A DNA stretch of 64,000 nucleotides from Candidatus Multivorans sp. (GTDB taxonomy: Bacteria; Acidobacteriota; Thermoanaerobaculia; Multivoradales; Multivoraceae). The notes under the pieces are model-generated. The model was given only the letters and a program-made list of their open reading frames with translations. It was not told the origin of the DNA and made no database searches. Below are positions 1 through 64,000 of this stretch, one piece after another. A program made the translations under genes and the position numbers. The stretch lies in the NCBI GenBank assembly GCA_965224025.1, contig OZ245033.1, forward strand, positions 832,001-896,000. Reading direction: 5' to 3'. The number at the start of each line of letters is the position of its first letter. The stretch's first letter is position 1.

Positions 1-222
1 CGGCGCGCACACCTTGATGCCGTACTCGGACGCCTCGGCGCTGTCCATCTCGACCAGCAACTCCAGGCTGTTGCCGGCGACGCCGTCTACAGGCAGGTCC
101 GCGCCGGACGGCACGGTCTGCGGCCCCTTCCGCACGCCGCCGCGGCGCAGCGCCTCAAGCTCCTCGGGAGCCTCCATGCGGAGCAGGCCGTCCTCCCCGA
201 GCAACAAGACCCGCGGCAGGCT
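1..222 (-). pseudogene. GH32 (beta-fructofuranosidase-like) C-terminal fragment, runs off window
   Basis: Minus frame reads LPRVLLLGEDGLLRMEAPEELEALR...GNSLELLVEM...EYGIKVCA, resembling the GH32 propeller-to-sandwich junction. It is joined out of frame to an unrelated SnoaL-like stub (LRNYRAAMRNGDIDAQVAFFAE) at about 222. Confidence 0.5.
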
Positions 223-2615
223 TCCGCGAAGAAGGCCACTTGCGCGTCGATGTCCCCGTTCCTCATCGCGGCGCGGTAGTTCCGCAGAGCGGTGAGCACG
301 TCGGCCCCGGTACCTGCACCTGAGGGTGTACTCGCCGATCCACACATCAATCCGATTCCCTGCAGGCCGAGATTGTCGCGTACCCATCCCGCGAACGCCA
401 GTGATCTCACGGTGTTGGATGTTCAAACAGTGTCCGCTAAGCTCCCGCGAGCTACCAGGTTCAGTAGCCCATCACCGGTTTCACCCACGAAGGAGGTTCG
501 AGAAATGCGACGAGTCCAAGGTCCCATCGTCATCTGCATGGTCATGGCGGCGCTGATCGCCGTGGGCGCTCATGCCGACGCGCCTCAGACCGGCACGGTC
601 GAAGGCGTCGTCACCGATGCGTCGGGCTCGCCGATCCCTGGAGTCGCCGTCTCGCTTGAGAGCGAACGCGGTACCCGGACGGCTATTGCGAACGCGGAAG
701 GCGCCTATCGCTTCGGCCTGCTCGTGCCCGGCGACTACACGGTACGGGCTGCCATGGAGGGCATGCAGTCGCAGCCCGCGGCAGCGCCCCTCGAAGCCGG
801 TACCCGCCTGGTGAGGAACCTCCAGCTCGCTTCCATCACGGAGGAGACGATCACCGTGATCTCCGAGGCGCCGCTGGTCGACAAGTACGAGGTGGGGGCG
901 GCCTCGACCCTCGAAGCCGCGGTGGCGGAGAACGTGAGCTTCGGGAAGCGGAACTACCAATCGGCGGTCATGCTGCTGCCCGGTGTGACCAGTGACGCAC
1001 GGTCACAGGGCCTCGGCGATCACACACCCACCGTCAACGGCGGTCTGTGGAGCGAAACCGCGGGCTTCGTCGACGGCGTGGACACCTCGTTCAACCGCCG
1101 CGGCGGCAGTTCCCGCCTGTTCCTGCCGACCACCGCGCTGTCCTCGGTTCGCCTGGAGTCGGCCGGAGCGCCGGCGGAGTACGGCCGGGTGATCGGCGGC
1201 GTCACCAACGCCGTGGTCAAGACCGGGACGAACAGGTTCCACGGCGACCTGCTCTACATTCTTCAGCGTCAGAGCTGGCGCGCCCAGTCGGACGCCGTTC
1301 CGCTGCCGCGCTCGAGCGACAACACGAATAGTTTCGAACTCGCGTTCGGCGGTCCGTTCGCCCGCGACAAGGCGTGGTACTTCGTCGCAGGGGGCGAGAC
1401 GAACTCGAACGAGATCGACGCCTTCCGCGGCGGCGCCGTACTCGACAACAGCATGCAGGGCGAGCCGCTTGTCGGCAAGTTCAACTTCCAACCCCAACAG
1501 GACCACCAGTTCTCTCTCCTCTATGCCGACGGCAGCGTGGCCAAGGTGTCTTGGGCGGCAAACGCCGCCGACCTCTGGACTCCAGGCATCTTCGACCTCA
1601 CCGAGATTCTCACCCAGGGCGCCTGGAACTGGGCGGTCTCCTCGAACGCCTTTCTCGAACTGAAGGTGGCCGACTACGAGTCGGAGATCCTTCGCGGCCA
1701 GGTCAATCAGCGGCCGGTCGACTCCGGCGCGAACCCCGACAGTCCGGCGGGTAGCGGCGGCGCCTACTGGGACCTGACGAACAACCTCAAGTACAACTCG
1801 GTGTACCTGGGATCCGGCACCGGCTACAACTCCTTCCCGCGGAAACAGGGCAACGTCGCCCTGAACCTCTTCCGCGGCGACCACGAGTTCAAGTTGGGTG
1901 TCGACTACCAGGATCTCGAGTTCGAAAGCTTCAACACCCCGCCTACCCGGTATCAGGGTCGGGGTTACAACGAGAACCTCCCGGGCGGCTTCAGCGTGCC
2001 GGTACGCAAGCGAGTCTTCATTGTGCCGGACGAGCCGGTGGTCACCACCAGCGACAACCTGGCCGTCTTCGCGCAGGATCGGATCACCGCCGGCGACAAC
2101 TGGACGTTCAACCTCGGGCTTCGCCTGGACGCTCAGGACCACGCCAACGATGTCGGCGAGGAGGCCACCTCGCCGAGCGACGTGGCGCCGCGTCTTGCCG
2201 CCATCTACGACATCAAGGGCGATGGCAGGACGCTGCTCAAGGGCACCCTGGGACGTACCTACCAGCTCATCGGTACGCACATCGTCAACGGCTTCATGTC
2301 GCGGCTGCCGAACGGCGCCAACGCATTTCACCAGTACGGCTACAACCGGGCGACACAGCTCTACGACCGCTTCCAGTTCACGTCGATCCCGAACAACCGG
2401 ACGCCGATTCAGCCGTTCGACCCGTACTACAAGGACGAGATCACCTTCGCCGTCGAGCGGCAGATCGGCGATCTTTGGGCTTTCGAGGTCCGCGCCATCG
2501 TCTGGGAACTCGGAGACCTGTACTGGGGCAACGAGCAGTTCGACGCGAACGGCTGAGGTGGTCCCGGTCCTTTGGACAGTTTCGAGGCCGGGCTAAGGTG
2601 TACTCCATGTGTTGA

Positions 2616-3482
2616 TTACGCCGCAGCCGCCGTCGCCGGGGCTGTGGAAAACTCTCGATTCTGCGGAATGCCCATTAGTCCGCGGTGGGCTTCGGCAGGT
2701 GTCCTGCCGCCGAGCGCCGTGTGTGGCCGCTCCTCATTGTAGAAGGCGAGCCACCCATCGATCACCCGCCGCGCCTCGATGCCGTCGACGAGTTCGTTCA
2801 GGTAGACCGCCTCGTACTTCAGCGAGCGCCACAGGCGCTCGATGAAGATGTTGTCGAGGAAGCGACCCCGGCCGTCCATCGAGATCTTCACCGTCGCGTT
2901 CTCGAGAAGACCGGTGAAGTCGCCGCTCGTGAACTGGCTCCCCTGATCCGTGTTGAAGATGTCCGGCTTGCCGTACCGGTCGAGGGCTTCGGCGAAGGCC
3001 TCGACGCAGAACGATGCGTCCAGGCTGTTCGACAGCCGCCAGGACAACACCCGACGGCTCGCCCAGTCCATGACCGCCACCAGGTACAGGAACCCGCCGC
3101 GCACCGGAATGTACGTTATGTCCGAGCACCAGACTTGATCCGGACGCTCGATGGAAAGCCCCCTGAGCAGATAGGGATAGACCTTGTGCTCCGGGTGAGG
3201 CTTGCTGGTCCGCGGCGCCCGGTAGATCGCCGCGATACCCATCAACCGCATCAGACGCCGCACCCGGTGACGACCGACCCGAACGCCCTCTCGGCGAAGG
3301 TGGCGGACCATCTGACGCGAACCGTAGAACGGGTACAGCAGGAACAGCTCGTCGATCCTGCGCATCAGGGCCAGCGTCTCGGCGCTCTCGCCCTTGGGCC
3401 GGTAGTACAGCGAGGAACGGCTGATCTCGAGCAGACGGCACTGCCGACTCAAGCTCACGTCACCCGTCTCCCGCTCGATCAT
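2616..3482 (-). CDS. IS3 transposase OrfB (rve DDE), -1 frame relative to OrfA
   Basis: WCSDITYI, FNTDQGSQF, DNIFIERLWRSLKYE. Confidence 0.95.
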   Translation of the reverse strand: MIERETGDVSLSRQCRLLEISRSSLYYRPKGESAETLALMRRIDELFLLYPFYGSRQMVRHLRREGVRVGRHRVRRLMRLMGIAAIYRAPRTSKPHPEHKVYPYLLRGLSIERPDQVWCSDITYIPVRGGFLYLVAVMDWASRRVLSWRLSNSLDASFCVEAFAEALDRYGKPDIFNTDQGSQFTSGDFTGLLENATVKISMDGRGRFLDNIFIERLWRSLKYEAVYLNELVDGIEARRVIDGWLAFYNEERPHTALGGRTPAEAHRGLMGIPQNREFSTAPATAAAA

Positions 3483-3502
3483 CCGCAGGCGCTCGGTCCG
3501 GC

Positions 3503-3784
3503 TCAGTGCCCGAGCCCCCTGGACAAGAAATCCCGCTCGATCGTCAGCTCCCCGATCTTCGCGTGCAGGTCCCTGATCTCCTCCTCGTGGTCCCGGCGCC
3601 GCTCCGGCCCGGCCGAGAAGGTCTCACTCATCCCCTCGATCGCCTTCCGCTTCCAACTGCTCACCTGATTCGGGTGAATCCGGTGCCGCGATGCGATCGC
3701 CGCGAGCGGCTTCTCCTCACGCAGCGCCTCAAGCGCCACCTTCGACTTGAAAGCCGCAGTGAACTTCCGACGCTTCCTCTTCAT
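3503..3784 (-). CDS. IS3 transposase OrfA (HTH)
   Basis: MKRKRRKFTAAFKSKVALEAL...IHPNQVSSWK, a typical HTH_Tnp_1 sequence. Confidence 0.93.
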   Translation of the reverse strand: MKRKRRKFTAAFKSKVALEALREEKPLAAIASRHRIHPNQVSSWKRKAIEGMSETFSAGPERRRDHEEEIRDLHAKIGELTIERDFLSRGLGH

Positions 3785-4559
3785 CCTGGCTCCTCCTCTA
3801 GGTCGAGGAGTACACCTTAGCCACCTGTCCAGTTTTCCGGGACCACCTCAGGCATCCCCTTCGACGCAATCGCCAACTACGACGAGGGCAAGCGCGAGTA
3901 CCAGGGGCTGCAGTTCGAGTACAACCGGCGCTACCGGGGCAACTGGACGCTCAGAACCAACTACACGCTCTCGAAGGCCGAGGGCAACGCCGTCGGGAAC
4001 ATCACGAACAACGACACGACGGACGCCGACACCTTCCTCGAGGGAAGGGGAGGGGTCGACGTGGTGACCGGTCGGACGGATAGCACCGCGGTCAACCGCT
4101 TCGGCCCGACTTCGTCCGATCGCACGCACAATCTCAACGTGGTGGCGCTCAAGCACTGGGAGTTGGGGCGCCACAGGCTGGGGCTCGGCGCGACTGGCTG
4201 GTTCCGTTCCGGCCGCCCCTGGACTCGTATCGGCCGGGCCACGGTGGCTCATCCGGTGAGCGGGCAGAGGATCGTCACCGAGACCTACCGCGAGCCGCGC
4301 GGCTCCAACGAACTCGAAAACACGATGAACATCCACCTGACCGCCACCTGGGACTTCCCGCTGAGCGGCCGCGTGGAAGGGCAGTTGCGAGGCGAGTTGG
4401 CGAACGCCACCGACGAGCAGGAACAGATCATCGTCAATCCGTTCAACGCCCGCCCGTTCCCCGGACGCATCTCCTATCAGGTGCCTCGAGAGTTCCGGGT
4501 GGTGGTGGGCATTCGGTTCTAGCGCGGGCATCGGGCAGGCCGCTGGTAGTACCTGCGGC

Positions 4560-4988
4560 TCAGCCCGCCCCGGCCTGCAACGAGGCGTAGCTCCGGTAGT
4601 GCCCGTCGGGCACCGCCATGAGTTCCTCGTGCGTTCCCTCTTCCCGGATCTCGCCGTCCTCCAGGAAGTAGATCCGGTCCGCATTGGCGATCGTCGACAG
4701 GCGGTGGGCGATGATGATGACCAGCTTGTCCTTCGCCGCCTCGTGCAGGGCGTTGACGAAATAGGCCTCGGTCTCGGGATCGAGTGCTGAGGTCGGTTCG
4801 TCCAGGATCAGGATGCGCGCATCGAAGAGGCGCATGTAGGAGAGCACGCGCGCGAAGATGCGCAGGACTTCGCGAAACGGGATGTCGGTGTGGACGTCGA
4901 GCGCACTCGCCGAGCGGTCGAGCTCTTTCTCTTTCTCTCGGAGCGATGCGCGCCATGTCCGCGGATCGTGGGACCTGGCTTGCCTCAT
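4560..4988 (-). pseudogene. ABC exporter with large in-frame internal deletion
   Basis: About 55 N-terminal residues are fused directly to ILILDEPTSALD...IIAHRLSTI (Walker B, H-loop). The TMD, Walker A and signature motif are absent. Confidence 0.85.
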
Positions 4989-4996
4989 CGTCTAAG

Positions 4997-6403
4997 CCGA
5001 AGTTCTGAGCTTCAAGTCGTGAAATCGCCTGTAGTGGTGGGCGTTTTCAGTTGTTCGGCGGTGTCTTGTACTGGGTACGTCGGCTTCAGGGGCGGATGCC
5101 GAGTAGTTTGAAGGCTTCGTTCTGGAGTGGAGTGGGCCGTGCGCGCACGGCGATGGCGTCCTTGCCGCGCAGGGGGTTCTTCTTGCGCCGCGTCGCCGCA
5201 ACGACGGCGTCGAGCTTGCGCTCGGTGGCTTCGAGAAGCTCCTGGCGCTTGCGGCCGCGTTCCTCCGCCAGAAGCGGGTTCCGGCACACCACGAGGCGCT
5301 CCTTCGGGTACAGCTCCGGGACCCTGATCTCGGCCATCTTCCGCTGGTCGAAGAGCGACAGTTGCAGGTGGCCTTCCTGGGCCAGCGTCCTGATCGCCGG
5401 CGCGCGCAGGGCGCTGATCCAGGACAGGCCCGCGGGGTCGAGGTCCTCGCGGATGCGCGCGTCGGTGATCAGGCCCCGGTCTGAGACCATCACGATCCTC
5501 TCCAGCGAGAAGCGGTCGCGGAGCTTCTGCACCTGGGCGTTCAGGGTCGTCGGATCGGCCGTGTTGCCCTCGAATACCTCGACCGCGACCGGGCATCCGT
5601 CCCGGCTGCAGAGCAGGCCGAAGACGATCTGGACCTTGCCTCTCTTCTTGTCCCTGGAGTAGCCGTGCCTGGCCAGCGTGCACTTCCTGCCCTCAAAGTA
5701 GACCGAGGTCACGTCGCAGAGCACCAGCGAGCCGTCTTCCAGATGCCGCCGGGCAAGAGTCCGCTCGATGCGCGGCTGTCTTTCGAGCAGCCAGTCCATG
5801 GCGCCGTAGAGTTCGTCGGCCGAGGCCTCCTGCACGCCGAGTTCCTCGCCGAGGGTGTGGCTCATGGTCTCGCTTGCGAGTCCGCGGGCGGTGGCGAGCT
5901 TGGATCGCGGCTCGAGGATGCGGGCCGCGATCATGGCCAGCGCCAGCGCCCGCTCGCGCGAGGGCCGTCGATCGAGGAGCCGTTCGAGGCCGAGGCTTCG
6001 GGCCGCGCCGAGGACGGCGGCGACGTGGCCGTGCGGTCTGGCGCGCAGGATCTCGAAGGCTGCCTCGAGCGAAGGCAGGGCGACTCCTCCCTTGAGCAGG
6101 GTTCTGAGTCCTTCGACGAGTTGGTCGGGCCACTTGGAGAGGTTGGCGAGAGTGCGTTTCTTGACCTTTCCGTCCTGTCGGTAGGACTCTCTCAGCAGGA
6201 CGGCTGGTGGTGAGTTTCGGTTGGGTACCCGTTCGATGTACATGGCTTCTCATTGTAGACGAAACCATTCAGAATATCTACATGACACGAGATCATTACA
6301 TGGCTACCAATGGCAGAAAACAGGGGCGGCCCAACACCCGAAAACCCAAGCACTGCAACGCCTCTCGACGACGAGGAGGCCCCAGGAGCCTCAGAACTTC
6401 GGG
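4997..6403 (-). mobile_element. IS1634-family element, internally deleted
   Basis: 13-bp IR CCGAAGTTCTGAG at 4997-5009 and 6390-6402. CTAAG direct repeat at 4992-4996 and 6404-6408. The exact end is ambiguous by 1 bp. Confidence 0.88.
5086..6243 (-). pseudogene. IS1634 transposase lacking the third catalytic (E) region
   Basis: MYIERVPNRNSPPAVLLRESYR, CDVTSVYFEG and SDRG are present. The sequence then jumps from KDAIAVR straight to the extreme C-terminal ARPTPLQNEAFKLLG. Confidence 0.85.
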
Positions 6404-8029
6404 CTAAGGTCGCGCGTCCGCGGAGGCGGTCAGTATCGATTCCGGCAGCGCCGCTCGCCAGCCCGCGTGCAGGCTACGGGACAGCTCCTCTACGTGCCCA
6501 CGCCGACCGGGATCAGACGCCAGATTCTCCCACTCGAAGGGATCTTCTTCGAGATCGTAGAGTTCGCGCTCCGTCTCGCCGCCGGTCGCCTCGAGCGGGG
6601 TCCATTCGGTGTACCGATAGCGCTGAGTGCGTAGGGTGCGGCCGTGGAAGCGCCCGCGCTTCGACTCCGAGAAGGCCGCCGACTTCCACGGGCGGTCCGG
6701 TTCGTCGAGCAGCGGCCGGAAGCTCGTGCCTTCGAGTTCATGCGCCGGTGTCGGCAAGTTGCACAGCTCGACGAGCGTCGGGTAGAGATCGACCAGTTCC
6801 ACCAGTCCGCCCGTGACGTCTCCGGCTTGCCGTCCGCCCGCGACCTCTCCGGCCTGTCGGCCGCCCGGAAGGCGGACGAGGAGCGGTACGCGGGTCGACT
6901 CCTCGAACTGGAAGGTCTTGCGCCACAGCCCCCCGTGCTCGTTCAACTGGAAGCCGTGGTCGCTGGTGAACACGACGATCGTGGAGTCGGCGAGGTCGAG
7001 CAGCTCCAGGGCGTCCAGCAGTTGGCCTACGTAGAAGTCGGTCATCGTGACCATCGCGTGGTACGCGGCAATGGCCTGCTTGCGTTGCCTCTCCGTGTGG
7101 GCGGCGTCGTCCGGCAGCAGTCGGAACGCCGCGGCGGGCAGGTCGTCGGTGTCGTCGGGCGGCGTCCGCGGCAGCCTGATCTCATCGACCGGATGCTGCT
7201 CGAAGAACTCCACGGGACCTACCCACGGCTGGTGGGGTTTGTGGAAACCGGCGGCGATGAAGAAGGGTTTGTCCCGGTTCTCGGCCATCAACTGGACGAT
7301 GCGCGTCGCCGTGGTTCCGTCCGGCGTCATGCGCGGCGACTCCCGGGTCGCGCGCCATGACAGGGGAAGACCTGCTCGCCGCCCCAGAGTCCTGAGGACA
7401 TCGGCGCGTGACATGCCGTTCTCGGAGCCGTCCACCCAGGTGTTGTCCCGCTGCTCGGACAGGTCGATGCCGGGCAGGTAACCCGGCAGGTGAAGGCGCA
7501 GTTCCGGCTCTCGCGACAGCACGAACTTCGACACGTCCCACATCACCACGTGCTCGAAGATGTTGTGGGCGATCTTGCCCACCCGCGCCGTGAAGTAGCC
7601 ATGATCGTGGAAGTGCTCCGGCAGCATGCGCAGGTCGTCTCCGATCTTGCTGCGGGGAGGCGTCTGGCCGTTGTAGATGTCCGTTGTGGGCGGCCGCAGT
7701 CCGCTCAGGAACGAGGTCCGCGACGGGTTGCAGAGCGGGTTCTGCACGTAGGCCCGGTCGAAGCGAATGCCTTCCGCGGCCAGGCGGTCCAGATTCGGGG
7801 TCTTCGCGCCCGCGTACTGCGGCGAGGGCGCCGAGGCGAGGTAGGAGCCCAGTGCGACGTTCAGATCGTCGGCGACGATGAACAGGACGTTTGGACGCTC
7901 GTCGAGGCCCGCTTGCCGATTCGGCGCCGCGGCCGCCAGCAGGAGCTGATCGGACCGGTCGCCGGGCTGCGCGGCGCAAGGCACGCAGAGCAGCGCGCTG
8001 AGGAGCAGGAGTGTCGCTTGCTTTCCCAT
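6404..8029 (-). CDS. Exported formylglycine-dependent sulfatase (iduronate-2-sulfatase-like)
   Basis: Signal peptide, PNVLFIVADDL, CNPSR, GKIAH, FTSDHG. Confidence 0.93.
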   Translation of the reverse strand: MGKQATLLLLSALLCVPCAAQPGDRSDQLLLAAAAPNRQAGLDERPNVLFIVADDLNVALGSYLASAPSPQYAGAKTPNLDRLAAEGIRFDRAYVQNPLCNPSRTSFLSGLRPPTTDIYNGQTPPRSKIGDDLRMLPEHFHDHGYFTARVGKIAHNIFEHVVMWDVSKFVLSREPELRLHLPGYLPGIDLSEQRDNTWVDGSENGMSRADVLRTLGRRAGLPLSWRATRESPRMTPDGTTATRIVQLMAENRDKPFFIAAGFHKPHQPWVGPVEFFEQHPVDEIRLPRTPPDDTDDLPAAAFRLLPDDAAHTERQRKQAIAAYHAMVTMTDFYVGQLLDALELLDLADSTIVVFTSDHGFQLNEHGGLWRKTFQFEESTRVPLLVRLPGGRQAGEVAGGRQAGDVTGGLVELVDLYPTLVELCNLPTPAHELEGTSFRPLLDEPDRPWKSAAFSESKRGRFHGRTLRTQRYRYTEWTPLEATGGETERELYDLEEDPFEWENLASDPGRRGHVEELSRSLHAGWRAALPESILTASADARP

Positions 8030-8085
8030 GTGGCTCTCCCTTGCTCAACTCCATGGCCTCGGTCCCCATAGAGTTGGGGGACCGA

Positions 8086-9117
8086 ATGTCTGTTGTACCG
8101 CCGTTGTCGCCGCTCAGGGCGATCGTATCCGGGCCGGCGATGCTGCTGTCAGTGCTCCTCGCACCGGTGCTCGGGTGCGTGCCCGAGAGCCGAGCCGACC
8201 GGCTGGAGAGCGGCGCCGCGGCCCACCGACGCCCCGCCGTCGGCGGTCCCCGCTACGGCGGCCACCTGCGAGTCGCCCACTCCCTCGAGCCCACGTCGCT
8301 CGACGCGGTCCTCGGGCGGTCGGGCGCCGACGCCTACTTCTGGCGGCAGATCTTCGATCAACTGGTGGATGCGGACCCGCAGCTCAATCCGCGGCCGGAG
8401 ACCTCACTGGCGACCTCCTGGGAGATCGCGACGGACCCCGACTCGATCACCTTCCAGCTTCGGGAGGGCGTCGTCTTCCACGACGGCACGCCCTTCAACG
8501 CCCAGGCGGTGAAGGCCAACATCGAGCGGATCCTCGACCCGGAGACGATCGCCACGCCGCGCGCATCGCTGGCTGTGATCGAGGCGGTCGAGGTGATCGC
8601 CGAGTACACCGTGCGCTTCGATCTGGCGCGGGCGTGGGGCGCGGGCTTCGGCATGCTGGCCGACCGGGGCGGCGTGATGAGCTCGCCGGCCGCGATCGAG
8701 GCGCTCGGCCCCGACTACGGCTGGAACCCGTCCGGGACGGGGCCGTTCAAACTCGAGGAGGTGATCACCGGCACGCTCGTGCACCTGGTGCGGAACGAGG
8801 ACTACTGGGGCCGGGACGAGCACGGCAATCAGCTTCCGTACCTCGACGAGGTGACGATCCGGGTGATCCGCGACGAGACGGTGCGCGCGGCCGCTTTGCG
8901 CACGGGGGAGATCGACGTCACCTACCTCCCCTACAAGGACGTGTCGACCTTCGAGCGGGACGAGCGGATCCAGATGGAGACGATGCCGGGCGGCGGCATC
9001 GCGCTCACGCTGGTGTTCAACGTGAACAAGCCGCCGCTCGACGACGTGAACGTGCGGCTGGTGGGGGACGCGCTGCGGGATCTGTTGGATCCGCGGTTGC
9101 GGGGGGTGATTCATTGA
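8086..9117 (+). pseudogene. Peptide ABC substrate-binding lipoprotein (family 5), truncated and fused to a DppC/OppC permease tail
   Basis: LREGVVFHDGTPFNAQAVK and GTGPFKL are present. The C-terminus LVGDALRDLLDPRLR is the hallmark end of OppC/DppC permeases. Confidence 0.85.
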
Positions 9118-9206
9118 GGGGGGAGCGGCGTTCGCTTCTAGCCTGGCGCGGGGGAACTTTGCGGACACTCGTGATGCAAAGCAACCCCGAACCGAACCTT
9201 CCTCGC

Positions 9207-10766
9207 TCACGCCGTCGTGCTAGCCGTTTGGTCTTCTCTAGGGCATGCGGAGTCTCCTTCGGGTGAACTCTGGCGCTCCAAGAAAGTGCAAAGGTGCTCC
9301 ACCTTGGATAGAAGCTCATCGAAGGTCATCACCACCACGTCCTTCGAGTTGTGGCGGAAAATCTCGAAAGATCTGACGCGGTCGTCCTCCGCCGGCATTC
9401 GCCCTGCGAGCAAGTACGCCTGCACGTGATGGGCTTCTACACGAAGCGTAGGATTGCGATGCCGGTGCCAAGCGATCTCGTCCTCGAACCTCTTCTTCTG
9501 GTCAAGTGCCTGGTTCATGGCGCCGACGAGTTCGCGCGACGGCACGTACACGCCCTTTCTGTATGCTCTCTGGTTAAGCAACCGTAACTTGGGTGTCTTG
9601 ATCTCGACCAGAGCAGCGTTGTTCGTCAAGGAATTTTTCACCAAGAAGTCCGTGATCTTGTCTCCACTTCCGTCGATCTTCCGGCCGCCAACAGATGCTT
9701 GGTCGGCGACGTAGACGAAAGGTCGGCCGAAGACCATTGACAACACGAATGGATTGGCCTGAAGGAAGTCCTGCCACGTTTCTTCATCGTGCTCGGTCTT
9801 CATCATCTTCCTCAGATTGTCGAGGAGGTCCCTCGTTCTTGCAGTCACGATCCCCGACTCCAGACCGTCGAGTGTGGCCGGTTCGTGCTCGAGAATGGAG
9901 CTGGCGTTTTCCGCCAGAGTATCTACGAGCTCGGTCTGTTCTGCGCGAGACAAAGGCCTTTCGCCGTTAAGGAGGGCGGTGAGAGCCTTTCGGAGTTCCG
10001 CCCTTCCATACTTCATCGGGCGGCTCGGGAGGCCTAGCACGGCGGCGAACTCGTTGTACGTCGATGTTTGGTTAACCGTGTTGGCCGCTGCGCGGGATGT
10101 GTTGTTAACGCGGTCGACCAACTTCTTGAGGGTTAGCATGTCGCTGGCGGAGACGACGAATGTCTTTGAGTCTTCCCGGTATTCCGTTGAGCCGTCTTGG
10201 GTGATATGGAGTTCTTGGGCGTCGGTGAGCTCCTCGATGGCGTACAGGACCGACCTGTAGGCCCGTCTGAAGCCCAAGCCATATTGGGGATCCTTGACGC
10301 AGTAGGGAGGGAGGCCAGCAAGGAGATTCAGGATGTCGTCAGTGGATGTCGGGACGGTTTCGTCAAGCTCTGGCTGCCGGATCTCGTGGTCGAGTTCTTC
10401 TCTCTTCGTCTTGCCGAAGTAGGAGCCCAGGAACTTGGGCTCCGGCTGCTCCTCGGTAGTTGGGTTGGCTCCGGAGTAGACGACGCGTCCGCCGGAGAAC
10501 GAGATCCGCTTGATTCGGTCGTACTTGGATCGGACGGCCCGTTCGGGGTAGACGAGGTTCTTCATCGGAAACATGGTCAAGAGCCCGTCTAGGACGTTGA
10601 CTTGAAACAGTCGAACGCGATCCGGTTTCGTGTCGCGCTCGTCGGCGGTGGCTCCGAAGCGTCGTTGGGGTTGGAAGTACACGTTGACTTCGCCTGGGCC
10701 GACTCGCTCGAGAGCAAGAGGGTCCTCCCAAGAGTGATGTTCAAAGTCGTCGTCAGGACTGACCAT
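9207..10766 (-). CDS. sduA: Shedu anti-phage nuclease (DUF4263 C-terminal domain)
   Basis: EETWQDFLQANPFVL, ITDFL, VEIKTP, ELVGAMNQALDQK, TFDELL. Visibly lower GC than its neighbours. Confidence 0.88.
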   Translation of the reverse strand: MVSPDDDFEHHSWEDPLALERVGPGEVNVYFQPQRRFGATADERDTKPDRVRLFQVNVLDGLLTMFPMKNLVYPERAVRSKYDRIKRISFSGGRVVYSGANPTTEEQPEPKFLGSYFGKTKREELDHEIRQPELDETVPTSTDDILNLLAGLPPYCVKDPQYGLGFRRAYRSVLYAIEELTDAQELHITQDGSTEYREDSKTFVVSASDMLTLKKLVDRVNNTSRAAANTVNQTSTYNEFAAVLGLPSRPMKYGRAELRKALTALLNGERPLSRAEQTELVDTLAENASSILEHEPATLDGLESGIVTARTRDLLDNLRKMMKTEHDEETWQDFLQANPFVLSMVFGRPFVYVADQASVGGRKIDGSGDKITDFLVKNSLTNNAALVEIKTPKLRLLNQRAYRKGVYVPSRELVGAMNQALDQKKRFEDEIAWHRHRNPTLRVEAHHVQAYLLAGRMPAEDDRVRSFEIFRHNSKDVVVMTFDELLSKVEHLCTFLERQSSPEGDSACPREDQTASTTA

Positions 10767-10993
10767 GGATTGCTCTCTGAAGTTCTAGAGGGTGGCTACC
10801 CTTCGCTAGAGGACGTGGATGGGTATCGCTTGAGTGACCAAGTCGCTTTCCGGTGGGGTGGGCCAATCGTGCGCCCAGCCGCTGCTCTCGATCGTACCGG
10901 GCGCGGCGGTTGTCCGCCTAGTGCTGGTGTCCAAGAGCGTTGGGCGGGCTGCGGCTCCGAGGGCGATTCACTGAGCGAGGATGGGTGTCGTTC

Positions 10994-11022
10994 TTGACTA
11001 CTGTGTCGCTTAGCGCTACATT
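10994..11022 (+). promoter_or_regulatory. Sigma70 promoter with overlapping imperfect palindrome; likely leaderless TA mRNA
   Basis: TTGACT-17-TACATT, palindrome TGTCGC...GCTACA, and a GTG start 6 nt after the -10. Confidence 0.7.
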
Positions 11023-11028
11023 CTTCCA

Positions 11029-11283
11029 GTGAAGGAGATCGTCTACAGCCGTAGCGCCGTGAGGGTCCTGACCCGTATGCCCCGCAACCACGCCATGCGC
11101 CTACGCCGCAAGATCCGGGCTTTCGTCGAAGAACCCGCCTCCCAAGCGAACAACGTGTCCCGACTGCGGGGCTCCGGTGGACTACTCCGGCTTCGCGTTG
11201 GCGACTGGCGGGCCATCATGCGCGACGGTGACCGGCTTGAGATCCTTCACGTCGCGAGCCGCGGCAGTGTCTACAAGGAGTGA
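11029..11283 (+). CDS. RelE/ParE-family toxin
   Basis: IVYSRSAVRVL...LRLRVGDWRAI...SRGSVYK. Confidence 0.88.
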   Translation: MKEIVYSRSAVRVLTRMPRNHAMRLRRKIRAFVEEPASQANNVSRLRGSGGLLRLRVGDWRAIMRDGDRLEILHVASRGSVYKE

Positions 11284-11286
11284 CGC

Positions 11287-11634
11287 ATGACTGACACCGT
11301 GACGATCCCGAAGGCCGAGTACCAGCGCCTTTGCACCGTGGAGGAGGATCTGGCCGACATCCAGGCCGCCCTTGTTGTTCAGGAGAGAATCGACGCTGGG
11401 TCCGAGGAGTTCGTTCCGGAGGCGGTCGTCGGCCGGCTGATCGACGGCGAGCCGCCTCTGCGGGTCTGGCGCGAACACCGCGGCCTCTCGCAGGCCGCCC
11501 TGGCCCGCGCCGCCGACACAAGCCGCGTCCAGATCGTAGACATCGAAGCCGGTCGCCGAACCGGCTCTGTTTACACGCTTCGGCGACTTGCCGACGCTCT
11601 CCGCATTACCCTGGACGACATCGTTCCGGGTTGA
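11287..11634 (+). CDS. XRE-HTH antitoxin (toxin-first, HigBA-like order)
   Basis: PLRVWREHRGLSQAALARAA...IEAGRRTGS; starts 3 nt after the toxin. Confidence 0.88.
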   Translation: MTDTVTIPKAEYQRLCTVEEDLADIQAALVVQERIDAGSEEFVPEAVVGRLIDGEPPLRVWREHRGLSQAALARAADTSRVQIVDIEAGRRTGSVYTLRRLADALRITLDDIVPG

Positions 11635-11672
11635 AGCCGCGGCTCGACGTGGAGGAGTAGATAGAACGTCGC

Positions 11673-11830
11673 TCAGCGCGAGCCGGCTTCGCGGACCTGG
11701 CCGCGGAGCTGGTCGAAGTAAGCGGCGTCGGCTTTGCCGGTCCCCGGCGACGCGGCTCCCGCCGAGAGTTGGTCGCGTAAGCGCTGGCGGTCGCAGTCCC
11801 TCCGGGTTACTTCGCGGACGTGGACCGTGG
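11673..11830 (-). pseudogene. ParD/CopG-type antitoxin C-terminal remnant
   Basis: VREVTRRDCDRQRLRDQLSAGAAS...ADAAYFDQLR matches ParD-family tails. The RHH N-terminus is missing. Confidence 0.6.
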
Positions 11831-11869
11831 CGTCCATCGCGGCTTCCGGATGGATGTACCGCCTCACAT

Positions 11870-12331
11870 TCACGGAGCCGCGATGACGTGGCCAATCATC
11901 GTCGAGCCCTCGAACACCGCCTTGTCGGCGACGTTTCTCTCGTCGACAAAGAAGAAGTCGAAGGTCTCGTCTCGGTCGACGTCACCGTGGAGCATCACGA
12001 TGAACTGGGTGCCGGGCGCCGGCTCGGGGGCCGTCTGGACATCGATCGTCACGCTCTCGTGGGTGCCCGCGGGCAGGTACTTCGCGCCGACATAGATCTC
12101 GCCCTGAGGCTCACCGCCCTCGAAGGGGTGGAGCACCAGCCAACCCGGCTCCGCGAGAGTCACTTCACGGAACGTGAAGGTGCGGCCCTGGCGGGTCATG
12201 TCATCCACGACGATCGAGTTCTTCTCCCCGTTGCCGATCATCATTTCCTGGCTCGACGCCGAAGGCGGTACGGCGAACGCGAGAAGCGCGAGGCAGACCA
12301 GGCTGCGGCTGGCAGTGGGGAGGAAGTTCAT
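11870..12331 (-). CDS. Exported small beta-rich protein (DUF7282-like)
   Basis: Signal peptide; VTLAEPGWLVLH, VGAKYLPAGTHESVTI, VMLHGD. Confidence 0.65.
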   Translation of the reverse strand: MNFLPTASRSLVCLALLAFAVPPSASSQEMMIGNGEKNSIVVDDMTRQGRTFTFREVTLAEPGWLVLHPFEGGEPQGEIYVGAKYLPAGTHESVTIDVQTAPEPAPGTQFIVMLHGDVDRDETFDFFFVDERNVADKAVFEGSTMIGHVIAAP

Positions 12332-12479
12332 GGTCGAGTACCCCTCGAAGCGGGAAGGCGGAATGTTGAGAACGCGCGGCAAGCTACCACGCTGCCCGGT
12401 GCCGGTCGGCCAGCCTCCGGGTTGCCGGCGAAGCTCAGATGGTCGGTTAGTGTCGCCGGCTTCGGGGCACTGCTCCGCT

Positions 12480-12731
12480 TTGGCGATCGACAAGCTGGAG
12501 GGCCTGGCGAGCGACCACTACACGTACAGAGTCACCTGGTCAGCCGAAGTCGAGGAGCACTTGGGCCTCTGCGTCGAGTTCCCGTCGCTCAGTTGGCTGG
12601 CACCGACGCCCGACGAGGCGTTGGCCGGCATCCGTGAGCTGGTTGCCAGCGGCGTGGAAGACATGCGAGCGAGCGGCGAGGAACCGCCGCTGTCGTTGGA
12701 GGACAGGGTCTATGCCCGCGAAAGCTCATAA
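12480..12731 (+). pseudogene. HicB-family antitoxin N-domain, preceded by the last residues of a lost toxin
   Basis: DHYTYRVTWS...GLCVEFPSLSWLAPTPDEALAGIRELV. The C-terminal RHH is absent. Upstream AIDKLE resembles HicA-like toxin tails. Confidence 0.7.
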
Positions 12732-12939
12732 GGCCAGGGTGATCAGTTCGAAGGTGGACGAAGCCGCCTGGAACGAGCTTCGCGACCTGGCAAGGGAGAC
12801 CAAGCGGAGCGTTTCGGCAGTGCTCTCCGAGGCGGTCGAGGAATACCTGGCGCGGCGCCGGGTACAGCCGGACGTGCTCCGGCATCTGGAGGACTCGATG
12901 CGCGAGAATGATGAGTTGGGGAAGCTCCTGGCGCAGTAG
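12712..12939 (+). CDS. Ribbon-helix-helix antitoxin-like protein (orphan copy)
   Basis: GGAGG RBS; ISSKVDEAAWNELRDLA...SAVLSEAVEEYL; paralog at 49716. Confidence 0.75.
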   Translation: MPAKAHKARVISSKVDEAAWNELRDLARETKRSVSAVLSEAVEEYLARRRVQPDVLRHLEDSMRENDELGKLLAQ

Positions 12940-12963
12940 CGTCTTCCTCGGCCGAGTTGCACC

Positions 12964-13875
12964 ATGCCTAGCCGTTCCATGGCAGCGTCTCTCCTTCGCC
13001 GCCGATCCCGTTCTCTTGGAACCGCCGTTCTCGCGGTCGTGCTACTGAGTGCGTTCTCGGTGCTCGCGGCGTCTCCGGCCGATGCCTGCACCTGCATGGG
13101 GTTGGATCATTGGGGCTTTCTGGCGCCGGAGAACGGACGTTTGCCTGCAAACGCGGTTGGCGTCGCATGGCACAGGCCCGTCCGGTCGAAGTCCATCTCA
13201 TTGGTCCTGGCGCAGGTCTCGGTGGAGATGCAACAGGACGATGCCTTCCACCAAGTGCCGGCGACGGCTGAGGCAGTTCCTGGCTTCCCCGGCGTATTCG
13301 CCATCGGGCCGCGGGACGGGTTCAGAGTCGGCATGACCTACAGGTTCACGGATCACGGCGAGCGCAGAGGCAAGGTGCCTCGGCAGGTGCTGGTGACGAT
13401 CGACGGTGCCAGACTGGAAGCCACGACACCGTTGTCTCTGAGAATCTGGCCGCTCTACTCGGAGATGATCAGTGTGTTGACCACGGGAGGCTCCTGCAGC
13501 ACCGCGCTATGGGTCGCTCAGGCTCTCACCGAAGTCACGCTGCCGGAGGTTGCCAGCGAATGGAGGGACCAACTCCTGTACCGGACGCTGGTCGACGGTG
13601 AAGTCTGGCGCGGCTCGGTTTCCCTGTGCGTTCACTATCTTCCTGGACGAACCTGGAGGAAGGTCGGCGAAGACCTCGTCTTCGCCGCCTGCCCCAAGCC
13701 GTCCGGTCGTGGCCAGACTGAAACAGGGATCGCCTATAGCGAGGACGGGGGCCACCGGGGGCTCAGTGCAGCCCAACACGCCGTCAAGGTGCAAGCGTTC
13801 CTACCGGGAACCGATGTCGTGCTTGAGACGGAGACGCTCACGGTGGACCTGAGCTGCCCAGGTCATCTGGAATGA
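12964..13875 (+). CDS. Exported cysteine-containing hypothetical protein
   Basis: Signal peptide ending ADA, then CTC; 303-aa ORF; no family recognised. Confidence 0.65.
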   Translation: MPSRSMAASLLRRRSRSLGTAVLAVVLLSAFSVLAASPADACTCMGLDHWGFLAPENGRLPANAVGVAWHRPVRSKSISLVLAQVSVEMQQDDAFHQVPATAEAVPGFPGVFAIGPRDGFRVGMTYRFTDHGERRGKVPRQVLVTIDGARLEATTPLSLRIWPLYSEMISVLTTGGSCSTALWVAQALTEVTLPEVASEWRDQLLYRTLVDGEVWRGSVSLCVHYLPGRTWRKVGEDLVFAACPKPSGRGQTETGIAYSEDGGHRGLSAAQHAVKVQAFLPGTDVVLETETLTVDLSCPGHLE

Positions 13876-13949
13876 AGCGAACGTCCGTGACACGGCGTCA
13901 CCGACCGCTTTGCTAGCTGACTCTGTTGGAACCGCTGTTCGCTGACGGT

Positions 13950-15359
13950 TCATCCTCCGTCGCTGGTCACCGGCTCCGTTGTCTCCTTCGGCTCCCGCCC
14001 GGAAGGCAGGACCCTTCCCTCCGGGTAGTCGGCGCCGGTGATGCTCTTGTCCACCGACCGGTTCCAGGCATCCAGCTCCGAGCGCATGCGGGCGGCGATC
14101 TCGGGCTGCTGTTCGATGAGGTTCTGCTGTTCCTCGGGATCGTCGATCACGTTGTAGAGCTCGAAGGCCTCGGGTGAGTCGGCGGTGTAGTTCCTGACCA
14201 GCTTGACGTCGTTGTCGAGCCAGGCGAGGCCGCCGCTGGCGCGGAAGCCGATGGGCTGGTCCCTGCGGGCGGGCTCGGAGTCGAAGACGTCGGCGATGGA
14301 GATGCCGTCGTGGACGGCGTTGATCGACGCCGGTTCGAGCTGGGCTACGTCGATAAGGGTCGGGAAGATGTCCATCGTGCTGGCGGGGAAGTTCGTGATT
14401 CTCGGAGCGATGCCGCTTGGCCATTCGATGATCGTCGGCACGCGCAGGCCGCCTTCGTAGAAGTCCTTCTTGAAGCCGCGCAGGTGGCCGGTGGTGTCGG
14501 GGCGCACGCCGAGGTGCTCGGGGCCATAGTCGATGTTGGGCAGGCCGCCGTTGTCGCTGGTGAACCACAACAGGGTGTTGTCGGCGATGCCGAGTTCGCG
14601 CAGGCCCTCGCGGAGGGAGCCGATGGAGCGGTCCATGGCGACGATCTCGGCGTGGTGGGTCCTGGAGCCGTCGTCCAGCTCCGCGAAGGGCTCTTCGTCT
14701 TCCGGGAAGGCGCCGAAGGGCCGGTGCGGGGAGGCGTACCAGATCACCGCGAGCGTGGGTTTGCCGCTTTCCGTCTGCTCCGAGATGTAGCGCAGCGCTT
14801 CGGCGACCAGGACTTCCGACGAGTCGCCCTCGAACTGCTTCGGCACGCCGTTCTCGCTGAGCAACGGGTCCAGGTTGAACTGGTTCGTGTGGCTCAGCCA
14901 GTAGTCGAAGCCGAGTTCGCCGGGGTTGTGGGGATCGTCCGCGGGGAGCGGATTGTCCCCGCTCGGGTGGACCTGGTTCAGGTGCCACTTGCCGAAGTGC
15001 GCCGTCGCATAGCCGGCTTGCCGGAACGCCGCGGCGAGCGTCTTCTCCTGCTTGTTGATCGAGTCGCCGACGCGGAAGGCCCCGGTGCGATCGTTCGTGC
15101 GGCCCGTGATGACCGTTGCCCGGGTCGGTGTGCAACTCGGTGCGCCGGCGTAGAACCGGTCCATGCGCAGGCCGGCGCCGGCCATGGCGTCGAGATGGGG
15201 CGTCTTGAGCAGTGGATGGCCGTAGTAGCCGGTCTGCGCCCAACCCATGTCGTCGGCCATGAGCAGTATGACGTTGGGCGGGTCGTCGCCGGCTTCGGGT
15301 TGGCTGGCGCAGGCCGCGATCAGCAGCACGGGGAAGAATCGGCCGAGGGGTTTCACCAT
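13950..15359 (-). CDS. Sulfatase (arylsulfatase-like lipoprotein)
   Basis: PNVILLMADDMG, CTPTR, GKWHL, FTSDNG. Confidence 0.93.
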   Translation of the reverse strand: MVKPLGRFFPVLLIAACASQPEAGDDPPNVILLMADDMGWAQTGYYGHPLLKTPHLDAMAGAGLRMDRFYAGAPSCTPTRATVITGRTNDRTGAFRVGDSINKQEKTLAAAFRQAGYATAHFGKWHLNQVHPSGDNPLPADDPHNPGELGFDYWLSHTNQFNLDPLLSENGVPKQFEGDSSEVLVAEALRYISEQTESGKPTLAVIWYASPHRPFGAFPEDEEPFAELDDGSRTHHAEIVAMDRSIGSLREGLRELGIADNTLLWFTSDNGGLPNIDYGPEHLGVRPDTTGHLRGFKKDFYEGGLRVPTIIEWPSGIAPRITNFPASTMDIFPTLIDVAQLEPASINAVHDGISIADVFDSEPARRDQPIGFRASGGLAWLDNDVKLVRNYTADSPEAFELYNVIDDPEEQQNLIEQQPEIAARMRSELDAWNRSVDKSITGADYPEGRVLPSGREPKETTEPVTSDGG

Positions 15360-15524
15360 GCGATGGCTCCAGGAGTTGTTCCGCTGTGGGGATAGTTCTC
15401 CGCGCGGAGTCCGTCTATCCTAAGGTCGCACCGGCGCCGGAAAGCCGGGCTGGTCCCGGGTGGCCCCTCGGGGCGTGGGGTTAACCTAGAAGCCGATGTA
15501 ACACTCTCTAGCTGGAGGACGAAA

Positions 15525-16055
15525 ATGCACAAGTACCGAGCAGTAGTTCCGCTGATCTTCACGGCCCTCCTGGTCACGGCCCTTCCCGCTGTGGCGCAGC
15601 GCGGAGACGACTCCGCCAGGGCGAGCAAGAACGGCAAGGTGGAGGGGACGATCGACGGCGTCACGGTGACGCTGGAGTACGGACGCCCCAACGTGAAGGG
15701 CCGGACGGTCTGGGGCGACCTGGTCCCCTACGGCAAGGTCTGGCGTACCGGCGCCGACGAGGCCACCACCATCACCTTCAGCGCCGACGTCGAGATCGGC
15801 GGTGAGACGCTGGCCGCCGGCACCTACAGCCTCTACACCGAGCCGGGCGAGAACGAGTGGACCGTCATCTTCAACAAGGTCGCAGACGAGTGGGGCACCA
15901 GGTATGACGCCGGCCAGGACGCGCTGCGGGTGACCGCCACCCCGAAACCCATCGGGGAGCATGTGGAGGAGATGGAGTTCGTGATCGTGGATTCGTGGGT
16001 CGCGCTGCAGTGGGAGAGGCTCGCGGTGCCGTTCGAGGTGAAGAAGGCCGGCTGA
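15525..16055 (+). CDS. DUF2911 family exported protein
   Basis: GGAGG RBS; YGRPNVKGR, LVPYGKVWRTGADEAT, AGTYSLYT. Confidence 0.9.
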   Translation: MHKYRAVVPLIFTALLVTALPAVAQRGDDSARASKNGKVEGTIDGVTVTLEYGRPNVKGRTVWGDLVPYGKVWRTGADEATTITFSADVEIGGETLAAGTYSLYTEPGENEWTVIFNKVADEWGTRYDAGQDALRVTATPKPIGEHVEEMEFVIVDSWVALQWERLAVPFEVKKAG

Positions 16056-16144
16056 GGAGCGTGCGCCGCAAAACGTAGGGTGCGCCGATCTTTCTGCCGC
16101 GCACGCCCATGACGCGGCGAAACCAGTCGGCGTAGCGGCGGCAG

Positions 16145-16240
16145 TCGGAAGGCGATTCGCCGTACGCCGTCTACGGCGTCGAAGTGCGCGTCGTTGCTGA
16201 GTACCGGAAGGGCGTGTTGGCGGCACAGCGCGTCGATCCA
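16145..16240 (-). pseudogene. VapC (PIN) toxin C-terminal remnant
   Basis: WIDALCRQHALPVLSNDAHFDAVDGVRRIAF followed by CGA, possibly a mutated TGA. Confidence 0.7.
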
Positions 16241-16408
16241 GCCAAACCAGGGACCGCCGTACCGTAGCGGTGTGGTAAAGTCCCAAACTCCTACCAAGCG
16301 AGGAAGGCTGTCTTCCTGGACAGCGAGTACCGCATGGTGGTGTACCCGTGCCACAGCGAGGTTCCCCAGCGGTTCCAACGGTTGGGAGGGATCCTTGGCG
16401 AGGAGGCC

Positions 16409-18601
16409 ATGGTACAAGCGAGTTCCGCCGTCTCTCTGCAGTGGCCGGGATCGGTCCGTTTCGGACCGTTTCGCTTCGACCGCGCCTCCGGCATCCTCTC
16501 TCGCGGCAGCGAGGAGCTCTTTCTGCCGCCGCGAGCACTCAACGTACTTCAGGTTCTCGTGGACCGGTGCGGCGAGGTGGTGTCCAAGGACGAACTGGTC
16601 GAGGTCGTCTGGCACGACGCCGCGGTCACCGACCAGTCTCCCGCCGAAGCGATCGGAGTGGTGCGGGAGGTCCTGGGTGACGACTCCCACCATCCGACGT
16701 ACATCCAGACGGTACATCGACGCGGCTACCGCTTCATCGCCGACGTGGAGCCGGATGCCGAGGAGACCGCTCCCGCCGGGCCCGAGTTGCTCGGTCCTGT
16801 CGACCCGCGCGGGGTGCTCGCCGTCGCCCCGGCCGAGGCGATCCGCCCGAAGCTTCTGACGCCAACGGTCCTCGCGGTCGCCGTAGCGGTGCTGCTCGCC
16901 GCTGGGGTCGGGTTCTCCGTCTGGACTTCCCGTGGTGTCGACGGGCCGCGGGCGCCGGTGCTCCACCTGCCGGTCCCGCTTCCCTATCCGGTCCTGCCCG
17001 CCACCCCGACCAGCGTGGCGCTCTCTCCCGATGGCACCCGCCTGGTTTACCGGGCCGCTCTCGACGGCGGCGACGGTCTCTTCGTTCTCCACCTCGACCG
17101 CTTGGACCAACGTCCACTCGAGGGCACAGAGGGCGGCTTTGGCCCATTCTTCTCCCCCGACGGCCAGTCGGTCGGCTACTTCAACGAAGAGGGCCACCTG
17201 CTGAAGATCTTCCTGAGCGGCGGGCCGCCCGTGGAGGTGGCCAGAGCCACCGAGGGTCCGGTGAGCGGCGCCAGTTGGGCGGACGACGGTACGATCGTGT
17301 TCGCCAAGGGCCCACGTTCGAAGCTTTGGCGCGTCTCGGCAGAGGGTGGCCGACCGACGCTGTTGGCGGCTCCGGACCCCAGCACCGGCGAGAACGGTTA
17401 CCTCTGGCCGGAGGTTCTTCCCGGCAGCGAATGGGTCCTGTTCACGGTCGAGCCGGTGGGCATCGCCGGAGTCGAAGACTTCAGACTGGCGAGCCTGTCA
17501 CTACAGACCGGAGAGCTGCGTCGCCTGGAGGTGGGAGGCGGCATGCAGCCTCGCCGGTTGGGAAGACGGCAACTGGTCTTCGCCCGCCGCGCCTCGCTCT
17601 TCGCCGCGCCGTTCGACCCGGACGGACCCGAGGTGACCGGTCCGGCCGTGCCCATCGTGCAGAACGTGATGACGCTCAATCGGGGCGCCGGCCAGTTCGC
17701 GGTGAGCGTGGCCGGAGTCCTGGCGTACGTGCCGGGGGACGCCCTCGCCAGCACCCTGCATTGGGTCGGCGGAGATAGCGAGGAGGAGGTGCCGGTGCTG
17801 CAGGGCAGGCTCGGGCGCCACCGGCTCTCGCCGGACCACCGCTTCCTGGCACTGGAGATCGACGGGGACATCTGGATTTCCGACCTCCAGCGGGATGCCC
17901 TGACGCGCTTCACCACCGACGAGGCGGGCGAGTTGCTGCCGCTGTGGGCGAGCGACGGTGCCAGCCTGGTCTTCTCGTCCAACCGTGAGGGGCCCCTCAA
18001 CCTCTTCATCAAGCCCGTCGACGGAACGGGCACGGAGGCCGTACTGCTCCGCAGCGCCTACCCCAAACTGGCCGATTCCTGGTCCTCGGACGGCCGCTGG
18101 CTCGCCTACACCGAGATTCACCCGGATACCGGGCGCGACCTGTGGCTGCTGCCGATGCCGGAGGCCGGAGAGGCGCGGCCGCTGCTGCGGACCGGCTTCG
18201 ACGAGTCGCAGGCGAGCTTCTCTCCGGACGGGACCTGGGTCGCCTTCGTCTCCAACGAGCCCGGCACCTTCGAGGTGTTCGTGCAGCCGTTCCCCCAGCC
18301 GGGTCCGCGCTATCAGGTCTCCACCGGGGGCGGCAGCTCCCCACAGTGGTCGCCGTCGGGAGACGAGCTGTTCTTCGCCGTCGGCGAGACCCTGATGGCG
18401 GTCACGATCGAGTCGGCGTCGCCGTTTCGGGTGGGGGCGCCGCGCCGCGTCCTCGACATCCCCAACAGCAACTCCTTCTTCGCCGTGGGCCCGGAAGGCC
18501 GGCGCCTGCTGGTGGGCAAGCGGCAGCAGTCGGTCCGGCCGGACAGGCTGCACCTGGTCACCAACGGCGCCTCCCTGGTTCCTGCCTCGACGCGGGAGTG
18601 A
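16409..18601 (+). CDS. CadC/ToxR-like one-component regulator: OmpR-type wHTH, single TM helix, periplasmic PD40/TolB-like beta-propeller
   Basis: RFGPFRFD, GEVVSKDELVEVVW, YIQTVHRRGYRF; hydrophobic VLAVAVAVLLAAGVGF; repeated SPDG/WSSDG blades. Start uncertain. Confidence 0.9.
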   Translation: MVQASSAVSLQWPGSVRFGPFRFDRASGILSRGSEELFLPPRALNVLQVLVDRCGEVVSKDELVEVVWHDAAVTDQSPAEAIGVVREVLGDDSHHPTYIQTVHRRGYRFIADVEPDAEETAPAGPELLGPVDPRGVLAVAPAEAIRPKLLTPTVLAVAVAVLLAAGVGFSVWTSRGVDGPRAPVLHLPVPLPYPVLPATPTSVALSPDGTRLVYRAALDGGDGLFVLHLDRLDQRPLEGTEGGFGPFFSPDGQSVGYFNEEGHLLKIFLSGGPPVEVARATEGPVSGASWADDGTIVFAKGPRSKLWRVSAEGGRPTLLAAPDPSTGENGYLWPEVLPGSEWVLFTVEPVGIAGVEDFRLASLSLQTGELRRLEVGGGMQPRRLGRRQLVFARRASLFAAPFDPDGPEVTGPAVPIVQNVMTLNRGAGQFAVSVAGVLAYVPGDALASTLHWVGGDSEEEVPVLQGRLGRHRLSPDHRFLALEIDGDIWISDLQRDALTRFTTDEAGELLPLWASDGASLVFSSNREGPLNLFIKPVDGTGTEAVLLRSAYPKLADSWSSDGRWLAYTEIHPDTGRDLWLLPMPEAGEARPLLRTGFDESQASFSPDGTWVAFVSNEPGTFEVFVQPFPQPGPRYQVSTGGGSSPQWSPSGDELFFAVGETLMAVTIESASPFRVGAPRRVLDIPNSNSFFAVGPEGRRLLVGKRQQSVRPDRLHLVTNGASLVPASTRE

Positions 18602-18615
18602 CCGGCCCTTCCGGC

Positions 18616-18693
18616 GCTTAGGAACTCCTTAGCGCAAGTTTCCAGTCTTCTTCGAGCCGACTTTGAGACTGGTGCCCGGGCGCTGCATAGCGT
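18616..18693 (+). promoter_or_regulatory. TBDR promoter with five 11-bp-phased repeats abutting the -35
   Basis: TT cores at 18618, 18629, 18640, 18651 and 18662; GAGACT-17-TAGCGT. Confidence 0.7.
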
Positions 18694-18782
18694 ACTGGCG
18701 GGAAAACAGAAGATCCCGACAACTCCAGGGTCATCGTGCCCGCCAGTTCAGCCGCGGTGGCTCCGGTCAAGGAGGAGGCACC

Positions 18783-21578
18783 ATGAAGGTCTCACCGCTT
18801 CGCTGCTCTTCGGCCCTCGACCCGCGCCTGCGCCCGCTGCCGCTCTGCGTGCTGGCGGCCGGCCTGCTCTTGCTGGCTCCTGTCCTGCCCGCGGCCGCCC
18901 AGACCACGGCGACAACGGCGAGCATCTCGGGCTTCGTCACCAACGCCAGCGGGGAGCCGCTCCCCGGGGTTACCGTCCTGATCGAGGATGTCGAGCGCGG
19001 CATGAGCATCACGCGCGCGACCGACCAGAACGGCTATTTCGTGCTCCCGAACGCCAGTCCTGGGCTGTATTCCGTCAGGCTCACCCTCGACGGTTATCAG
19101 GAGATGGTCTACGAGGACATCGATGCAGGTCCCAACGCCCGGCTCCGTTTCGAGTTCGAGCTGCAGCCGCAGGTGGAGGTGCAGGAAACGGTAACGGTGA
19201 GCGCCCGGGCGCCGGCGATCGAAACGAGCGAGGCGGCGATCAAGAGCACGATCTCCTACGATGAGTTCGACAAGCTACCGGTGCTCAGCCGCAACTTCCA
19301 GGAGGTGGTGGACATCCTGCCCGGCGTCACCAAGACCGGGGCGAACTTCAACATCGCCGGCTCCCGCAGCAACCAGAACATCTTTCTGATCGACGGCGCA
19401 CGCAACAACGACTTGAGCGGCACCTCGACCCGCTTCAGTCAGAGCGTCTACTTCATCGTCGCCTCGCAGAACCCCGACGATCCGACCGTGGGCCTGCAGA
19501 CCGGCTTCAACCTGCAGTCGTACAACCTGGACGCCATCGCCGACATCCAGGTCGTCACCTCCGCCTACTCGGCCGAGTTCGGGCAGGGTTCCGGAGGGGT
19601 GATCAACCTCATCACCCGGGCGGGCACAGACCAGTTGAAGGGCGGGGTCACGCTCAACTACCAGGACGACTCGTTGAACGACGACGAGTCGTTCGACACG
19701 TTGGGGCGCTCCCAGACTTCTCTCTCGCTGGGTGGCCCGATGGTCCGGGGCCGGAACTGGTACTTCGTCAGCTATGAGCGGGACGACTACGAAGTGGGGT
19801 TCGACAACCGGCGCATCGCCTATCCGGGCGAACCGCATGGCGCAAAGATCCGCTCGTTCGTGCTCGACACCGACCTCCTGCAGAGCGATACCAGCCAGGA
19901 TCGCTTCGCCTCGAAGTTCTCGTTCCAGATCAACGACGACAACCTCCTCAACCTCACCGTCAACGTCAACAAGGAGACATCGCTCTTCAACCAGGCCATC
20001 AACCGTCCCTCGGTCGACCAGATCGAGCCCCGCCACGGCGCCAACGACAGCATCAGCCTGCTGCTCAACGACTACCACACGCTGTCCGACCGGAAGTTCG
20101 TCCATAGCCTGCTGCGCTACGGCGAGACGGACCGCAGGAGCCGCTCCGACCTCGGCGTCGACGGCTACCAGCCGATCATCGTCAACGATGCAGGGAGGTT
20201 CATCGACTACTACGTCACCGGCGCGTTCGGCGAGGTACTCGATGCCCAACTGGACGTGTTCGAGTGGAAGGAGACCCTGACCTGGCTGACTGAAAGCCAT
20301 GCCGTCAAGTTCGGCTTCGACTGGGAGCGTTTCGAAGAGGATCTGCTCGTGCCGGCGCGCGAACTGTTCGTGTCGCACAACGTGGACGCTGGCGGCAACG
20401 TGATCCCGGTGAGCGGGTCGGTGGCGCCGCCAGATGCGCTGTTCGTCTTCTACTCGACCGGTACGCCTATCGATCAGCAGGCCAGCGTGGCGCTCAACAC
20501 CTACTCCACCTTCGGCCTCGACGACTGGAGCATCAACCCTCGCTGGACCCTGAGCTACGGCCTGCGCTACGACTACGACGACTTCCTCGAGAACCACGAG
20601 TTCTCGCCGCGTATCCACACCGCCTACGCCGCCAGCCCGCGGCTGGTCGTCCGGGGTGGCGCCGGAATCTTCCGCGATCGCTCCACTCTGCTCTCCACCG
20701 AGGAGGACACCGTGGTCCGCTCGCGTGGCCTCAGTTGGAACAAGGCCACCGGGCTGCCGTTCTCCGACCCGAACGTGCTGCCGGACGACAACGGGTTCCT
20801 GACCGACAACTTCAACTCGCCGATCACCAACCAGGCCAACATCGGTTTCGAGTACGACCTGGGCAACAGCTACGTCCTCGGAGCCAACTACATCTACAAG
20901 GACTTCGAGGATCTGGTGTGGACCGAGATCATCAACAAGCGGTCGATCGAGGGTTTACCCACCGATCCTTTGATTCCCGTCAACTCCAAGCTGATCGGCA
21001 ACTTCGGCTACCTGGAGGACCAGCTTCTCGAGGTGGTGTTCCGCAAGCGTTTCTCCGGCGGGGCCTACTTCAACTTCAACTACACACTGGAGGACACCGC
21101 GGGCAACACCTCCCAGGAGGTAGCGGCGCGCAACGAGACGGTGGTCAACTCCATCGTCGAGGCGGAGAGTCAGAGCGAGCGACGACATCCGGCGGACTAC
21201 GAGGTCGAGCACGCCCTGAAGGCCTCGGGCGTCTTTCTGCTGCCGTGGGGCATCAACGTCTCCACGGTGGCCAAGTACCGGACCGGAAGGCCGTGGACGC
21301 CCGAGGAGCGGATCGGCACCCCGTTCGCGTACTTCATCGCGCCCGAGGGAATCAACGCCCGCAACCTGCCCGACGAGTTCCAGTGGGACGTGCGGCTGGC
21401 CAAGTCGTTCCAGCTTGGCAACGACAATGTGCTCGAGATCTACGGGGACCTGTTCAACGTCACCGACCGTGACAACGTGCGCTCGGTGAACCAGATCATC
21501 ACGTTCGCCGGCTACGCCGAGCCGACCTCGTTCAAGCTGCCGCGCACGGTCCAGCTCGGCATCAAGTACCGCCACTGA
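18783..21578 (+). CDS. TonB-dependent receptor (intact)
   Basis: GGAGGAGG RBS; signal peptide; ISGFVTNASGEPLPGVTV; SAEFGQGSGGVINLITRAGT; PRTVQLGIKYRH. Confidence 0.95.
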   Translation: MKVSPLRCSSALDPRLRPLPLCVLAAGLLLLAPVLPAAAQTTATTASISGFVTNASGEPLPGVTVLIEDVERGMSITRATDQNGYFVLPNASPGLYSVRLTLDGYQEMVYEDIDAGPNARLRFEFELQPQVEVQETVTVSARAPAIETSEAAIKSTISYDEFDKLPVLSRNFQEVVDILPGVTKTGANFNIAGSRSNQNIFLIDGARNNDLSGTSTRFSQSVYFIVASQNPDDPTVGLQTGFNLQSYNLDAIADIQVVTSAYSAEFGQGSGGVINLITRAGTDQLKGGVTLNYQDDSLNDDESFDTLGRSQTSLSLGGPMVRGRNWYFVSYERDDYEVGFDNRRIAYPGEPHGAKIRSFVLDTDLLQSDTSQDRFASKFSFQINDDNLLNLTVNVNKETSLFNQAINRPSVDQIEPRHGANDSISLLLNDYHTLSDRKFVHSLLRYGETDRRSRSDLGVDGYQPIIVNDAGRFIDYYVTGAFGEVLDAQLDVFEWKETLTWLTESHAVKFGFDWERFEEDLLVPARELFVSHNVDAGGNVIPVSGSVAPPDALFVFYSTGTPIDQQASVALNTYSTFGLDDWSINPRWTLSYGLRYDYDDFLENHEFSPRIHTAYAASPRLVVRGGAGIFRDRSTLLSTEEDTVVRSRGLSWNKATGLPFSDPNVLPDDNGFLTDNFNSPITNQANIGFEYDLGNSYVLGANYIYKDFEDLVWTEIINKRSIEGLPTDPLIPVNSKLIGNFGYLEDQLLEVVFRKRFSGGAYFNFNYTLEDTAGNTSQEVAARNETVVNSIVEAESQSERRHPADYEVEHALKASGVFLLPWGINVSTVAKYRTGRPWTPEERIGTPFAYFIAPEGINARNLPDEFQWDVRLAKSFQLGNDNVLEIYGDLFNVTDRDNVRSVNQIITFAGYAEPTSFKLPRTVQLGIKYRH

Positions 21579-21602
21579 GGAAGCTGGCGAGCCAGCCAGG
21601 GA

Positions 21603-24113
21603 TCAGGCACCGCCACCGAGCAGGCGGGAGATCAGCAGATCGAGGTCGGCGCTGCTGCCCACCCCGCCGACCTCGACGGTGATCAGCACGCTGTGCTCGG
21701 TGCCGACAGCGACGCCGCTGCCCTCCGGCTCCTGGACCGGCAGCAGGAGTTCACCGGCGCCCGTGGCTGTGACGGCATCGGGTAGCGTGGCGCCGGTCGA
21801 GAAGTCGACATCGAGGCCGTCGAACAGCGAGCCGGGGGCACCGACGAGTCGGTCTGGCCGCACGCGGTCCTGAACGAAGCGCACGCCCAGCCGGCGGAGA
21901 AAGTCACTCCCGTCGAGATCCCGGGCCGCGTTCTGCCCGGCCAGGATCAAGCGCCCCACCTCGAGGAACCGACTCAGCAAGCGCTCTTCGGTCTCCGACA
22001 GCGTCTGGTACGCCTCTTCCCCCTTGATCCACAGCACGGTTTCGTAGCGCAGCAGGTCGGGGAGGGGAACGCGCGGCTCGGGCCAGTGGGACAGCAGGTC
22101 GAACGGCATGCCGAGACGCTCGAGGCCCTTCGTCCATTCCGTCTCGTAGAACCCTCCGCCGTCGTCATCCACCAGGAGGAGCCGGCTGCCCCACACGGGA
22201 AGCTCGAGCTTCAGCTCCCGGCGGCCCGCCGTGCCGAGGTTCACCACCAGGGTCAGCGGGACTCGTGAGCCAGGCTCTGCTTCGGCAGAGATGTCCAGCG
22301 TGAAGGAGACGGTCTGGCCCTGATCGAGCAGCTCGAGCCGCTGGCGCGGCCGCGGGATCGAGACCACGTCGTCAGCGGCGACAAGCTCCAGCTCCGTGCC
22401 GCGGTCGGGACCGCCGGGATTCTCGACATCGAGCTCCACCACCACCCGACTGCCCGGATGGAGCAGCCGGGCGCTCCCAACTTCACCAGGCTCGTCGGCG
22501 TCCGCCGCACCCGTCTCGGGCGGCCGGAAGCGGATCGCCGTCAGACGTGGCAGCGGCAGGCTCCCCAGCATGATGGCGTCGTACGCCTGCACCAGACCGG
22601 CGCCGGTGTAGGGATCGGTGCCGATCTCGCCGATGTCCCGACTGCTGCGGATCAGGCGATCGCGAATCTGATCGGGCATCAGCTCCGGCTCGTGCTCCAG
22701 CATCAGGGCGACGACCCCGGCCATGTGGGGCGAGGTGAGCGAACTGCCCGCCTGGTTGCCGAGCACCTCGTACCCGCGCAGCCGGAAGTGGACGGTGGGG
22801 AAGTTGCCCCACGGCGCGCTCAGCGCCACCACTCCCGTCACGCCCTCGGGGAGTGGATAGTCGTCGAACGGCGGCACGTCGACCCAGGTCACCGGTCCGC
22901 GGCTGCTCAGCGGCGGCAGGGAACCGTCCTTCATGAGGCCGCCGGTGGCGATCACGGCCGGCACGTTCGCCGGCGGCAGGATCTGCCGCGGCACCGGATA
23001 GGCGCCGCGCCAGTTGCCGGTTCCCGCAACCATCACGACTCCGGCCGCCACCGCGTTCGTGGCGGCGTGGCGCCAGGCGGCGTCGAGCGGTTTTTCCGCC
23101 GGCTCCCAACTGAAGCTCATGTTGATGACGTGCGCTCCTTCGACCACTGCGTACTGGAGCGCCTCGAAGGCGTCGTACTGAAACGCCCGCCAGAGGGTGC
23201 GGTTGTCGTGGCGGGTGCGCTGGTCGTACATGCGCAGCGTCATCAACTGGGCGGCCGGAGCGATGCCGGTGAGCATGCCGGAGCGGCCGTCGCCCACCAT
23301 CACACTGGCCGACGAGTTGCCGTGGAAGAAGTCGTCCTCGATGTTGCCGTTGCCGTTGGCGAAGTTGAAGCCGTAGATGTCGTCGACGTAGCCGTTGCCG
23401 TCGTCGTCCTCGAGGTTGCGCTCCACCTCGCCATCGTTGCGCCACAGGTGATAGCGGAAATCGGCGTGGCGATAGTTGACGCCGCTGTCCATGATCGCGA
23501 CCACCACTCCGCGCCCGAGGAGCCCGAGCCGCGACCACACCTGGTTCGCCTGAATGCTGGTGAGGTTCCACGACAGCTCTTCGTGGGCCAACACGTCATC
23601 GATCGTGACGGCCTTGCCCGCCGGTTGCTCGAAGGACCGCGTGTACTTGCCCTCGGTGGCGATGAGGTCCTCGGGCTTCTCGGTGCGCAGATACACCCTC
23701 GCCACGCGCGGCGACCGCCCGAGCCACTCGATTCCGGGCCGGTCGAGCTTCAGGCCGAGTCCGTTGACGATCCAGAAACGGCGCGTTGCCGCGGAGCGGT
23801 GCCCTGCGGCTTCGAACTCGTCCAGGAGTGCGTCCTGCGACCTGCCGGCAAGGGCCTGGAGCTCGTCGATCGCCGATCGGCGCCAGGTAGCCTTCCGGAA
23901 GTCGGTCTCACGCCTCCAGCTCCGCTCGTCCAGCCCGGACTGCTCGCGCAGGAGCACGAACAGCGGGATGGCGTTCTCCGTCTCCTCCAGGGCTTGTATG
24001 AGATCGGCGTCGAGCCGCTCGTGGTCCGGCTCCTGCGCGGCGGGCCGGCCGGCGATGGCGCCGCACAGAGCCCAGGCGAGGGCGATGGCCAAGGTGTTCC
24101 GCTTCGTGCTCAC
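21603..24113 (-). CDS. S8 subtilisin-like serine peptidase with I9-like propeptide and C-terminal extensions
   Basis: VAIMDSG, DDDGNGYVDDIYG, HGNSSAS, GSSLTSPHMAG. Confidence 0.9.
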   Translation of the reverse strand: MSTKRNTLAIALAWALCGAIAGRPAAQEPDHERLDADLIQALEETENAIPLFVLLREQSGLDERSWRRETDFRKATWRRSAIDELQALAGRSQDALLDEFEAAGHRSAATRRFWIVNGLGLKLDRPGIEWLGRSPRVARVYLRTEKPEDLIATEGKYTRSFEQPAGKAVTIDDVLAHEELSWNLTSIQANQVWSRLGLLGRGVVVAIMDSGVNYRHADFRYHLWRNDGEVERNLEDDDGNGYVDDIYGFNFANGNGNIEDDFFHGNSSASVMVGDGRSGMLTGIAPAAQLMTLRMYDQRTRHDNRTLWRAFQYDAFEALQYAVVEGAHVINMSFSWEPAEKPLDAAWRHAATNAVAAGVVMVAGTGNWRGAYPVPRQILPPANVPAVIATGGLMKDGSLPPLSSRGPVTWVDVPPFDDYPLPEGVTGVVALSAPWGNFPTVHFRLRGYEVLGNQAGSSLTSPHMAGVVALMLEHEPELMPDQIRDRLIRSSRDIGEIGTDPYTGAGLVQAYDAIMLGSLPLPRLTAIRFRPPETGAADADEPGEVGSARLLHPGSRVVVELDVENPGGPDRGTELELVAADDVVSIPRPRQRLELLDQGQTVSFTLDISAEAEPGSRVPLTLVVNLGTAGRRELKLELPVWGSRLLLVDDDGGGFYETEWTKGLERLGMPFDLLSHWPEPRVPLPDLLRYETVLWIKGEEAYQTLSETEERLLSRFLEVGRLILAGQNAARDLDGSDFLRRLGVRFVQDRVRPDRLVGAPGSLFDGLDVDFSTGATLPDAVTATGAGELLLPVQEPEGSGVAVGTEHSVLITVEVGGVGSSADLDLLISRLLGGGA

Positions 24114-26077
24114 GACGCCCCGATGCGCAGCACGAGGTGGCTGCGAAGACGGTCGAGGAGTGCCTCGATGCGCTCCCGGTCGACGCCGGCCTCGACCAGC
24201 CGGCGGATGAGTTCACGCGGTTGCGACTCGGCGGCGTCGAACACGAGGGCGACGTCGGCTTCGGGGTCCAGGAGCGGCTCGGACAGCTCGCTCGCCGCCG
24301 TCACGCGCACCAACACCGGGGCTCCCTTGAGGTCGCCGGGGCCGAGGAACAGTACGCGCAGGGGCGCCCCCTCCTCGCGGTCGGACAGCTCTCCCGGCTC
24401 GCTTACCACCCTGACCGACGCCGGTACGCTCGCCCGCAGGGCTTCCGTCTGCCGCTGCCCGGCCGGCTCAACGAGCACGAGATCGAAGCCTCGGGTCCGT
24501 AGCGTCTCCCAGGCTACCGGCTCGTCACCGGGTTTGACGATGCCGGTGACGAAGCCGTACCGCCAGAGATAGCGCGCCAGACGGCCGGAGGTGTCGTAGG
24601 AACCGGCCGCGACGTCGGCCGCTGCGCGCAGCGCCTGATCAGAGAAGTGTCCAACGACGCGCAGCATCTCGGGTGAGATCGTGCCGGCGTCGTCCTCCGG
24701 GGTGTGCACGTACGGCTGCGGGGCGTCGGCATGGGCGAAGAGCGCCGGAATGCCCTGAATCTGGAAGCTCCAGCCGTCACTGCCCCCGGCGCCGCGCAAC
24801 GTGAAGTGGGCGAAGAGTTCCTCTGCAACGCCCGCGCGCACCAGCGCGAGTTCCTCCGGAAAGTTGTGCGCGCCGAAGAGACGGAAGCGGTCTTCTCCCA
24901 CCCCTACGTTGTCCAGGGTCAAGGTCAAGACGATCTTGTCCAGCGGCCATCGAGCCTGTTCGAGAAAACGGCTCGATCCCCAGACCCCCTGCTCCTCGGC
25001 GCCCCACAGGGCAAACATCACCGAGCGGGCGGAAGGTCCCTCCGCCGCCATCACCCTGGCCAACTCGAGTACGGCCGCGGTACCCGACGCGTTGTCCTCG
25101 GCGCCGTTGTAGACGGTACCGTCCGGATCCCTGCCGCCGCCGTCGTAGTGGGCCCCCACCAGCACCAGCTCGTCGGCAAGTTCGGGGTCGCTGCCCTCGA
25201 GCAGGCCGAGGACGTTCGCCCCGACCTTCTCGGTGACGTACTCCACGCCCACCTGCCAGGCCACCGTCTTGCCGGTGTGGTACGACGCGTGCTCCCCCCG
25301 GTCGATACGCTGCTTGAGCGCGACGCCCTGGCCGTCGAGGAGATCCTGGGCGACGGCGACGTTGACCTTCGCGAGGAAGAAGCCGGGAAGATAGTTGCGG
25401 GGACGGAAGACCCAGATCCGCATCCGGTCCAGTTCCACGCCCGCGCCCGGATCGGAGACGAGGAGCAGGCCCGCGGCGCCGAGCTCCCGAGCCCGTTTCG
25501 CCTTGTTCATGTGGGCGGCCAGCCGACGCTCGAGCTTGCTGTGCGGCGGCATGCCGTCCATCGCCAGTAGTACTTTGCCCCGGACCTCGACGCCCTCGAG
25601 TTCGTCGAGCTTCGAGGTCGCCAGACCGTAGCCCACGAACACCACCTCGGCCTCGCCGCTCGTGGCCGAGGAACCATTGAGGAAGAAGTAATCCTCGCCG
25701 TAGACCAGCTCCTTCCTGCCCCGGCTCGGCTTTCGTGGCGCTTCGGTTGCGTCCGCTGCCGCGTTGGGAGCGGCCGAGTCGATGGCGAGCCGAACCGGCT
25801 GCACGAAGCGGTAGAACGGAAAGGTGAAGCGGTGCAGGTACGAGCCGTCGTCGCCGGCCGGCTCGAGCCCCGACTGCTCGAAGGCCTCGGCGATCAGCCG
25901 CGCTGCTTTATCCCCGCCGGAGGTGCCGGTCCGCCGGCCATCGAGCCGGTCGGCCGCCAGCGTCTCGACCCAGGCGTGGGCGCGCCCGGCCTCGAACTCC
26001 CCTGCCCGGCGCTGGCAGGCGGGTGGCAAGGTCGCGAGCAACGCGACAAGCAGCACCCCGTGAGACCGTGTTCTCAT
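24110..26077 (-). CDS. M28 metallopeptidase with PA domain (probable lipoprotein)
   Basis: GAHYD, GAEDNASGTA, GAEEQG, SDG, HTPEDD. Confidence 0.92.
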   Translation of the reverse strand: MRTRSHGVLLVALLATLPPACQRRAGEFEAGRAHAWVETLAADRLDGRRTGTSGGDKAARLIAEAFEQSGLEPAGDDGSYLHRFTFPFYRFVQPVRLAIDSAAPNAAADATEAPRKPSRGRKELVYGEDYFFLNGSSATSGEAEVVFVGYGLATSKLDELEGVEVRGKVLLAMDGMPPHSKLERRLAAHMNKAKRARELGAAGLLLVSDPGAGVELDRMRIWVFRPRNYLPGFFLAKVNVAVAQDLLDGQGVALKQRIDRGEHASYHTGKTVAWQVGVEYVTEKVGANVLGLLEGSDPELADELVLVGAHYDGGGRDPDGTVYNGAEDNASGTAAVLELARVMAAEGPSARSVMFALWGAEEQGVWGSSRFLEQARWPLDKIVLTLTLDNVGVGEDRFRLFGAHNFPEELALVRAGVAEELFAHFTLRGAGGSDGWSFQIQGIPALFAHADAPQPYVHTPEDDAGTISPEMLRVVGHFSDQALRAAADVAAGSYDTSGRLARYLWRYGFVTGIVKPGDEPVAWETLRTRGFDLVLVEPAGQRQTEALRASVPASVRVVSEPGELSDREEGAPLRVLFLGPGDLKGAPVLVRVTAASELSEPLLDPEADVALVFDAAESQPRELIRRLVEAGVDRERIEALLDRLRSHLVLRIGAS

Positions 26078-26078
26078 G

Positions 26079-28151
26079 TCAGTCCTTCCACTGCATCAGA
26101 TCGACAGACACGAGGTCTTCCAGAAAGCGCGAAACGCCGGCCAGCTCGACGGTGCCGAGGTCGGCGGCCACCGCGGCCCTGATCTCCGTCGCGGTGCGGC
26201 GGCCGTCGGCGAAATTTAGGATCGCGTCCCGCCGCATGGCGTCGAGGCCTCCCTGCTGATACCACGCCCGGCGCGAGTCGGGGAGTCGCTCCAGAACGAA
26301 GGCGAAGCGCAACGTGCCGAAGAATGTACGCACCGGCACCCGGCTGCCCGCCGCGGTGGCCGTCGAAGCCGCCTCCGACTCGACGGGCAACCCCCGCAGC
26401 GTTGCCTCGTCGACGTAGGCGCGACGCAGCAGACGCCGACCGTTGACGGACTGCCGCTGCAGCGCTTCCTCGAGCCCGGATATCCGCCGCTCGCCGGCGG
26501 GATTCATCCCCAGGCGCCGTACCGAGCCCACCGATTCCACCGCGTGCAGGGCTGTGTGGCGCAGACGGTTGTCCTCGACACGCCAGACCGCGTCCAGCTC
26601 GGTCACGGTTGCGAGCCGGTTGAGCGCGGTGGCCAGCCCGGTGCTGAATCGCGCCGCCGACGCTCCCCAGACGAGCTGCGCGAGGGGAACTGTGTCCCTG
26701 GGCCCGGCGTCGGCAAGGAAGGCGACCGTGGCGGCGGTGACGTAACCCGCCCGCATCAAGGTGGTGGCATCGATGTGATCGGCGGTGTCCTCGTTCGAGT
26801 GGTAGAAGTTGTCGGGGAAGGTGCCCAGCATGACCGCCGGCACGGCGACCGTGCTGTCGACGAAGTGCGCGTGGTCACTGATGACTCCGCTGTACGCCAC
26901 CTCTTCGAAGTGGAACGGGTTGCGTGAGCCCCAGCGCGACCGGTACTGCTCACGGGCCACCTCTTCGAGCAGGCTCTTCACCAGGTCCGGCAGGTAGGAG
27001 GGGAGAAAGCCTGGTGTTCGCGTGAGTTGGAAGATCGATCCCGATTCCGCCTGGTCCGCTCCCACCATGTCGTTGTTCATGACGGCGATGCCGCGACGGT
27101 TCCAGTCCCGGTTGAGGTGGAGGAAGATCTGCGTGCCGCGGTGCTCGGGGACCCACAGGAACCGGACTGTGCGACGGGGCGCCAGCAGGTCCCGCTCGAT
27201 GAGGCGGCGCAGCACCTTGGCAACCTCCAGGCTGAGGCCGGAGCCGCTCGCGTTGTCGTTGGCGCCCGGGCGATGATGGTTGAGGTGCGCGATGACCAAT
27301 ACCTCTTCCTCGGCGAGGTCGGTGCCGCGAATGGCCGCGCTGAGGACCTCGTACTCTCCATCCTCCAGGGCGGCATCGATCCTGGCGTGCAGCCGCACCG
27401 GTCCACGCTCCAGCCGGCGGAGGAGCTCCGCGGCCATCCGCTTCGAGATCGAGAATGCGCTTCGCCTCGGCTCCAGGCTCTGCGGCACCGCCTGCCACGC
27501 CACCTGGTCGGGGAACGGGCTACGGTCGGGAAGGTAGTTCCCCCAGTGAGAGACGACCCCCAGGATCTCGAAGCGCCCCTCGGCGAAGGCGAACACGGAC
27601 GAAGCGGTGGAGGAAGCGAGAACGAGCTTCCCGTCCACGTCCTTGCCGGCCCACTCGGCCTCGTCGAGCCCGGTCCCGACGTCCACTAGTTCGGCCACCG
27701 AGTCGACGCCGGAGGAGTACTTGACGATGCAGGTCGGGACGTCGAGGTAGCGGCAGACCGGCTCCCCGCTGTCCGCGTAGGTGAGCGAGCCCCCGCCGAG
27801 ACGCCAGGCCCAGGAGGCGGTGTAGGTGTCGAGGACCGGACTCCTTCCGTCGGCCGGGTACCGGATCACCTGGATGTCCTCCAGGCCTACCTTGGCCGCC
27901 TCGGCACGCACGTACTCCACGGCCCGATGGAAGCCCTCGGTCGTGGACGTGCGGTCGTAGGTGGACAGTTGCCATACGTGATCGAGCGCCACCTGCCCCT
28001 GGAGCTCGTCGCGAATCAGACCACGAACCTCCGCCGAGACCGGCGAGCCGTCGACCCCCTCCGCCAGGGCAAGGGGCAGCGATGCGAACAGCGCCGTCGA
28101 GAGCACGGCGAGGGCCGCGCCAACGCTCGCCCGTCGTTGCGCCGAGGCCAT
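26079..28151 (-). CDS. M28 / DUF4910-type aminopeptidase
   Basis: AHLNH, GANDNASG, WVPE, NNDMVG, SDH, YHSNED. Start 28151 is inferred from the promoter position. Confidence 0.88.
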   Translation of the reverse strand: MASAQRRASVGAALAVLSTALFASLPLALAEGVDGSPVSAEVRGLIRDELQGQVALDHVWQLSTYDRTSTTEGFHRAVEYVRAEAAKVGLEDIQVIRYPADGRSPVLDTYTASWAWRLGGGSLTYADSGEPVCRYLDVPTCIVKYSSGVDSVAELVDVGTGLDEAEWAGKDVDGKLVLASSTASSVFAFAEGRFEILGVVSHWGNYLPDRSPFPDQVAWQAVPQSLEPRRSAFSISKRMAAELLRRLERGPVRLHARIDAALEDGEYEVLSAAIRGTDLAEEEVLVIAHLNHHRPGANDNASGSGLSLEVAKVLRRLIERDLLAPRRTVRFLWVPEHRGTQIFLHLNRDWNRRGIAVMNNDMVGADQAESGSIFQLTRTPGFLPSYLPDLVKSLLEEVAREQYRSRWGSRNPFHFEEVAYSGVISDHAHFVDSTVAVPAVMLGTFPDNFYHSNEDTADHIDATTLMRAGYVTAATVAFLADAGPRDTVPLAQLVWGASAARFSTGLATALNRLATVTELDAVWRVEDNRLRHTALHAVESVGSVRRLGMNPAGERRISGLEEALQRQSVNGRRLLRRAYVDEATLRGLPVESEAASTATAAGSRVPVRTFFGTLRFAFVLERLPDSRRAWYQQGGLDAMRRDAILNFADGRRTATEIRAAVAADLGTVELAGVSRFLEDLVSVDLMQWKD

Positions 28152-28158
28152 GCACAAC

Positions 28159-28225
28159 ATCGTGACGGCGCGCCGTCCTCAAGTCTCTAAGCCGTCTCGA
28201 AAGAAACCCAAAAGATCGTCGAAAG
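28159..28225 (-). promoter_or_regulatory. Internal promoter with four 11-bp-phased repeats
   Basis: Sense CTTTCGACGATCTTTTGGGTTTCTTTCGAGACGGCTTAGAGACT-17-CACGAT-7-ATG. Confidence 0.7.
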
Positions 28226-28272
28226 AGACCGACCTCCGCGGCTGCCCCGGCGACGCCGGGGCGGGTTCCTCG

Positions 28273-30741
28273 CTAGTGCTCGAGATGGGTTTCGAACAGT
28301 CCGAGAATGCGCCGGAAACGGTCCAGCCAACTGGTTGGATGCACGAAGCCGTGAGACTCCAGCGGGTAGACGGCCAGCTCCCAGTCCTTCTTCTCGAGTT
28401 CGATCAGACGCTGCACCAACTGGATGGTGTCCTGAAAGTGAACAGTGCGGTCCACCATCCCATGACTGATCAGGAGCGGGCGCTCCAGTCCCGCGGCGTA
28501 CTCGATCGGGGAACTTCGACGGTAAGCCTCCGGGTCGAGCTCCGGTGGGTTGAGGATGTCCGAGGTCCATGGGTAGTTGTAGTGCCCCCAGTCGGTCACG
28601 GGGTTGATCGCAACTCCCGCGGCGAAGAGCTGGGGCCTCTTGAACATGGCCATGAGCGTCAGGAAGCCACCGTACGAGTCGCCGTAGAGGCCGATGCGCC
28701 GGCGGTCGACGCCATGGTTGCGGACGAGCCAGTCGACCCCGACCTCGAGGTCCTGGACCTCCGGCTCTCCCATGTGCCGGTAGATCGCCGTGCGCCAGTC
28801 TCGTCCGTATCCCCGGGACGCCCGGTAGTCCATCTCGAGCACCACGTAGCCTCGCTGGACCAGCAGACTGTGGAACATGAACTCTCTCGCGTACCACGGT
28901 TCCCAGCCTGCATGGGCGTTCTGGAAGTAGCCGGCCGCGTGCACGAGGAACACGGCCGGCGGGGGAGAGGCACTCGCGGGCTGTTCGGAGCGGTAGAGCC
29001 GGGCGTAGATGGGACGCTCGGTGTGCGGCGAGGGAATCGCCACCAGCTCCGGCACGACCCACGGCGTCTCGAGAAACGCCTGGCTGGTCGTGTGGGTCAA
29101 CTGCCGCGCGGTGGCGCCGGCCTCGGCTCGCTGCACGTACAGCTCCGCCGGGCGGTTGGAGCGCGTCACGGTGAGCAGGAGCCTCTGACCGTCCGGCGAG
29201 ACGGCGAAGGTGGTCACGCCGCCGAAATCGGTCAGCCGTTCGACCTGCCCGCTGGACACGTCGGCCCGGTAGACCTCCCAGACGCCGGGGTGCTCGCGAT
29301 TGGCGGTGAAGTAGAGGTGGCGGCCATCACGGCTGAGGGTGGGCCTCGAGACCGTGTACGTTCCCTCCGTGAGTCTGCGTCGATCCCCCCCGTCGAGCGG
29401 ATGCAGAACCAGATGGGAGTAGCCGCTCTCCTCGGAGAGATAGAACAGGGTGCGACCGTCCCTCAGCCAGCCGACGTCCCGGAACACGCGGGTGACCCAC
29501 GCAGGATCGTGCATTCTCACGATCGGGACCACTCGACGCGACTCGAGGTCGATCTCGGCGATCCACCGGTCCTTGCAGTCTAGGGAGAACAGTTGCACCA
29601 CCACCCGCTCGCCGTCGTCGGACCAGAGGATGTTCCAGAAGTGGACCGGTCGCTGCCGAGCGCTTGCCGTCGCCTCGCCGCCGGCGGCGACGGCCTGAGC
29701 TCCCTCGCCCGCCTCGCTGCGCTCGGCGGCCGCTCGCCGCAGGTCCGCCAGCGGGTCCTCGTCCATGCCGGGGAGCGAGCTCAGGTCGAGGGCGACCCGC
29801 TCGTGGGAGGAGCGGTCGAGAAGCCACAGGGTCTCTTCCCGCTCCTCGAAGTCCTCCGCCTTCGGACGCCCCGGATCGGAGGCGACGTGGCCGCTGTCGG
29901 TCACGTAGCGCGGGACCATCTCCGGCAGGCGCGGCTTGGCGGCCTTGCTGGCGGTGGTGAGGAGGAGCCACCGTTCGTCCGGTGAGATCGAGAGGCGGTG
30001 CACCTCGACGTCGTCTCCCAGGTACCAGGCGGGGTCGGCCAGCGTGGAGTCCTTGCGTCGTTCATCCTGCTCGCGGTCGCGCGCCAGCCTCGTCTCGTCC
30101 CGTTGGACCCGGAGCACGTCGAACAGCCGCCGTTGCCGGCGCTCCACGTGCCCGGCCTGCTGCTGCTGTTCCCGCTCGACCTCCACCGGATCCCGTTCGA
30201 GCAGCAGGACGAACGGCTCCTCTTCCAGGCCGCTCGCGAGATCCCGCACCAGCAGACGAGCGCCTCGGCGGTAGGCGACCCGTTGCTGGGTGAGCGGCCA
30301 CGGATCGCTCTCGGTTTCGTGGGTGCGGGTGAGCTGCCGTCTCCGGCCGTTGACGAGGTCGCGGGCCCAGATGTCCCCCTCTCGGGCGTAGACCTTGAGG
30401 CGTCGGTCGCGGCTGAGCCTGCCGCCTCCGGCGTCGACGCCGCCCCGCTCCCCGAGCGGGACCACGCGCGTCTCTCCCGTCTCGAGCTCGAGCTCGACGA
30501 GGTCGCGGCCGCGCTCGCCCGTGAGTTTCTGGAAGTAGAAGACGGAGGCGCCGTCCTCTGCCCAGTAGGCCCTTTCGGGCGCGTTTCCCAGCCAGTCGAG
30601 GTCGGACGCGATCCGCTCGAGCGTGAGCGGCTCGGCAGCGGACTCACTACTCGGCTGGGATTGAGCCTCCCGCGCGAACAGGCAGAGGCACAGGACAGCG
30701 CCGAGCGCCGCCGTCGTCGCACGGGCTCCCGATCGCCTCAC
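28273..30741 (-). CDS. S9 prolyl oligopeptidase / DPP-IV-like peptidase
   Basis: GTG start overlaps the upstream TGA; signal peptide; GDSYGG, HGMVDRTV, ESHGF. Confidence 0.93.
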   Translation of the reverse strand: MRRSGARATTAALGAVLCLCLFAREAQSQPSSESAAEPLTLERIASDLDWLGNAPERAYWAEDGASVFYFQKLTGERGRDLVELELETGETRVVPLGERGGVDAGGGRLSRDRRLKVYAREGDIWARDLVNGRRRQLTRTHETESDPWPLTQQRVAYRRGARLLVRDLASGLEEEPFVLLLERDPVEVEREQQQQAGHVERRQRRLFDVLRVQRDETRLARDREQDERRKDSTLADPAWYLGDDVEVHRLSISPDERWLLLTTASKAAKPRLPEMVPRYVTDSGHVASDPGRPKAEDFEEREETLWLLDRSSHERVALDLSSLPGMDEDPLADLRRAAAERSEAGEGAQAVAAGGEATASARQRPVHFWNILWSDDGERVVVQLFSLDCKDRWIAEIDLESRRVVPIVRMHDPAWVTRVFRDVGWLRDGRTLFYLSEESGYSHLVLHPLDGGDRRRLTEGTYTVSRPTLSRDGRHLYFTANREHPGVWEVYRADVSSGQVERLTDFGGVTTFAVSPDGQRLLLTVTRSNRPAELYVQRAEAGATARQLTHTTSQAFLETPWVVPELVAIPSPHTERPIYARLYRSEQPASASPPPAVFLVHAAGYFQNAHAGWEPWYAREFMFHSLLVQRGYVVLEMDYRASRGYGRDWRTAIYRHMGEPEVQDLEVGVDWLVRNHGVDRRRIGLYGDSYGGFLTLMAMFKRPQLFAAGVAINPVTDWGHYNYPWTSDILNPPELDPEAYRRSSPIEYAAGLERPLLISHGMVDRTVHFQDTIQLVQRLIELEKKDWELAVYPLESHGFVHPTSWLDRFRRILGLFETHLEH

Positions 30742-32885
30742 AACCGTCTCTCCAGCGTAACCAGGCCGTGCCGCTCCAGAATCCGCACCAGACGCAGAAC
30801 GTCGCTCATCGAAATCCGGCGAGAGTCCAGGGAGAAGTCCTCCACCCTCCCGACGCCGTGGGCGTCGAGCCCGAAGTCGAACGCTTCGGCGCTCAGCGCG
30901 TCCCGGATGTCGAGCAGGGAGCGCTTGCCGTCCATGAAGTTGAGCAGCTCCGAAATCCGAATGTAGGAGTAGGGCAGGCGGCGCCTCAGACCCTCGAGCC
31001 ACTCCCGGTCGGTCTCCTCGACATCTTCCTGCAGGAGCTCGTCGCGCCATCGCTCGTTGAGGAGCGGCCTCCCCCGTCGCGGCACCAGGTCCGCGGCCGT
31101 CCGCTCGTCCGCGTCGAGGGGACGCACACCCGGCGGCTCGCCGGCGACCGCCTCGTAGGCCTGGGCCAGCGCGCCGCCCAGGGCCTCGAGCTGCCGGTCG
31201 ACGGCGCCGGCGAGGTCGTCGAGGTGCGGGTCGAGTCCGTTTGCCAGCTCTCCGACGGCACGCAGTGCGCGCCGTTCCCGGGCGCCGTAGTGAACCAGCT
31301 TCCGCTCGGCGAGCCAATACGCCTCCGTGAGCTGGTCCCCTCGCACCGAGCCGAGCAGGGCCAGCCCCTCCCGGGCGGCCCCGGCGAGTCGGCCCGTTCC
31401 CTCGGCGAACACTTCCCACGCGATCCGTCGCGCCTCAGCCTCGCCCGCCGTAGCCAGCAGGTAGGCGGCCCCCGCCGCAATGATCCCGGCGCGCTCGAGG
31501 TTGGTTGGGTCCACCTTGTCCGGGGCGTCCAGATTGGTGTGGTGGAAGGGATCCGGACCCGAGTGAAGGAACACGGTCGGAATGGCCAGGGCGCCGTCGT
31601 TGAGGATGTAGTGGTCGCTGTCCGGACTCCACGGTTTCACGCGGACGTTCAATACCGAGTCGGAGCCGGTCGGGGCCCGGAGCGGCACGCCGTCCAGCCA
31701 GCGTGTCAGGTTCGTCACGACATCGAGAAAGTAGGAGGGCATGGAGTCCGGGGGACGGCGGATGTTGAACGGTCCGTTGCCGGCATGGGGACCCTCTCCC
31801 ACCATGTCGAGGTTGATCGCTGCGATCACCCGGTCAGCCAGATCGGGGTGAGCGTCGAAGAAGGCGTAGGTTCCGGCCCCCTCGGTCATCCACAGGAAGC
31901 GGATCGTTCGCGCCGGAGGCTCGATCAGCCCGGCGTCGATCAGGCGGTGGAGGGTGCGGGCGATCTCAAGCAGCAGGCCGCTGCCGCTGGCGTTGTCGTT
32001 GGCGCTGGGCCGCACGTGGTCGATGTGCGCGAGGAGCAGGATCTCCTCCTCGCTCCGGCTGGTGCCAGGGATCACCGCAGTCACCACCTCCTGGGCGCCG
32101 GCAGCCAGCTCGGCGTCGATCAGGACGGTGGCCAGCAGGCGTCGGCCCGCCCGCAGCTCCCGCCTCAGCCGCTCTCCCTCCGCCGCCGAGATCGAGAACG
32201 CGAACGTCGGCTCCCGACCGTCCACCGGGCGCGGCGCGAGCACCTGCCAGGTGACCATGTGGGGGTAGCCCCAGCCCTTGTGGACGTTGTACGACTCGCC
32301 GCCGCTCACCACCACGCCGGCGGCGCCGTAGCGCCCGACCGCCAGCGCCTCCACCGCGCTCGAGAAGCCGGTCGCCAGCACCAGCTTGCCTCGGACATCG
32401 AGGCCATCGTAGTGGTCCGGACTGGTGCCTCTGCCGATGTCGACGAGCTCGGCCGTGACGGAGGCGGGCCGCGAGTAACGGGCGAGAGCGATCGGTAACT
32501 GGTCGTACGAGGCAACGAGATGCTCGAACGGCTCCACCACTCGCAGCTCGGCGGTGCGTACCAGCCAGCGCGGCAGGGGAGATGGGGCGCCCTTCCGGTA
32601 GCGGGCGGGCTGCTCCGGTCCGTAGCGCTCCAGTTCGGCATTCGCGATGCCAAGGCCCTTCAGTTCGCCGAGCAGCCAGTCCGCGGCGTCGCGAAAGCCT
32701 GGCGACGCCGAGATCCGGTCCCAGGCGGCCAGGCGAACGACGTACCGCTTCGCTTCCACCCCCGAGAGCTCGCGGTGGATGAGGCCGGCGACGCGCTCGT
32801 CCAGGAGGACGGGCGACTGTGCCGCGGCGATGGCCGGGAGAGCCGCCGCAGCGAGCGCGAGGATCGCGGAACGGGACCTGGTCAC
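30738..32885 (-). CDS. M28 / DUF4910-type aminopeptidase (paralog of 26079-28151)
   Basis: AHIDH, SANDNASG, NLDMVG, SDH, HHTNLD. Confidence 0.88.
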   Translation of the reverse strand: MTRSRSAILALAAAALPAIAAAQSPVLLDERVAGLIHRELSGVEAKRYVVRLAAWDRISASPGFRDAADWLLGELKGLGIANAELERYGPEQPARYRKGAPSPLPRWLVRTAELRVVEPFEHLVASYDQLPIALARYSRPASVTAELVDIGRGTSPDHYDGLDVRGKLVLATGFSSAVEALAVGRYGAAGVVVSGGESYNVHKGWGYPHMVTWQVLAPRPVDGREPTFAFSISAAEGERLRRELRAGRRLLATVLIDAELAAGAQEVVTAVIPGTSRSEEEILLLAHIDHVRPSANDNASGSGLLLEIARTLHRLIDAGLIEPPARTIRFLWMTEGAGTYAFFDAHPDLADRVIAAINLDMVGEGPHAGNGPFNIRRPPDSMPSYFLDVVTNLTRWLDGVPLRAPTGSDSVLNVRVKPWSPDSDHYILNDGALAIPTVFLHSGPDPFHHTNLDAPDKVDPTNLERAGIIAAGAAYLLATAGEAEARRIAWEVFAEGTGRLAGAAREGLALLGSVRGDQLTEAYWLAERKLVHYGARERRALRAVGELANGLDPHLDDLAGAVDRQLEALGGALAQAYEAVAGEPPGVRPLDADERTAADLVPRRGRPLLNERWRDELLQEDVEETDREWLEGLRRRLPYSYIRISELLNFMDGKRSLLDIRDALSAEAFDFGLDAHGVGRVEDFSLDSRRISMSDVLRLVRILERHGLVTLERRL

Positions 32886-34120
32886 TCGCTCGGCATCCGT
32901 TTGCCGTTGATGAACACGTGGAGCACCTGGGAACGAGGGTCCAACGGGGGGCCCGACAGGACGACCACATCGCCGTCCATCCCGGGTCGCAGGCGTCCCA
33001 GTCGGTCGGCGACGCCGAGAAGCTCTGCCGGCCAGGACGTAACCGCCCGCAACGCGTCCTCCCGGGAGAGTCCGTGCTTGAGCAGATAGCCGGCGTTGAA
33101 CAGGAGATCACCGCTGCCGTAGGGGTTGCCTTCGCCGAGCTGGAGCGCGATGCGCACTCCGGCGTCGAGCAGCCGCGCCGCGTTCCGTTCGCTGAAGCTC
33201 TCCTTTTCGTACCGGTACCACAGGCCCTTGATCGAGGCCAGGACGACCGGCACGTCGCGACGCGCCAACTCCTCGGCGATCAGGTGCGCTTCGGTTGCGT
33301 AGGCGAGGATCACGTCGAAGTCGAACTCGTCGCTCAGCCGCAGCGCGTTGGCGATGTCCTTGGTCGTGTAGGCCTGCACCAACGCGGGCAGCTCGCCGCG
33401 CAGCAGCGTGGCGGTTGTCTCGAACTCGGCGTCGACGGCCTGACGTTCGCCGTTCTGTTCGGCCTGCCTGCGGCTTTCCTCATACACCCGCGCGCGGTTC
33501 AGGTGCTCGCGCAGCAGTGCGACCTCGCCCATGCGGGTCTTGGGCGCCGCGTTCGTGCGCTTCGGCTCATCTCCGAGGCTCATCTTGAGGACCGCCGGCT
33601 GCCGCACGACGTTCTCGCTCCCCACGGCCGGCGCGGTCTTGACAAGGACGCCACTGCCGCCGATGAGGTTCTTGCCGCCGGGCGCCGCCAGCAGCGTGGT
33701 GATGCCGGAGCGACGTGCGGACGCCACGTCCGCGGCAAACGCGTAGAAGGCGTCGAGGGCGTGGAGGTCGGCCGTGATCGGCCTGGTGTCCTCGTCGGTG
33801 TCCCAGCCGACGCCGTCGCCGTGAAGGCCGGTTTGGGAGTGCGCCTCGATCATCCCGGGCAGGATGAACCCGTCGGGCACCTCGATCACCTCGACATCGT
33901 CCGTGGCCGTCAGGTCACGCCCCACCGCCTCGATCCTGCCGTCCCGCAGCAGTACCTGACCGCCGGCGACGAAGCCACTCCCGTCGCTCCACAGCGTTCC
34001 CGCACGCACGAGCCAGCCGGCCGGCTGGTCGGAGACAACCTCCTGACCGACCGAGGGTCCCGACCACAGCATCCCGGCCAGGACCGGGATGCACCAGCTA
34101 CTCAGCCGCTGCACGCTCAT
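32882..34120 (-). CDS. Amidohydrolase-fold protein with degenerate metal ligands
   Basis: PGMIEAHSQ, LKMSLG, GRLRPGMDGDVVV. Confidence 0.85.
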   Translation of the reverse strand: MSVQRLSSWCIPVLAGMLWSGPSVGQEVVSDQPAGWLVRAGTLWSDGSGFVAGGQVLLRDGRIEAVGRDLTATDDVEVIEVPDGFILPGMIEAHSQTGLHGDGVGWDTDEDTRPITADLHALDAFYAFAADVASARRSGITTLLAAPGGKNLIGGSGVLVKTAPAVGSENVVRQPAVLKMSLGDEPKRTNAAPKTRMGEVALLREHLNRARVYEESRRQAEQNGERQAVDAEFETTATLLRGELPALVQAYTTKDIANALRLSDEFDFDVILAYATEAHLIAEELARRDVPVVLASIKGLWYRYEKESFSERNAARLLDAGVRIALQLGEGNPYGSGDLLFNAGYLLKHGLSREDALRAVTSWPAELLGVADRLGRLRPGMDGDVVVLSGPPLDPRSQVLHVFINGKRMPSE

Positions 34121-35375
34121 AGACGGTCTCCCCTTCGATCAGGACGCGGACGACGTTGGTCGACAGCGCCAGCGGCTCGCCGTCCAGCACGATCAGGTCG
34201 GCGTCCTTGCCAGACTCCAGGCTGCCGACCCGATCCGCGAGGCCGATGGCGCGAGCGGGATTCAGGGTGATGGCACGCAGGGCCTCCTCCTCGCCCAATC
34301 CCAGATGCACCGCGAAGGAGGCCTGCAGAAAGAGGTCAGGCACGTAACTGTCGGTCATGATCGACACTTCGACTCCCGCCTGGCCCATTCGGCCGGCGAC
34401 GTCGACTGGCCGTGGCGGATTCTTGCCCCGGTACCAGCCGTCGAGCTTCGGCCCCACGACGACCGGAATGCCGCTGCGGGCGATCTCGTCGGCCACCAGG
34501 TAGCCCTCGTAGACGTGACCCAGAGAGCCCTCGAGCCCGTGGCTGCGCATGAGGCGGACAGCGGTCAGGATGTCGTCGGCCCGGACCGCATGAATGTGAA
34601 CCAGGGCTTCGCCGGCCACGGTCGCCGCCAGCACTTCGAGCTCCGGGTCGATCTCCCCGGCCACCCTCGGCTCCCCCTGCCGCACCAACCTCGCGGCTTC
34701 CTCGAAGCGCGCCCTCAGCATCGCGCTGGAGCCCATGCGGGTCTTCGGTGAGCGCTCCTTGCGACCGTGCGACGACTTGGGGTTCATGCCGAGCGCCATC
34801 TTCAGCACCGGCCGCGATCCGATCAGCATCCGATCGAGGCCGCCACTTCGGTTCTTGAGCGCCCAGCCCAGCCCGCTCACCAGGTTGCTGCTTCCGGGAA
34901 GCACGAGCAGCGTCGTCGCGCCGAGTCCGCGGACCTTGTCGAACGCCGGATCGTCCGGGTCCAGGGCGTCCCGGACGTCGGCCAGAGGCGTGAACGGCCG
35001 GCTGCTCTCGGCGATGTCGAAACGTCCCGGAGTCAGATGGACGTTGCGGAGTCCGTAGTGGGTGTGAGCATCGACGAGACCGGGCATCACGACCCGGTCG
35101 GAGGCGTCGATCACCGAATAGCCCGGCGGCGTCTCGGTGCCGCTGCGCACTTCTTCGATCTTGCCGTCGACAACGAGGACCATCCCTGGAGACAGGGAGC
35201 CGTGCGAAATCGTGTTCACGGTCTTCGCTACGACTGCCAGCCGCTGCGCCGACACGTCCTCGCTCGGCATCAAGGGGATGGTCGCCGCTGCCAGGACGAG
35301 GACCCGCCACGGCCCCGAGACGCACATGGCGAGCCGGTCTCGGCAAGCCCAACGCCGATTCCTGACCGGGCCCAT
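34098..35375 (-). CDS. Metal-dependent amidohydrolase (exported)
   Basis: PGLVDAHTH, LKMALG, HIHA, GH, MTD, GSLESGKDADLIV. Confidence 0.9.
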   Translation of the reverse strand: MGPVRNRRWACRDRLAMCVSGPWRVLVLAAATIPLMPSEDVSAQRLAVVAKTVNTISHGSLSPGMVLVVDGKIEEVRSGTETPPGYSVIDASDRVVMPGLVDAHTHYGLRNVHLTPGRFDIAESSRPFTPLADVRDALDPDDPAFDKVRGLGATTLLVLPGSSNLVSGLGWALKNRSGGLDRMLIGSRPVLKMALGMNPKSSHGRKERSPKTRMGSSAMLRARFEEAARLVRQGEPRVAGEIDPELEVLAATVAGEALVHIHAVRADDILTAVRLMRSHGLEGSLGHVYEGYLVADEIARSGIPVVVGPKLDGWYRGKNPPRPVDVAGRMGQAGVEVSIMTDSYVPDLFLQASFAVHLGLGEEEALRAITLNPARAIGLADRVGSLESGKDADLIVLDGEPLALSTNVVRVLIEGETVYERAAAE

Positions 35376-35382
35376 GGCAGCG

Positions 35383-35449
35383 ATGCTGTCGAGGGGGTCG
35401 CGCCAAGTCCCTAAGACTCCTCGAAGGATCCCCCAAGAATCGGCGAAGG
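35383..35449 (-). promoter_or_regulatory. Hydrolase operon promoter with four 11-bp-phased repeats
   Basis: Sense CCTTCGCCGATTCTTGGGGGATCCTTCGAGGAGTCTTAGGGACT-17-CAGCAT-7-ATG. Confidence 0.7.
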
Positions 35450-35475
35450 GCGACGGCGGACCTGCACCGTGTAGT

Positions 35476-36879
35476 TCAACCCTTGGCGGTGGCGATGACG
35501 TAGAGGCGGTCCGAGATGTCGCGGACCGTCGCCTCCATTTCGGGGTAGAACTCGCCGCGGGTGGTCATCAGACCCTGGTGCTGGTTCTTCTCCTTGCCGG
35601 GCATGGTGTTCGCCGTGTCGATCACTCCGCACATGTGCCAGCCGACGAAGTCGGGACGAGCGGTGGCGTTCTCCATGAACTCTCGCGTCCAGAGGGCGCG
35701 CTCCGCCATGTCGCGCGCATGTTGTCCATGGGGATTGGGCATCGTCTCGGTCGGCGTGGTGTAGGCGGCGTCGCCGTTGAGGAAGGGTTGCCCCACGACG
35801 TCCGTCAGCCGGTCCATCGTGTAGCGCTGACCCTCCCACCGGGCGTAGTGCTGGGTGTTCACGAGGTCGGTGTAACGGCTGGTCACGCCAGCGATGGAGT
35901 CGAGCCCGTCCGTGTCGCCGTTGATCTTGTCGCCGAGGAAGAGGTGGTTCGGGTCGGCGCGGCGGAGGGCGGCCCTGGCCACGGAGTAGTAGCGCTCGAC
36001 GCAGAGCAGCAGGAACGCAGCGTTGTCACGGCGCTCAGCCTGGTTCAAGGGGCCTCGATCGGGTCGCCAGTCTCTTGCGTTGAGCAGATCCGACCACGCG
36101 GCGAAGCGGGTGCCGTAGGTGGCGTTGAAGCCGGACACATCGCCATAGCGCTCGCGCATGCAGTCGACGTAGGCCTGTTTGCCGGGCGCCTCGGCCGCGA
36201 AGTTGCGTAGCCGGCGGGGCCACGTGGTGCTGCCGTTCCACTCCGCCTCGTTGTCGGTCAAGGGAGGGCAATCGGCCATGCAGTACCCCAGCACCATGGG
36301 GTCGTCACGGTAGGGGGCGGCGACTTGCTGGGCCGTGCGCTCGCACAGCGCCTCGAACTCGGGGGCAAAGATGTCCGCGTAGGCATCGGGCTGGGGTTTG
36401 AGGTAGTGGGACAGCACCAGCGGCTCGAACGGAGCGACGAAGGGAAACCGGGCCTGCCCCGGCGGGTGAGTGAGCATCGTGGCGTTCGTGTGAATGCCCA
36501 GGGTGTTGAGGCCCAGCCTTCGCAGATCGGCCAGGGCCGCCTCGCGGAACCCTCTGTTCCAGGTGGGGTCATCCACCTTCCCCGCGCCGAATCGCCGCAG
36601 CCAGTAGTCGCGGTTGTAGTCCTGCGCCCACCAACCCGCGTGGTAGTGGTTGACGCCCCAACTGATGAACGCGTGGCCTTCGGGAGTGACCAACCACCAG
36701 CGCCGCCCGTCGTGCTCCGTGCGGAAGAACCCGGTGGCGTCGAACTTGAGTCCAGTCCAGCCGCCGAAGCGGTCGCGGTCGACGTTGGGTTGAGCGGCCC
36801 AGGACCGCGGTCCAAGGCAAGCGCCAAGCGCAATGAGAGACGACTTGAGAAAGTCGCGGCGGGCAAGGGGAAGAAGCAT
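35476..36879 (-). CDS. Tat-exported glycoside hydrolase (beta-agarase/GH50-like)
   Basis: ARRDFLK; ATGFFRTEHDGRRWWLVTPEG; DDPMVLGY; DPNHLFLG; PDFVGWHMC. Confidence 0.8.
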   Translation of the reverse strand: MLLPLARRDFLKSSLIALGACLGPRSWAAQPNVDRDRFGGWTGLKFDATGFFRTEHDGRRWWLVTPEGHAFISWGVNHYHAGWWAQDYNRDYWLRRFGAGKVDDPTWNRGFREAALADLRRLGLNTLGIHTNATMLTHPPGQARFPFVAPFEPLVLSHYLKPQPDAYADIFAPEFEALCERTAQQVAAPYRDDPMVLGYCMADCPPLTDNEAEWNGSTTWPRRLRNFAAEAPGKQAYVDCMRERYGDVSGFNATYGTRFAAWSDLLNARDWRPDRGPLNQAERRDNAAFLLLCVERYYSVARAALRRADPNHLFLGDKINGDTDGLDSIAGVTSRYTDLVNTQHYARWEGQRYTMDRLTDVVGQPFLNGDAAYTTPTETMPNPHGQHARDMAERALWTREFMENATARPDFVGWHMCGVIDTANTMPGKEKNQHQGLMTTRGEFYPEMEATVRDISDRLYVIATAKG

Positions 36880-36957
36880 GGCGCCCGATCGCAGAGGCGC
36901 TTCAACCGGCGCGAGGCCTTCGGCCCAGGCCGAGAGAGCGTTGGTGTCGAGAGTCAA
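36880..36957 (-). pseudogene. VapC (PIN) N-terminal remnant, in frame with the glycoside hydrolase
   Basis: TTG start overlaps the antitoxin stop; MTLDTNALSAWAEG is a PIN N-terminal motif. Confidence 0.75.
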
Positions 36958-37247
36958 GGAATGTCGCCGGGGTCGAGTTTCTCGAACTCCTCGTCGATCG
37001 CCTCGAGGACGATCCGGTGCTCATCGCCAAGGTCGGCAAGTTCTCCGAATCCCTGCATCCAGGGTGGATTCGGAGAGTTGGGGTCGCCGCGGTCCAGATG
37101 GGTATGGACCTGCGAACCGGAGGCGTGTCGACCGAGGTGCAGTTCGACGGCGTCAGTGAAGAAGCGCTTCAGGGTCATGCCGCGGCCCGCGGCGAAGGCC
37201 TTCGCGCGCCGGAAGGTCGTGTCGGGCAGCTCGATCGTGGTCTTCAT
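36954..37247 (-). CDS. VapB-type RHH antitoxin
   Basis: MKTTIELPDTTFRRAKAFAAGRGMTLKRFFTDAVE. Confidence 0.85.
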   Translation of the reverse strand: MKTTIELPDTTFRRAKAFAAGRGMTLKRFFTDAVELHLGRHASGSQVHTHLDRGDPNSPNPPWMQGFGELADLGDEHRIVLEAIDEEFEKLDPGDIP

Positions 37248-37392
37248 GGCCCCATATTGCCGTATGTGCGGGCTGTGGCCAGGCACGGGATCCGTGCTTT
37301 GCGCGTCTTGCGGGACCGAATCCGTCCTAGCCGTATAGAAGGGGAGGCTCCTTATGGATCTCGCGGTCAGTCACAACAGGGGCTGAACTCTT

Positions 37393-37426
37393 GGTTGACG
37401 AAGGGTTGCGGTTGACATATGGTTGC
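37393..37426 (+). promoter_or_regulatory. Promoter with tandem 17-bp operator-like repeat
   Basis: GGTTGAC-N4-GGTTGC twice, overlapping TTGACG-17-TATGGT. Confidence 0.6.
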
Positions 37427-37445
37427 GCCCACGAGGAAGTAGTAC

Positions 37446-37934
37446 ATGCCCACGGAAACGGCGTTCCAGAGACTGCGCCCCGAAGAGGCGGCTGAACGCG
37501 TCTTCAGGGCCCGCGAACAGGACAGAGCGTGGCTCGACCGCTTTGCAGAGTGCCTCGCCGTCTACCGCGAGAGTCCGGGCGGAGCAGCAAGCCTCCCTGC
37601 TCGGCAACACGCTGCGGACCTGGTGCGCACGATCGGAGTGTGGCAACTCAGTCAGGCAAAGGCCGCCGCCCTGTTCGGCGTAAGCCGCCAGGCGTTCGCC
37701 AAGTGGCTGCAACGTGGCGTGCCGGCGGATCACGCCGTAGCCGTGGCGGACTTGAGGGCAGCCACCGATCTGCTGGAGCGCTATCTCAAGAGCGATCGGA
37801 TACCCGCCGTGGTGCGCCGGCCGATACCGAAGCTCGACGGCGTCTCCCTGCTGGAGCTGCTGGGCCAAGGCGACACGAACCGGGTGCTGTCCGCATGCCG
37901 CGAGATGTTCGACTTCGAACGGGCGCACGGATGA
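37446..37934 (+). CDS. Xre/MbcA/ParS-like antitoxin
   Basis: HTH LSQAKAAALFGVSRQAFAKW; C-terminal RRPIPKLDGVSLLELL. Confidence 0.8.
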   Translation: MPTETAFQRLRPEEAAERVFRAREQDRAWLDRFAECLAVYRESPGGAASLPARQHAADLVRTIGVWQLSQAKAAALFGVSRQAFAKWLQRGVPADHAVAVADLRAATDLLERYLKSDRIPAVVRRPIPKLDGVSLLELLGQGDTNRVLSACREMFDFERAHG

Positions 37935-38479
37935 CGCCCGACCTGGTCGTCGAGAGACTCCCCAACGATCACTCTTGGTGGCGCATCGCCGACCCGACCT
38001 GGGCCGACCCGCTTGACTCCGGTTTCGCGCAACGGCGCGGCGGCCGGTGGAATCCGCCTGAGAGCTTCCCGACGCTCTATCTGAACGAAGACAGGGTTAC
38101 GGCGCGCCTGAATCTCCGAACGTTCATCGACGGCTGGCCGTACGAGCCGGAAGAACTTCGGGAAGACAACGGCCCGCTTCTGGTGGAATGCACGTTGCCG
38201 CGCCGGCAGTTCGTATGCGACATGCACACACCCGACGGTGTTCGCGCTGCCGGCATGCCCGCCACCTATCCGCTCGAGGGAGACGGCGCTGTGGTTGGGC
38301 ACGACCGCTGCCAGCTCATCGGAAGGCGGGCCAAGGACCGGGGTTTACTCGGCGTCCGAGCGCGCTCGGCCCAGTCTCGGGGCGGCACGGGGCGGGAACT
38401 GGCATGGTTCCCGGCTTCCGTTCGCAGCCTCGCCCGACGGGTCGCTACATTGGCGTTTCCGATGTGGTTCTGGGGCTAG
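37931..38479 (+). CDS. RES-domain toxin
   Basis: ATGA overlap; WWRIAD, GGRWNPP, TLYLNED, ARSA. Confidence 0.85.
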   Translation: MTPDLVVERLPNDHSWWRIADPTWADPLDSGFAQRRGGRWNPPESFPTLYLNEDRVTARLNLRTFIDGWPYEPEELREDNGPLLVECTLPRRQFVCDMHTPDGVRAAGMPATYPLEGDGAVVGHDRCQLIGRRAKDRGLLGVRARSAQSRGGTGRELAWFPASVRSLARRVATLAFPMWFWG

Positions 38480-38495
38480 ACCTGCGGGATCGCGG

Positions 38496-40136
38496 CTACC
38501 GTACCAGCGCGTACAGCAGCACGAGAACACCGACCAGCCCCGCCGCCAACAGCCTCGGATCCAGTGCACCCCTGATCTCCGACCGGGCCAGGAACGCAAG
38601 CGGTGAGTCCCACGTCAGTCCGTCGACCTGCTCGGCCTTCGGGGGCGGCGTCGCCAGGCTGACGATCACGTAGACGACGCTCAGGATGCAGAAGTACCAC
38701 CACGCCTGAAGCAGGAAGGGGATCCCCAGGCCGTTCACGGGATCGGAGACGTACTGGACGCCGCCGAGCCACTCGAAGCCCATGTCGAACAGGAAGATGA
38801 TGAAGCCGGCCAGGAAGCCGAAGAGCAGCGTGAAGGTGCCTGCCTGAGGGGTTCCGCGGCGCCAGAACACGCCCCACAGCAGCACGGTGGCGATGGGGGG
38901 TGCGATGAACTGCGCCGGCATCTTGTTGATCGCTTCGAAAATGGAGCCGAACTTGTCGCCCTGGGTGGACCAGGCGATCGCCACGGTCATGACGACGACC
39001 GAGCTGATCCGCCCGATGCGGACCTGCGACGATTCCGACAGGCCGGGTCGGAAGTGCTTGGCGATGTCCACGGCGACCAGGGTGCCCGTGCTGTTCACGG
39101 CGGCGGCGATGGTGCTCATCAGCGCCGCGAGCAGCGCCGCAGCCATGATGCCGATGAGCCCGGTGGGCAGCAGCTCGGTGATCAGGGTGGGCAGGGCGTC
39201 GGTCGGCTCGGCGATGATGTCGCGGAAGAGGACGTAGGCCAGCACTCCCGGCAGGACCATGAAGAACGGCGGCAGGATCTTGAGCAACGAGGCGAAGAGC
39301 GCGCCGTGCTGCGCGTCGCGCAGGGTCCCTGCTCCGAGCACCCTTTGCACGATGGTCTGGTCGGTACACCAGTACCAGAGGCCGAGGATCGGGAAGCCCA
39401 GCAGGAAGCCGTACCAGACCGACCCGGGATCGAAGCCCTCCTCGCCCGGGACGTGAATCATGCTGAGTTGATTCGGCTTCGTCGCCTCCAGAAGATCGGC
39501 GTATGAGTCGATCCCCACTCCCGGCAGCCTGGTGAGGGCGATCACGGTGATCAGGACGGCGCCGCCTAGCAGGATGACGGTCTGGAGGGTCTCCGTGACG
39601 ACGACCGCCCGCAGGCCGCCGACGGCCGTGTAGATCACCGTGATGATCGAGATCATCGCGATGGACGCCAGGGGCGGAATGCCGAAGAACCGCTCGAACA
39701 CCGCCGCGCCCGCGTACAGGCTGATGCCGATGTGGATCAGCATCGCCGACATGATGAACATGAAGGAGAGCGTGGTCCTGGCGGCCGGGCTGTAGCGCCG
39801 CTCCATGAACTCGGGCAGCGTCGTGATCCGGCTCCGGAAGTAGATGGGCACGAAGACGAGGCTGAGCAGGATGATCGTGAAGCAGGCCATCCACTCGAAG
39901 TTCCCGACCACCATGCCGATTCCGAAGCCGCTCTCCGCGAGCCCGACCAGGTGGATGGTCGAGATGTTCGAGGCGAAGAGCGCGGCGCCGACGACCGGCC
40001 ACTTCAGGTTGCGGTTGGCGAGGAAGTACGACTCGCTGGTATGCCGCTTGATCTTGCGCACCGACCACAGGCCGACGAACAGGATGCCCAGCAGGTAGAC
40101 GACGATGACGAGGAGGTCGACGGGCGCGATGGTCAT
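38496..40136 (-). CDS. Sodium:solute symporter (SLC5/SGLT-like)
   Basis: YFLANR, ASNIS, YTAVGGLRAV, WYWCTDQTIVQRVL. Confidence 0.95.
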   Translation of the reverse strand: MTIAPVDLLVIVVYLLGILFVGLWSVRKIKRHTSESYFLANRNLKWPVVGAALFASNISTIHLVGLAESGFGIGMVVGNFEWMACFTIILLSLVFVPIYFRSRITTLPEFMERRYSPAARTTLSFMFIMSAMLIHIGISLYAGAAVFERFFGIPPLASIAMISIITVIYTAVGGLRAVVVTETLQTVILLGGAVLITVIALTRLPGVGIDSYADLLEATKPNQLSMIHVPGEEGFDPGSVWYGFLLGFPILGLWYWCTDQTIVQRVLGAGTLRDAQHGALFASLLKILPPFFMVLPGVLAYVLFRDIIAEPTDALPTLITELLPTGLIGIMAAALLAALMSTIAAAVNSTGTLVAVDIAKHFRPGLSESSQVRIGRISSVVVMTVAIAWSTQGDKFGSIFEAINKMPAQFIAPPIATVLLWGVFWRRGTPQAGTFTLLFGFLAGFIIFLFDMGFEWLGGVQYVSDPVNGLGIPFLLQAWWYFCILSVVYVIVSLATPPPKAEQVDGLTWDSPLAFLARSEIRGALDPRLLAAGLVGVLVLLYALVR

Positions 40137-40169
40137 TTGGGATCGGGGCCGGGCGTGGCGCCCGCGGGC

Positions 40170-41597
40170 TCAAACGATGATGTCGTCGACGACCAGGCCT
40201 TCGACGTCGGTCAGGCGGAAGTCGCGTCCCTGGGCGCGGTACGTCAGCCGCTCGTGGTCGAGGCCCAGCAGATGCAGGATCGTGGCGTGGAGATCGTGGA
40301 TGTGGACCTTGTCCTCGATGGCGTAATAGCCGTAGTCGTCGGTGCGGCCGTGGCTGTGGCCGGGTTTTGTGCCGCCGCCGGCCATGAACATGGTGTAGCC
40401 GTGGGGATTGTGGTCGCGGCCGTTGCGAGCCCCGGCCTCGGCGCCGGGAGTGCGCCCGAACTCGCCGCCCCAGAGCACCAGGGTCTCCTCCAGCAGTCCC
40501 CGTGACTTGAGGTCCTTGATCAGGCCCGCCACCGGGCGGTCGACCTCGGCGCAGCTCTGCGGCAGTCCGGTGATGAGGCCCGAGTGGTGGTCCCACTTGG
40601 AGTCCGGACCGTGGGTCGCCTGCACGAAGCGCACGCCCGATTCCGAGAAGCGGCGCGCGAGCAGGCAGCGGAGCCCGAAGTTCCGGGTCACCGGGTCGTC
40701 GAGCCCGTAGAGGCGTCGCGTGGCCTCGGACTCGCCCTCGATGCTCATCAGCTCGGGCGCCTCGGTCTGCATGCGGAAGGCCAGCTCGAAGGACTCGATG
40801 CGGCCCTCAAGCGCCTGGTCGGGGCCGGTCTGCTCGAGCTGACGCCGCTGCCAGCGCTGCAGGAGATCGAGTTCGCTTCGCTGGACCGCCGGCGACACCG
40901 ACTCGTTGTCGAGGAAGTCGATCGTCGCGTCCTCCGTCTTCATCCGGGTCGTGCCGATCGCCGTGCCGTTGTAGGCGGCGGGCAGGAAGGCCGACGAGTA
41001 GTTCTGCACGCCGCCGTGCTGGTACGAGGGGCAGATCGTGATGAAGCCGGGCAGGTTCTCGTTCTCGGTGCCGAGGCCATACGCGATCCACGAGCCCATC
41101 GACGGGCGCACGAAGCGGTCGCTGCCCGTGTTCATCGCCAGGATGGCGCCGCCGTGGGCGGCGTTGGTGCCCCACATCGAGCGGATGAAACAGAGATCGT
41201 CGACCACGGAGGCGATGTTGGGCATCAGCTCGCTCACCCAGGCGCCGGACTGGCCGTGCTGCTTGAACTCCCAGGGGCTCTTGAACAGGTTGCCGGTCTC
41301 GTTGAACTGCACGCGGGGCTTGGCGAAGGGCAGCGGCTTGTTGTCGTCGCGGATGAGAAGCGGCTTGTACTCGAAAAGGTCGTGCTGCGACGGCCCGCCG
41401 TGCATGTGCAGGAAGATGATCCGCTTGGCCTTCGGCGCGAAGTGCGGTGGACGGGGCGCCAGCGGGTTGCCGGGCTCGGCGGCCAGCAGGTCGCGCTGCA
41501 GCAGGGAAGAGAGCGCCAGGCCGCCGAAGCCGCAGCCGCAGGTCTTCAGCATCTGGCGGCGGGTGAGGGGCGGCGCCTGGTAGTGGGGGTGACGCAT
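40170..41597 (-). CDS. DUF1501 family Tat protein
   Basis: TRRQMLK; GGPSQHDLFEYKP; WGGEFGRTP; GRDHNP; FRLTDVEG. Confidence 0.93.
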   Translation of the reverse strand: MRHPHYQAPPLTRRQMLKTCGCGFGGLALSSLLQRDLLAAEPGNPLAPRPPHFAPKAKRIIFLHMHGGPSQHDLFEYKPLLIRDDNKPLPFAKPRVQFNETGNLFKSPWEFKQHGQSGAWVSELMPNIASVVDDLCFIRSMWGTNAAHGGAILAMNTGSDRFVRPSMGSWIAYGLGTENENLPGFITICPSYQHGGVQNYSSAFLPAAYNGTAIGTTRMKTEDATIDFLDNESVSPAVQRSELDLLQRWQRRQLEQTGPDQALEGRIESFELAFRMQTEAPELMSIEGESEATRRLYGLDDPVTRNFGLRCLLARRFSESGVRFVQATHGPDSKWDHHSGLITGLPQSCAEVDRPVAGLIKDLKSRGLLEETLVLWGGEFGRTPGAEAGARNGRDHNPHGYTMFMAGGGTKPGHSHGRTDDYGYYAIEDKVHIHDLHATILHLLGLDHERLTYRAQGRDFRLTDVEGLVVDDIIV

Positions 41598-41607
41598 CGT
41601 CTGAAAC

Positions 41608-44589
41608 CTAGTTGAGGTAGATGAACTCGCTCGCCGCCAGGATGACGTGGCAGAGCCTCGTCCAGGCGTAGATCTCCGCTTCGTCCGCCGGCCCTTGCGG
41701 ACGCATCTCGTCGAGGAAGGCGAGGCCGTCGGCGACCTCGGCGGGGTCGGCGGGGCGCCCGTAGGCGCGGACGAACGCGGTGTCGATGCGATCCGCGGCG
41801 CTCGCCTCTTCGAGCTCCAGGAGTTGCCGGGCGAAGCCGAGCGCGGCCTTCTCGACGAAGGGGCTGTTCATCATCAGGAGCGCCTGCCGCGGCAGAACCG
41901 TCTCGGATCGATCGCCGACTGAGTCGCTGGCGTCGCCGAAATCGAAGCCGCCGAAGATCCTGTAGATCGCGTTGCGTACCACCGGCATGTAGATCGAGCG
42001 CCGCGGCGCGTCGTAGAAGTCGACCTGGCCGAGGGTGCCGCCTTCGCCGAAGACGTAGCCCCTCGGGTTGTACTCCTCGACCCGTCCGCCGATCGTCAGA
42101 TCGAGGCGGCCGGCGAGCTGCAGCAGGGTGTCGCGAATCGGCTCTATCTCGAGGCGCCGCCGGTTCATGCGCCAGAGCAGGAGGTTCTCCTCGTCGACGG
42201 CGGCGTTTGCCGCGTCGTAGTCGGTCGACAACCGATACGTGCTCGACAGCATGATGTCGCGGTGCAGGTTCTTGAGCGACCAGCCGCCTTCGACGAAGCG
42301 GCGCGCCAGCCAGTCGAGAAGCTGGGGATGGCTGGGAGCGCTGCCGATGGCGCCGAAGTTGCTCGGCGTGTCGACGATGCCGCGGCCGAAGTGCCAGCGC
42401 CAGACGCGGTTGACGATGACCCGTGCGGTGAGCGGGTGCTCGGGGTGGGTGATCCAGCGCGCCAGTTCGAGCCGCCCGCTGGCGCCGCCTGCCACCGGTG
42501 GTGGCGGCACGAGGTGGTCGGTGACCTTCAGGAATCCGCGCGGCTCCGGTTTCTCGGCGAGGTTCAGGTGGCTGCCGCGGATGTGAACCGGCAGATCGAC
42601 GATGTCCGCCTCGTCCACCGCCATGGCGTACGGCGGCGCGGGCGGCGAGGCTCCTTCAAGTTGTTCGACCTCGGCGCGCAACTCGGCGAGCCGCTCCAGC
42701 GCCTCCGGCGGGTAGAGCTTCTCCTCCTCTTCCTGGTCGAGGCAGGGAATGCAGAAGTAGCCGCCGTAAACCAGCCATCGCAACTCCTCCTGCTCGCGCG
42801 GCAGCCTGAAGTCCGAGAGCGCAAGGTCGTCCTCGTCCTTGAGCCCGAGTCGCATCAGGTGCTCTTCCCAGGCGATCTCGATCGTCGCGAAGAGGCTCGC
42901 GTAGCGCCAGGCGACCTCCTCCAGGGTCTTTGGCGCCGGCCCGCGGACGAGGCCGCGGGTCAGGGGCGCCGTCAGCACCTTCTCCGAGGCGATGATCGCC
43001 CGTAGATCCTCGGTCACCTGCTCGTAGCGATCGGGCGAGGCGGCGGCGTAGGCGTTCCAGATCACGAAGACGGTGCTCGGGCTCGGGGCATCGCCCTCGA
43101 CCGGCGGGCCCTCCCGGTACCGGTAGAAGGCCCTGACCCAGCGCTCCAGGACGGCCGGCTCCAGTCCCCGGCCCCCGGCGACGCGGCGAAACGTCTCTCT
43201 GGCCTTCTCCTGCTTCGCCTCGTCCTCGCTCCAGCTCGGGTAGACCTCCTCGGCGGCCAGCAGATACTCGGCGAGCGCCGCCCGTCGAGGCCGCCGCAGG
43301 ATCTCGTTCTGTTCGTCGACCACTTCGTCGACCTTCGCTTGCGCTTCGGCAACGAGCTTCTGCGCCGCCTCGTACCGGGCGAGCGTCTCTTCCGGGACCA
43401 GCGGCCGCTCCAGCCAGCGCATGCCGGCGGCGTCGCTCATCGTCGCGGTCGAGCGCAGGACGCCGGCCATCGCGTAGTAGTCGGCCGTGGGGATGGGGTC
43501 GAACTTGTGGTCGTGGCAGCGGGCACAGCCGACCGGCAGGGCGAGAAAGGCGCGGCCCACGGTGTTGACCTGCTCGTCGACGATGTCGATCAGCATCTTG
43601 TCGACGTCCTGTTCCGCGAGCACCTTGGGTCCCAGCATCAGAAAGCCGGTCCCGGTGATCTGCTCGAAGCGCTGGGCCTCGGTCTCCGCCGGCATCAGGT
43701 CGCCGGCGATCTGTTCGTGGACGAAGCGGTTGAAGGGCTTGTCGCGGTTGAGCGAGTCGACGACGTAGTCGCGATAGCGGAACGCGTTGCGGAAGGCGAT
43801 GTTCTCGTCGAGGCCGTTCGAGTCGGCGTAGCGGGCGATGTCGAGCCAGTGGCGGCCCCAGCGCTCGCCGTAGTGCGGAGATGCGAGGAGGCGGTCGACG
43901 ACCCGGGCGAAGGCGTCGGGGTCCTGGTCGGCGAGGAAGTCCTCGATCTCGGCTTCGGACGGCGCCAGGCCGATGAGATCGAAGGTGGCGCGGCGCAGCA
44001 GGGTGCGCTTGTCGGCCGCGGCCACGGGCGCAAGGTCCTTCTTCTCGAGTCGCGCCAGGATGAAACGGTCGAGGGGATGGCTGATCCACGCCTCGTTCTC
44101 GACCTCGGGCGGTGCAGGGTCTTCGACCCGGCGGTAGGCCCAGTGCTCGCGGCCGGCGGTGTAGTCGAACGACTCGGCCGTTCTGGGCGCAACCACCGTC
44201 TGCTCGGCGCCGGTCCGCGGGTCGGGTGCGCCGCGGCGGATCCACTGCTCGAAGTCGGCGATCACCTGCTCCGGCAGCTTGCCGTCGGGCGGCATCTGGG
44301 TGAGCTCCTCGTAGTGGAGCGCTTCGATGAGCAGGCTGTCCTCGGGCGAACCGGGCACGATCACGGCGCCGCTGTCGCCGCCGGCGCGCAGTCCATCGGC
44401 ATCGAGCAGGGCCAGCCCACCGCGGATCTTCTTCGGATCGCCGCCGTGACACTCGTAGCAGCGCTCGACCAGGACCGGCCGGATCTTCGACTCGAAGAAC
44501 TCGAGATCGGCGGGGTCGGTCTCAGCGGCGCCGGCGACCGTGCCGACCGCCGCCAGCCAGGCCAAAACGAAGGACGCAGCGCGAGTCAT
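41608..44589 (-). CDS. Planctomycete cytochrome c / DUF1549 / DUF1553 (PSD1) protein
   Basis: FFESKIRPVL, CYECH, YGERWGRHWLD, CARCHDHKFDP, PSHPQLLDWLA. Confidence 0.93.
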   Translation of the reverse strand: MTRAASFVLAWLAAVGTVAGAAETDPADLEFFESKIRPVLVERCYECHGGDPKKIRGGLALLDADGLRAGGDSGAVIVPGSPEDSLLIEALHYEELTQMPPDGKLPEQVIADFEQWIRRGAPDPRTGAEQTVVAPRTAESFDYTAGREHWAYRRVEDPAPPEVENEAWISHPLDRFILARLEKKDLAPVAAADKRTLLRRATFDLIGLAPSEAEIEDFLADQDPDAFARVVDRLLASPHYGERWGRHWLDIARYADSNGLDENIAFRNAFRYRDYVVDSLNRDKPFNRFVHEQIAGDLMPAETEAQRFEQITGTGFLMLGPKVLAEQDVDKMLIDIVDEQVNTVGRAFLALPVGCARCHDHKFDPIPTADYYAMAGVLRSTATMSDAAGMRWLERPLVPEETLARYEAAQKLVAEAQAKVDEVVDEQNEILRRPRRAALAEYLLAAEEVYPSWSEDEAKQEKARETFRRVAGGRGLEPAVLERWVRAFYRYREGPPVEGDAPSPSTVFVIWNAYAAASPDRYEQVTEDLRAIIASEKVLTAPLTRGLVRGPAPKTLEEVAWRYASLFATIEIAWEEHLMRLGLKDEDDLALSDFRLPREQEELRWLVYGGYFCIPCLDQEEEEKLYPPEALERLAELRAEVEQLEGASPPAPPYAMAVDEADIVDLPVHIRGSHLNLAEKPEPRGFLKVTDHLVPPPPVAGGASGRLELARWITHPEHPLTARVIVNRVWRWHFGRGIVDTPSNFGAIGSAPSHPQLLDWLARRFVEGGWSLKNLHRDIMLSSTYRLSTDYDAANAAVDEENLLLWRMNRRRLEIEPIRDTLLQLAGRLDLTIGGRVEEYNPRGYVFGEGGTLGQVDFYDAPRRSIYMPVVRNAIYRIFGGFDFGDASDSVGDRSETVLPRQALLMMNSPFVEKAALGFARQLLELEEASAADRIDTAFVRAYGRPADPAEVADGLAFLDEMRPQGPADEAEIYAWTRLCHVILAASEFIYLN

Positions 44590-44960
44590 GGGAGTCTCTG
44601 AAGTGGACGGTGGAGTTTACTTGATCGACGACCCGCTCAGGCGTCCGCCCGGCCCCCGGGAAGGTACGCTCGGGCCTTCCGAAAAGGAACCGCGTGCCTT
44701 CCACGTCAACGACGAGTTCTGTGCTCCGCACATGGTGCCGCTCAGGCCATGTGGAAGCAGGTTCATCCTTGGCGGTCGAAATTCTCTAAGCCGCCGCTGT
44801 ACTGGCACTACATCCCGCGAGAAGTGATGGAGCAGTTTAGGTAGCTGGAATCCCCGCTACGTACCGGATGGCAAAGATGGGCTGTAGCGGCGGAGGTCAC
44901 ATGACGAACAAGATCATCACCCACGCCGATCGGTTCAAGGCCGCGTCGTCAGGCGCCGGT

Positions 44961-45006
44961 GCAGTGAACCCGGGTGGCGCGGGTCGCGCCACCCGCGAAC
45001 CACTGC
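44961..45006. repeat. Strong GC hairpin
   Basis: CGGGTGGCGCG-GGT-CGCGCCACCCG, extended by GCAGTG/CACTGC. Confidence 0.6.
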
Positions 45007-45029
45007 GGCCGCGAGTTGACGAGCGCACG

Positions 45030-45412
45030 GATGACACTGGATCTCGATGTACGGTCAGAGCGACGCGCGGAGCTACCGCACGCCCTGGTTCGGGGGGACG
45101 CCGTGGGAGGAGGACGCCCCGAACGGCGTCTACTGGGAGAACTCGCCGCTCAAGGACATCTACAAGGTGACGACTCCGACGCTCGTCCTGGTAGGCGAGA
45201 ACGATGTCCGCGTACCGCCGCCCCAGTCGGTGGAGCTGTACCGGGCCTTGAAGGCGAACGGCGTGGACACACATCTCTACATTGCCCCGCGCGAACCCCA
45301 CGGCTGGGGCGAACTCCGCCACGAGCTCTTCAAGGTCAACGTGGAGATCGACTGGTTCGAGCGCCACGTCCGGGGCATCGAGTACGAGTGGGAGACCGGT
45401 CCGGGAGACGAC
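45030..45412 (+). pseudogene. S9 peptidase C-terminal fragment
   Basis: SPLKDIYKVTTPTLVLVGENDVRVP...REPHG. No nucleophile Ser motif or propeller. Confidence 0.8.
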
Positions 45413-45845
45413 CGCGTTTCTGTTCTCGGGGATACCGCTGCGGAGCATTGCTTCGCCGACGGCATGGGCGGACGTCTGGGCAGCGTACTGCGTGTACGAC
45501 GATGCCTACACCGATCGACGGACGTTCGGCTTCAACTGTGACGTTGGCAACGGCTTCGCGACGCCCGTTCCGTCGATGATCCTGTTGGCGTCCATGACCA
45601 CCGGTTTCCTGCCCACAATCGTCGCCGGGATCATCGGCGTAGCGCTGTTCTGGCAGTGGGTCTACGTGAGCTCACTGTACATGGTGAGCTTTTTCATTTC
45701 CGGAGGGCACAAGGCCCTCAGCAGACTGGACCTGTTCGTCTGGGTGTGGATGCCGAACACGGTGTGGATACTCCTACCCCTGCTGGGACTGTACGTATCC
45801 ACTCGCCTGATCCTCGACGGGAGCTACGGCGTGTTGGGCCACTGA
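45410..45845 (+). pseudogene. Membrane protein C-terminal fragment (EXPERA/EBP-like)
   Basis: Several TM helices, MPNTVWILLPLLGLY; no credible start. Confidence 0.5.
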
Positions 45846-45890
45846 GGCCGGCGCACCCGGCAAGGTCGCCGCTTCGCGGCGCGTTCTCCT

Positions 45891-45912
45891 CCGCGGGTCA
45901 GAAGACCCGCGG
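45891..45912. terminator. Hairpin between convergent genes
   Basis: CCGCGGGTC-AGAA-GACCCGCGG directly after the stop at 45913; no strong U tract. Confidence 0.55.
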
Positions 45913-47280
45913 CTACTGACCGCCGCTCGTCTCGGCTGCCGCGGCTTGCGCCGCTTCCCTCTGCTTACGCCGGAACTCGCGCAGTTGGTCCATCTGCTCC
46001 TTCAACGCATCGGGGACGATGAAAGTGGGCATGTTCGTCTGCTGGCTCGTGTCGGTGAACGTGTAGTGGATGAAGCCGACCATCATCTCGTCGGTCGTCG
46101 CCTCGCCCCACATCACGTTCGCCGTCGGATCCGGGTTCGCCGGGTTGTCGGCCGAGTTGTCGAACGTGGCGTCGACGCGAATCGTCGTGCCGGCCGGGAT
46201 CACCTTGGGCCGCGTCGGCGTGTAGGTGAGCTGCCAGTTGAAGTCGTAGTTCGGCACGTCGAGCAGGACTTCCTTCTCGCCGTCGGGGTACTCGGCCGTG
46301 AACCTCATCGTCTTGCCCCGCAGGTGCATGTGAGGCGTGAAGTCGAAGAGCACCGCCTCGTGCTCGGTGGTGTATGACGACCACGACTGGTAGTTTCTTT
46401 CGCCCGCCGGGATGTTCAGCACCGGATCCACCAGCCACAGGGTCTCCACCACGTTCTCCGGCTTCTCGTCGTGGAAGTAGAGGCCCATCGTCGTCTGGTC
46501 CGTGCCGCCGGTGCCCGCGCCCGGAGTCTTGTGGTAGTGCATCTGGAAGAACATCGTGCTGTTCGGCGGCATGCGCATTCCGTGCCCTTCGGCAAACTGA
46601 AGCGGAGCGACACCGGGTCCCCAGCCGCTCACGAAGGTGAGGTCCAGGGTACCCGTCCGGCTCTGCACGCCCGCGAGTGTGGCGTTGGGCGGCGCGAGGT
46701 AGGTCAACTGGTGATGCACCGCTTCGACGAATCCGGGATGGATCTCGATCGCCCGGATCCAGCGCTCTTCGTCGACCGGGTTGTCGACCTGGAGCCACTC
46801 GTAGTGATCCTCGACGTCATCGGAGACGTGGAACTCCGGGCCCGTGTAGACGGCGTCCGGCGGTCCGAGCTTCCAGTCGGAAGAGAAGCTGGGAGGCTCC
46901 GGCGCCCGGGAAAGTTCGCCGGCCGGCGCGCCCGCGGTCACCCAACGGTTCAGCGTCTCGATCTCGGCGTCGGTGAGGCTCGGGTCCTCCACGAACTCTC
47001 CGTGCTCCGGGTTTGCGAACCATGGCGGCATGGTCCGGTCGCTCGTGACCTTGCGGATCGACTTCGCCCAGGGGCGCGTCTCGTCGTAGGTCAGGAGAGA
47101 CATGGGCGCGGTCTGTCCGGGTCGATGACAACTCACGCAGTTCTCGTGCAGGATCGGAGCGACATGGTCCGACCAGGTCACCTCAGCGGGGTCTGCCGCG
47201 TTGTTGGCTGGCGGCGCCGCGACGACCGCGCTCGCGAGAAACGCGAGGCCGAGAACGAGGTAGGGGAGACGGGACTTCAT
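45913..47280 (-). CDS. Exported cytochrome c + copper type II monooxygenase-like protein
   Basis: CVSCH, MPPW, AVHH, MHYH, PHMHLRG, YDFNWQ, DEM. Confidence 0.85.
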   Translation of the reverse strand: MKSRLPYLVLGLAFLASAVVAAPPANNAADPAEVTWSDHVAPILHENCVSCHRPGQTAPMSLLTYDETRPWAKSIRKVTSDRTMPPWFANPEHGEFVEDPSLTDAEIETLNRWVTAGAPAGELSRAPEPPSFSSDWKLGPPDAVYTGPEFHVSDDVEDHYEWLQVDNPVDEERWIRAIEIHPGFVEAVHHQLTYLAPPNATLAGVQSRTGTLDLTFVSGWGPGVAPLQFAEGHGMRMPPNSTMFFQMHYHKTPGAGTGGTDQTTMGLYFHDEKPENVVETLWLVDPVLNIPAGERNYQSWSSYTTEHEAVLFDFTPHMHLRGKTMRFTAEYPDGEKEVLLDVPNYDFNWQLTYTPTRPKVIPAGTTIRVDATFDNSADNPANPDPTANVMWGEATTDEMMVGFIHYTFTDTSQQTNMPTFIVPDALKEQMDQLREFRRKQREAAQAAAAETSGGQ

Positions 47281-47339
47281 GGGATTCTCCTTGCCCGGTT
47301 GGAGTCCGGGGGATTGGGGCGAGTGTAGCCCGAGCGCCC

Positions 47340-48085
47340 TCAATCGAAAGCCGTCAGGATCTCCTCGTTGCCACGCCTCCGGCTGGTTGGGGACGCCGCA
47401 CAGGATGATCTCCTTGGCGCCTGCCTCGATACTACTGCAGCAGGTCCTGAATGTAGGAGGCGGTGCCCCAGCAGTACCAGGGCCGGCCGGGCGACTTTGC
47501 GGCTTCCTGGTCGTTGGCGAAGAGCCGGAAGGGCGGGGCGACCGTCCGTTTGATGTCCGCCGGATCGCGGTCGGCGTCCCCGCAGTGACTGTCGAGGACC
47601 TCCTGCCTGTGGCGGAAGACATCGACGCCGCCGGGGTGCCAGAAGTCCAGGTTGCTGATGTCGCCGTACCGGGCGCAGGTGCGGAGCGTCCTCTTCTCGC
47701 CGTTGCCGCCGATCAGGATCGGAATGTGGGCCTTCCGGGTAGAACGCGGCCGGGTCGAACCAGGCGGCGCCGATCCCCAGCTCCATGCGTCCGCCGCTGA
47801 TGTGGTCGACGCTGGCGTATATCTTCGCCAGCAATGCCGGATTGCGGTAGGTGATGCCGCAGGCGAGGGTTCCGAGCCGCACACGTTCGGTCAACACAGC
47901 AGCCGCGGTCACCAGGTCCAGACCTCGATCGCCGACTTGTTTTCGGAGGTGGGATCGGCCGGCGGCAGGAAGTGGTCCGAGAACCACCGGCTGCTCCAAC
48001 TGCCGTTCTCGATCGTCCGAACAGTAGCCTCGATCCGTGGCCACGGCAGGCGGTAGCTGCTGAGCTGGGCGCCGAACCCGGTTGG
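47340..48085 (-). pseudogene. LLM-class (F420-dependent-like) oxidoreductase pseudogene
   Basis: WFSDHF, RVRLGTL, YRNPALLAK, SGGRMELGIGAAW and IPILIGGNGEKRTL are spread over different frames, with a deletion and an internal stop. Confidence 0.85.
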
Positions 48086-48177
48086 CGCGCCTCGCGCCAA
48101 CCGTGAACCGGTCCGTGCGCCCGTCATCGGGCGCTCGGCTGCACTTCCATGGCCCGAAGCTACTCTGAAGTGGTACG

Positions 48178-48655
48178 TTGTTCCAAGTCAATCCCTGGTT
48201 CGAGGATCAGTTCGTGCGCGGCAAGCAGACCGGGCTGATCTCGGCCCTGCTCGATGACGATCTGGAGCCGGCGGCTGCCTGCTGGTTCGATCGCATTCCC
48301 GGCGAGACGTCGGGGATCAAGCCCCACTTCGACGCCATCGGGCACCGGCGTAAGGGTGCGACCATGTGGGTCGCCCTCGACCGGGCGGACCGGGAGAACG
48401 GTTGTCTCTACTACGCGAAGGGCGCGCACCGGCAGAAGCTGCCGAGCCAGATCGGCCTGGAGGGCTTCGGCTCGGACTCCGAGGAGGCGGTCGCGATCGA
48501 AGGTCGAGCCGGGCGACGCCGTCATTCACAGCTCGCTCACGGCGCACTGGTCGGAAGCGAACCGCAGCCAGCGTCCGCGCCAGGCGATCACCTCCTTCTA
48601 CTGGGCAGCCTCGTCCCAGGGGGATGCGGGCGGCGCCAACTCGATACGGCGGTAA
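48178..48655 (+). pseudogene. Phytanoyl-CoA dioxygenase (PhyH)-family fragment
   Basis: PHFD, MWVALDRADRENGCL, then after a frameshift PGDAVIHSSLTAHWSEANRS...R. Confidence 0.75.
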
Positions 48656-48664
48656 ATCGACGCG

Positions 48665-48928
48665 GGAGCCATTCAGGGAGCGGTCACGGGCAAGCCGAGT
48701 TTCTACGTCGTCGTGTCCCGCCCTTTCATTGCCGAGAACGAAGACATCTCGACTGTTGTTTGCGCTCCGCTCTATCGAGAGCACCTGGGCCCTTCGACAA
48801 AGGTCGCCGTGGGCGCGGCCGATGGCCTGCCAACAGACTGTTCGATCCGCTGCGACTCCTTAGCTCTGATGTTCAAGTCGAAGCTCACTGACTTCGTTGC
48901 GGAACTGCCGCCCGCCAGGCTGGGTTGA
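48665..48928 (+). pseudogene. PemK/MazF toxin remnant
   Basis: KPSFYVVVSR, STVVCAPL, GLPTDCSIRCD, KSKL; both ends damaged. Confidence 0.7.
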
Positions 48929-49162
48929 TCGCTCCGGTGTCGTCGTAGTCGAAACGAACCCTTGACCCCCCCGAATCCTGCCGCGAGCCTGCTGCTGGGA
49001 AGGTTCGTGGGGCACGCCGAACACGTCGTAGTGGCCGCCCGCGCACAGGGCATCGCCCGGAGCCCCGGGTGCGAGCAGCGTGCTCTTCCCGGCGGCGTCT
49101 GCTGGCGCCGAGCAGGAGTAAACGGTCTCCGTCGGGCGGTGTGCCGGTGCTAGGCTGCCTCT

Positions 49163-49390
49163 GTGAGCGGCGTCGAAGAGCGGTATCGCGAGGCGATTGC
49201 TAGCTGGTCGGGACTGCAGCGGGTCGAGAGGTCGGCAGGCCTGTTCTCGGAGGTGCGGGAGATGCTCGCGCGCAAGATCGTGGCCAGCAATCCGCGGTTG
49301 GCGCCGCCCGAAGTGACGAGGCGAGTTGCCGAACAGCTCTATCGGTCGGACCGCGAGACGCTGCGCCTGCTGTCGCTTCTCGATTCATGA
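49163..49390 (+). CDS. Small helical protein, putative partner/antitoxin of the downstream nucleotidyltransferase
   Basis: 75 aa; ATGA-coupled to the next ORF. Confidence 0.55.
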   Translation: MSGVEERYREAIASWSGLQRVERSAGLFSEVREMLARKIVASNPRLAPPEVTRRVAEQLYRSDRETLRLLSLLDS

Positions 49391-49695
49391 AGGTCGGCGG
49401 GCTGCGCCTCGTCCTGGAGGCGGTGGTCACGGTGCTTCAGGGCCGGAACATCCCGTATCACGTCACTGGCGGACTGGTTTCGTCGTTCTACGGCGAACCG
49501 CGTTTGACCCAGGACGTCGACTTCGTCGTCCGGCTTACGCCGTCGGATGCCGGAGCTCTTTCGGGAGAGCTGAGTCGCGAGTTCTTGCTTGATCGTGAGC
49601 GGGTGGCCCGAGCTGTAGAGGCCGGTGGCATATTCCAGGCCCTTCACCGAGAGCTGATGATCAAGGCCGACGACACGTCATGCTCCGGCGGATAG
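49387..49695 (+). pseudogene. Nucleotidyltransferase (AbiEii/MenT-like), truncated
   Basis: IPYHVTGGLVSSFYGEPRLTQDVDFVV; breaks after IKAD. Confidence 0.7.
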
Positions 49696-49715
49696 AGGAG
49701 ACAGGAGGCGAACCG

Positions 49716-49928
49716 ATGTCGGCGATCAAGATCAGCTCGAAGGTGGACGAGGCGGCCTGGAGCGAACTCCACGACCTGGCGAAGGAAACCAGGCGGACCG
49801 TTTCAGGACTGCTATCCGAGGCGGTGGAGGAATACCTGGCCCGGCGCCGCGTACGGCCGGATGTGCTCCGGCATCTGGAGGACTCGATGCGCGAGAACGA
49901 CGAGCTGGGAAAGCTCCTCGCGCGGTAG
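49716..49928 (+). CDS. Ribbon-helix-helix antitoxin (Doc partner)
   Basis: GGAGG RBS; 56/65 aa identical to the 12712-12939 core. Confidence 0.8.
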   Translation: MSAIKISSKVDEAAWSELHDLAKETRRTVSGLLSEAVEEYLARRRVRPDVLRHLEDSMRENDELGKLLAR

Positions 49929-49949
49929 CGCGTTCTCCGTCAGCGATCG

Positions 49950-50105
49950 ATGGACAGGGTCCAGGTCCTTACGCTCGACGAACTGCTGGCGGTCCACGAA
50001 CGCCTCATCGTGCGCTTCGGCGGCTCAACCGGCGCGCGCGACCTTGGTCTGGCTGAGAGTGCGCTCTTCCGGCCGCAGTCGGGCTACTACGAAGACGTGG
50101 TGGCC
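49950..50105 (+). pseudogene. Fic/Doc toxin N-terminal fragment
   Basis: LTLDELLAVHERLIVRFGGSTGARDLGLAESALFRPQ. The catalytic HxFxDGNKR motif is missing. Confidence 0.8.
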
Positions 50106-50579
50106 CCTGGACCGGCTCGCCGACCACTACTCGCTCGCCACCATGCAGGCGATCTTCAAGCCGGCCGGGGCGATCCTGTTCTGGTACTGCCTGTCGGCCT
50201 ACCGGAAGGCGATGGAAGAAGCGGGGACGTGGGAGGTGGATTGAGGGGGCGGTGGTGGTCGGGCCGCGACGATCAGAGCACCTCCCAGCGGCGAGCATCA
50301 AGAGCAGGATGGAGCGCCGTGCCCGGCAGAAGAGCCCGCGCATCATTTGGGGGCGTCAGGTTTGGCGTCACCCGTGCAGCGGTCCGGCCCTTTGCGGCTA
50401 TGATCGCCGACAAGGTGCATGTGGCCCGTAGGAGAGTGGAGCGAGCGCTTGGCTGACGAACATGTGTTCCAGGATCCCTGAATCCGCCGTACGCAGCAGT
50501 TGGTCCGATAGAGTCGAGGATTCGCCATGCTCCCGCTGGCGAGCCGCAACAATCCAGCAACTTCCATCACAGAGGCGAC

Positions 50580-50804
50580 ATGAGCAAACCGTCGAATCGG
50601 CGCGTAGCGTCAGGCAGTGCGGCCAAACGGAGACCCTCGCGACCGGCTCAGCCGGACGATTGGTGGCGACAGGATGGGCGTGCGCTTCGCGGCGACTGGG
50701 TGGTAGTCGGGCGGGACATCCGCAAGTCGTTGGAACGCTTCGCGGAGGAGAACGATGCCCAGGAAGAAGCAGGGGTCGCTACAGAGGCAGCGACCTCAGC
50801 GTGA
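50580..50804 (+). CDS. Small hypothetical protein
   Basis: GAGG RBS; ALRGDWVVVGRDIRKSL; overlaps the next ORF. Confidence 0.55.
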   Translation: MSKPSNRRVASGSAAKRRPSRPAQPDDWWRQDGRALRGDWVVVGRDIRKSLERFAEENDAQEEAGVATEAATSA

Positions 50805-51120
50805 CGATGGCGTAGCCGTCACGTCTCGGCAGGTTGAGGTCAGCGAGTTCACAGCTGGGCCTCTCCCACATCCAGAGTTGTATGGCGGATACGAGCAGGT
50901 GCTCCCCGGTTCGGCAGATCGAATCGTGGGCATGGCGGAGGACGAGGGCCGGCAACGCCGCCTCCGGAAGATGATTCTGACTGTGGCGGTTGCGGTCGCG
51001 GTGGTGTCCGGAGTTACCGTTGGCGGAATCCTGCTCTACAGAGGCGAAGACTTGGCGGCAGGTCTACCTGTTCTGGGTGTCGCGGTGGTCGCCGTGGCGT
51101 TCAAGGACCTGCTTCACTAG
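50755..51120 (+). CDS. DUF2335 family membrane protein
   Basis: GPLPHPELYGGYEQVLPGSADRIVGMAE plus two TM helices. Confidence 0.8.
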   Translation: MPRKKQGSLQRQRPQRDDGVAVTSRQVEVSEFTAGPLPHPELYGGYEQVLPGSADRIVGMAEDEGRQRRLRKMILTVAVAVAVVSGVTVGGILLYRGEDLAAGLPVLGVAVVAVAFKDLLH

Positions 51121-51191
51121 CGGCGCGGGTCCCGACACCGGTACCCGGTCGCGGAACCTGTCAACGACTTTGACACAGCGGTGTTCTGGAT

Positions 51192-52190
51192 TTAGTGAGT
51201 CGTCTCTGCAGTCTTGTTGTGGGGCTTGTTGATCCAGACGGTTTGGGGTAGTGGCGTGTGCATCGGTTCGCCGCCGACGAATCGTTCGGGATGGCGTTCC
51301 CAGGCGGCCCGCAGGATGCGCTGGCGGTTCTCGATGACGGCTTGCGCCCGGCCGTAGTGGACGGTCTCTGGTGTGAGCATGGCGATGCCGGCATGGTGGT
51401 GTTCGGTGTTGTACCAGGGGAAGAACGATCTGCAGTAGTCGGTCGCGGCGTCCTGGCAGTTGAAGCGTCTGGGGAAGTCGGGGTGGTACTTGAGGGTCTT
51501 GAACTGGGCTTCGGAGTAGGGGTTGTCGTCGCTGACCCGAGGGCGTCCCAGGGACCGGTTGACGCCGAGGCGGGCGAGCAGTTGGGCGGTACCCTGACTG
51601 GTCATGGGCGATCCTCGATCGGAGTGCAGTGTGAGGATGTCTGGCTTGACGCCGTGCTTGAGGCGGGTTTCCTCGATGAGTCTCTGGGCGAGCGCGGAGT
51701 TCTCGCGGTCGGCGACCATCCAGCCGACCGCGTAGCGGCTGAAGAGGTCGAGCAGGACGTAGAGGTAGTAGTAGGTCCAGGTCTTGGGGCCGAGCAGCCT
51801 GGCGATGTCCCAGGACCAGACCTGGTTGGGCGCCGTGGCGACCAGTTCCGGCTTGGCGTACGACGGGTGGACGCGCTGATTGCGGCGGTCCCTCACCGGG
51901 TGGTTCGCTTCGAGGATGCGGTACATCGTGCGCTCCGAGCACGGGTACCGGCCCTCGTCGAGCAGGGTGGCCACTACTTCTCCCGGCGAACGATCAACGA
52001 AACGAGGCGACGCAAGCGTGGCCTCGACCCGTTTCCGCTCGGCCTTGCTCAGTGCCCGGGCGGGCGTGGGTCGGGGCTGCTGACGCCCGGGAACGGGCCT
52101 CGCTCTGCGGTAGAACGTCGATCGCGACACGCCCAGCGCCCGGCACGCCGGCGCGATGCCGACCTGCCGGGCCAGGGACCTTGCCGCCAT
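51192..52190 (-). CDS. IS3 OrfB (rve DDE)
   Basis: TGATG coupling; WSWDI, HSDRGS, DNPYSEAQFKTLKY. Confidence 0.9.
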   Translation of the reverse strand: MAARSLARQVGIAPACRALGVSRSTFYRRARPVPGRQQPRPTPARALSKAERKRVEATLASPRFVDRSPGEVVATLLDEGRYPCSERTMYRILEANHPVRDRRNQRVHPSYAKPELVATAPNQVWSWDIARLLGPKTWTYYYLYVLLDLFSRYAVGWMVADRENSALAQRLIEETRLKHGVKPDILTLHSDRGSPMTSQGTAQLLARLGVNRSLGRPRVSDDNPYSEAQFKTLKYHPDFPRRFNCQDAATDYCRSFFPWYNTEHHHAGIAMLTPETVHYGRAQAVIENRQRILRAAWERHPERFVGGEPMHTPLPQTVWINKPHNKTAETTH

Positions 52191-52676
52191 CAGCAGTCCT
52201 TCCCGTCTTCGAGGCTGAATCCCAGCAGCCCTGCAACTTTTCCCTGGACGTCCAGGATCGTGTGTGCGGCGGCGAGTTCCTTCTCCAGCCGCTTCACCTT
52301 CGCCTCCAGCCGCTTCACCTTCGGCGTCAGAGGGTTGGCCTCGGCCGGCTTGCGGCCCCGCTTCTTCGGACTCAGACCGGATAGCGCGCCCTCTCGACGC
52401 GCCTTGCGCCAGTTGGCCAGATGGGAGCTGTACCAGACCCTCTCGCCGAAGCAGCCGACCCACCTCGCCGCGGTGGGTGCATCGGTCCGCTGCCTCCAGA
52501 ATCCGCAGCCGGTACTCCGCCGTGAACTGCCGCCTGGTCGGTCTCGCCAGCACTTCCGGGTCGGGAACCGCCCCGGCGGGCGCCGCGCCGGCCGGGGGGG
52601 CCTCGTCGCTACGCTCCTCAACCCCCGCGGCCGGGAGCTCCGAGCCGCCGCCAAACCTCTGCTTTCGTCTTGACAT
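52190..52676 (-). pseudogene. IS3 OrfA with +1 frameshift
   Basis: RRQFTAEYRLRIL...LLRREGL, then YSSHLANWR in another frame (extra G near 52434). Confidence 0.8.
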
Positions 52677-52854
52677 TGATCCTCCTTGCCAACGCGTGCC
52701 CTCCACTATTCAACGGGATGGCCGCTGTGTCATGTACGTTGGCAGAGAGGGGTTCGGGCGTCGGTCGTTGCGTTGGCACCGGGCGTCGCTCGCTCGAAGT
52801 CCACTGGTACCCCTCCCCCACGACGACCGGACGGGCTGAACGGCGTCGAACGCC

Positions 52855-53544
52855 CTACTTCAAGGACTCCGCTTCGCGCCAGAGGGACTTGCCGTCCGCG
52901 TAGTGCTCCCGTTTCCAGATCGGCACTTCGGCTTTGAGACGCTCTAGAGCAAAACGACTCGTCTCGTAGGCCTGCCGGCGGTGAGCGGAGGCGGTGGCGA
53001 TCACCACACTGGCGTCGCCGACTTCCAGCGTTCCCAGACCGTGGACGATCTCGACGCGGGTTCCCGGTTCCTCGACCTCGAGTTCGCGCACGATCCGCTC
53101 CAGGCGGCGTTCGGCCATCGCGGGATAGGCGGAGTAGGTGATCCGCTCGACCGGACGGCCGCCGAAGGAGTTGCGGACGTTGCCGACGAAAACGACGACG
53201 GCTCCTTTGCCCGAGTCTTCGACGCTTGCTCGAACCGCCTCCACAGTGTCCGCGTCGACAGCACCGTCCCGCAGCCGGCCAGCACCAGCGCCGCACGATC
53301 CGCCGGACACCGGCGGCAGGAGGGCGACTTCGGCGCCGTTGTGGAGGGGAGCGGTCCGGTCTCCGGCCACTTCCCCGTCTACGGCAATCGCCAGCCTCGG
53401 CCACAGCGACTCCAGACCCGGATACGCCGCGCTCAGGCGCTCGATCAGGTCGGCGATCGTGTTGCCGTCCGGGAGTTCGACTTCCGTCTCGGCGCCGCCG
53501 ACGGCGTCCAAGGCGGTGGCGAAGCTCAGCACCCGTACGATCAA
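52855..53544 (-). CDS. MoaD-MoaE fusion (molybdopterin synthase, MoaX-like)
   Basis: Ubl ending ALLPPVSGG fused to GAVVVFVGNVR...SAHR...VPIWKRE. TTG start inferred. Confidence 0.9.
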   Translation of the reverse strand: MIVRVLSFATALDAVGGAETEVELPDGNTIADLIERLSAAYPGLESLWPRLAIAVDGEVAGDRTAPLHNGAEVALLPPVSGGSCGAGAGRLRDGAVDADTVEAVRASVEDSGKGAVVVFVGNVRNSFGGRPVERITYSAYPAMAERRLERIVRELEVEEPGTRVEIVHGLGTLEVGDASVVIATASAHRRQAYETSRFALERLKAEVPIWKREHYADGKSLWREAESLK

Positions 53545-53614
53545 GACACGGAAGGCTAACAGTCGCCGCCCCTGCGGATAGTCTCCCCGCCTACTTCTGA
53601 ACTCCGGAAACGCG

Positions 53615-54319
53615 ATGCGGCTCCTGCTCTTCGACATCGACGGCACCCTGGTTCGCTGCGGCCCACAGATCGGGCCCATCTTCATGGGCGCTCTGAAGCG
53701 CACCTTCGGCCAGACGGGCAATGTCCGGGCTTACGACTTCGGCGGCAGGACGGACACCGAAGCGGTGATCGACCTGATGACCGGGGCCGGCATCCCGCGG
53801 GGCGAGGTCGAGGGTCGCATGGACGAAGTGCGTTCGCACTACACCGATCTGCTCGACCGGCTCGATCCAAAGAAGATGAGGCTGCTGCCCGGCGTGGTCG
53901 AACTCCTCGAGGAGCTGGCCCATGTGGAGGACACGTGCGTGGGTCTGCTCACCGGCAATTGGGAGGTCGGCGCCCGGGCCAAGCTCGAACCCTTCGGCCT
54001 GAACCGGTTCTTCGACTTCGGCGCTTTCGGCGAGGACGGCGTGCGGCGCAACGAACTGGTGCCGATTGCGGTCGCGCGAGCCGCTGAGCGGCTGGGCTCG
54101 CCCCCGGAAGCGAGGGATGTCGTGATCATCGGCGACACGGTGCGCGATGTCGCCTGCGGCGAGGCGCACGGCGTGCCCGTGCTGGGCGTAGCCACCGGTT
54201 TCACACCCGACCACCGCCTGCACGAAGCCGGCGCCGATTGGGTGGCACCCGACCTCCGCCACGCAACCGCCCGGAGGCTGCTGCTGGACGGTCGGCATGC
54301 CGGCCCCGAACTGCCATGA
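53615..54319 (+). CDS. HAD-superfamily hydrolase
   Basis: LLFDIDGTL, LLTGN, IIGDTVRD. Confidence 0.92.
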   Translation: MRLLLFDIDGTLVRCGPQIGPIFMGALKRTFGQTGNVRAYDFGGRTDTEAVIDLMTGAGIPRGEVEGRMDEVRSHYTDLLDRLDPKKMRLLPGVVELLEELAHVEDTCVGLLTGNWEVGARAKLEPFGLNRFFDFGAFGEDGVRRNELVPIAVARAAERLGSPPEARDVVIIGDTVRDVACGEAHGVPVLGVATGFTPDHRLHEAGADWVAPDLRHATARRLLLDGRHAGPELP

Positions 54320-55284
54320 GCCTCGAACGCGACTACGAACTGCTGACCACGGCAGCCGCGCTCTGCGACCCGCCGCGGGCCTCTCGGCTCGAACTCATGG
54401 GACCCGACCGCGAACGGTTCTTCGGCGGCATGATCACCGCGGCGGTCGAGGGCCTTGAGCCCGGCCACGGCGCGTTCGGCTTCATCACCGATGTCCGCGG
54501 GCGGGTGCTCGCCAGCGCCATCGTGCTGGCTCTCGAAGACCGCCTCTGGCTCGAGATCCCCAGGGGCCGCGGCCGGACGATCATCGACCACCTGGAGAAG
54601 TACATCGTCACCGACCAGGTCGAGATCCTCCCGCTCGGCGACATGGCCTCCGTCCGGGTCGCCGGCCCGCGGAGCGCCGAGGTCCTGGCGGGCCTTGGCG
54701 CCACCGCTGCCAACGACCTCAACGAACCGTGGAGCCACGCCCAGGTCGAAGTGCTCGACTACCAGGCCCGCCTCTCCCGGGAAGGCCAAAGCGCCGTGCC
54801 CACCTTCTCCCTCTGGCAGTCGTCCGCGATCGCCCCGCTCCTGGCCGAAGACCTCGCCGAGGCCGGCATCCGCCAAGTCGCCGCCGAAGCGACCAAAGCG
54901 CTCCGCATCGAACACGGCTATCCACTTTGGGACGTCGACTACGACGACTCGAACCTGCCCCAGGAAACGGGCATCGAGGACGCCGTCGACTACGAGAAAG
55001 GCTGCTACCTCGGCCAGGAGATCGTCGCCCGCATCCACTACCGCGGCCAGCCGGCCCGCCGCATGTGCCGGCTCTTCTTCGCGCCCGGACACATGCCGGC
55101 CGCCGGCGCCGAGATCGAGTTCGACGACCGCGCCGCCGGCACCGTGACCAGCGTCTGCAGATCGCCCCGCCACGAAACCGCCATCGGCCTCGCCCTCCTG
55201 CCACGCCGCGCCGTAGAGGCGTTGCCAGACGCGAACGTGCTAGTCGAGGGTCGCGACGTGCACTTCGAAGCGCTCGGCACTTGA
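54316..55284 (+). CDS. ygfZ: Folate-binding YgfZ/GcvT-family protein
   Basis: KGCYLGQE signature; ATGA overlap. Confidence 0.88.
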   Translation: MSLERDYELLTTAAALCDPPRASRLELMGPDRERFFGGMITAAVEGLEPGHGAFGFITDVRGRVLASAIVLALEDRLWLEIPRGRGRTIIDHLEKYIVTDQVEILPLGDMASVRVAGPRSAEVLAGLGATAANDLNEPWSHAQVEVLDYQARLSREGQSAVPTFSLWQSSAIAPLLAEDLAEAGIRQVAAEATKALRIEHGYPLWDVDYDDSNLPQETGIEDAVDYEKGCYLGQEIVARIHYRGQPARRMCRLFFAPGHMPAAGAEIEFDDRAAGTVTSVCRSPRHETAIGLALLPRRAVEALPDANVLVEGRDVHFEALGT

Positions 55285-55967
55285 CACGGCCCGCCCCTCG
55301 ACGATGCCGGGCGCTCGACAAGACTGCCTGGTTCTCACCGTGACCTCTTGACGCCGCCAACCGTCCGCATGCCTCACCCGCCGGAGAGTCGTTCCGGGCT
55401 CGAGTCGCAGCCGCTACATTTCCGCTCTGAAGACCTCCACGATGCGGTCTCGCAGGTCGGCGATCTCCGGGCAAAGGCTAAAGAACTGACGCCGTCGGGC
55501 TACTGACTTCTCGGTCATCGCGCCTCGGCCGCCACCCGGACGCCGAGGGTCCCCGTACTCCTTGAGGAGGCGTTTGAAGACTGTCTCTTTGAGACGTGGA
55601 TTCGACCGCACGTCACTCCACGAACCCCCAATCTCCTCGCGATAGGCCACACAGGCGTACACCTCAACTTCCGGCTCCGCCGGACAGCAGAGCAGGATCA
55701 CACCCTGACGCCTGAGACGGTCCTCGAGATCGCGCATGGCACTGTCGGCAGCCCTGTCCGCGTCGGGAAAGAACAGCCAAAAATCCATGAAGCCGTAGCG
55801 GGAAGCCAGTTCGTTCCGAACGATCCTGACCGCTTCGTCATAGCCGCCGAGTCGGGGGTTCGTGAGTATCGTCACTCTGGCGTTCGGTTTGGCCGCATCC
55901 GCCAGGATCATCTCCACCAGCGGTTTCAGAATGGGGATTATATACGAGAGTGCCGGGGCCGAACGGC

Positions 55968-56165
55968 TCACCGGCGCACGTTCTTCGGTGACTTGATGTA
56001 GTTGACCTTCACTTCGGCGGCCAGCGCATCGGTCAGTTGCTCGAACGTGGCGTCGATCCGCAAGTCCTTCCGCAACTCCGCAGCGGACGGCTGGTAGTTC
56101 GGATGAACGATGTCCACCGTTGGACGGTTCGGTCCTTTGTCCTTCTCTACTTGCTTTCGAGCCAC
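55968..56165 (-). CDS. Small IS-borne hypothetical protein
   Basis: About 65 aa, YQPSAAELRKDLRIDATFEQL; overlaps the MTase stop. Confidence 0.55.
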   Translation of the reverse strand: MARKQVEKDKGPNRPTVDIVHPNYQPSAAELRKDLRIDATFEQLTDALAAEVKVNYIKSPKNVRR

Positions 56166-57458
56166 GCCAGCTTCTCCCTCAGTTCTGAGATCATGTTTGC
56201 TTTGGCGATGCTGTCTTCGCTCGTACCCTTGGCGAGATTGCACGGTCGGCAGAGCAGTTGCAGGTTGTCGAGTTCGTCTCCGCCGCCTTCGGCTTGCGGC
56301 ACGATGTGGTCAACTTCCATGACGTTGAACTGGGTGAAGGTGGAGCACATGGCACACCGCGCTTCCTGCTGGCCGTAGAGCAGGTGCTTGTGACTGGTCG
56401 GCTTCGGCGGCGCTTGCGACTCCGGGACGCTCTCTGCGGTCCAGTACTGGATGTCGTGGAGCACCGTACCCATGAACGAGACTTCGTTCGTCAGCCGCTC
56501 CTTGACGAGCTTGTACGCCATGTCGCTGATGTCCATGCCGATCCACTGGCGGCGCAAACGCTCCGCCGCTACGCAGGCTGTGGCGCAACCGCAGAACGGA
56601 TCCAGGATGATGTCGCCCTCGTTCGACGATGACCGGATGATCCGTTCCAAGAGTGCTAGCGGTTTCTGGGTCGGATAGCCGACGTTCTCGGAGGACTGCG
56701 AGTTCAGGAAGTTGATGTCGAACACATCTGTGTGCCGGTTGCCCTGGGTCGTGTCCACTGCCTTGATGATGTCGAAGTCGTTGCGGTTGATCTTCCCTTT
56801 GGCTTCCTTCCGGGCCAGAACAGCTTCGTCGTAGATGTACAGGTAGCGCTGTCCGTTCATTCGCTTCGTGTTGTAGCCAGCCCGAATGAGTTGCTGCTTC
56901 CGTGGCGACAACTCGGAATCGTAGGTCGCGGTGTAGTGGAACTTCGTGGAGCGCGAGTAGAACAGGACCGTGTCGTGAGCGCGCAGAAACTTCTTGGCCC
57001 GCGAGTTCGCCACCTTCTTGTATGACCACACGATCTCGTTGCGGAACTGGTTCCGCCCGAAGATGGAGTCCATCAGCGTCTTGAGGTAGTGGCTGGCGGT
57101 TGGATCGCAGTGCAGGTACACGCTGGCCGTGGGCTTCATAACACGCCGTAGTTCGAGCAGCCGCACTGCCATGTAGATCAGGTACGCCTTCATGCCCTTC
57201 GAGTGCGCGGTGCCCGCCGCGTCGATGGTCTGGTACAGCGCCGGGTGGTGTTCCGCGAGTTCGCCGTGCCCGCCGCCTTGCTGCCTATCGGCGCAGCGAA
57301 GTTCCGGTTCTTGTTGAACGGCGGATCGAGGTAGACCAGATCTACGCATCCGTCCGCCATTCCGCGCAGGATGTTGAGGTTGTCGCCCGTGTGGATCGCC
57401 CGAACCCAATCCTGCGGTCCGTATCTTGCAGGGACAATTCCGCGCCGTCCGCCGTCAT
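56147..57458 (-). pseudogene. Beta-class N4/N6 DNA methyltransferase fused to HNH endonuclease, 5' end frameshifted
   Basis: GDNL...YLDPPFN is out of frame with YLHCD, YPTQKP, LDPFCGCAT and the HNH region (CAMC, DHIVPQAEGG, NLQLLCRPCN). Confidence 0.85.
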
Positions 57459-58453
57459 GCCGTCGCTTCCCGTGCGCCCGAAGGCAGGCCGTTGTCGGCG
57501 ATTAGGTCACGGTAGCGGAGGCGCTTGCCATCCATGTCTTCGGCGAAGCGGTCCAGTTGCTCCGCCGTGTCGAACTCGCGGACGTTCTGCCGCCAGCCGA
57601 ACTCGTCCACGTAGCGCTGCAACTGCTTCGGCGAGAGCTTGTGGAACGTGCCTTTGTGCGAACGCTTGAGCATGGACCACAGGGACTCGATGCCATTCGT
57701 GTGGATCTTGCCGTCCACGTACTCGCCGACCGAGTGCTTGACCGTGCCACGCTCATACTCGGTCAGACCCGCGTAGGCCCCGGTGTCGTCGGTGTAGACC
57801 GTCGCGCCGGGTTCGACATGCTCCCGGACGAATGCCTGTAGGGTCTCGCCATCGGTCGAGCGAACCACGCGGGCCGCTACCTGTTTCGTCTCGCGGTCCT
57901 TCACTCCCACCACCGCCGTCTTGCCGACCGTGCCGCGACCTTCCATCGTCTTCCGCTTCTTGGCGTGCATGTTCTTCCGCAACCCGCCGATGTACGTCTC
58001 ATCGGCTTCAACCGGGCCGGGGAACAGGACGTTCGGCCCGTTCGTCTCAAACGCCGCCCGGAGACGCTGCGCCATGAACCACGCGGTCTTCTGAGTGACA
58101 CCGAGGTCGCGGTGCAGCTTCATGCTCGACATGCTCTTGAGGCTGGTCGTCAGCAGGAACGCCGCGAGCATCCACTTCTGGAAGCCGATCTTCGAGCCTT
58201 CCATGACGGTGCCGGTCTTCGCGCTGAACCGCTGGTAGCAACCCTTCTCGCGGCAGCGGTACGGCATCGACTTGTGCTTCGCACCCGTCTGGACATTGTT
58301 GGACCCGCAGGCCGGGCAGGTCGGCCCGACGGGCCAGCGGCGCTTGACGTACCATGCCTCCGCCGTCTTGTTGTCGGGGAATATCCGCATCATCTCCACC
58401 AGAGTGATGCCCTTCCGGTATGCCTTGCCGGGTGCCTTGTGCTCAGTCATCAT
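57455..58453 (-). CDS. IS1595 transposase (Zn ribbon + DDE)
   Basis: CPAC, YRC...C, VEADETY, YTDD, HTNGIESLWSMLKR. Confidence 0.95.
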   Translation of the reverse strand: MMTEHKAPGKAYRKGITLVEMMRIFPDNKTAEAWYVKRRWPVGPTCPACGSNNVQTGAKHKSMPYRCREKGCYQRFSAKTGTVMEGSKIGFQKWMLAAFLLTTSLKSMSSMKLHRDLGVTQKTAWFMAQRLRAAFETNGPNVLFPGPVEADETYIGGLRKNMHAKKRKTMEGRGTVGKTAVVGVKDRETKQVAARVVRSTDGETLQAFVREHVEPGATVYTDDTGAYAGLTEYERGTVKHSVGEYVDGKIHTNGIESLWSMLKRSHKGTFHKLSPKQLQRYVDEFGWRQNVREFDTAEQLDRFAEDMDGKRLRYRDLIADNGLPSGAREATA

Positions 58454-58460
58454 GCCCAGA

Positions 58461-58490
58461 ATCTTACAGGAGAGTGCCGGGGGAAGTCAA
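58461..58490 (-). promoter_or_regulatory. Transposase promoter containing an internal copy of the IR core
   Basis: TTGACT-18-TAAGAT-7-ATG. GAGAGTGCCG at 58470-58479 is inverted relative to the adjacent IR. Confidence 0.55.
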
Positions 58491-58575
58491 GCGCTTTCGG
58501 CACTCTCGTATATAATCCCCTTCAGAATGTAGCCATTGAGAGTGGGGTCTTCTGGAATCACCAGAACGCGCACAC

Positions 58576-59799
58576 TCACAAAGCCGCCTCCATCCACCCC
58601 TCCGTGAACAGATCGGCCACACCGCCGGCAGCGACGGCCTTGCGGAAGTCGGGAATGTCCTGCAAGGCCGTGATCGTCGCGTCGCCCTTGTCCGCGTTTC
58701 GCCGGCAGACGTAGGTTGTGGCGTACTCGGTTCTCTTGAGCCACGCGAGAACGGCCGGCGAATGAGTGGTCGCCATCACTTGTGTCGACCGGCGCGCGGC
58801 GTTCGACCGGAGAAGCTCCAGGAGCAGGCGCGTACGGCTCGCGTGAATGCCGTTCTCGATCTCCTCGATCGTCATGATCCGCGGCATGTCGGGCTGAAAG
58901 AAGGCCGCCGCGATTGCAGCGAACCGAAGCGTGCCGTCACTCAACACCGGCGCCGGAAACTCTCTGTTCCCTTCCCGCAACATGAAGAGCGGCTCGCCCA
59001 CGGCACCAGGTAAGGTGGCAACGCTGTCTACTTCCGCCGGCCGCAGCTCGCGCAGCCACTCCAGATAGCCGGCTTCCGTTTCCGGATCCGTGCAGATCGT
59101 CCTGACCAGGGCGGCGAAGTTCTCTCCGCGCTCGCCCATGCGGTCTACCTGCTGCGCCTGTGAGTAGCCTCTCAAGACGGTCGGCGCGGGGTCGATTCGC
59201 TGCGTGTTGACCAATTCGTCCGCCACCCGCGCAGCGTCCGCCCGATGCTGCGGTTCCACCCGCTTCGCCCCTTCGAACTGCCCCAGAACTGGCTGGCTCC
59301 GCTCGAACTCCAAGTGGCGGGGACGGCCAACCTTGCCGTGGTAATACTCCACTCGATGAACGGGACTCCCGATGCCGCCGCGGTCGGCATACCGGGAGTC
59401 AAAGACGGAACGGCCTGCGTACACCAGCCTCTCCTGTGCCACATGCCCCCTCCGGGGAGACACGGTCACCGAGTACCGCCATCGCCTTGTCGCCTTCCCA
59501 ACACTCAGCCTGCCGGCCGCGTCAATCGTGAAAGTCTCCGGCTGTTCGCTCCCTTCGAAACACGCCTTCGCGCTTCCGCCTCGGATTCCCTCCCAGACTT
59601 CACTGGTCGCGCTTCTTGGCTTGCCGTCGAGAATCTCGCTCACCGTGAAGCGGCTACCCACTCCCTGCAGCACGCGAAGTGCATCGAGGAAATTCGACTT
59701 TCCGCTGGCATTGGCACCAACGAACAGGTTCATTCCGCCCAACGCCACGGTCACGTCGCGAAAGCTCTTGAAGTCCCTGATGGTGATTCGGTCGATCAT
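58576..59799 (-). CDS. ABC-type (AAA_21-like) ATPase
   Basis: GANASGKS, LSDGT, IEEIENGIH, TTHSP; no TM segments. Confidence 0.92.
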   Translation of the reverse strand: MIDRITIRDFKSFRDVTVALGGMNLFVGANASGKSNFLDALRVLQGVGSRFTVSEILDGKPRSATSEVWEGIRGGSAKACFEGSEQPETFTIDAAGRLSVGKATRRWRYSVTVSPRRGHVAQERLVYAGRSVFDSRYADRGGIGSPVHRVEYYHGKVGRPRHLEFERSQPVLGQFEGAKRVEPQHRADAARVADELVNTQRIDPAPTVLRGYSQAQQVDRMGERGENFAALVRTICTDPETEAGYLEWLRELRPAEVDSVATLPGAVGEPLFMLREGNREFPAPVLSDGTLRFAAIAAAFFQPDMPRIMTIEEIENGIHASRTRLLLELLRSNAARRSTQVMATTHSPAVLAWLKRTEYATTYVCRRNADKGDATITALQDIPDFRKAVAAGGVADLFTEGWMEAAL

Positions 59800-60048
59800 G
59801 GCGTTGCCTGCCCGCTCTATCGCCGCCCGGCCGCACGCTGCCTGAGAACGGGGCTAGGCAGCGCTGGCGCCGCGCCGTCAATCAACGGACGCCACGGAGG
59901 GTAGCAGCGTTCCTCGGCGCCATGGTGCCCCCGTGACAGTCCGCAATCGTGGACTGCACCTACCACTGCTTGACCAGCGGCTGGTCCTTTGGCCCGGGCC
60001 AGCGTCACACGTTGCGAACCGCCCGAGAGCGCCCGCACTCGAGCTCCC

Positions 60049-61506
60049 TCAATACCGCGGCAACGACGGATCTACTTCCTCCGCCCAGGCATCGATTCCG
60101 CCGGCCAAGTTGTACGCCTGCTGGAAGCCGTGGTCGCGGAGGATGTGCGTGGCTCTCGTCGACCGCGGACCGTGGTGGCAGTGGACGACCCACAGGCGCG
60201 ATGGGTCGAGTTCATCGACCCGGCCCTCGAGTTCGGCGACCGGGATCAGGGTCGAGCCGTCGATCCGGCAGATCGCGTACTCCTGCGGACCCCGGACGTC
60301 GAGAATGCTGAACTCGCGGCCGTCGTTCATCCAGGACTGGACCTGGGTCGGCGTCACGTCGATCATCTCGTTTAGGGCCGGTTCCTCAGCGACGGCGGGG
60401 ATGCCGCAGAACTGCTCGTAGTCGATGAGTTCGGTCTGGGTCGGGTTCTCCGAGCAGATCGGGCAGTCCGGGTTCTTGCGCAGCTTGAGTTCGCGGAAGC
60501 TCATGCGGAGCGCATCGAATAGCACCAGACGACCGATCAGGGGATCGCCCTGGCCGATGATCAGCTTGATCACCTCGTTGGCCTGAAGGCTGCCGATGAT
60601 GCCGGGCAGCACGCCGAGGACGCCGCCTTCGGCGCATGAGGGAACGAGTCCCGGCGGCGGCGGCTCGGCGAACAGGCAGCGGTAGCAGGGGCCCCTGGCG
60701 CCCCAGAAGACGGACACCTGGCCCTCGAAGCGGAAGATGGAGCCGTAGACGTTCGGCTTGCCGAGCAGGACGCAGGCGTCGTTGACGAGATAGCGGGTCG
60801 GGAAGTTGTCCGTACCGTCAACGATCAGGTCGTAGTCTGCGAAGATCTCGAGCGCGTTGCTCGAGTCGAGCATGACCGGATGCGGCACGAGTTCGATGTG
60901 GGGGTTCACCTCGCACAGGCGCTCGACCGCGGCGTCGATCTTGGGGCGGCCCACGTCGGCGTTGCTGTAGAGCAACTGGCGGTGCAGGTTCGACTCGTCG
61001 ACGACGTCGAAGTCCACCAGGCCGAGGTGGCCGACTCCGGCGGCGGCGAGGTACATGCCGAGCGGCGAGCCGAGGCCGCCGGTGCCGATCATCAGCACCC
61101 TGGCGGCCTTGAGCTTCAACTGCCCCTCGGAGCCGACCTCGGGCATGATCAGGTGCCGGCTGTAACGGAGGATTTCCTCCGGGCTCAGCTCGGTGGCGGT
61201 CGCCTGGGCCGGGGCCGGTGGTTCCGCCACCGTGCCGCCCGCGATCGACGGGATGATCGCCAGCGTCGCGTCGCCGACGATCGTCGTCGCCTCCCGTCCC
61301 AGGTAGCGCACGTCCTCGTCGTTCAGGAACAGGTTGACGAAGGTCCGCAGCTTGCCGTCGTCGCCGAACAGGTGGGGCCGCAGCCCTTCGTACCGCGTGA
61401 CGAGCTCCTCCATCGCCTCGCCGACGGTCGCTCCGGCCACGGCAACCTCGGCGTTCTCGTCGGCGAAGCCCCGGAGGGGCGTGGGGATTTGTATGAGTAC
61501 GGTCAT
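60049..61506 (-). CDS. moeB: Ubl (MoaD/CysO-like)-E1 adenylyltransferase-rhodanese fusion (MoeZ-like)
   Basis: IIPSIAGG, RYSRHL, GTGGLG, SNLHRQ, CYRC, CPIC, CHHGPRS. Confidence 0.92.
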   Translation of the reverse strand: MTVLIQIPTPLRGFADENAEVAVAGATVGEAMEELVTRYEGLRPHLFGDDGKLRTFVNLFLNDEDVRYLGREATTIVGDATLAIIPSIAGGTVAEPPAPAQATATELSPEEILRYSRHLIMPEVGSEGQLKLKAARVLMIGTGGLGSPLGMYLAAAGVGHLGLVDFDVVDESNLHRQLLYSNADVGRPKIDAAVERLCEVNPHIELVPHPVMLDSSNALEIFADYDLIVDGTDNFPTRYLVNDACVLLGKPNVYGSIFRFEGQVSVFWGARGPCYRCLFAEPPPPGLVPSCAEGGVLGVLPGIIGSLQANEVIKLIIGQGDPLIGRLVLFDALRMSFRELKLRKNPDCPICSENPTQTELIDYEQFCGIPAVAEEPALNEMIDVTPTQVQSWMNDGREFSILDVRGPQEYAICRIDGSTLIPVAELEGRVDELDPSRLWVVHCHHGPRSTRATHILRDHGFQQAYNLAGGIDAWAEEVDPSLPRY

Positions 61507-61541
61507 CGTCAGTCTCCGTCAGACTCAGTCTTGTACGTGTT

Positions 61542-62000
61542 TCAGGGCGCACCCGTTTCGGGGCACTGGATCGGTTCTTCGTCGAAGCGGGAGCGGTCGT
61601 CACTCAGCCGCCAACTGCGCTCGTCGCTGGCGCGGCCCTCGCGCACCGAGACGATCAGGTAACTGTAGCCCGGCCAGGCATGATCGCGGTCGAAGTCGCT
61701 GGGACGCGATGGATGGTCGGGATGGGAGTGGTAGTAACCGACGACATCCAGGCCGTCCGCCCGCGCCTCCCGCTCGGTCCGCAGGATCACTTCGGGCGGG
61801 ATCAGGTAACGGTTGTGCCGGTTCTCGTCCTCACGCGTGTTCTCGGCGCCCACCAGCCTCACGACCCGGGCCGACACCGAACCGTTCCCGCCCGCGGCCT
61901 TCTCGGTGCGGCCCACCAGGATGCCGCAGCACTCCTCCGGGTAGGTGGCCTCGCCGTGGGCGCGGATGCGGGCCAGGTCGTCTGGGGACAGTTCGATCAT
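61542..62000 (-). CDS. JAMM/MPN+ (M67) metallopeptidase, Mec-like
   Basis: YPEECCG, YHSHPDHPSRPSDFD. Confidence 0.92.
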   Translation of the reverse strand: MIELSPDDLARIRAHGEATYPEECCGILVGRTEKAAGGNGSVSARVVRLVGAENTREDENRHNRYLIPPEVILRTEREARADGLDVVGYYHSHPDHPSRPSDFDRDHAWPGYSYLIVSVREGRASDERSWRLSDDRSRFDEEPIQCPETGAP

Positions 62001-62044
62001 CCTCGAGATCTCGGTGCGGTCGTTGCGTGCGCCGGTCCGGCGAC

Positions 62045-63046
62045 TCAGTCTTCGTCCCAGAACGGCTCGGACAGGTACTTGTCCGCGCCGTCGCACAGGA
62101 TGGTGACGACGACGACGCGTTCCCCGCCCTCGGCGGCGCGCTCGGCGATCCGCCGTGCCGCCACCACGTTCGCGCCGGCCGAGATGCCGACCAGCAAACC
62201 GCTCCGCCGGGCGAGCGCCTTGACCTCGGCGTACGCGTCCTCCGTGCTTACCGCCGCCTCCTCGTGGGCGATCCCCGGATCGTAGATCGCGGGCACCAGG
62301 GCGCTCGCCATGTGCTTCATTCCCTCGAGCCCGTGGAACGGTCCGTCGGGCTGCATCGAGATGAGCCGCACCTCCGGCGCCCGCTCGGCCAGGTACCTCG
62401 CCGTGCCGCAGAAGGTGCCGCTGGTTCCCAGGCCGGCGACGAAGTGGGTAAGGCGCCCCTCCGTCTGCAACCAGATCTCCGGGCCCGTGGTTTCGAAGTG
62501 GGCGCGCCAGTTGGCGGCGTTGCTGTACTGATCGACGTAGCAGAAGTCGGCCGGCGTCGCCTCGATCATCCGATGCGCCTCCCGGATCGCGCCGTCCGAG
62601 CCCTCCATCGGATCGGTGAGGACGAGCTCGGCGCCGAACGCGCCCAGGATGCGGCGGCGCTCGATCGACGCGTTCTTCGGCAGGCACAGGGTGACGCCGA
62701 CGTCCATCGCCGCACCGATCATCGCGAGGGCGATGCCCGTGTTGCCGGAGGTCGCGTCCAGGATGCGGCGGCCTTCCTCGAGCTGGCCGACATCGCGCGC
62801 CGCCAGCATCATGTGGCGCGCGGGCCGGTCCTTCACCGAGCCGCCGGGGTTCGCCATCTCCGCCTTGGCCAGCAGTTCGGAGCCCAGCGCCTGTGCCGCC
62901 GGTCCCAGCGCGTGGCTGAGGTCGAGCAGCGGCGTGTTGCCTATCAGGGACAGCAGCCGCCGGGCGGCAGCGCCCAGTTCCGCCGGAAGCGGCGGGCCGG
63001 CCAAGGGGGCGGCGGAAGCCGCGGCGAGAGGAGGTTCAGCGATCAT
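62045..63046 (-). CDS. cysM: PLP-dependent cysteine synthase (CysM-like)
   Basis: IGNTPL, NPGGSVKDR, ATSGNTG, GLGTSGT, DKYLS. Confidence 0.9.
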   Translation of the reverse strand: MIAEPPLAAASAAPLAGPPLPAELGAAARRLLSLIGNTPLLDLSHALGPAAQALGSELLAKAEMANPGGSVKDRPARHMMLAARDVGQLEEGRRILDATSGNTGIALAMIGAAMDVGVTLCLPKNASIERRRILGAFGAELVLTDPMEGSDGAIREAHRMIEATPADFCYVDQYSNAANWRAHFETTGPEIWLQTEGRLTHFVAGLGTSGTFCGTARYLAERAPEVRLISMQPDGPFHGLEGMKHMASALVPAIYDPGIAHEEAAVSTEDAYAEVKALARRSGLLVGISAGANVVAARRIAERAAEGGERVVVVTILCDGADKYLSEPFWDED

Positions 63047-63099
63047 TCTGTGGGCACCCGGTCGCGGCTCCAGCACAGGCGGTGGAGCGGCGACCGCGA

Positions 63100-63124
63100 A
63101 TTGTTGACCAGAATACTCACATTT
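63100..63124. promoter_or_regulatory. Candidate Rrf2-family (IscR/CymR-like) operator
   Basis: AT-rich ATTGTTGACCAGAATACTCACATTT in the divergent intergenic region. Confidence 0.45.
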
Positions 63125-63174
63125 GACAACCGGTAGCCTGCACACGACGCCGCGACCCGGTATTCTCCGCCGCG

Positions 63175-63801
63175 ATGAACGACTCTCCGCACAGCGGCGA
63201 CGACCGCGTGCCCCCCGGCCAGTACGTCACGAAGAAGTGGCCCGTGCTGTCTGTCGGCGACACGCCGGAGGTGGACACGGCCGGGTTCGGGATGCGCCTG
63301 TTCGGCCGTCTCGAAGCGGAGCACTCCTTCGACTGGCAGACGCTCCAGGCGCTGCCGCGCCGGGAAGTCGTCGCCGACTTCCACTGCGTGACCCGCTTCT
63401 CGACCCTGGACAACCCGTGGTCCGGGTTCTCGACCAGGGACGTTCTGGCCGCCGTGCAGCCCACCGCAGGCGCCACCAATGCCATGATCCACTGCTACGG
63501 CGGCTACACGACGAACCTGCCGCTTAAGGACCTGCTCTCCGAGCACGCGCTGTTCGCCGACCGCCACGGCGGCGAACCGCTGGCGCCCGGCCACGGCGGT
63601 CCACTGCGCCTGGTGGTGCCCCATCTCTACGCTTGGAAGAGCGCCAAGTGGGTCTCCGGCATCGAGTTGCTGAACGCCGACGAGCGGGGCTTCTGGGAGG
63701 AGAACGGGTACCACACGTACGGCGATCCTTGGGCGGAGCAGCGCTTCTCGTCGCAGGAGACGCGGGAAGCGTGGCAGGTGCGGCGGGCGGTGGGGGGCTG
63801 A
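63175..63801 (+). CDS. Sulfite-oxidase-family molybdopterin-binding oxidoreductase
   Basis: PPGQ, DFHCVT, HGGPLRLVVPHLYAWKSAKW, GFWE. Confidence 0.9.
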   Translation: MNDSPHSGDDRVPPGQYVTKKWPVLSVGDTPEVDTAGFGMRLFGRLEAEHSFDWQTLQALPRREVVADFHCVTRFSTLDNPWSGFSTRDVLAAVQPTAGATNAMIHCYGGYTTNLPLKDLLSEHALFADRHGGEPLAPGHGGPLRLVVPHLYAWKSAKWVSGIELLNADERGFWEENGYHTYGDPWAEQRFSSQETREAWQVRRAVGG

Positions 63802-64000
63802 GAATTCGCGCTCGCCGCTTCGCGGCGGAGCGCCGGATGCGGACCAGAAGGTCCGCGCACCCAGAGAAGGTCGACGGCTTGGCGAAGCGCTCTACGCAAC
63901 TGGTGGGTCGTCGTGCAGGCACCGGATGCGGACCAGAACCCGGGTCAGTCGCCTTCGAGGAGTGCCTCGAGCGACGCGCGGATGCGGTCCCGGTCGCCCG

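Follow-up and report, generated by a model that had tools for sequence, protein, structure and literature searches.

Three promoters in this stretch of DNA from Candidatus Multivorans sp. carry the same phased repeat, which raises the question of what protein reads it and to what end. The first-pass annotation had proposed that the repeat is the binding site of a regulator encoded next to the first of these promoters. The window analysed here is the whole stretch of 64,000 nt (assembly GCA_965224025.1, contig OZ245033.1, positions 832,001 to 896,000, forward strand), in which IS elements are abundant. Each repeat array is composed of four or five sense-oriented units with the consensus yTTCGAG, spaced with an exact 11-bp period, and ends in GRGACT ahead of a hexamer of the form nAnnnT.

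18618 to 18670, plus strand: candidate operator array 1, five 11-bp-phased units and ACT, before the TonB-dependent receptor (TBDR) gene; units TTAGGA (18618), TTAGCG (18629), TTCCAG (18640), TTCGAG (18651) and TTTGAG (18662), ending in GAGACT (18665-18670)
18688 to 18693, plus strand: TAGCGT, putative -10 by its position
28182 to 28223, minus strand: candidate operator array 2, four phased units and ACT, before the M28 operon; units TTCGAC (28223), TTTGGG (28212), TTCGAG (28201) and TTAGAG (28190), ending in GAGACT (28187-28182)
28159 to 28164, minus strand: CACGAT, putative -10
35406 to 35447, minus strand: candidate operator array 3, four phased units and ACT, before the amidohydrolase operon; units TTCGCC (35447), TTGGGG (35436), TTCGAG (35425) and TTAGGG (35414), ending in GGGACT (35411-35406)
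35383 to 35388, minus strand: CAGCAT, putative -10

All strings and coordinates originally given for the arrays are present in the sequence, and the phasing, the sense orientation and the distance of exactly 17 bp from GRGACT to the hexamer are exact at all three sites. Given this constant geometry, GRGACT may represent a -35 element. As had also been noted, an ATG lies exactly 7 nt past the hexamer at two of the three promoters, at 28151 (M28) and 35375 (amidohydrolase). The ATG at 28151 has no Shine-Dalgarno sequence before it, and a second in-frame ATG at 28160 falls within the CACGAT hexamer; the amidohydrolase frame offers no start codon further upstream than 35375. The mRNAs of both operons may be leaderless. 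The TBDR ATG, at 18783, is preceded by AAGGAGGAGG, and the leader predicted from the putative -10 to this ATG is ~82 nt long (folding z -2.6). Over its distal half, the TBDR array is conserved in the spacers as well and shows dyad symmetry; a second factor could bind there.

The adjacent gene had been described as encoding a protein in which a wHTH domain is joined through a transmembrane (TM) helix to a propeller, and Pfam, an AF2 model and Foldseek agree with that description.

16409 to 18601, plus strand: regulator gene, 730 aa, start preceded by GAGGAGG
residues 15-110: wHTH domain
residues 111-151: disordered linker
residues 152-174: TM helix
residues 186-717: all-beta tandem propeller

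The protein matches the Pfam families Trans_reg_C (1.7e-13, above the cut-off) and PD40 (1.5e-22). The wHTH begins at residue 15, and Pfam gives no Response_reg match at E <= 1e-3 that would indicate a receiver domain. Its nearest relatives among solved sequences are CadC 5ju7 (3e-12), ToxR 7nmb (2.5e-11) and TolB; the wHTH also matches OmpR, KdpE and PhoB-family chains (1e-3 to 2e-7), and residues 522-660 match TolB chains (~1e-10). In the AF2 model (pLDDT 86.9), residues 15-110 form a four-strand sheet, three helices and a wing, the linker is of low confidence, and the TM helix comprises 23 mainly hydrophobic residues. Foldseek searches with the model retrieve double-propeller proteins and the TolB-like 2ojh, which superposes on the propeller with a TM score of 0.77 when normalised to the target. 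Classification as TolB itself (TIGR02800) was rejected, because the protein scores 92 bits where the curated cut-off is 343, and because a TM helix and a wHTH domain share the chain with the propeller. Sequence and model together indicate a ToxR/CadC-like regulator, with a wHTH domain, no receiver and a single TM helix after a flexible linker. The propeller domain presumably lies outside the cytoplasm, in the periplasm.

The genes downstream of the arrays are as follows.

18783 to 21578, plus strand: TBDR (candidate target 1), with CarboxypepD_reg, plug and barrel matches in Pfam
21603 to 28151, minus strand: candidate target operon 2 (Pfam; synteny in L001-L004, orthologous loci described below)
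26079 to 28151, minus strand: M28 peptidase, operon 2 (Pfam)
24110 to 26077, minus strand: M28 peptidase, operon 2 (Pfam)
21603 to 24113, minus strand: S8 subtilase, operon 2 (Pfam)
28273 to 35375, minus strand: candidate target operon 3 (Pfam; NCBIfam matches all under curated cut-offs)
34098 to 35375, minus strand: amidohydrolase, operon 3 (Pfam)
32882 to 34120, minus strand: amidohydrolase, operon 3 (Pfam)
30738 to 32885, minus strand: M28 peptidase, operon 3 (Pfam)
28273 to 30741, minus strand: S9/DPP-IV-type peptidase, operon 3 (Pfam), whose GTG start overlaps the stop codon of the operon 3 M28 gene

The proposed regulon would thus contain eight genes within 17 kb, apparently for exported proteins only: one TBDR, five M28/S8/S9-type peptidases in two operons, and two amidohydrolases. 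It is best read as a locus for extracellular proteolysis and peptide uptake.

The pattern TTCGAGN5TTWGRGACT, built from the three window sites themselves, is found with <=2 mismatches at three places in the 64-kb window, all of which are the arrays; shuffles gave a mean of 0.17 matches, and three were reached in 0/100. With <=3 mismatches, seven matches are found versus 3.66 expected, so the four additional ones are at chance level, and the window holds no further arrays of this type. Because the pattern was taken from its own sites, the independent test lies in other genomes. Across 1.36 Mb (the window plus 1.30 Mb of other loci), matches with 0-1 mismatch occur at orthologous promoters only. 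Genome-wide scatter without promoter association had been named as grounds for abandoning the idea, and within these 1.36 Mb the motif is instead promoter-associated. A consensus sigma-70 promoter was not found in 16000-35900, which fits promoters that depend on an activator.

Five orthologous loci (L001-L005) were compared with flanks of 10 kb, which cover the TBDR and M28 promoters, the position of array 3 being beyond them. Both promoter arrays recur in 5/5 loci, although 88-95% identity among four of the orthologs means that effectively only two independent lineages are represented. The matrix scan of related loci suggested at the outset gave a clear outcome: a unit matrix trained on the window finds 4-unit period-11 arrays in all five loci (19 matches) and none at periods 8, 9, 10, 12, 13 or 14. 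Array 1 begins 17 bp past the regulator stop codon in the window and in each of the five loci, and the order of its unit variants is unchanged throughout.

The most divergent comparison is with L005, whose regulator is 48% identical and whose TBDR is 59% identical over 898 aa. Even so, both covered promoters retain five phased units in the same variant order, and the arrangement of regulator, operator and target claimed for this locus persists down to that level of identity. At the TBDR promoter, 34/53 array positions are identical versus 7/73 and 43/123 in the flanks; at the M28 promoter, the values are 30/42 versus 20/60 and 17/86. The footprint is therefore limited to the array, and conservation collapses outside it. 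Within array 2, core columns are invariant at 21/24 positions versus 6/18 for spacer columns. When five independent promoters are compared, columns shared by 4-5/5 of them sit in the 11-bp register, positions A2 and T6 in the putative -10 hexamer are likewise conserved, and GACT directly follows the last unit in 4/5, at a fixed distance from the hexamer. The M28b gene body has been lost in L003, where the operator is kept ahead of the following gene. The recognition helix VTDQSP[AS]EA is invariant across seven aligned regulator orthologs.

A related signal is detected in the wider regulator family, for which at least 1865 matches at E <= 1e-3 were obtained among 8000 candidates scored. Across 73 non-orthologous loci, lag-11 self-matches number 14.6 per kb in the 350 bp preceding the regulator gene, compared with about 5-11 at other lags (Wilcoxon p = 2e-4 for lag 11), whereas the lag-11 value is 7.3 per kb (p = 0.76) for 125 intergenic segments elsewhere in these loci. 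The matrix trained on the window has eight period-11 matches in the other 75 loci, no more than at other periods (1-8). In distant members the lag-11 signal lies upstream of the regulator gene, a place where the window has no array. Some distant members, with the recognition helix VEEGNLxQNI, have similar TTTGAG units, and this similarity despite a differing helix weakens a simple helix-to-motif code. Proteins of this architecture number at least in the thousands and are concentrated in Acidobacteriota; the double-propeller sensor module also occurs fused to Ser/Thr kinases. Literature searches found no paper on Candidatus Multivorans and nothing on Acidobacteria winged helix/TolB transcriptional regulators or on PD40 with Trans_reg_C, and a 2023 survey of transmembrane regulators never mentions PD40, TolB or propeller.

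These observations suggest that the three arrays are probably operators of the neighbouring regulator, which would act as a head-to-tail oligomer to activate the weak-(-35) promoters of a local regulon. Its cytoplasmic wHTH domains would bind head-to-tail on one face of the helix, with one protomer per 11-bp unit. The protomer nearest the promoter would cover TTWGRG-ACT (about -39 to -31) in the -35 region, which is a poor sigma-70 element, and would recruit RNA polymerase in the manner of PhoB at pho boxes and of ToxR at ompU. Sensing would fall to the tandem beta-propeller in the periplasm, which would respond to a signal from the envelope or from outside the cell (peptides or protein substrates being the most plausible) and would control oligomerisation of the regulator or its access to DNA.

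The arrays could instead be genuine operators of another OmpR/PhoB-type factor, such as a two-component response regulator encoded elsewhere, in which case the adjacent regulator would have different targets or none. Direct repeats of 11 bp overlapping the -35 are generic to this superfamily. Regulator, TBDR and peptidases keep their synteny as a block, but such co-localisation establishes the regulator only as a member of the cluster and cannot by itself name the binder; nor is the regulator gene itself preceded by an array. However, an OmpR/PhoB-type DNA-binding domain was found in only 1/39 scanned window ORFs, namely the adjacent regulator, array 1 holds its place just past that gene in every orthologous locus, and unrelated family members show the lag-11 signal beside their own genes and not in other intergenic regions. 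A different binder is therefore unlikely, with a modest chance of being correct.

Binding by the adjacent regulator might also have the opposite effect, since a site overlapping the -35 can repress as well. Occupancy of the presumed -35 region by the proximal unit would then block RNA polymerase until a periplasmic signal arrives, as with ToxR at ompT, and one ToxR study describes both activation and repression (PMC10629549). Repression is, in our estimation, quite improbable here: both -35 and -10 are poor with no consensus promoter detected, the arrays reach four to five turns upstream as at activator-dependent promoters, and the GACT block keeps its distance to the -10.

The conserved block might alternatively be the promoter of an ECF-type sigma factor, with GRGACTT as -35, nAssrT as -10 and the upstream repeats incidental. 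In its favour, when set beside the consensus elements of ECF promoters, each of the three sites has a fixed 17-bp gap separating the conserved GACT block from a hexamer of weaker conservation. However, four to five units are conserved in strict register far upstream of sigma contacts, the 39 scanned ORFs include no recognised sigma or anti-sigma gene, and the TBDR has no Pfam match to a signalling (STN) domain, which makes such a promoter very unlikely. That the arrays merely record a duplicated promoter cassette or small repeat element with no present regulatory role, as the paralogous M28 genes and the many IS elements might suggest, is scarcely credible, because the downstream genes (TBDR, M28, amidohydrolase) are non-homologous, the three sites are pairwise 28-35/53 identical in the array versus 12-23/51 in the downstream flanks, and cores remain conserved above spacers at 48% regulator identity.

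If the adjacent regulator does bind the arrays, a large uncharacterised family gains its first testable target. A defined operator, a proposed regulon of eight genes and a pair of orthologs with 48% identity supply material for experiments. An envelope sensor would be linked to decisions on peptidase secretion and peptide import in Acidobacteriota, the family's main phylum, an abundant group of which most members have yet to be cultured. To judge by the lag-11 signature beside their genes, operators of other family members could be predicted cheaply. A broader rule is possible, and we offer it tentatively: acidobacterial wHTH-TM-double-propeller sensors may each act, through gene-adjacent 11-bp-phased arrays, on a small set of exported proteins encoded close by, here as a peptide-sensing switch for proteolysis and TonB import. 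A membrane-tethered factor would reach only nearby DNA drawn to the membrane by co-translational export, and this switch would be the protein-substrate analogue of polysaccharide utilisation loci.

Known systems share parts of this design. At the PhoB pho box and at OmpR sites, direct repeats with an 11-bp period replace a weak -35 and are bound by tandem head-to-tail wHTH domains. The arrays have the same repeat period and may likewise stand in for a weak -35, and the regulator's wHTH matches these chains, but the regulator is membrane-anchored and lacks a receiver, and hence a phosphorylation switch. TolB of Tol-Pal has a PD40-repeat beta-propeller; the regulator carries two propellers in one chain with a TM helix and a DNA-binding domain. 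CadC of Escherichia coli gives the best PDB match to the wHTH and shares the regulator's topology, its TM helix too being preceded by a disordered linker (PMC5430869). However, its sensor domain differs, and its sites, as described there, are two TTAxxxxT elements placed head-to-head far upstream at -153 to -113, whereas the units here are head-to-tail and abut the presumed -35.

ToxR of Vibrio cholerae likewise has an N-terminal OmpR/PhoB-type wHTH, no receiver, one TM helix and a periplasmic sensor. Two studies describe its direct repeats one turn apart near the -35, TNAAA-N5-TNAAT at -51 to -37 (PMC7496328), and multiple tandem sites near the transcription start (PMC10629549). No ToxS-like partner gene is evident for the regulator. 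Where ToxR has a small periplasmic domain, the regulator has a tandem beta-propeller some 530 residues long, and the repeated unit is yTTCGAG, in contrast to the AT-rich TNAAA of ToxR sites. Unlike ToxR, the regulator is associated with arrays of four to five units at three promoters, and its presumed targets are peptidases and a TonB-dependent receptor.

The first-pass annotation had proposed that three promoters share an 11-bp-phased operator, and its three strings are present in the window, in sense orientation, upstream of genes for a TonB-dependent receptor (TBDR), an M28 peptidase and an amidohydrolase. The genes (from Pfam and NCBIfam) and the units of each array (from the sequence) are as follows.

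16409-18601, + strand, regulator gene
18783-21578, + strand, TBDR gene
28151-26079, - strand, M28 peptidase gene, after operator 2
35375-34098, - strand, first amidohydrolase gene, after operator 3
Array 1, + strand, before the TBDR gene: 18618 TTAGGA, 18629 TTAGCG, 18640 TTCCAG, 18651 TTCGAG, 18662 TTTGAG
Array 2, - strand, before the M28 gene: 28223 TTCGAC, 28212 TTTGGG, 28201 TTCGAG, 28190 TTAGAG
Array 3, - strand, before the amidohydrolase gene: 35447 TTCGCC, 35436 TTGGGG, 35425 TTCGAG, 35414 TTAGGG

On inspection of the sequence, units in all three arrays advance by exact 11-bp steps, and every array closes with ACT. The promoter geometry described earlier also holds: GRGACT is followed, after exactly 17 bp, by TAGCGT (TBDR), CACGAT (M28) or CAGCAT (amidohydrolase), and an ATG lies exactly 7 nt past the hexamer in two of the three cases, both on the minus strand (M28 and amidohydrolase). 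No Shine-Dalgarno sequence precedes the ATG in these two. A second in-frame ATG of the M28 frame lies at 28160, within the hexamer. The TBDR gene has a predicted leader of ~82 nt, with AAGGAGGAGG ahead of its ATG. The predicted fold of this leader (window 18694-18790; -40.6 kcal/mol, z -2.6) contains a hairpin with a 9-bp stem (CUGGCGGG.../...CCCGCCAG), whose stem sequence is kept in the orthologous loci L001-L004, and a second hairpin that surrounds the Shine-Dalgarno sequence. An Rfam scan of the whole window, this leader included, gave no matches.

The plus strand carries the regulator gene, operator 1 and the TBDR gene in that order. Convergent with these, the minus strand carries operator 3, two amidohydrolase genes, an M28 gene and an S9/DPP-IV-type peptidase gene, then a GC-rich hairpin (~28245-28261, by eye), operator 2, two M28 genes and an S8 subtilase gene. 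The S9 gene has its GTG start at 30741, where it overlaps the stop codon of the preceding gene. A terminator scan of 16000-35900 was uninformative (10 terminator-like sites, 7.0 expected). Signal-peptide-like N-termini were seen by eye in the three products inspected, those of M28b (the M28 gene next to operator 2), the first amidohydrolase gene and the S9 gene. None of ten cluster proteins reaches a curated NCBIfam cut-off, so the enzyme specificities of the cluster stay generic. A 493-aa ORF (35476-36957, minus strand), with no match in Pfam or NCBIfam, stops 29 bp ahead of operator 3.

Farther away in the window, a TBDR gene (280-2556, plus strand) and a C-terminal barrel fragment (3821-4522, plus strand) flank an rve-type integrase gene (2616-3623, minus strand), an arrangement (280-4522) suggestive of a receptor gene interrupted by an insertion sequence. 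The window has other transposase genes at 5086-6249, 51192-52709 and 57455-58486. A DNA methylase-HNH fusion, an IS1595-type transposase and an AAA_21/AAA_15 ATPase are encoded in a row at 56147-59853 (minus strand), a possible defence or mobile island. Finally, genes for a planctomycete-type PSCyt1/PSCyt2/PSD1 protein and a DUF1501 partner (40170-44616, minus strand) are adjoined by a sodium:solute symporter gene (38496-40169).

In the regulator, the Pfam matches are Trans_reg_C (1.7e-13) and PD40 (1.5e-22), with no receiver domain. Among solved structures, residues 16-121 best match CadC (5ju7, 3e-12) and ToxR (7nmb, 2.5e-11) by sequence, and residues 522-660 match TolB propellers. An AlphaFold2 model based on a 95-sequence alignment (mean pLDDT 86.9, pTM 0.72) places a winged helix-turn-helix (wHTH) domain at 15-110 (recognition helix, 76-89), followed by a low-confidence linker (111-151), a helix (152-174) and an all-beta domain (186-717). 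In a Foldseek search of the PDB, double-propeller matches were tricorn protease (1k32), WD-repeat tandem propellers and LRP6; a single-propeller TolB-like structure, 2ojh, was also matched (target-normalised TM 0.77). Together, these matches and the model indicate that the protein is a ToxR/CadC-like transmembrane one-component regulator, with the tandem propeller as its proposed sensor. Its assignment as TolB was rejected (92 bits; the cut-off is 343).

With up to 2 mismatches, TTCGAGN5TTWGRGACT matches only the three array sites in 64 kb; thus, the motif is not scattered within the window. Shuffles of the window gave a mean of 0.17 matches, and none of 100 gave three. At 3 mismatches there are 7 matches against 3.66 expected, so the 4 extra sites are at chance level and no further real site is indicated. 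Because this pattern was drawn from the sites themselves, an 8-nt matrix was built from the 13 window units for use on independent DNA, and its scores were added across four units at periods 8-14. Within the window it finds arrays at period 11 only, a circular result given that the same sites trained it. The matrix scan of relatives that had been suggested gave 19 matches at period 11 in five orthologous loci, and none at the six other periods. Candidate additional regulon members in the window were sought with this matrix, trained on the same sites, and no other four-unit array scores 14 or more (shifted registers aside). Likewise, no such array lies in 16056-16408, upstream of the regulator gene, where autoregulation by one was considered.

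A protein search returned at least 1865 relatives at E <= 1e-3 (8000 candidates scored), with identities to the regulator of 93, 89, 87, 61, 48 and 45%, then a plateau at ~40%. Their source names suggest an origin in Thermoanaerobaculia and Acidobacteriota; Candidatus Multivorans is assigned by NCBI taxonomy to the class Thermoanaerobaculia of Acidobacteriota. In seven relatives (P0067, P0076, P0079, P0082, P0092, P0109 and P0114) a Ser/Thr protein kinase domain replaces the wHTH on the same periplasmic sensor, which therefore occurs with two output kinds. When the seven closest proteins were aligned and used for a genome scan, 349 stretches matched and 270 relatives were obtained; 80 loci (1.30 Mb) were retained. 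Full-length orthologs occur in five of these: L001 (95%) and L002 (94%), both from Candidatus Multivorans sp., L003 (88%), L004 (89%) and L005 (48%).

Conservation figures cover operators 1 and 2, since operator 3 lies beyond the 10-kb locus flanks. With up to 2 mismatches allowed, the strict pattern has 18 matches in the 80 loci. Ten are in L001-L005, two in each, one between the regulator stop codon and the TBDR gene and one upstream of the M28 operon. Every match with 0-1 mismatches is among these ten, in keeping with the promoter association originally proposed. The order regulator-TBDR-(S8, M28, M28) is preserved in L001, L002 and L004. In L003 (19580-19813) the body of M28b is missing, which leaves the operator and the 5' end of M28b fused to the ortholog of the following gene, M28c; thus, the operator survived a deletion.

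L005 is the most diverged ortholog locus, and its TBDR is 59% identical to that of the window across 898 aa. Its TBDR promoter has the units TTCGAA, TTAGAA, TTCCAC, TTCGAA and TTAGAG (in L001: TTCGAA, TTAGAA, TTCCAG, TTCGAG and TTTGAG), and its M28 promoter has five in perfect phase (TTCGAG, TTCGAC, TTTGAG, TTCGAA, TTAGGG), followed by ACT. In MAFFT alignments, identity between the window and L005 is 34/53 in the TBDR array versus 7/73 and 43/123 in its flanks, and 30/42 in the M28 array versus 20/60 and 17/86. The L005 TBDR promoter also carries a near-perfect inverted repeat with ~23-bp arms over -10/+1 (L005:12249-12305), not present in the window or L001-L004. In the distal half of the TBDR operator (window 18618-18645; L001:12210-12237; L005:12195-12222), ~25 of 28 bases, spacers included, are the same in L001 and L005 by eye, and there is dyad symmetry (GAAACT...AGTTTC). 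Given these features of the sequence, this half may be bound by a second factor or in a different mode.

Phased repeats are also detected beside distant regulators. Across the 350 bp ahead of the regulator gene at 73 non-orthologous loci, lag 11 gives 372 self-matches of 6-mers (up to 1 mismatch) and lag 22 gives 281, compared with 149 and 148 in matched random regions. Within individual loci, lag 11 stands above the average of nine control lags (Wilcoxon p = 2e-4, against p = 0.64 for random regions), and it exceeds all control lags at 19 of 73 loci versus 9 of 73 random regions. The density is 14.6 lag-11 self-matches per kb. A fairer control, 32.9 kb of intergenic DNA from elsewhere in these loci (125 segments), gives 7.3 per kb, and there lag 11 is not above other lags (p = 0.76). 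TTTGAG/TTTGAA arrays ending in GACTT precede a divergent small gene at L015, L016 and L018; L071 has TTTGAG units, and different repeated units occur at L046, L021, L035, L069, L028, L053 and L025. The recognition helix of these array-bearing distant members reads VEEGNLxQNI, and that of the window regulator VTDQSPAEAIGVV. The window matrix is unenriched at period 11 in 75 other loci (8 matches, versus 1-8 at other periods), so yTTCGAG was rejected as a family-wide motif. Across the family, it appears that the period and the placement beside the regulator gene generalise and the repeat word does not. The divergent small genes facing the arrays in the regions L015:9452-9964 and L071:9681-9958 encode, respectively, a 117-aa exported protein and a 41-aa single-TM peptide, which could be co-components of the regulator.

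Most likely, the regulator binds the arrays and activates promoters that would lack a usable -35 element. Its wHTH domains would bind head-to-tail, one per unit, on the same helix face; the proximal protomer, at about -39 to -31, would recruit RNA polymerase; and the tandem propeller would supply extracytoplasmic input. None of the three targets is more than 17 kb from the regulator gene, a distance suited to a factor tethered to the membrane. Regulon content and the likeness of the propeller to peptidase-associated propellers lead us to guess that the signal is a peptide or protein substrate. Binding of the arrays by another OmpR/PhoB-type factor is unlikely, though it is the strongest alternative; an OmpR/PhoB-type DNA-binding domain was found by Pfam in one of 39 scanned window ORFs, the adjacent regulator. 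Somewhat less probable is repression by the regulator at the arrays; a scan of 16000-35900 found no sigma-70 consensus promoter, which is why the promoters are proposed to need an activator. We give little credence to the shared block being an ECF-type promoter. Five independent promoters share, in fixed register, cTT.G / TT / Tc.TTCGA / TTaG.GAct and a hexamer with A2 and T6. Historical duplication is a highly improbable source of the similarity of the three sites; invariant columns of the M28 promoter in six aligned sequences make up 21/24 of the core versus 6/18 of the spacer (core 19/30 versus spacer 11/23, a weaker contrast, in the TBDR promoter).

A 2023 survey of transmembrane transcription regulators reports their enrichment in Acidobacteriae, and a term search of its available text gave no occurrences of PD40, TolB or propeller (PMC10269533). 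The literature searched, with subscription journals and supplements outside its scope, held nothing on Candidatus Multivorans, on PD40 + Trans_reg_C regulators or on acidobacterial winged helix/TolB transcriptional regulators. The mechanism that we propose for array-bound activation copies that of PhoB, OmpR and ToxR, and for PhoB and OmpR this mode of action is established. ToxR acts at ompU through a direct repeat, TNAAA-N5-TNAAT, located between -51 and -37 (PMC7496328), and it binds several tandem sites close to the start site (PMC10629549). In contrast, CadC is described as binding head-to-head and far upstream (PMC5430869), unlike the arrangement proposed here. Regulators of the transmembrane wHTH type are already known, as are operators built of 11-bp direct repeats; apparently new here are the sensor module, a predicted regulon joining proteolysis to TonB-dependent uptake, unusually long, well-ordered arrays, and a signature seen family-wide.
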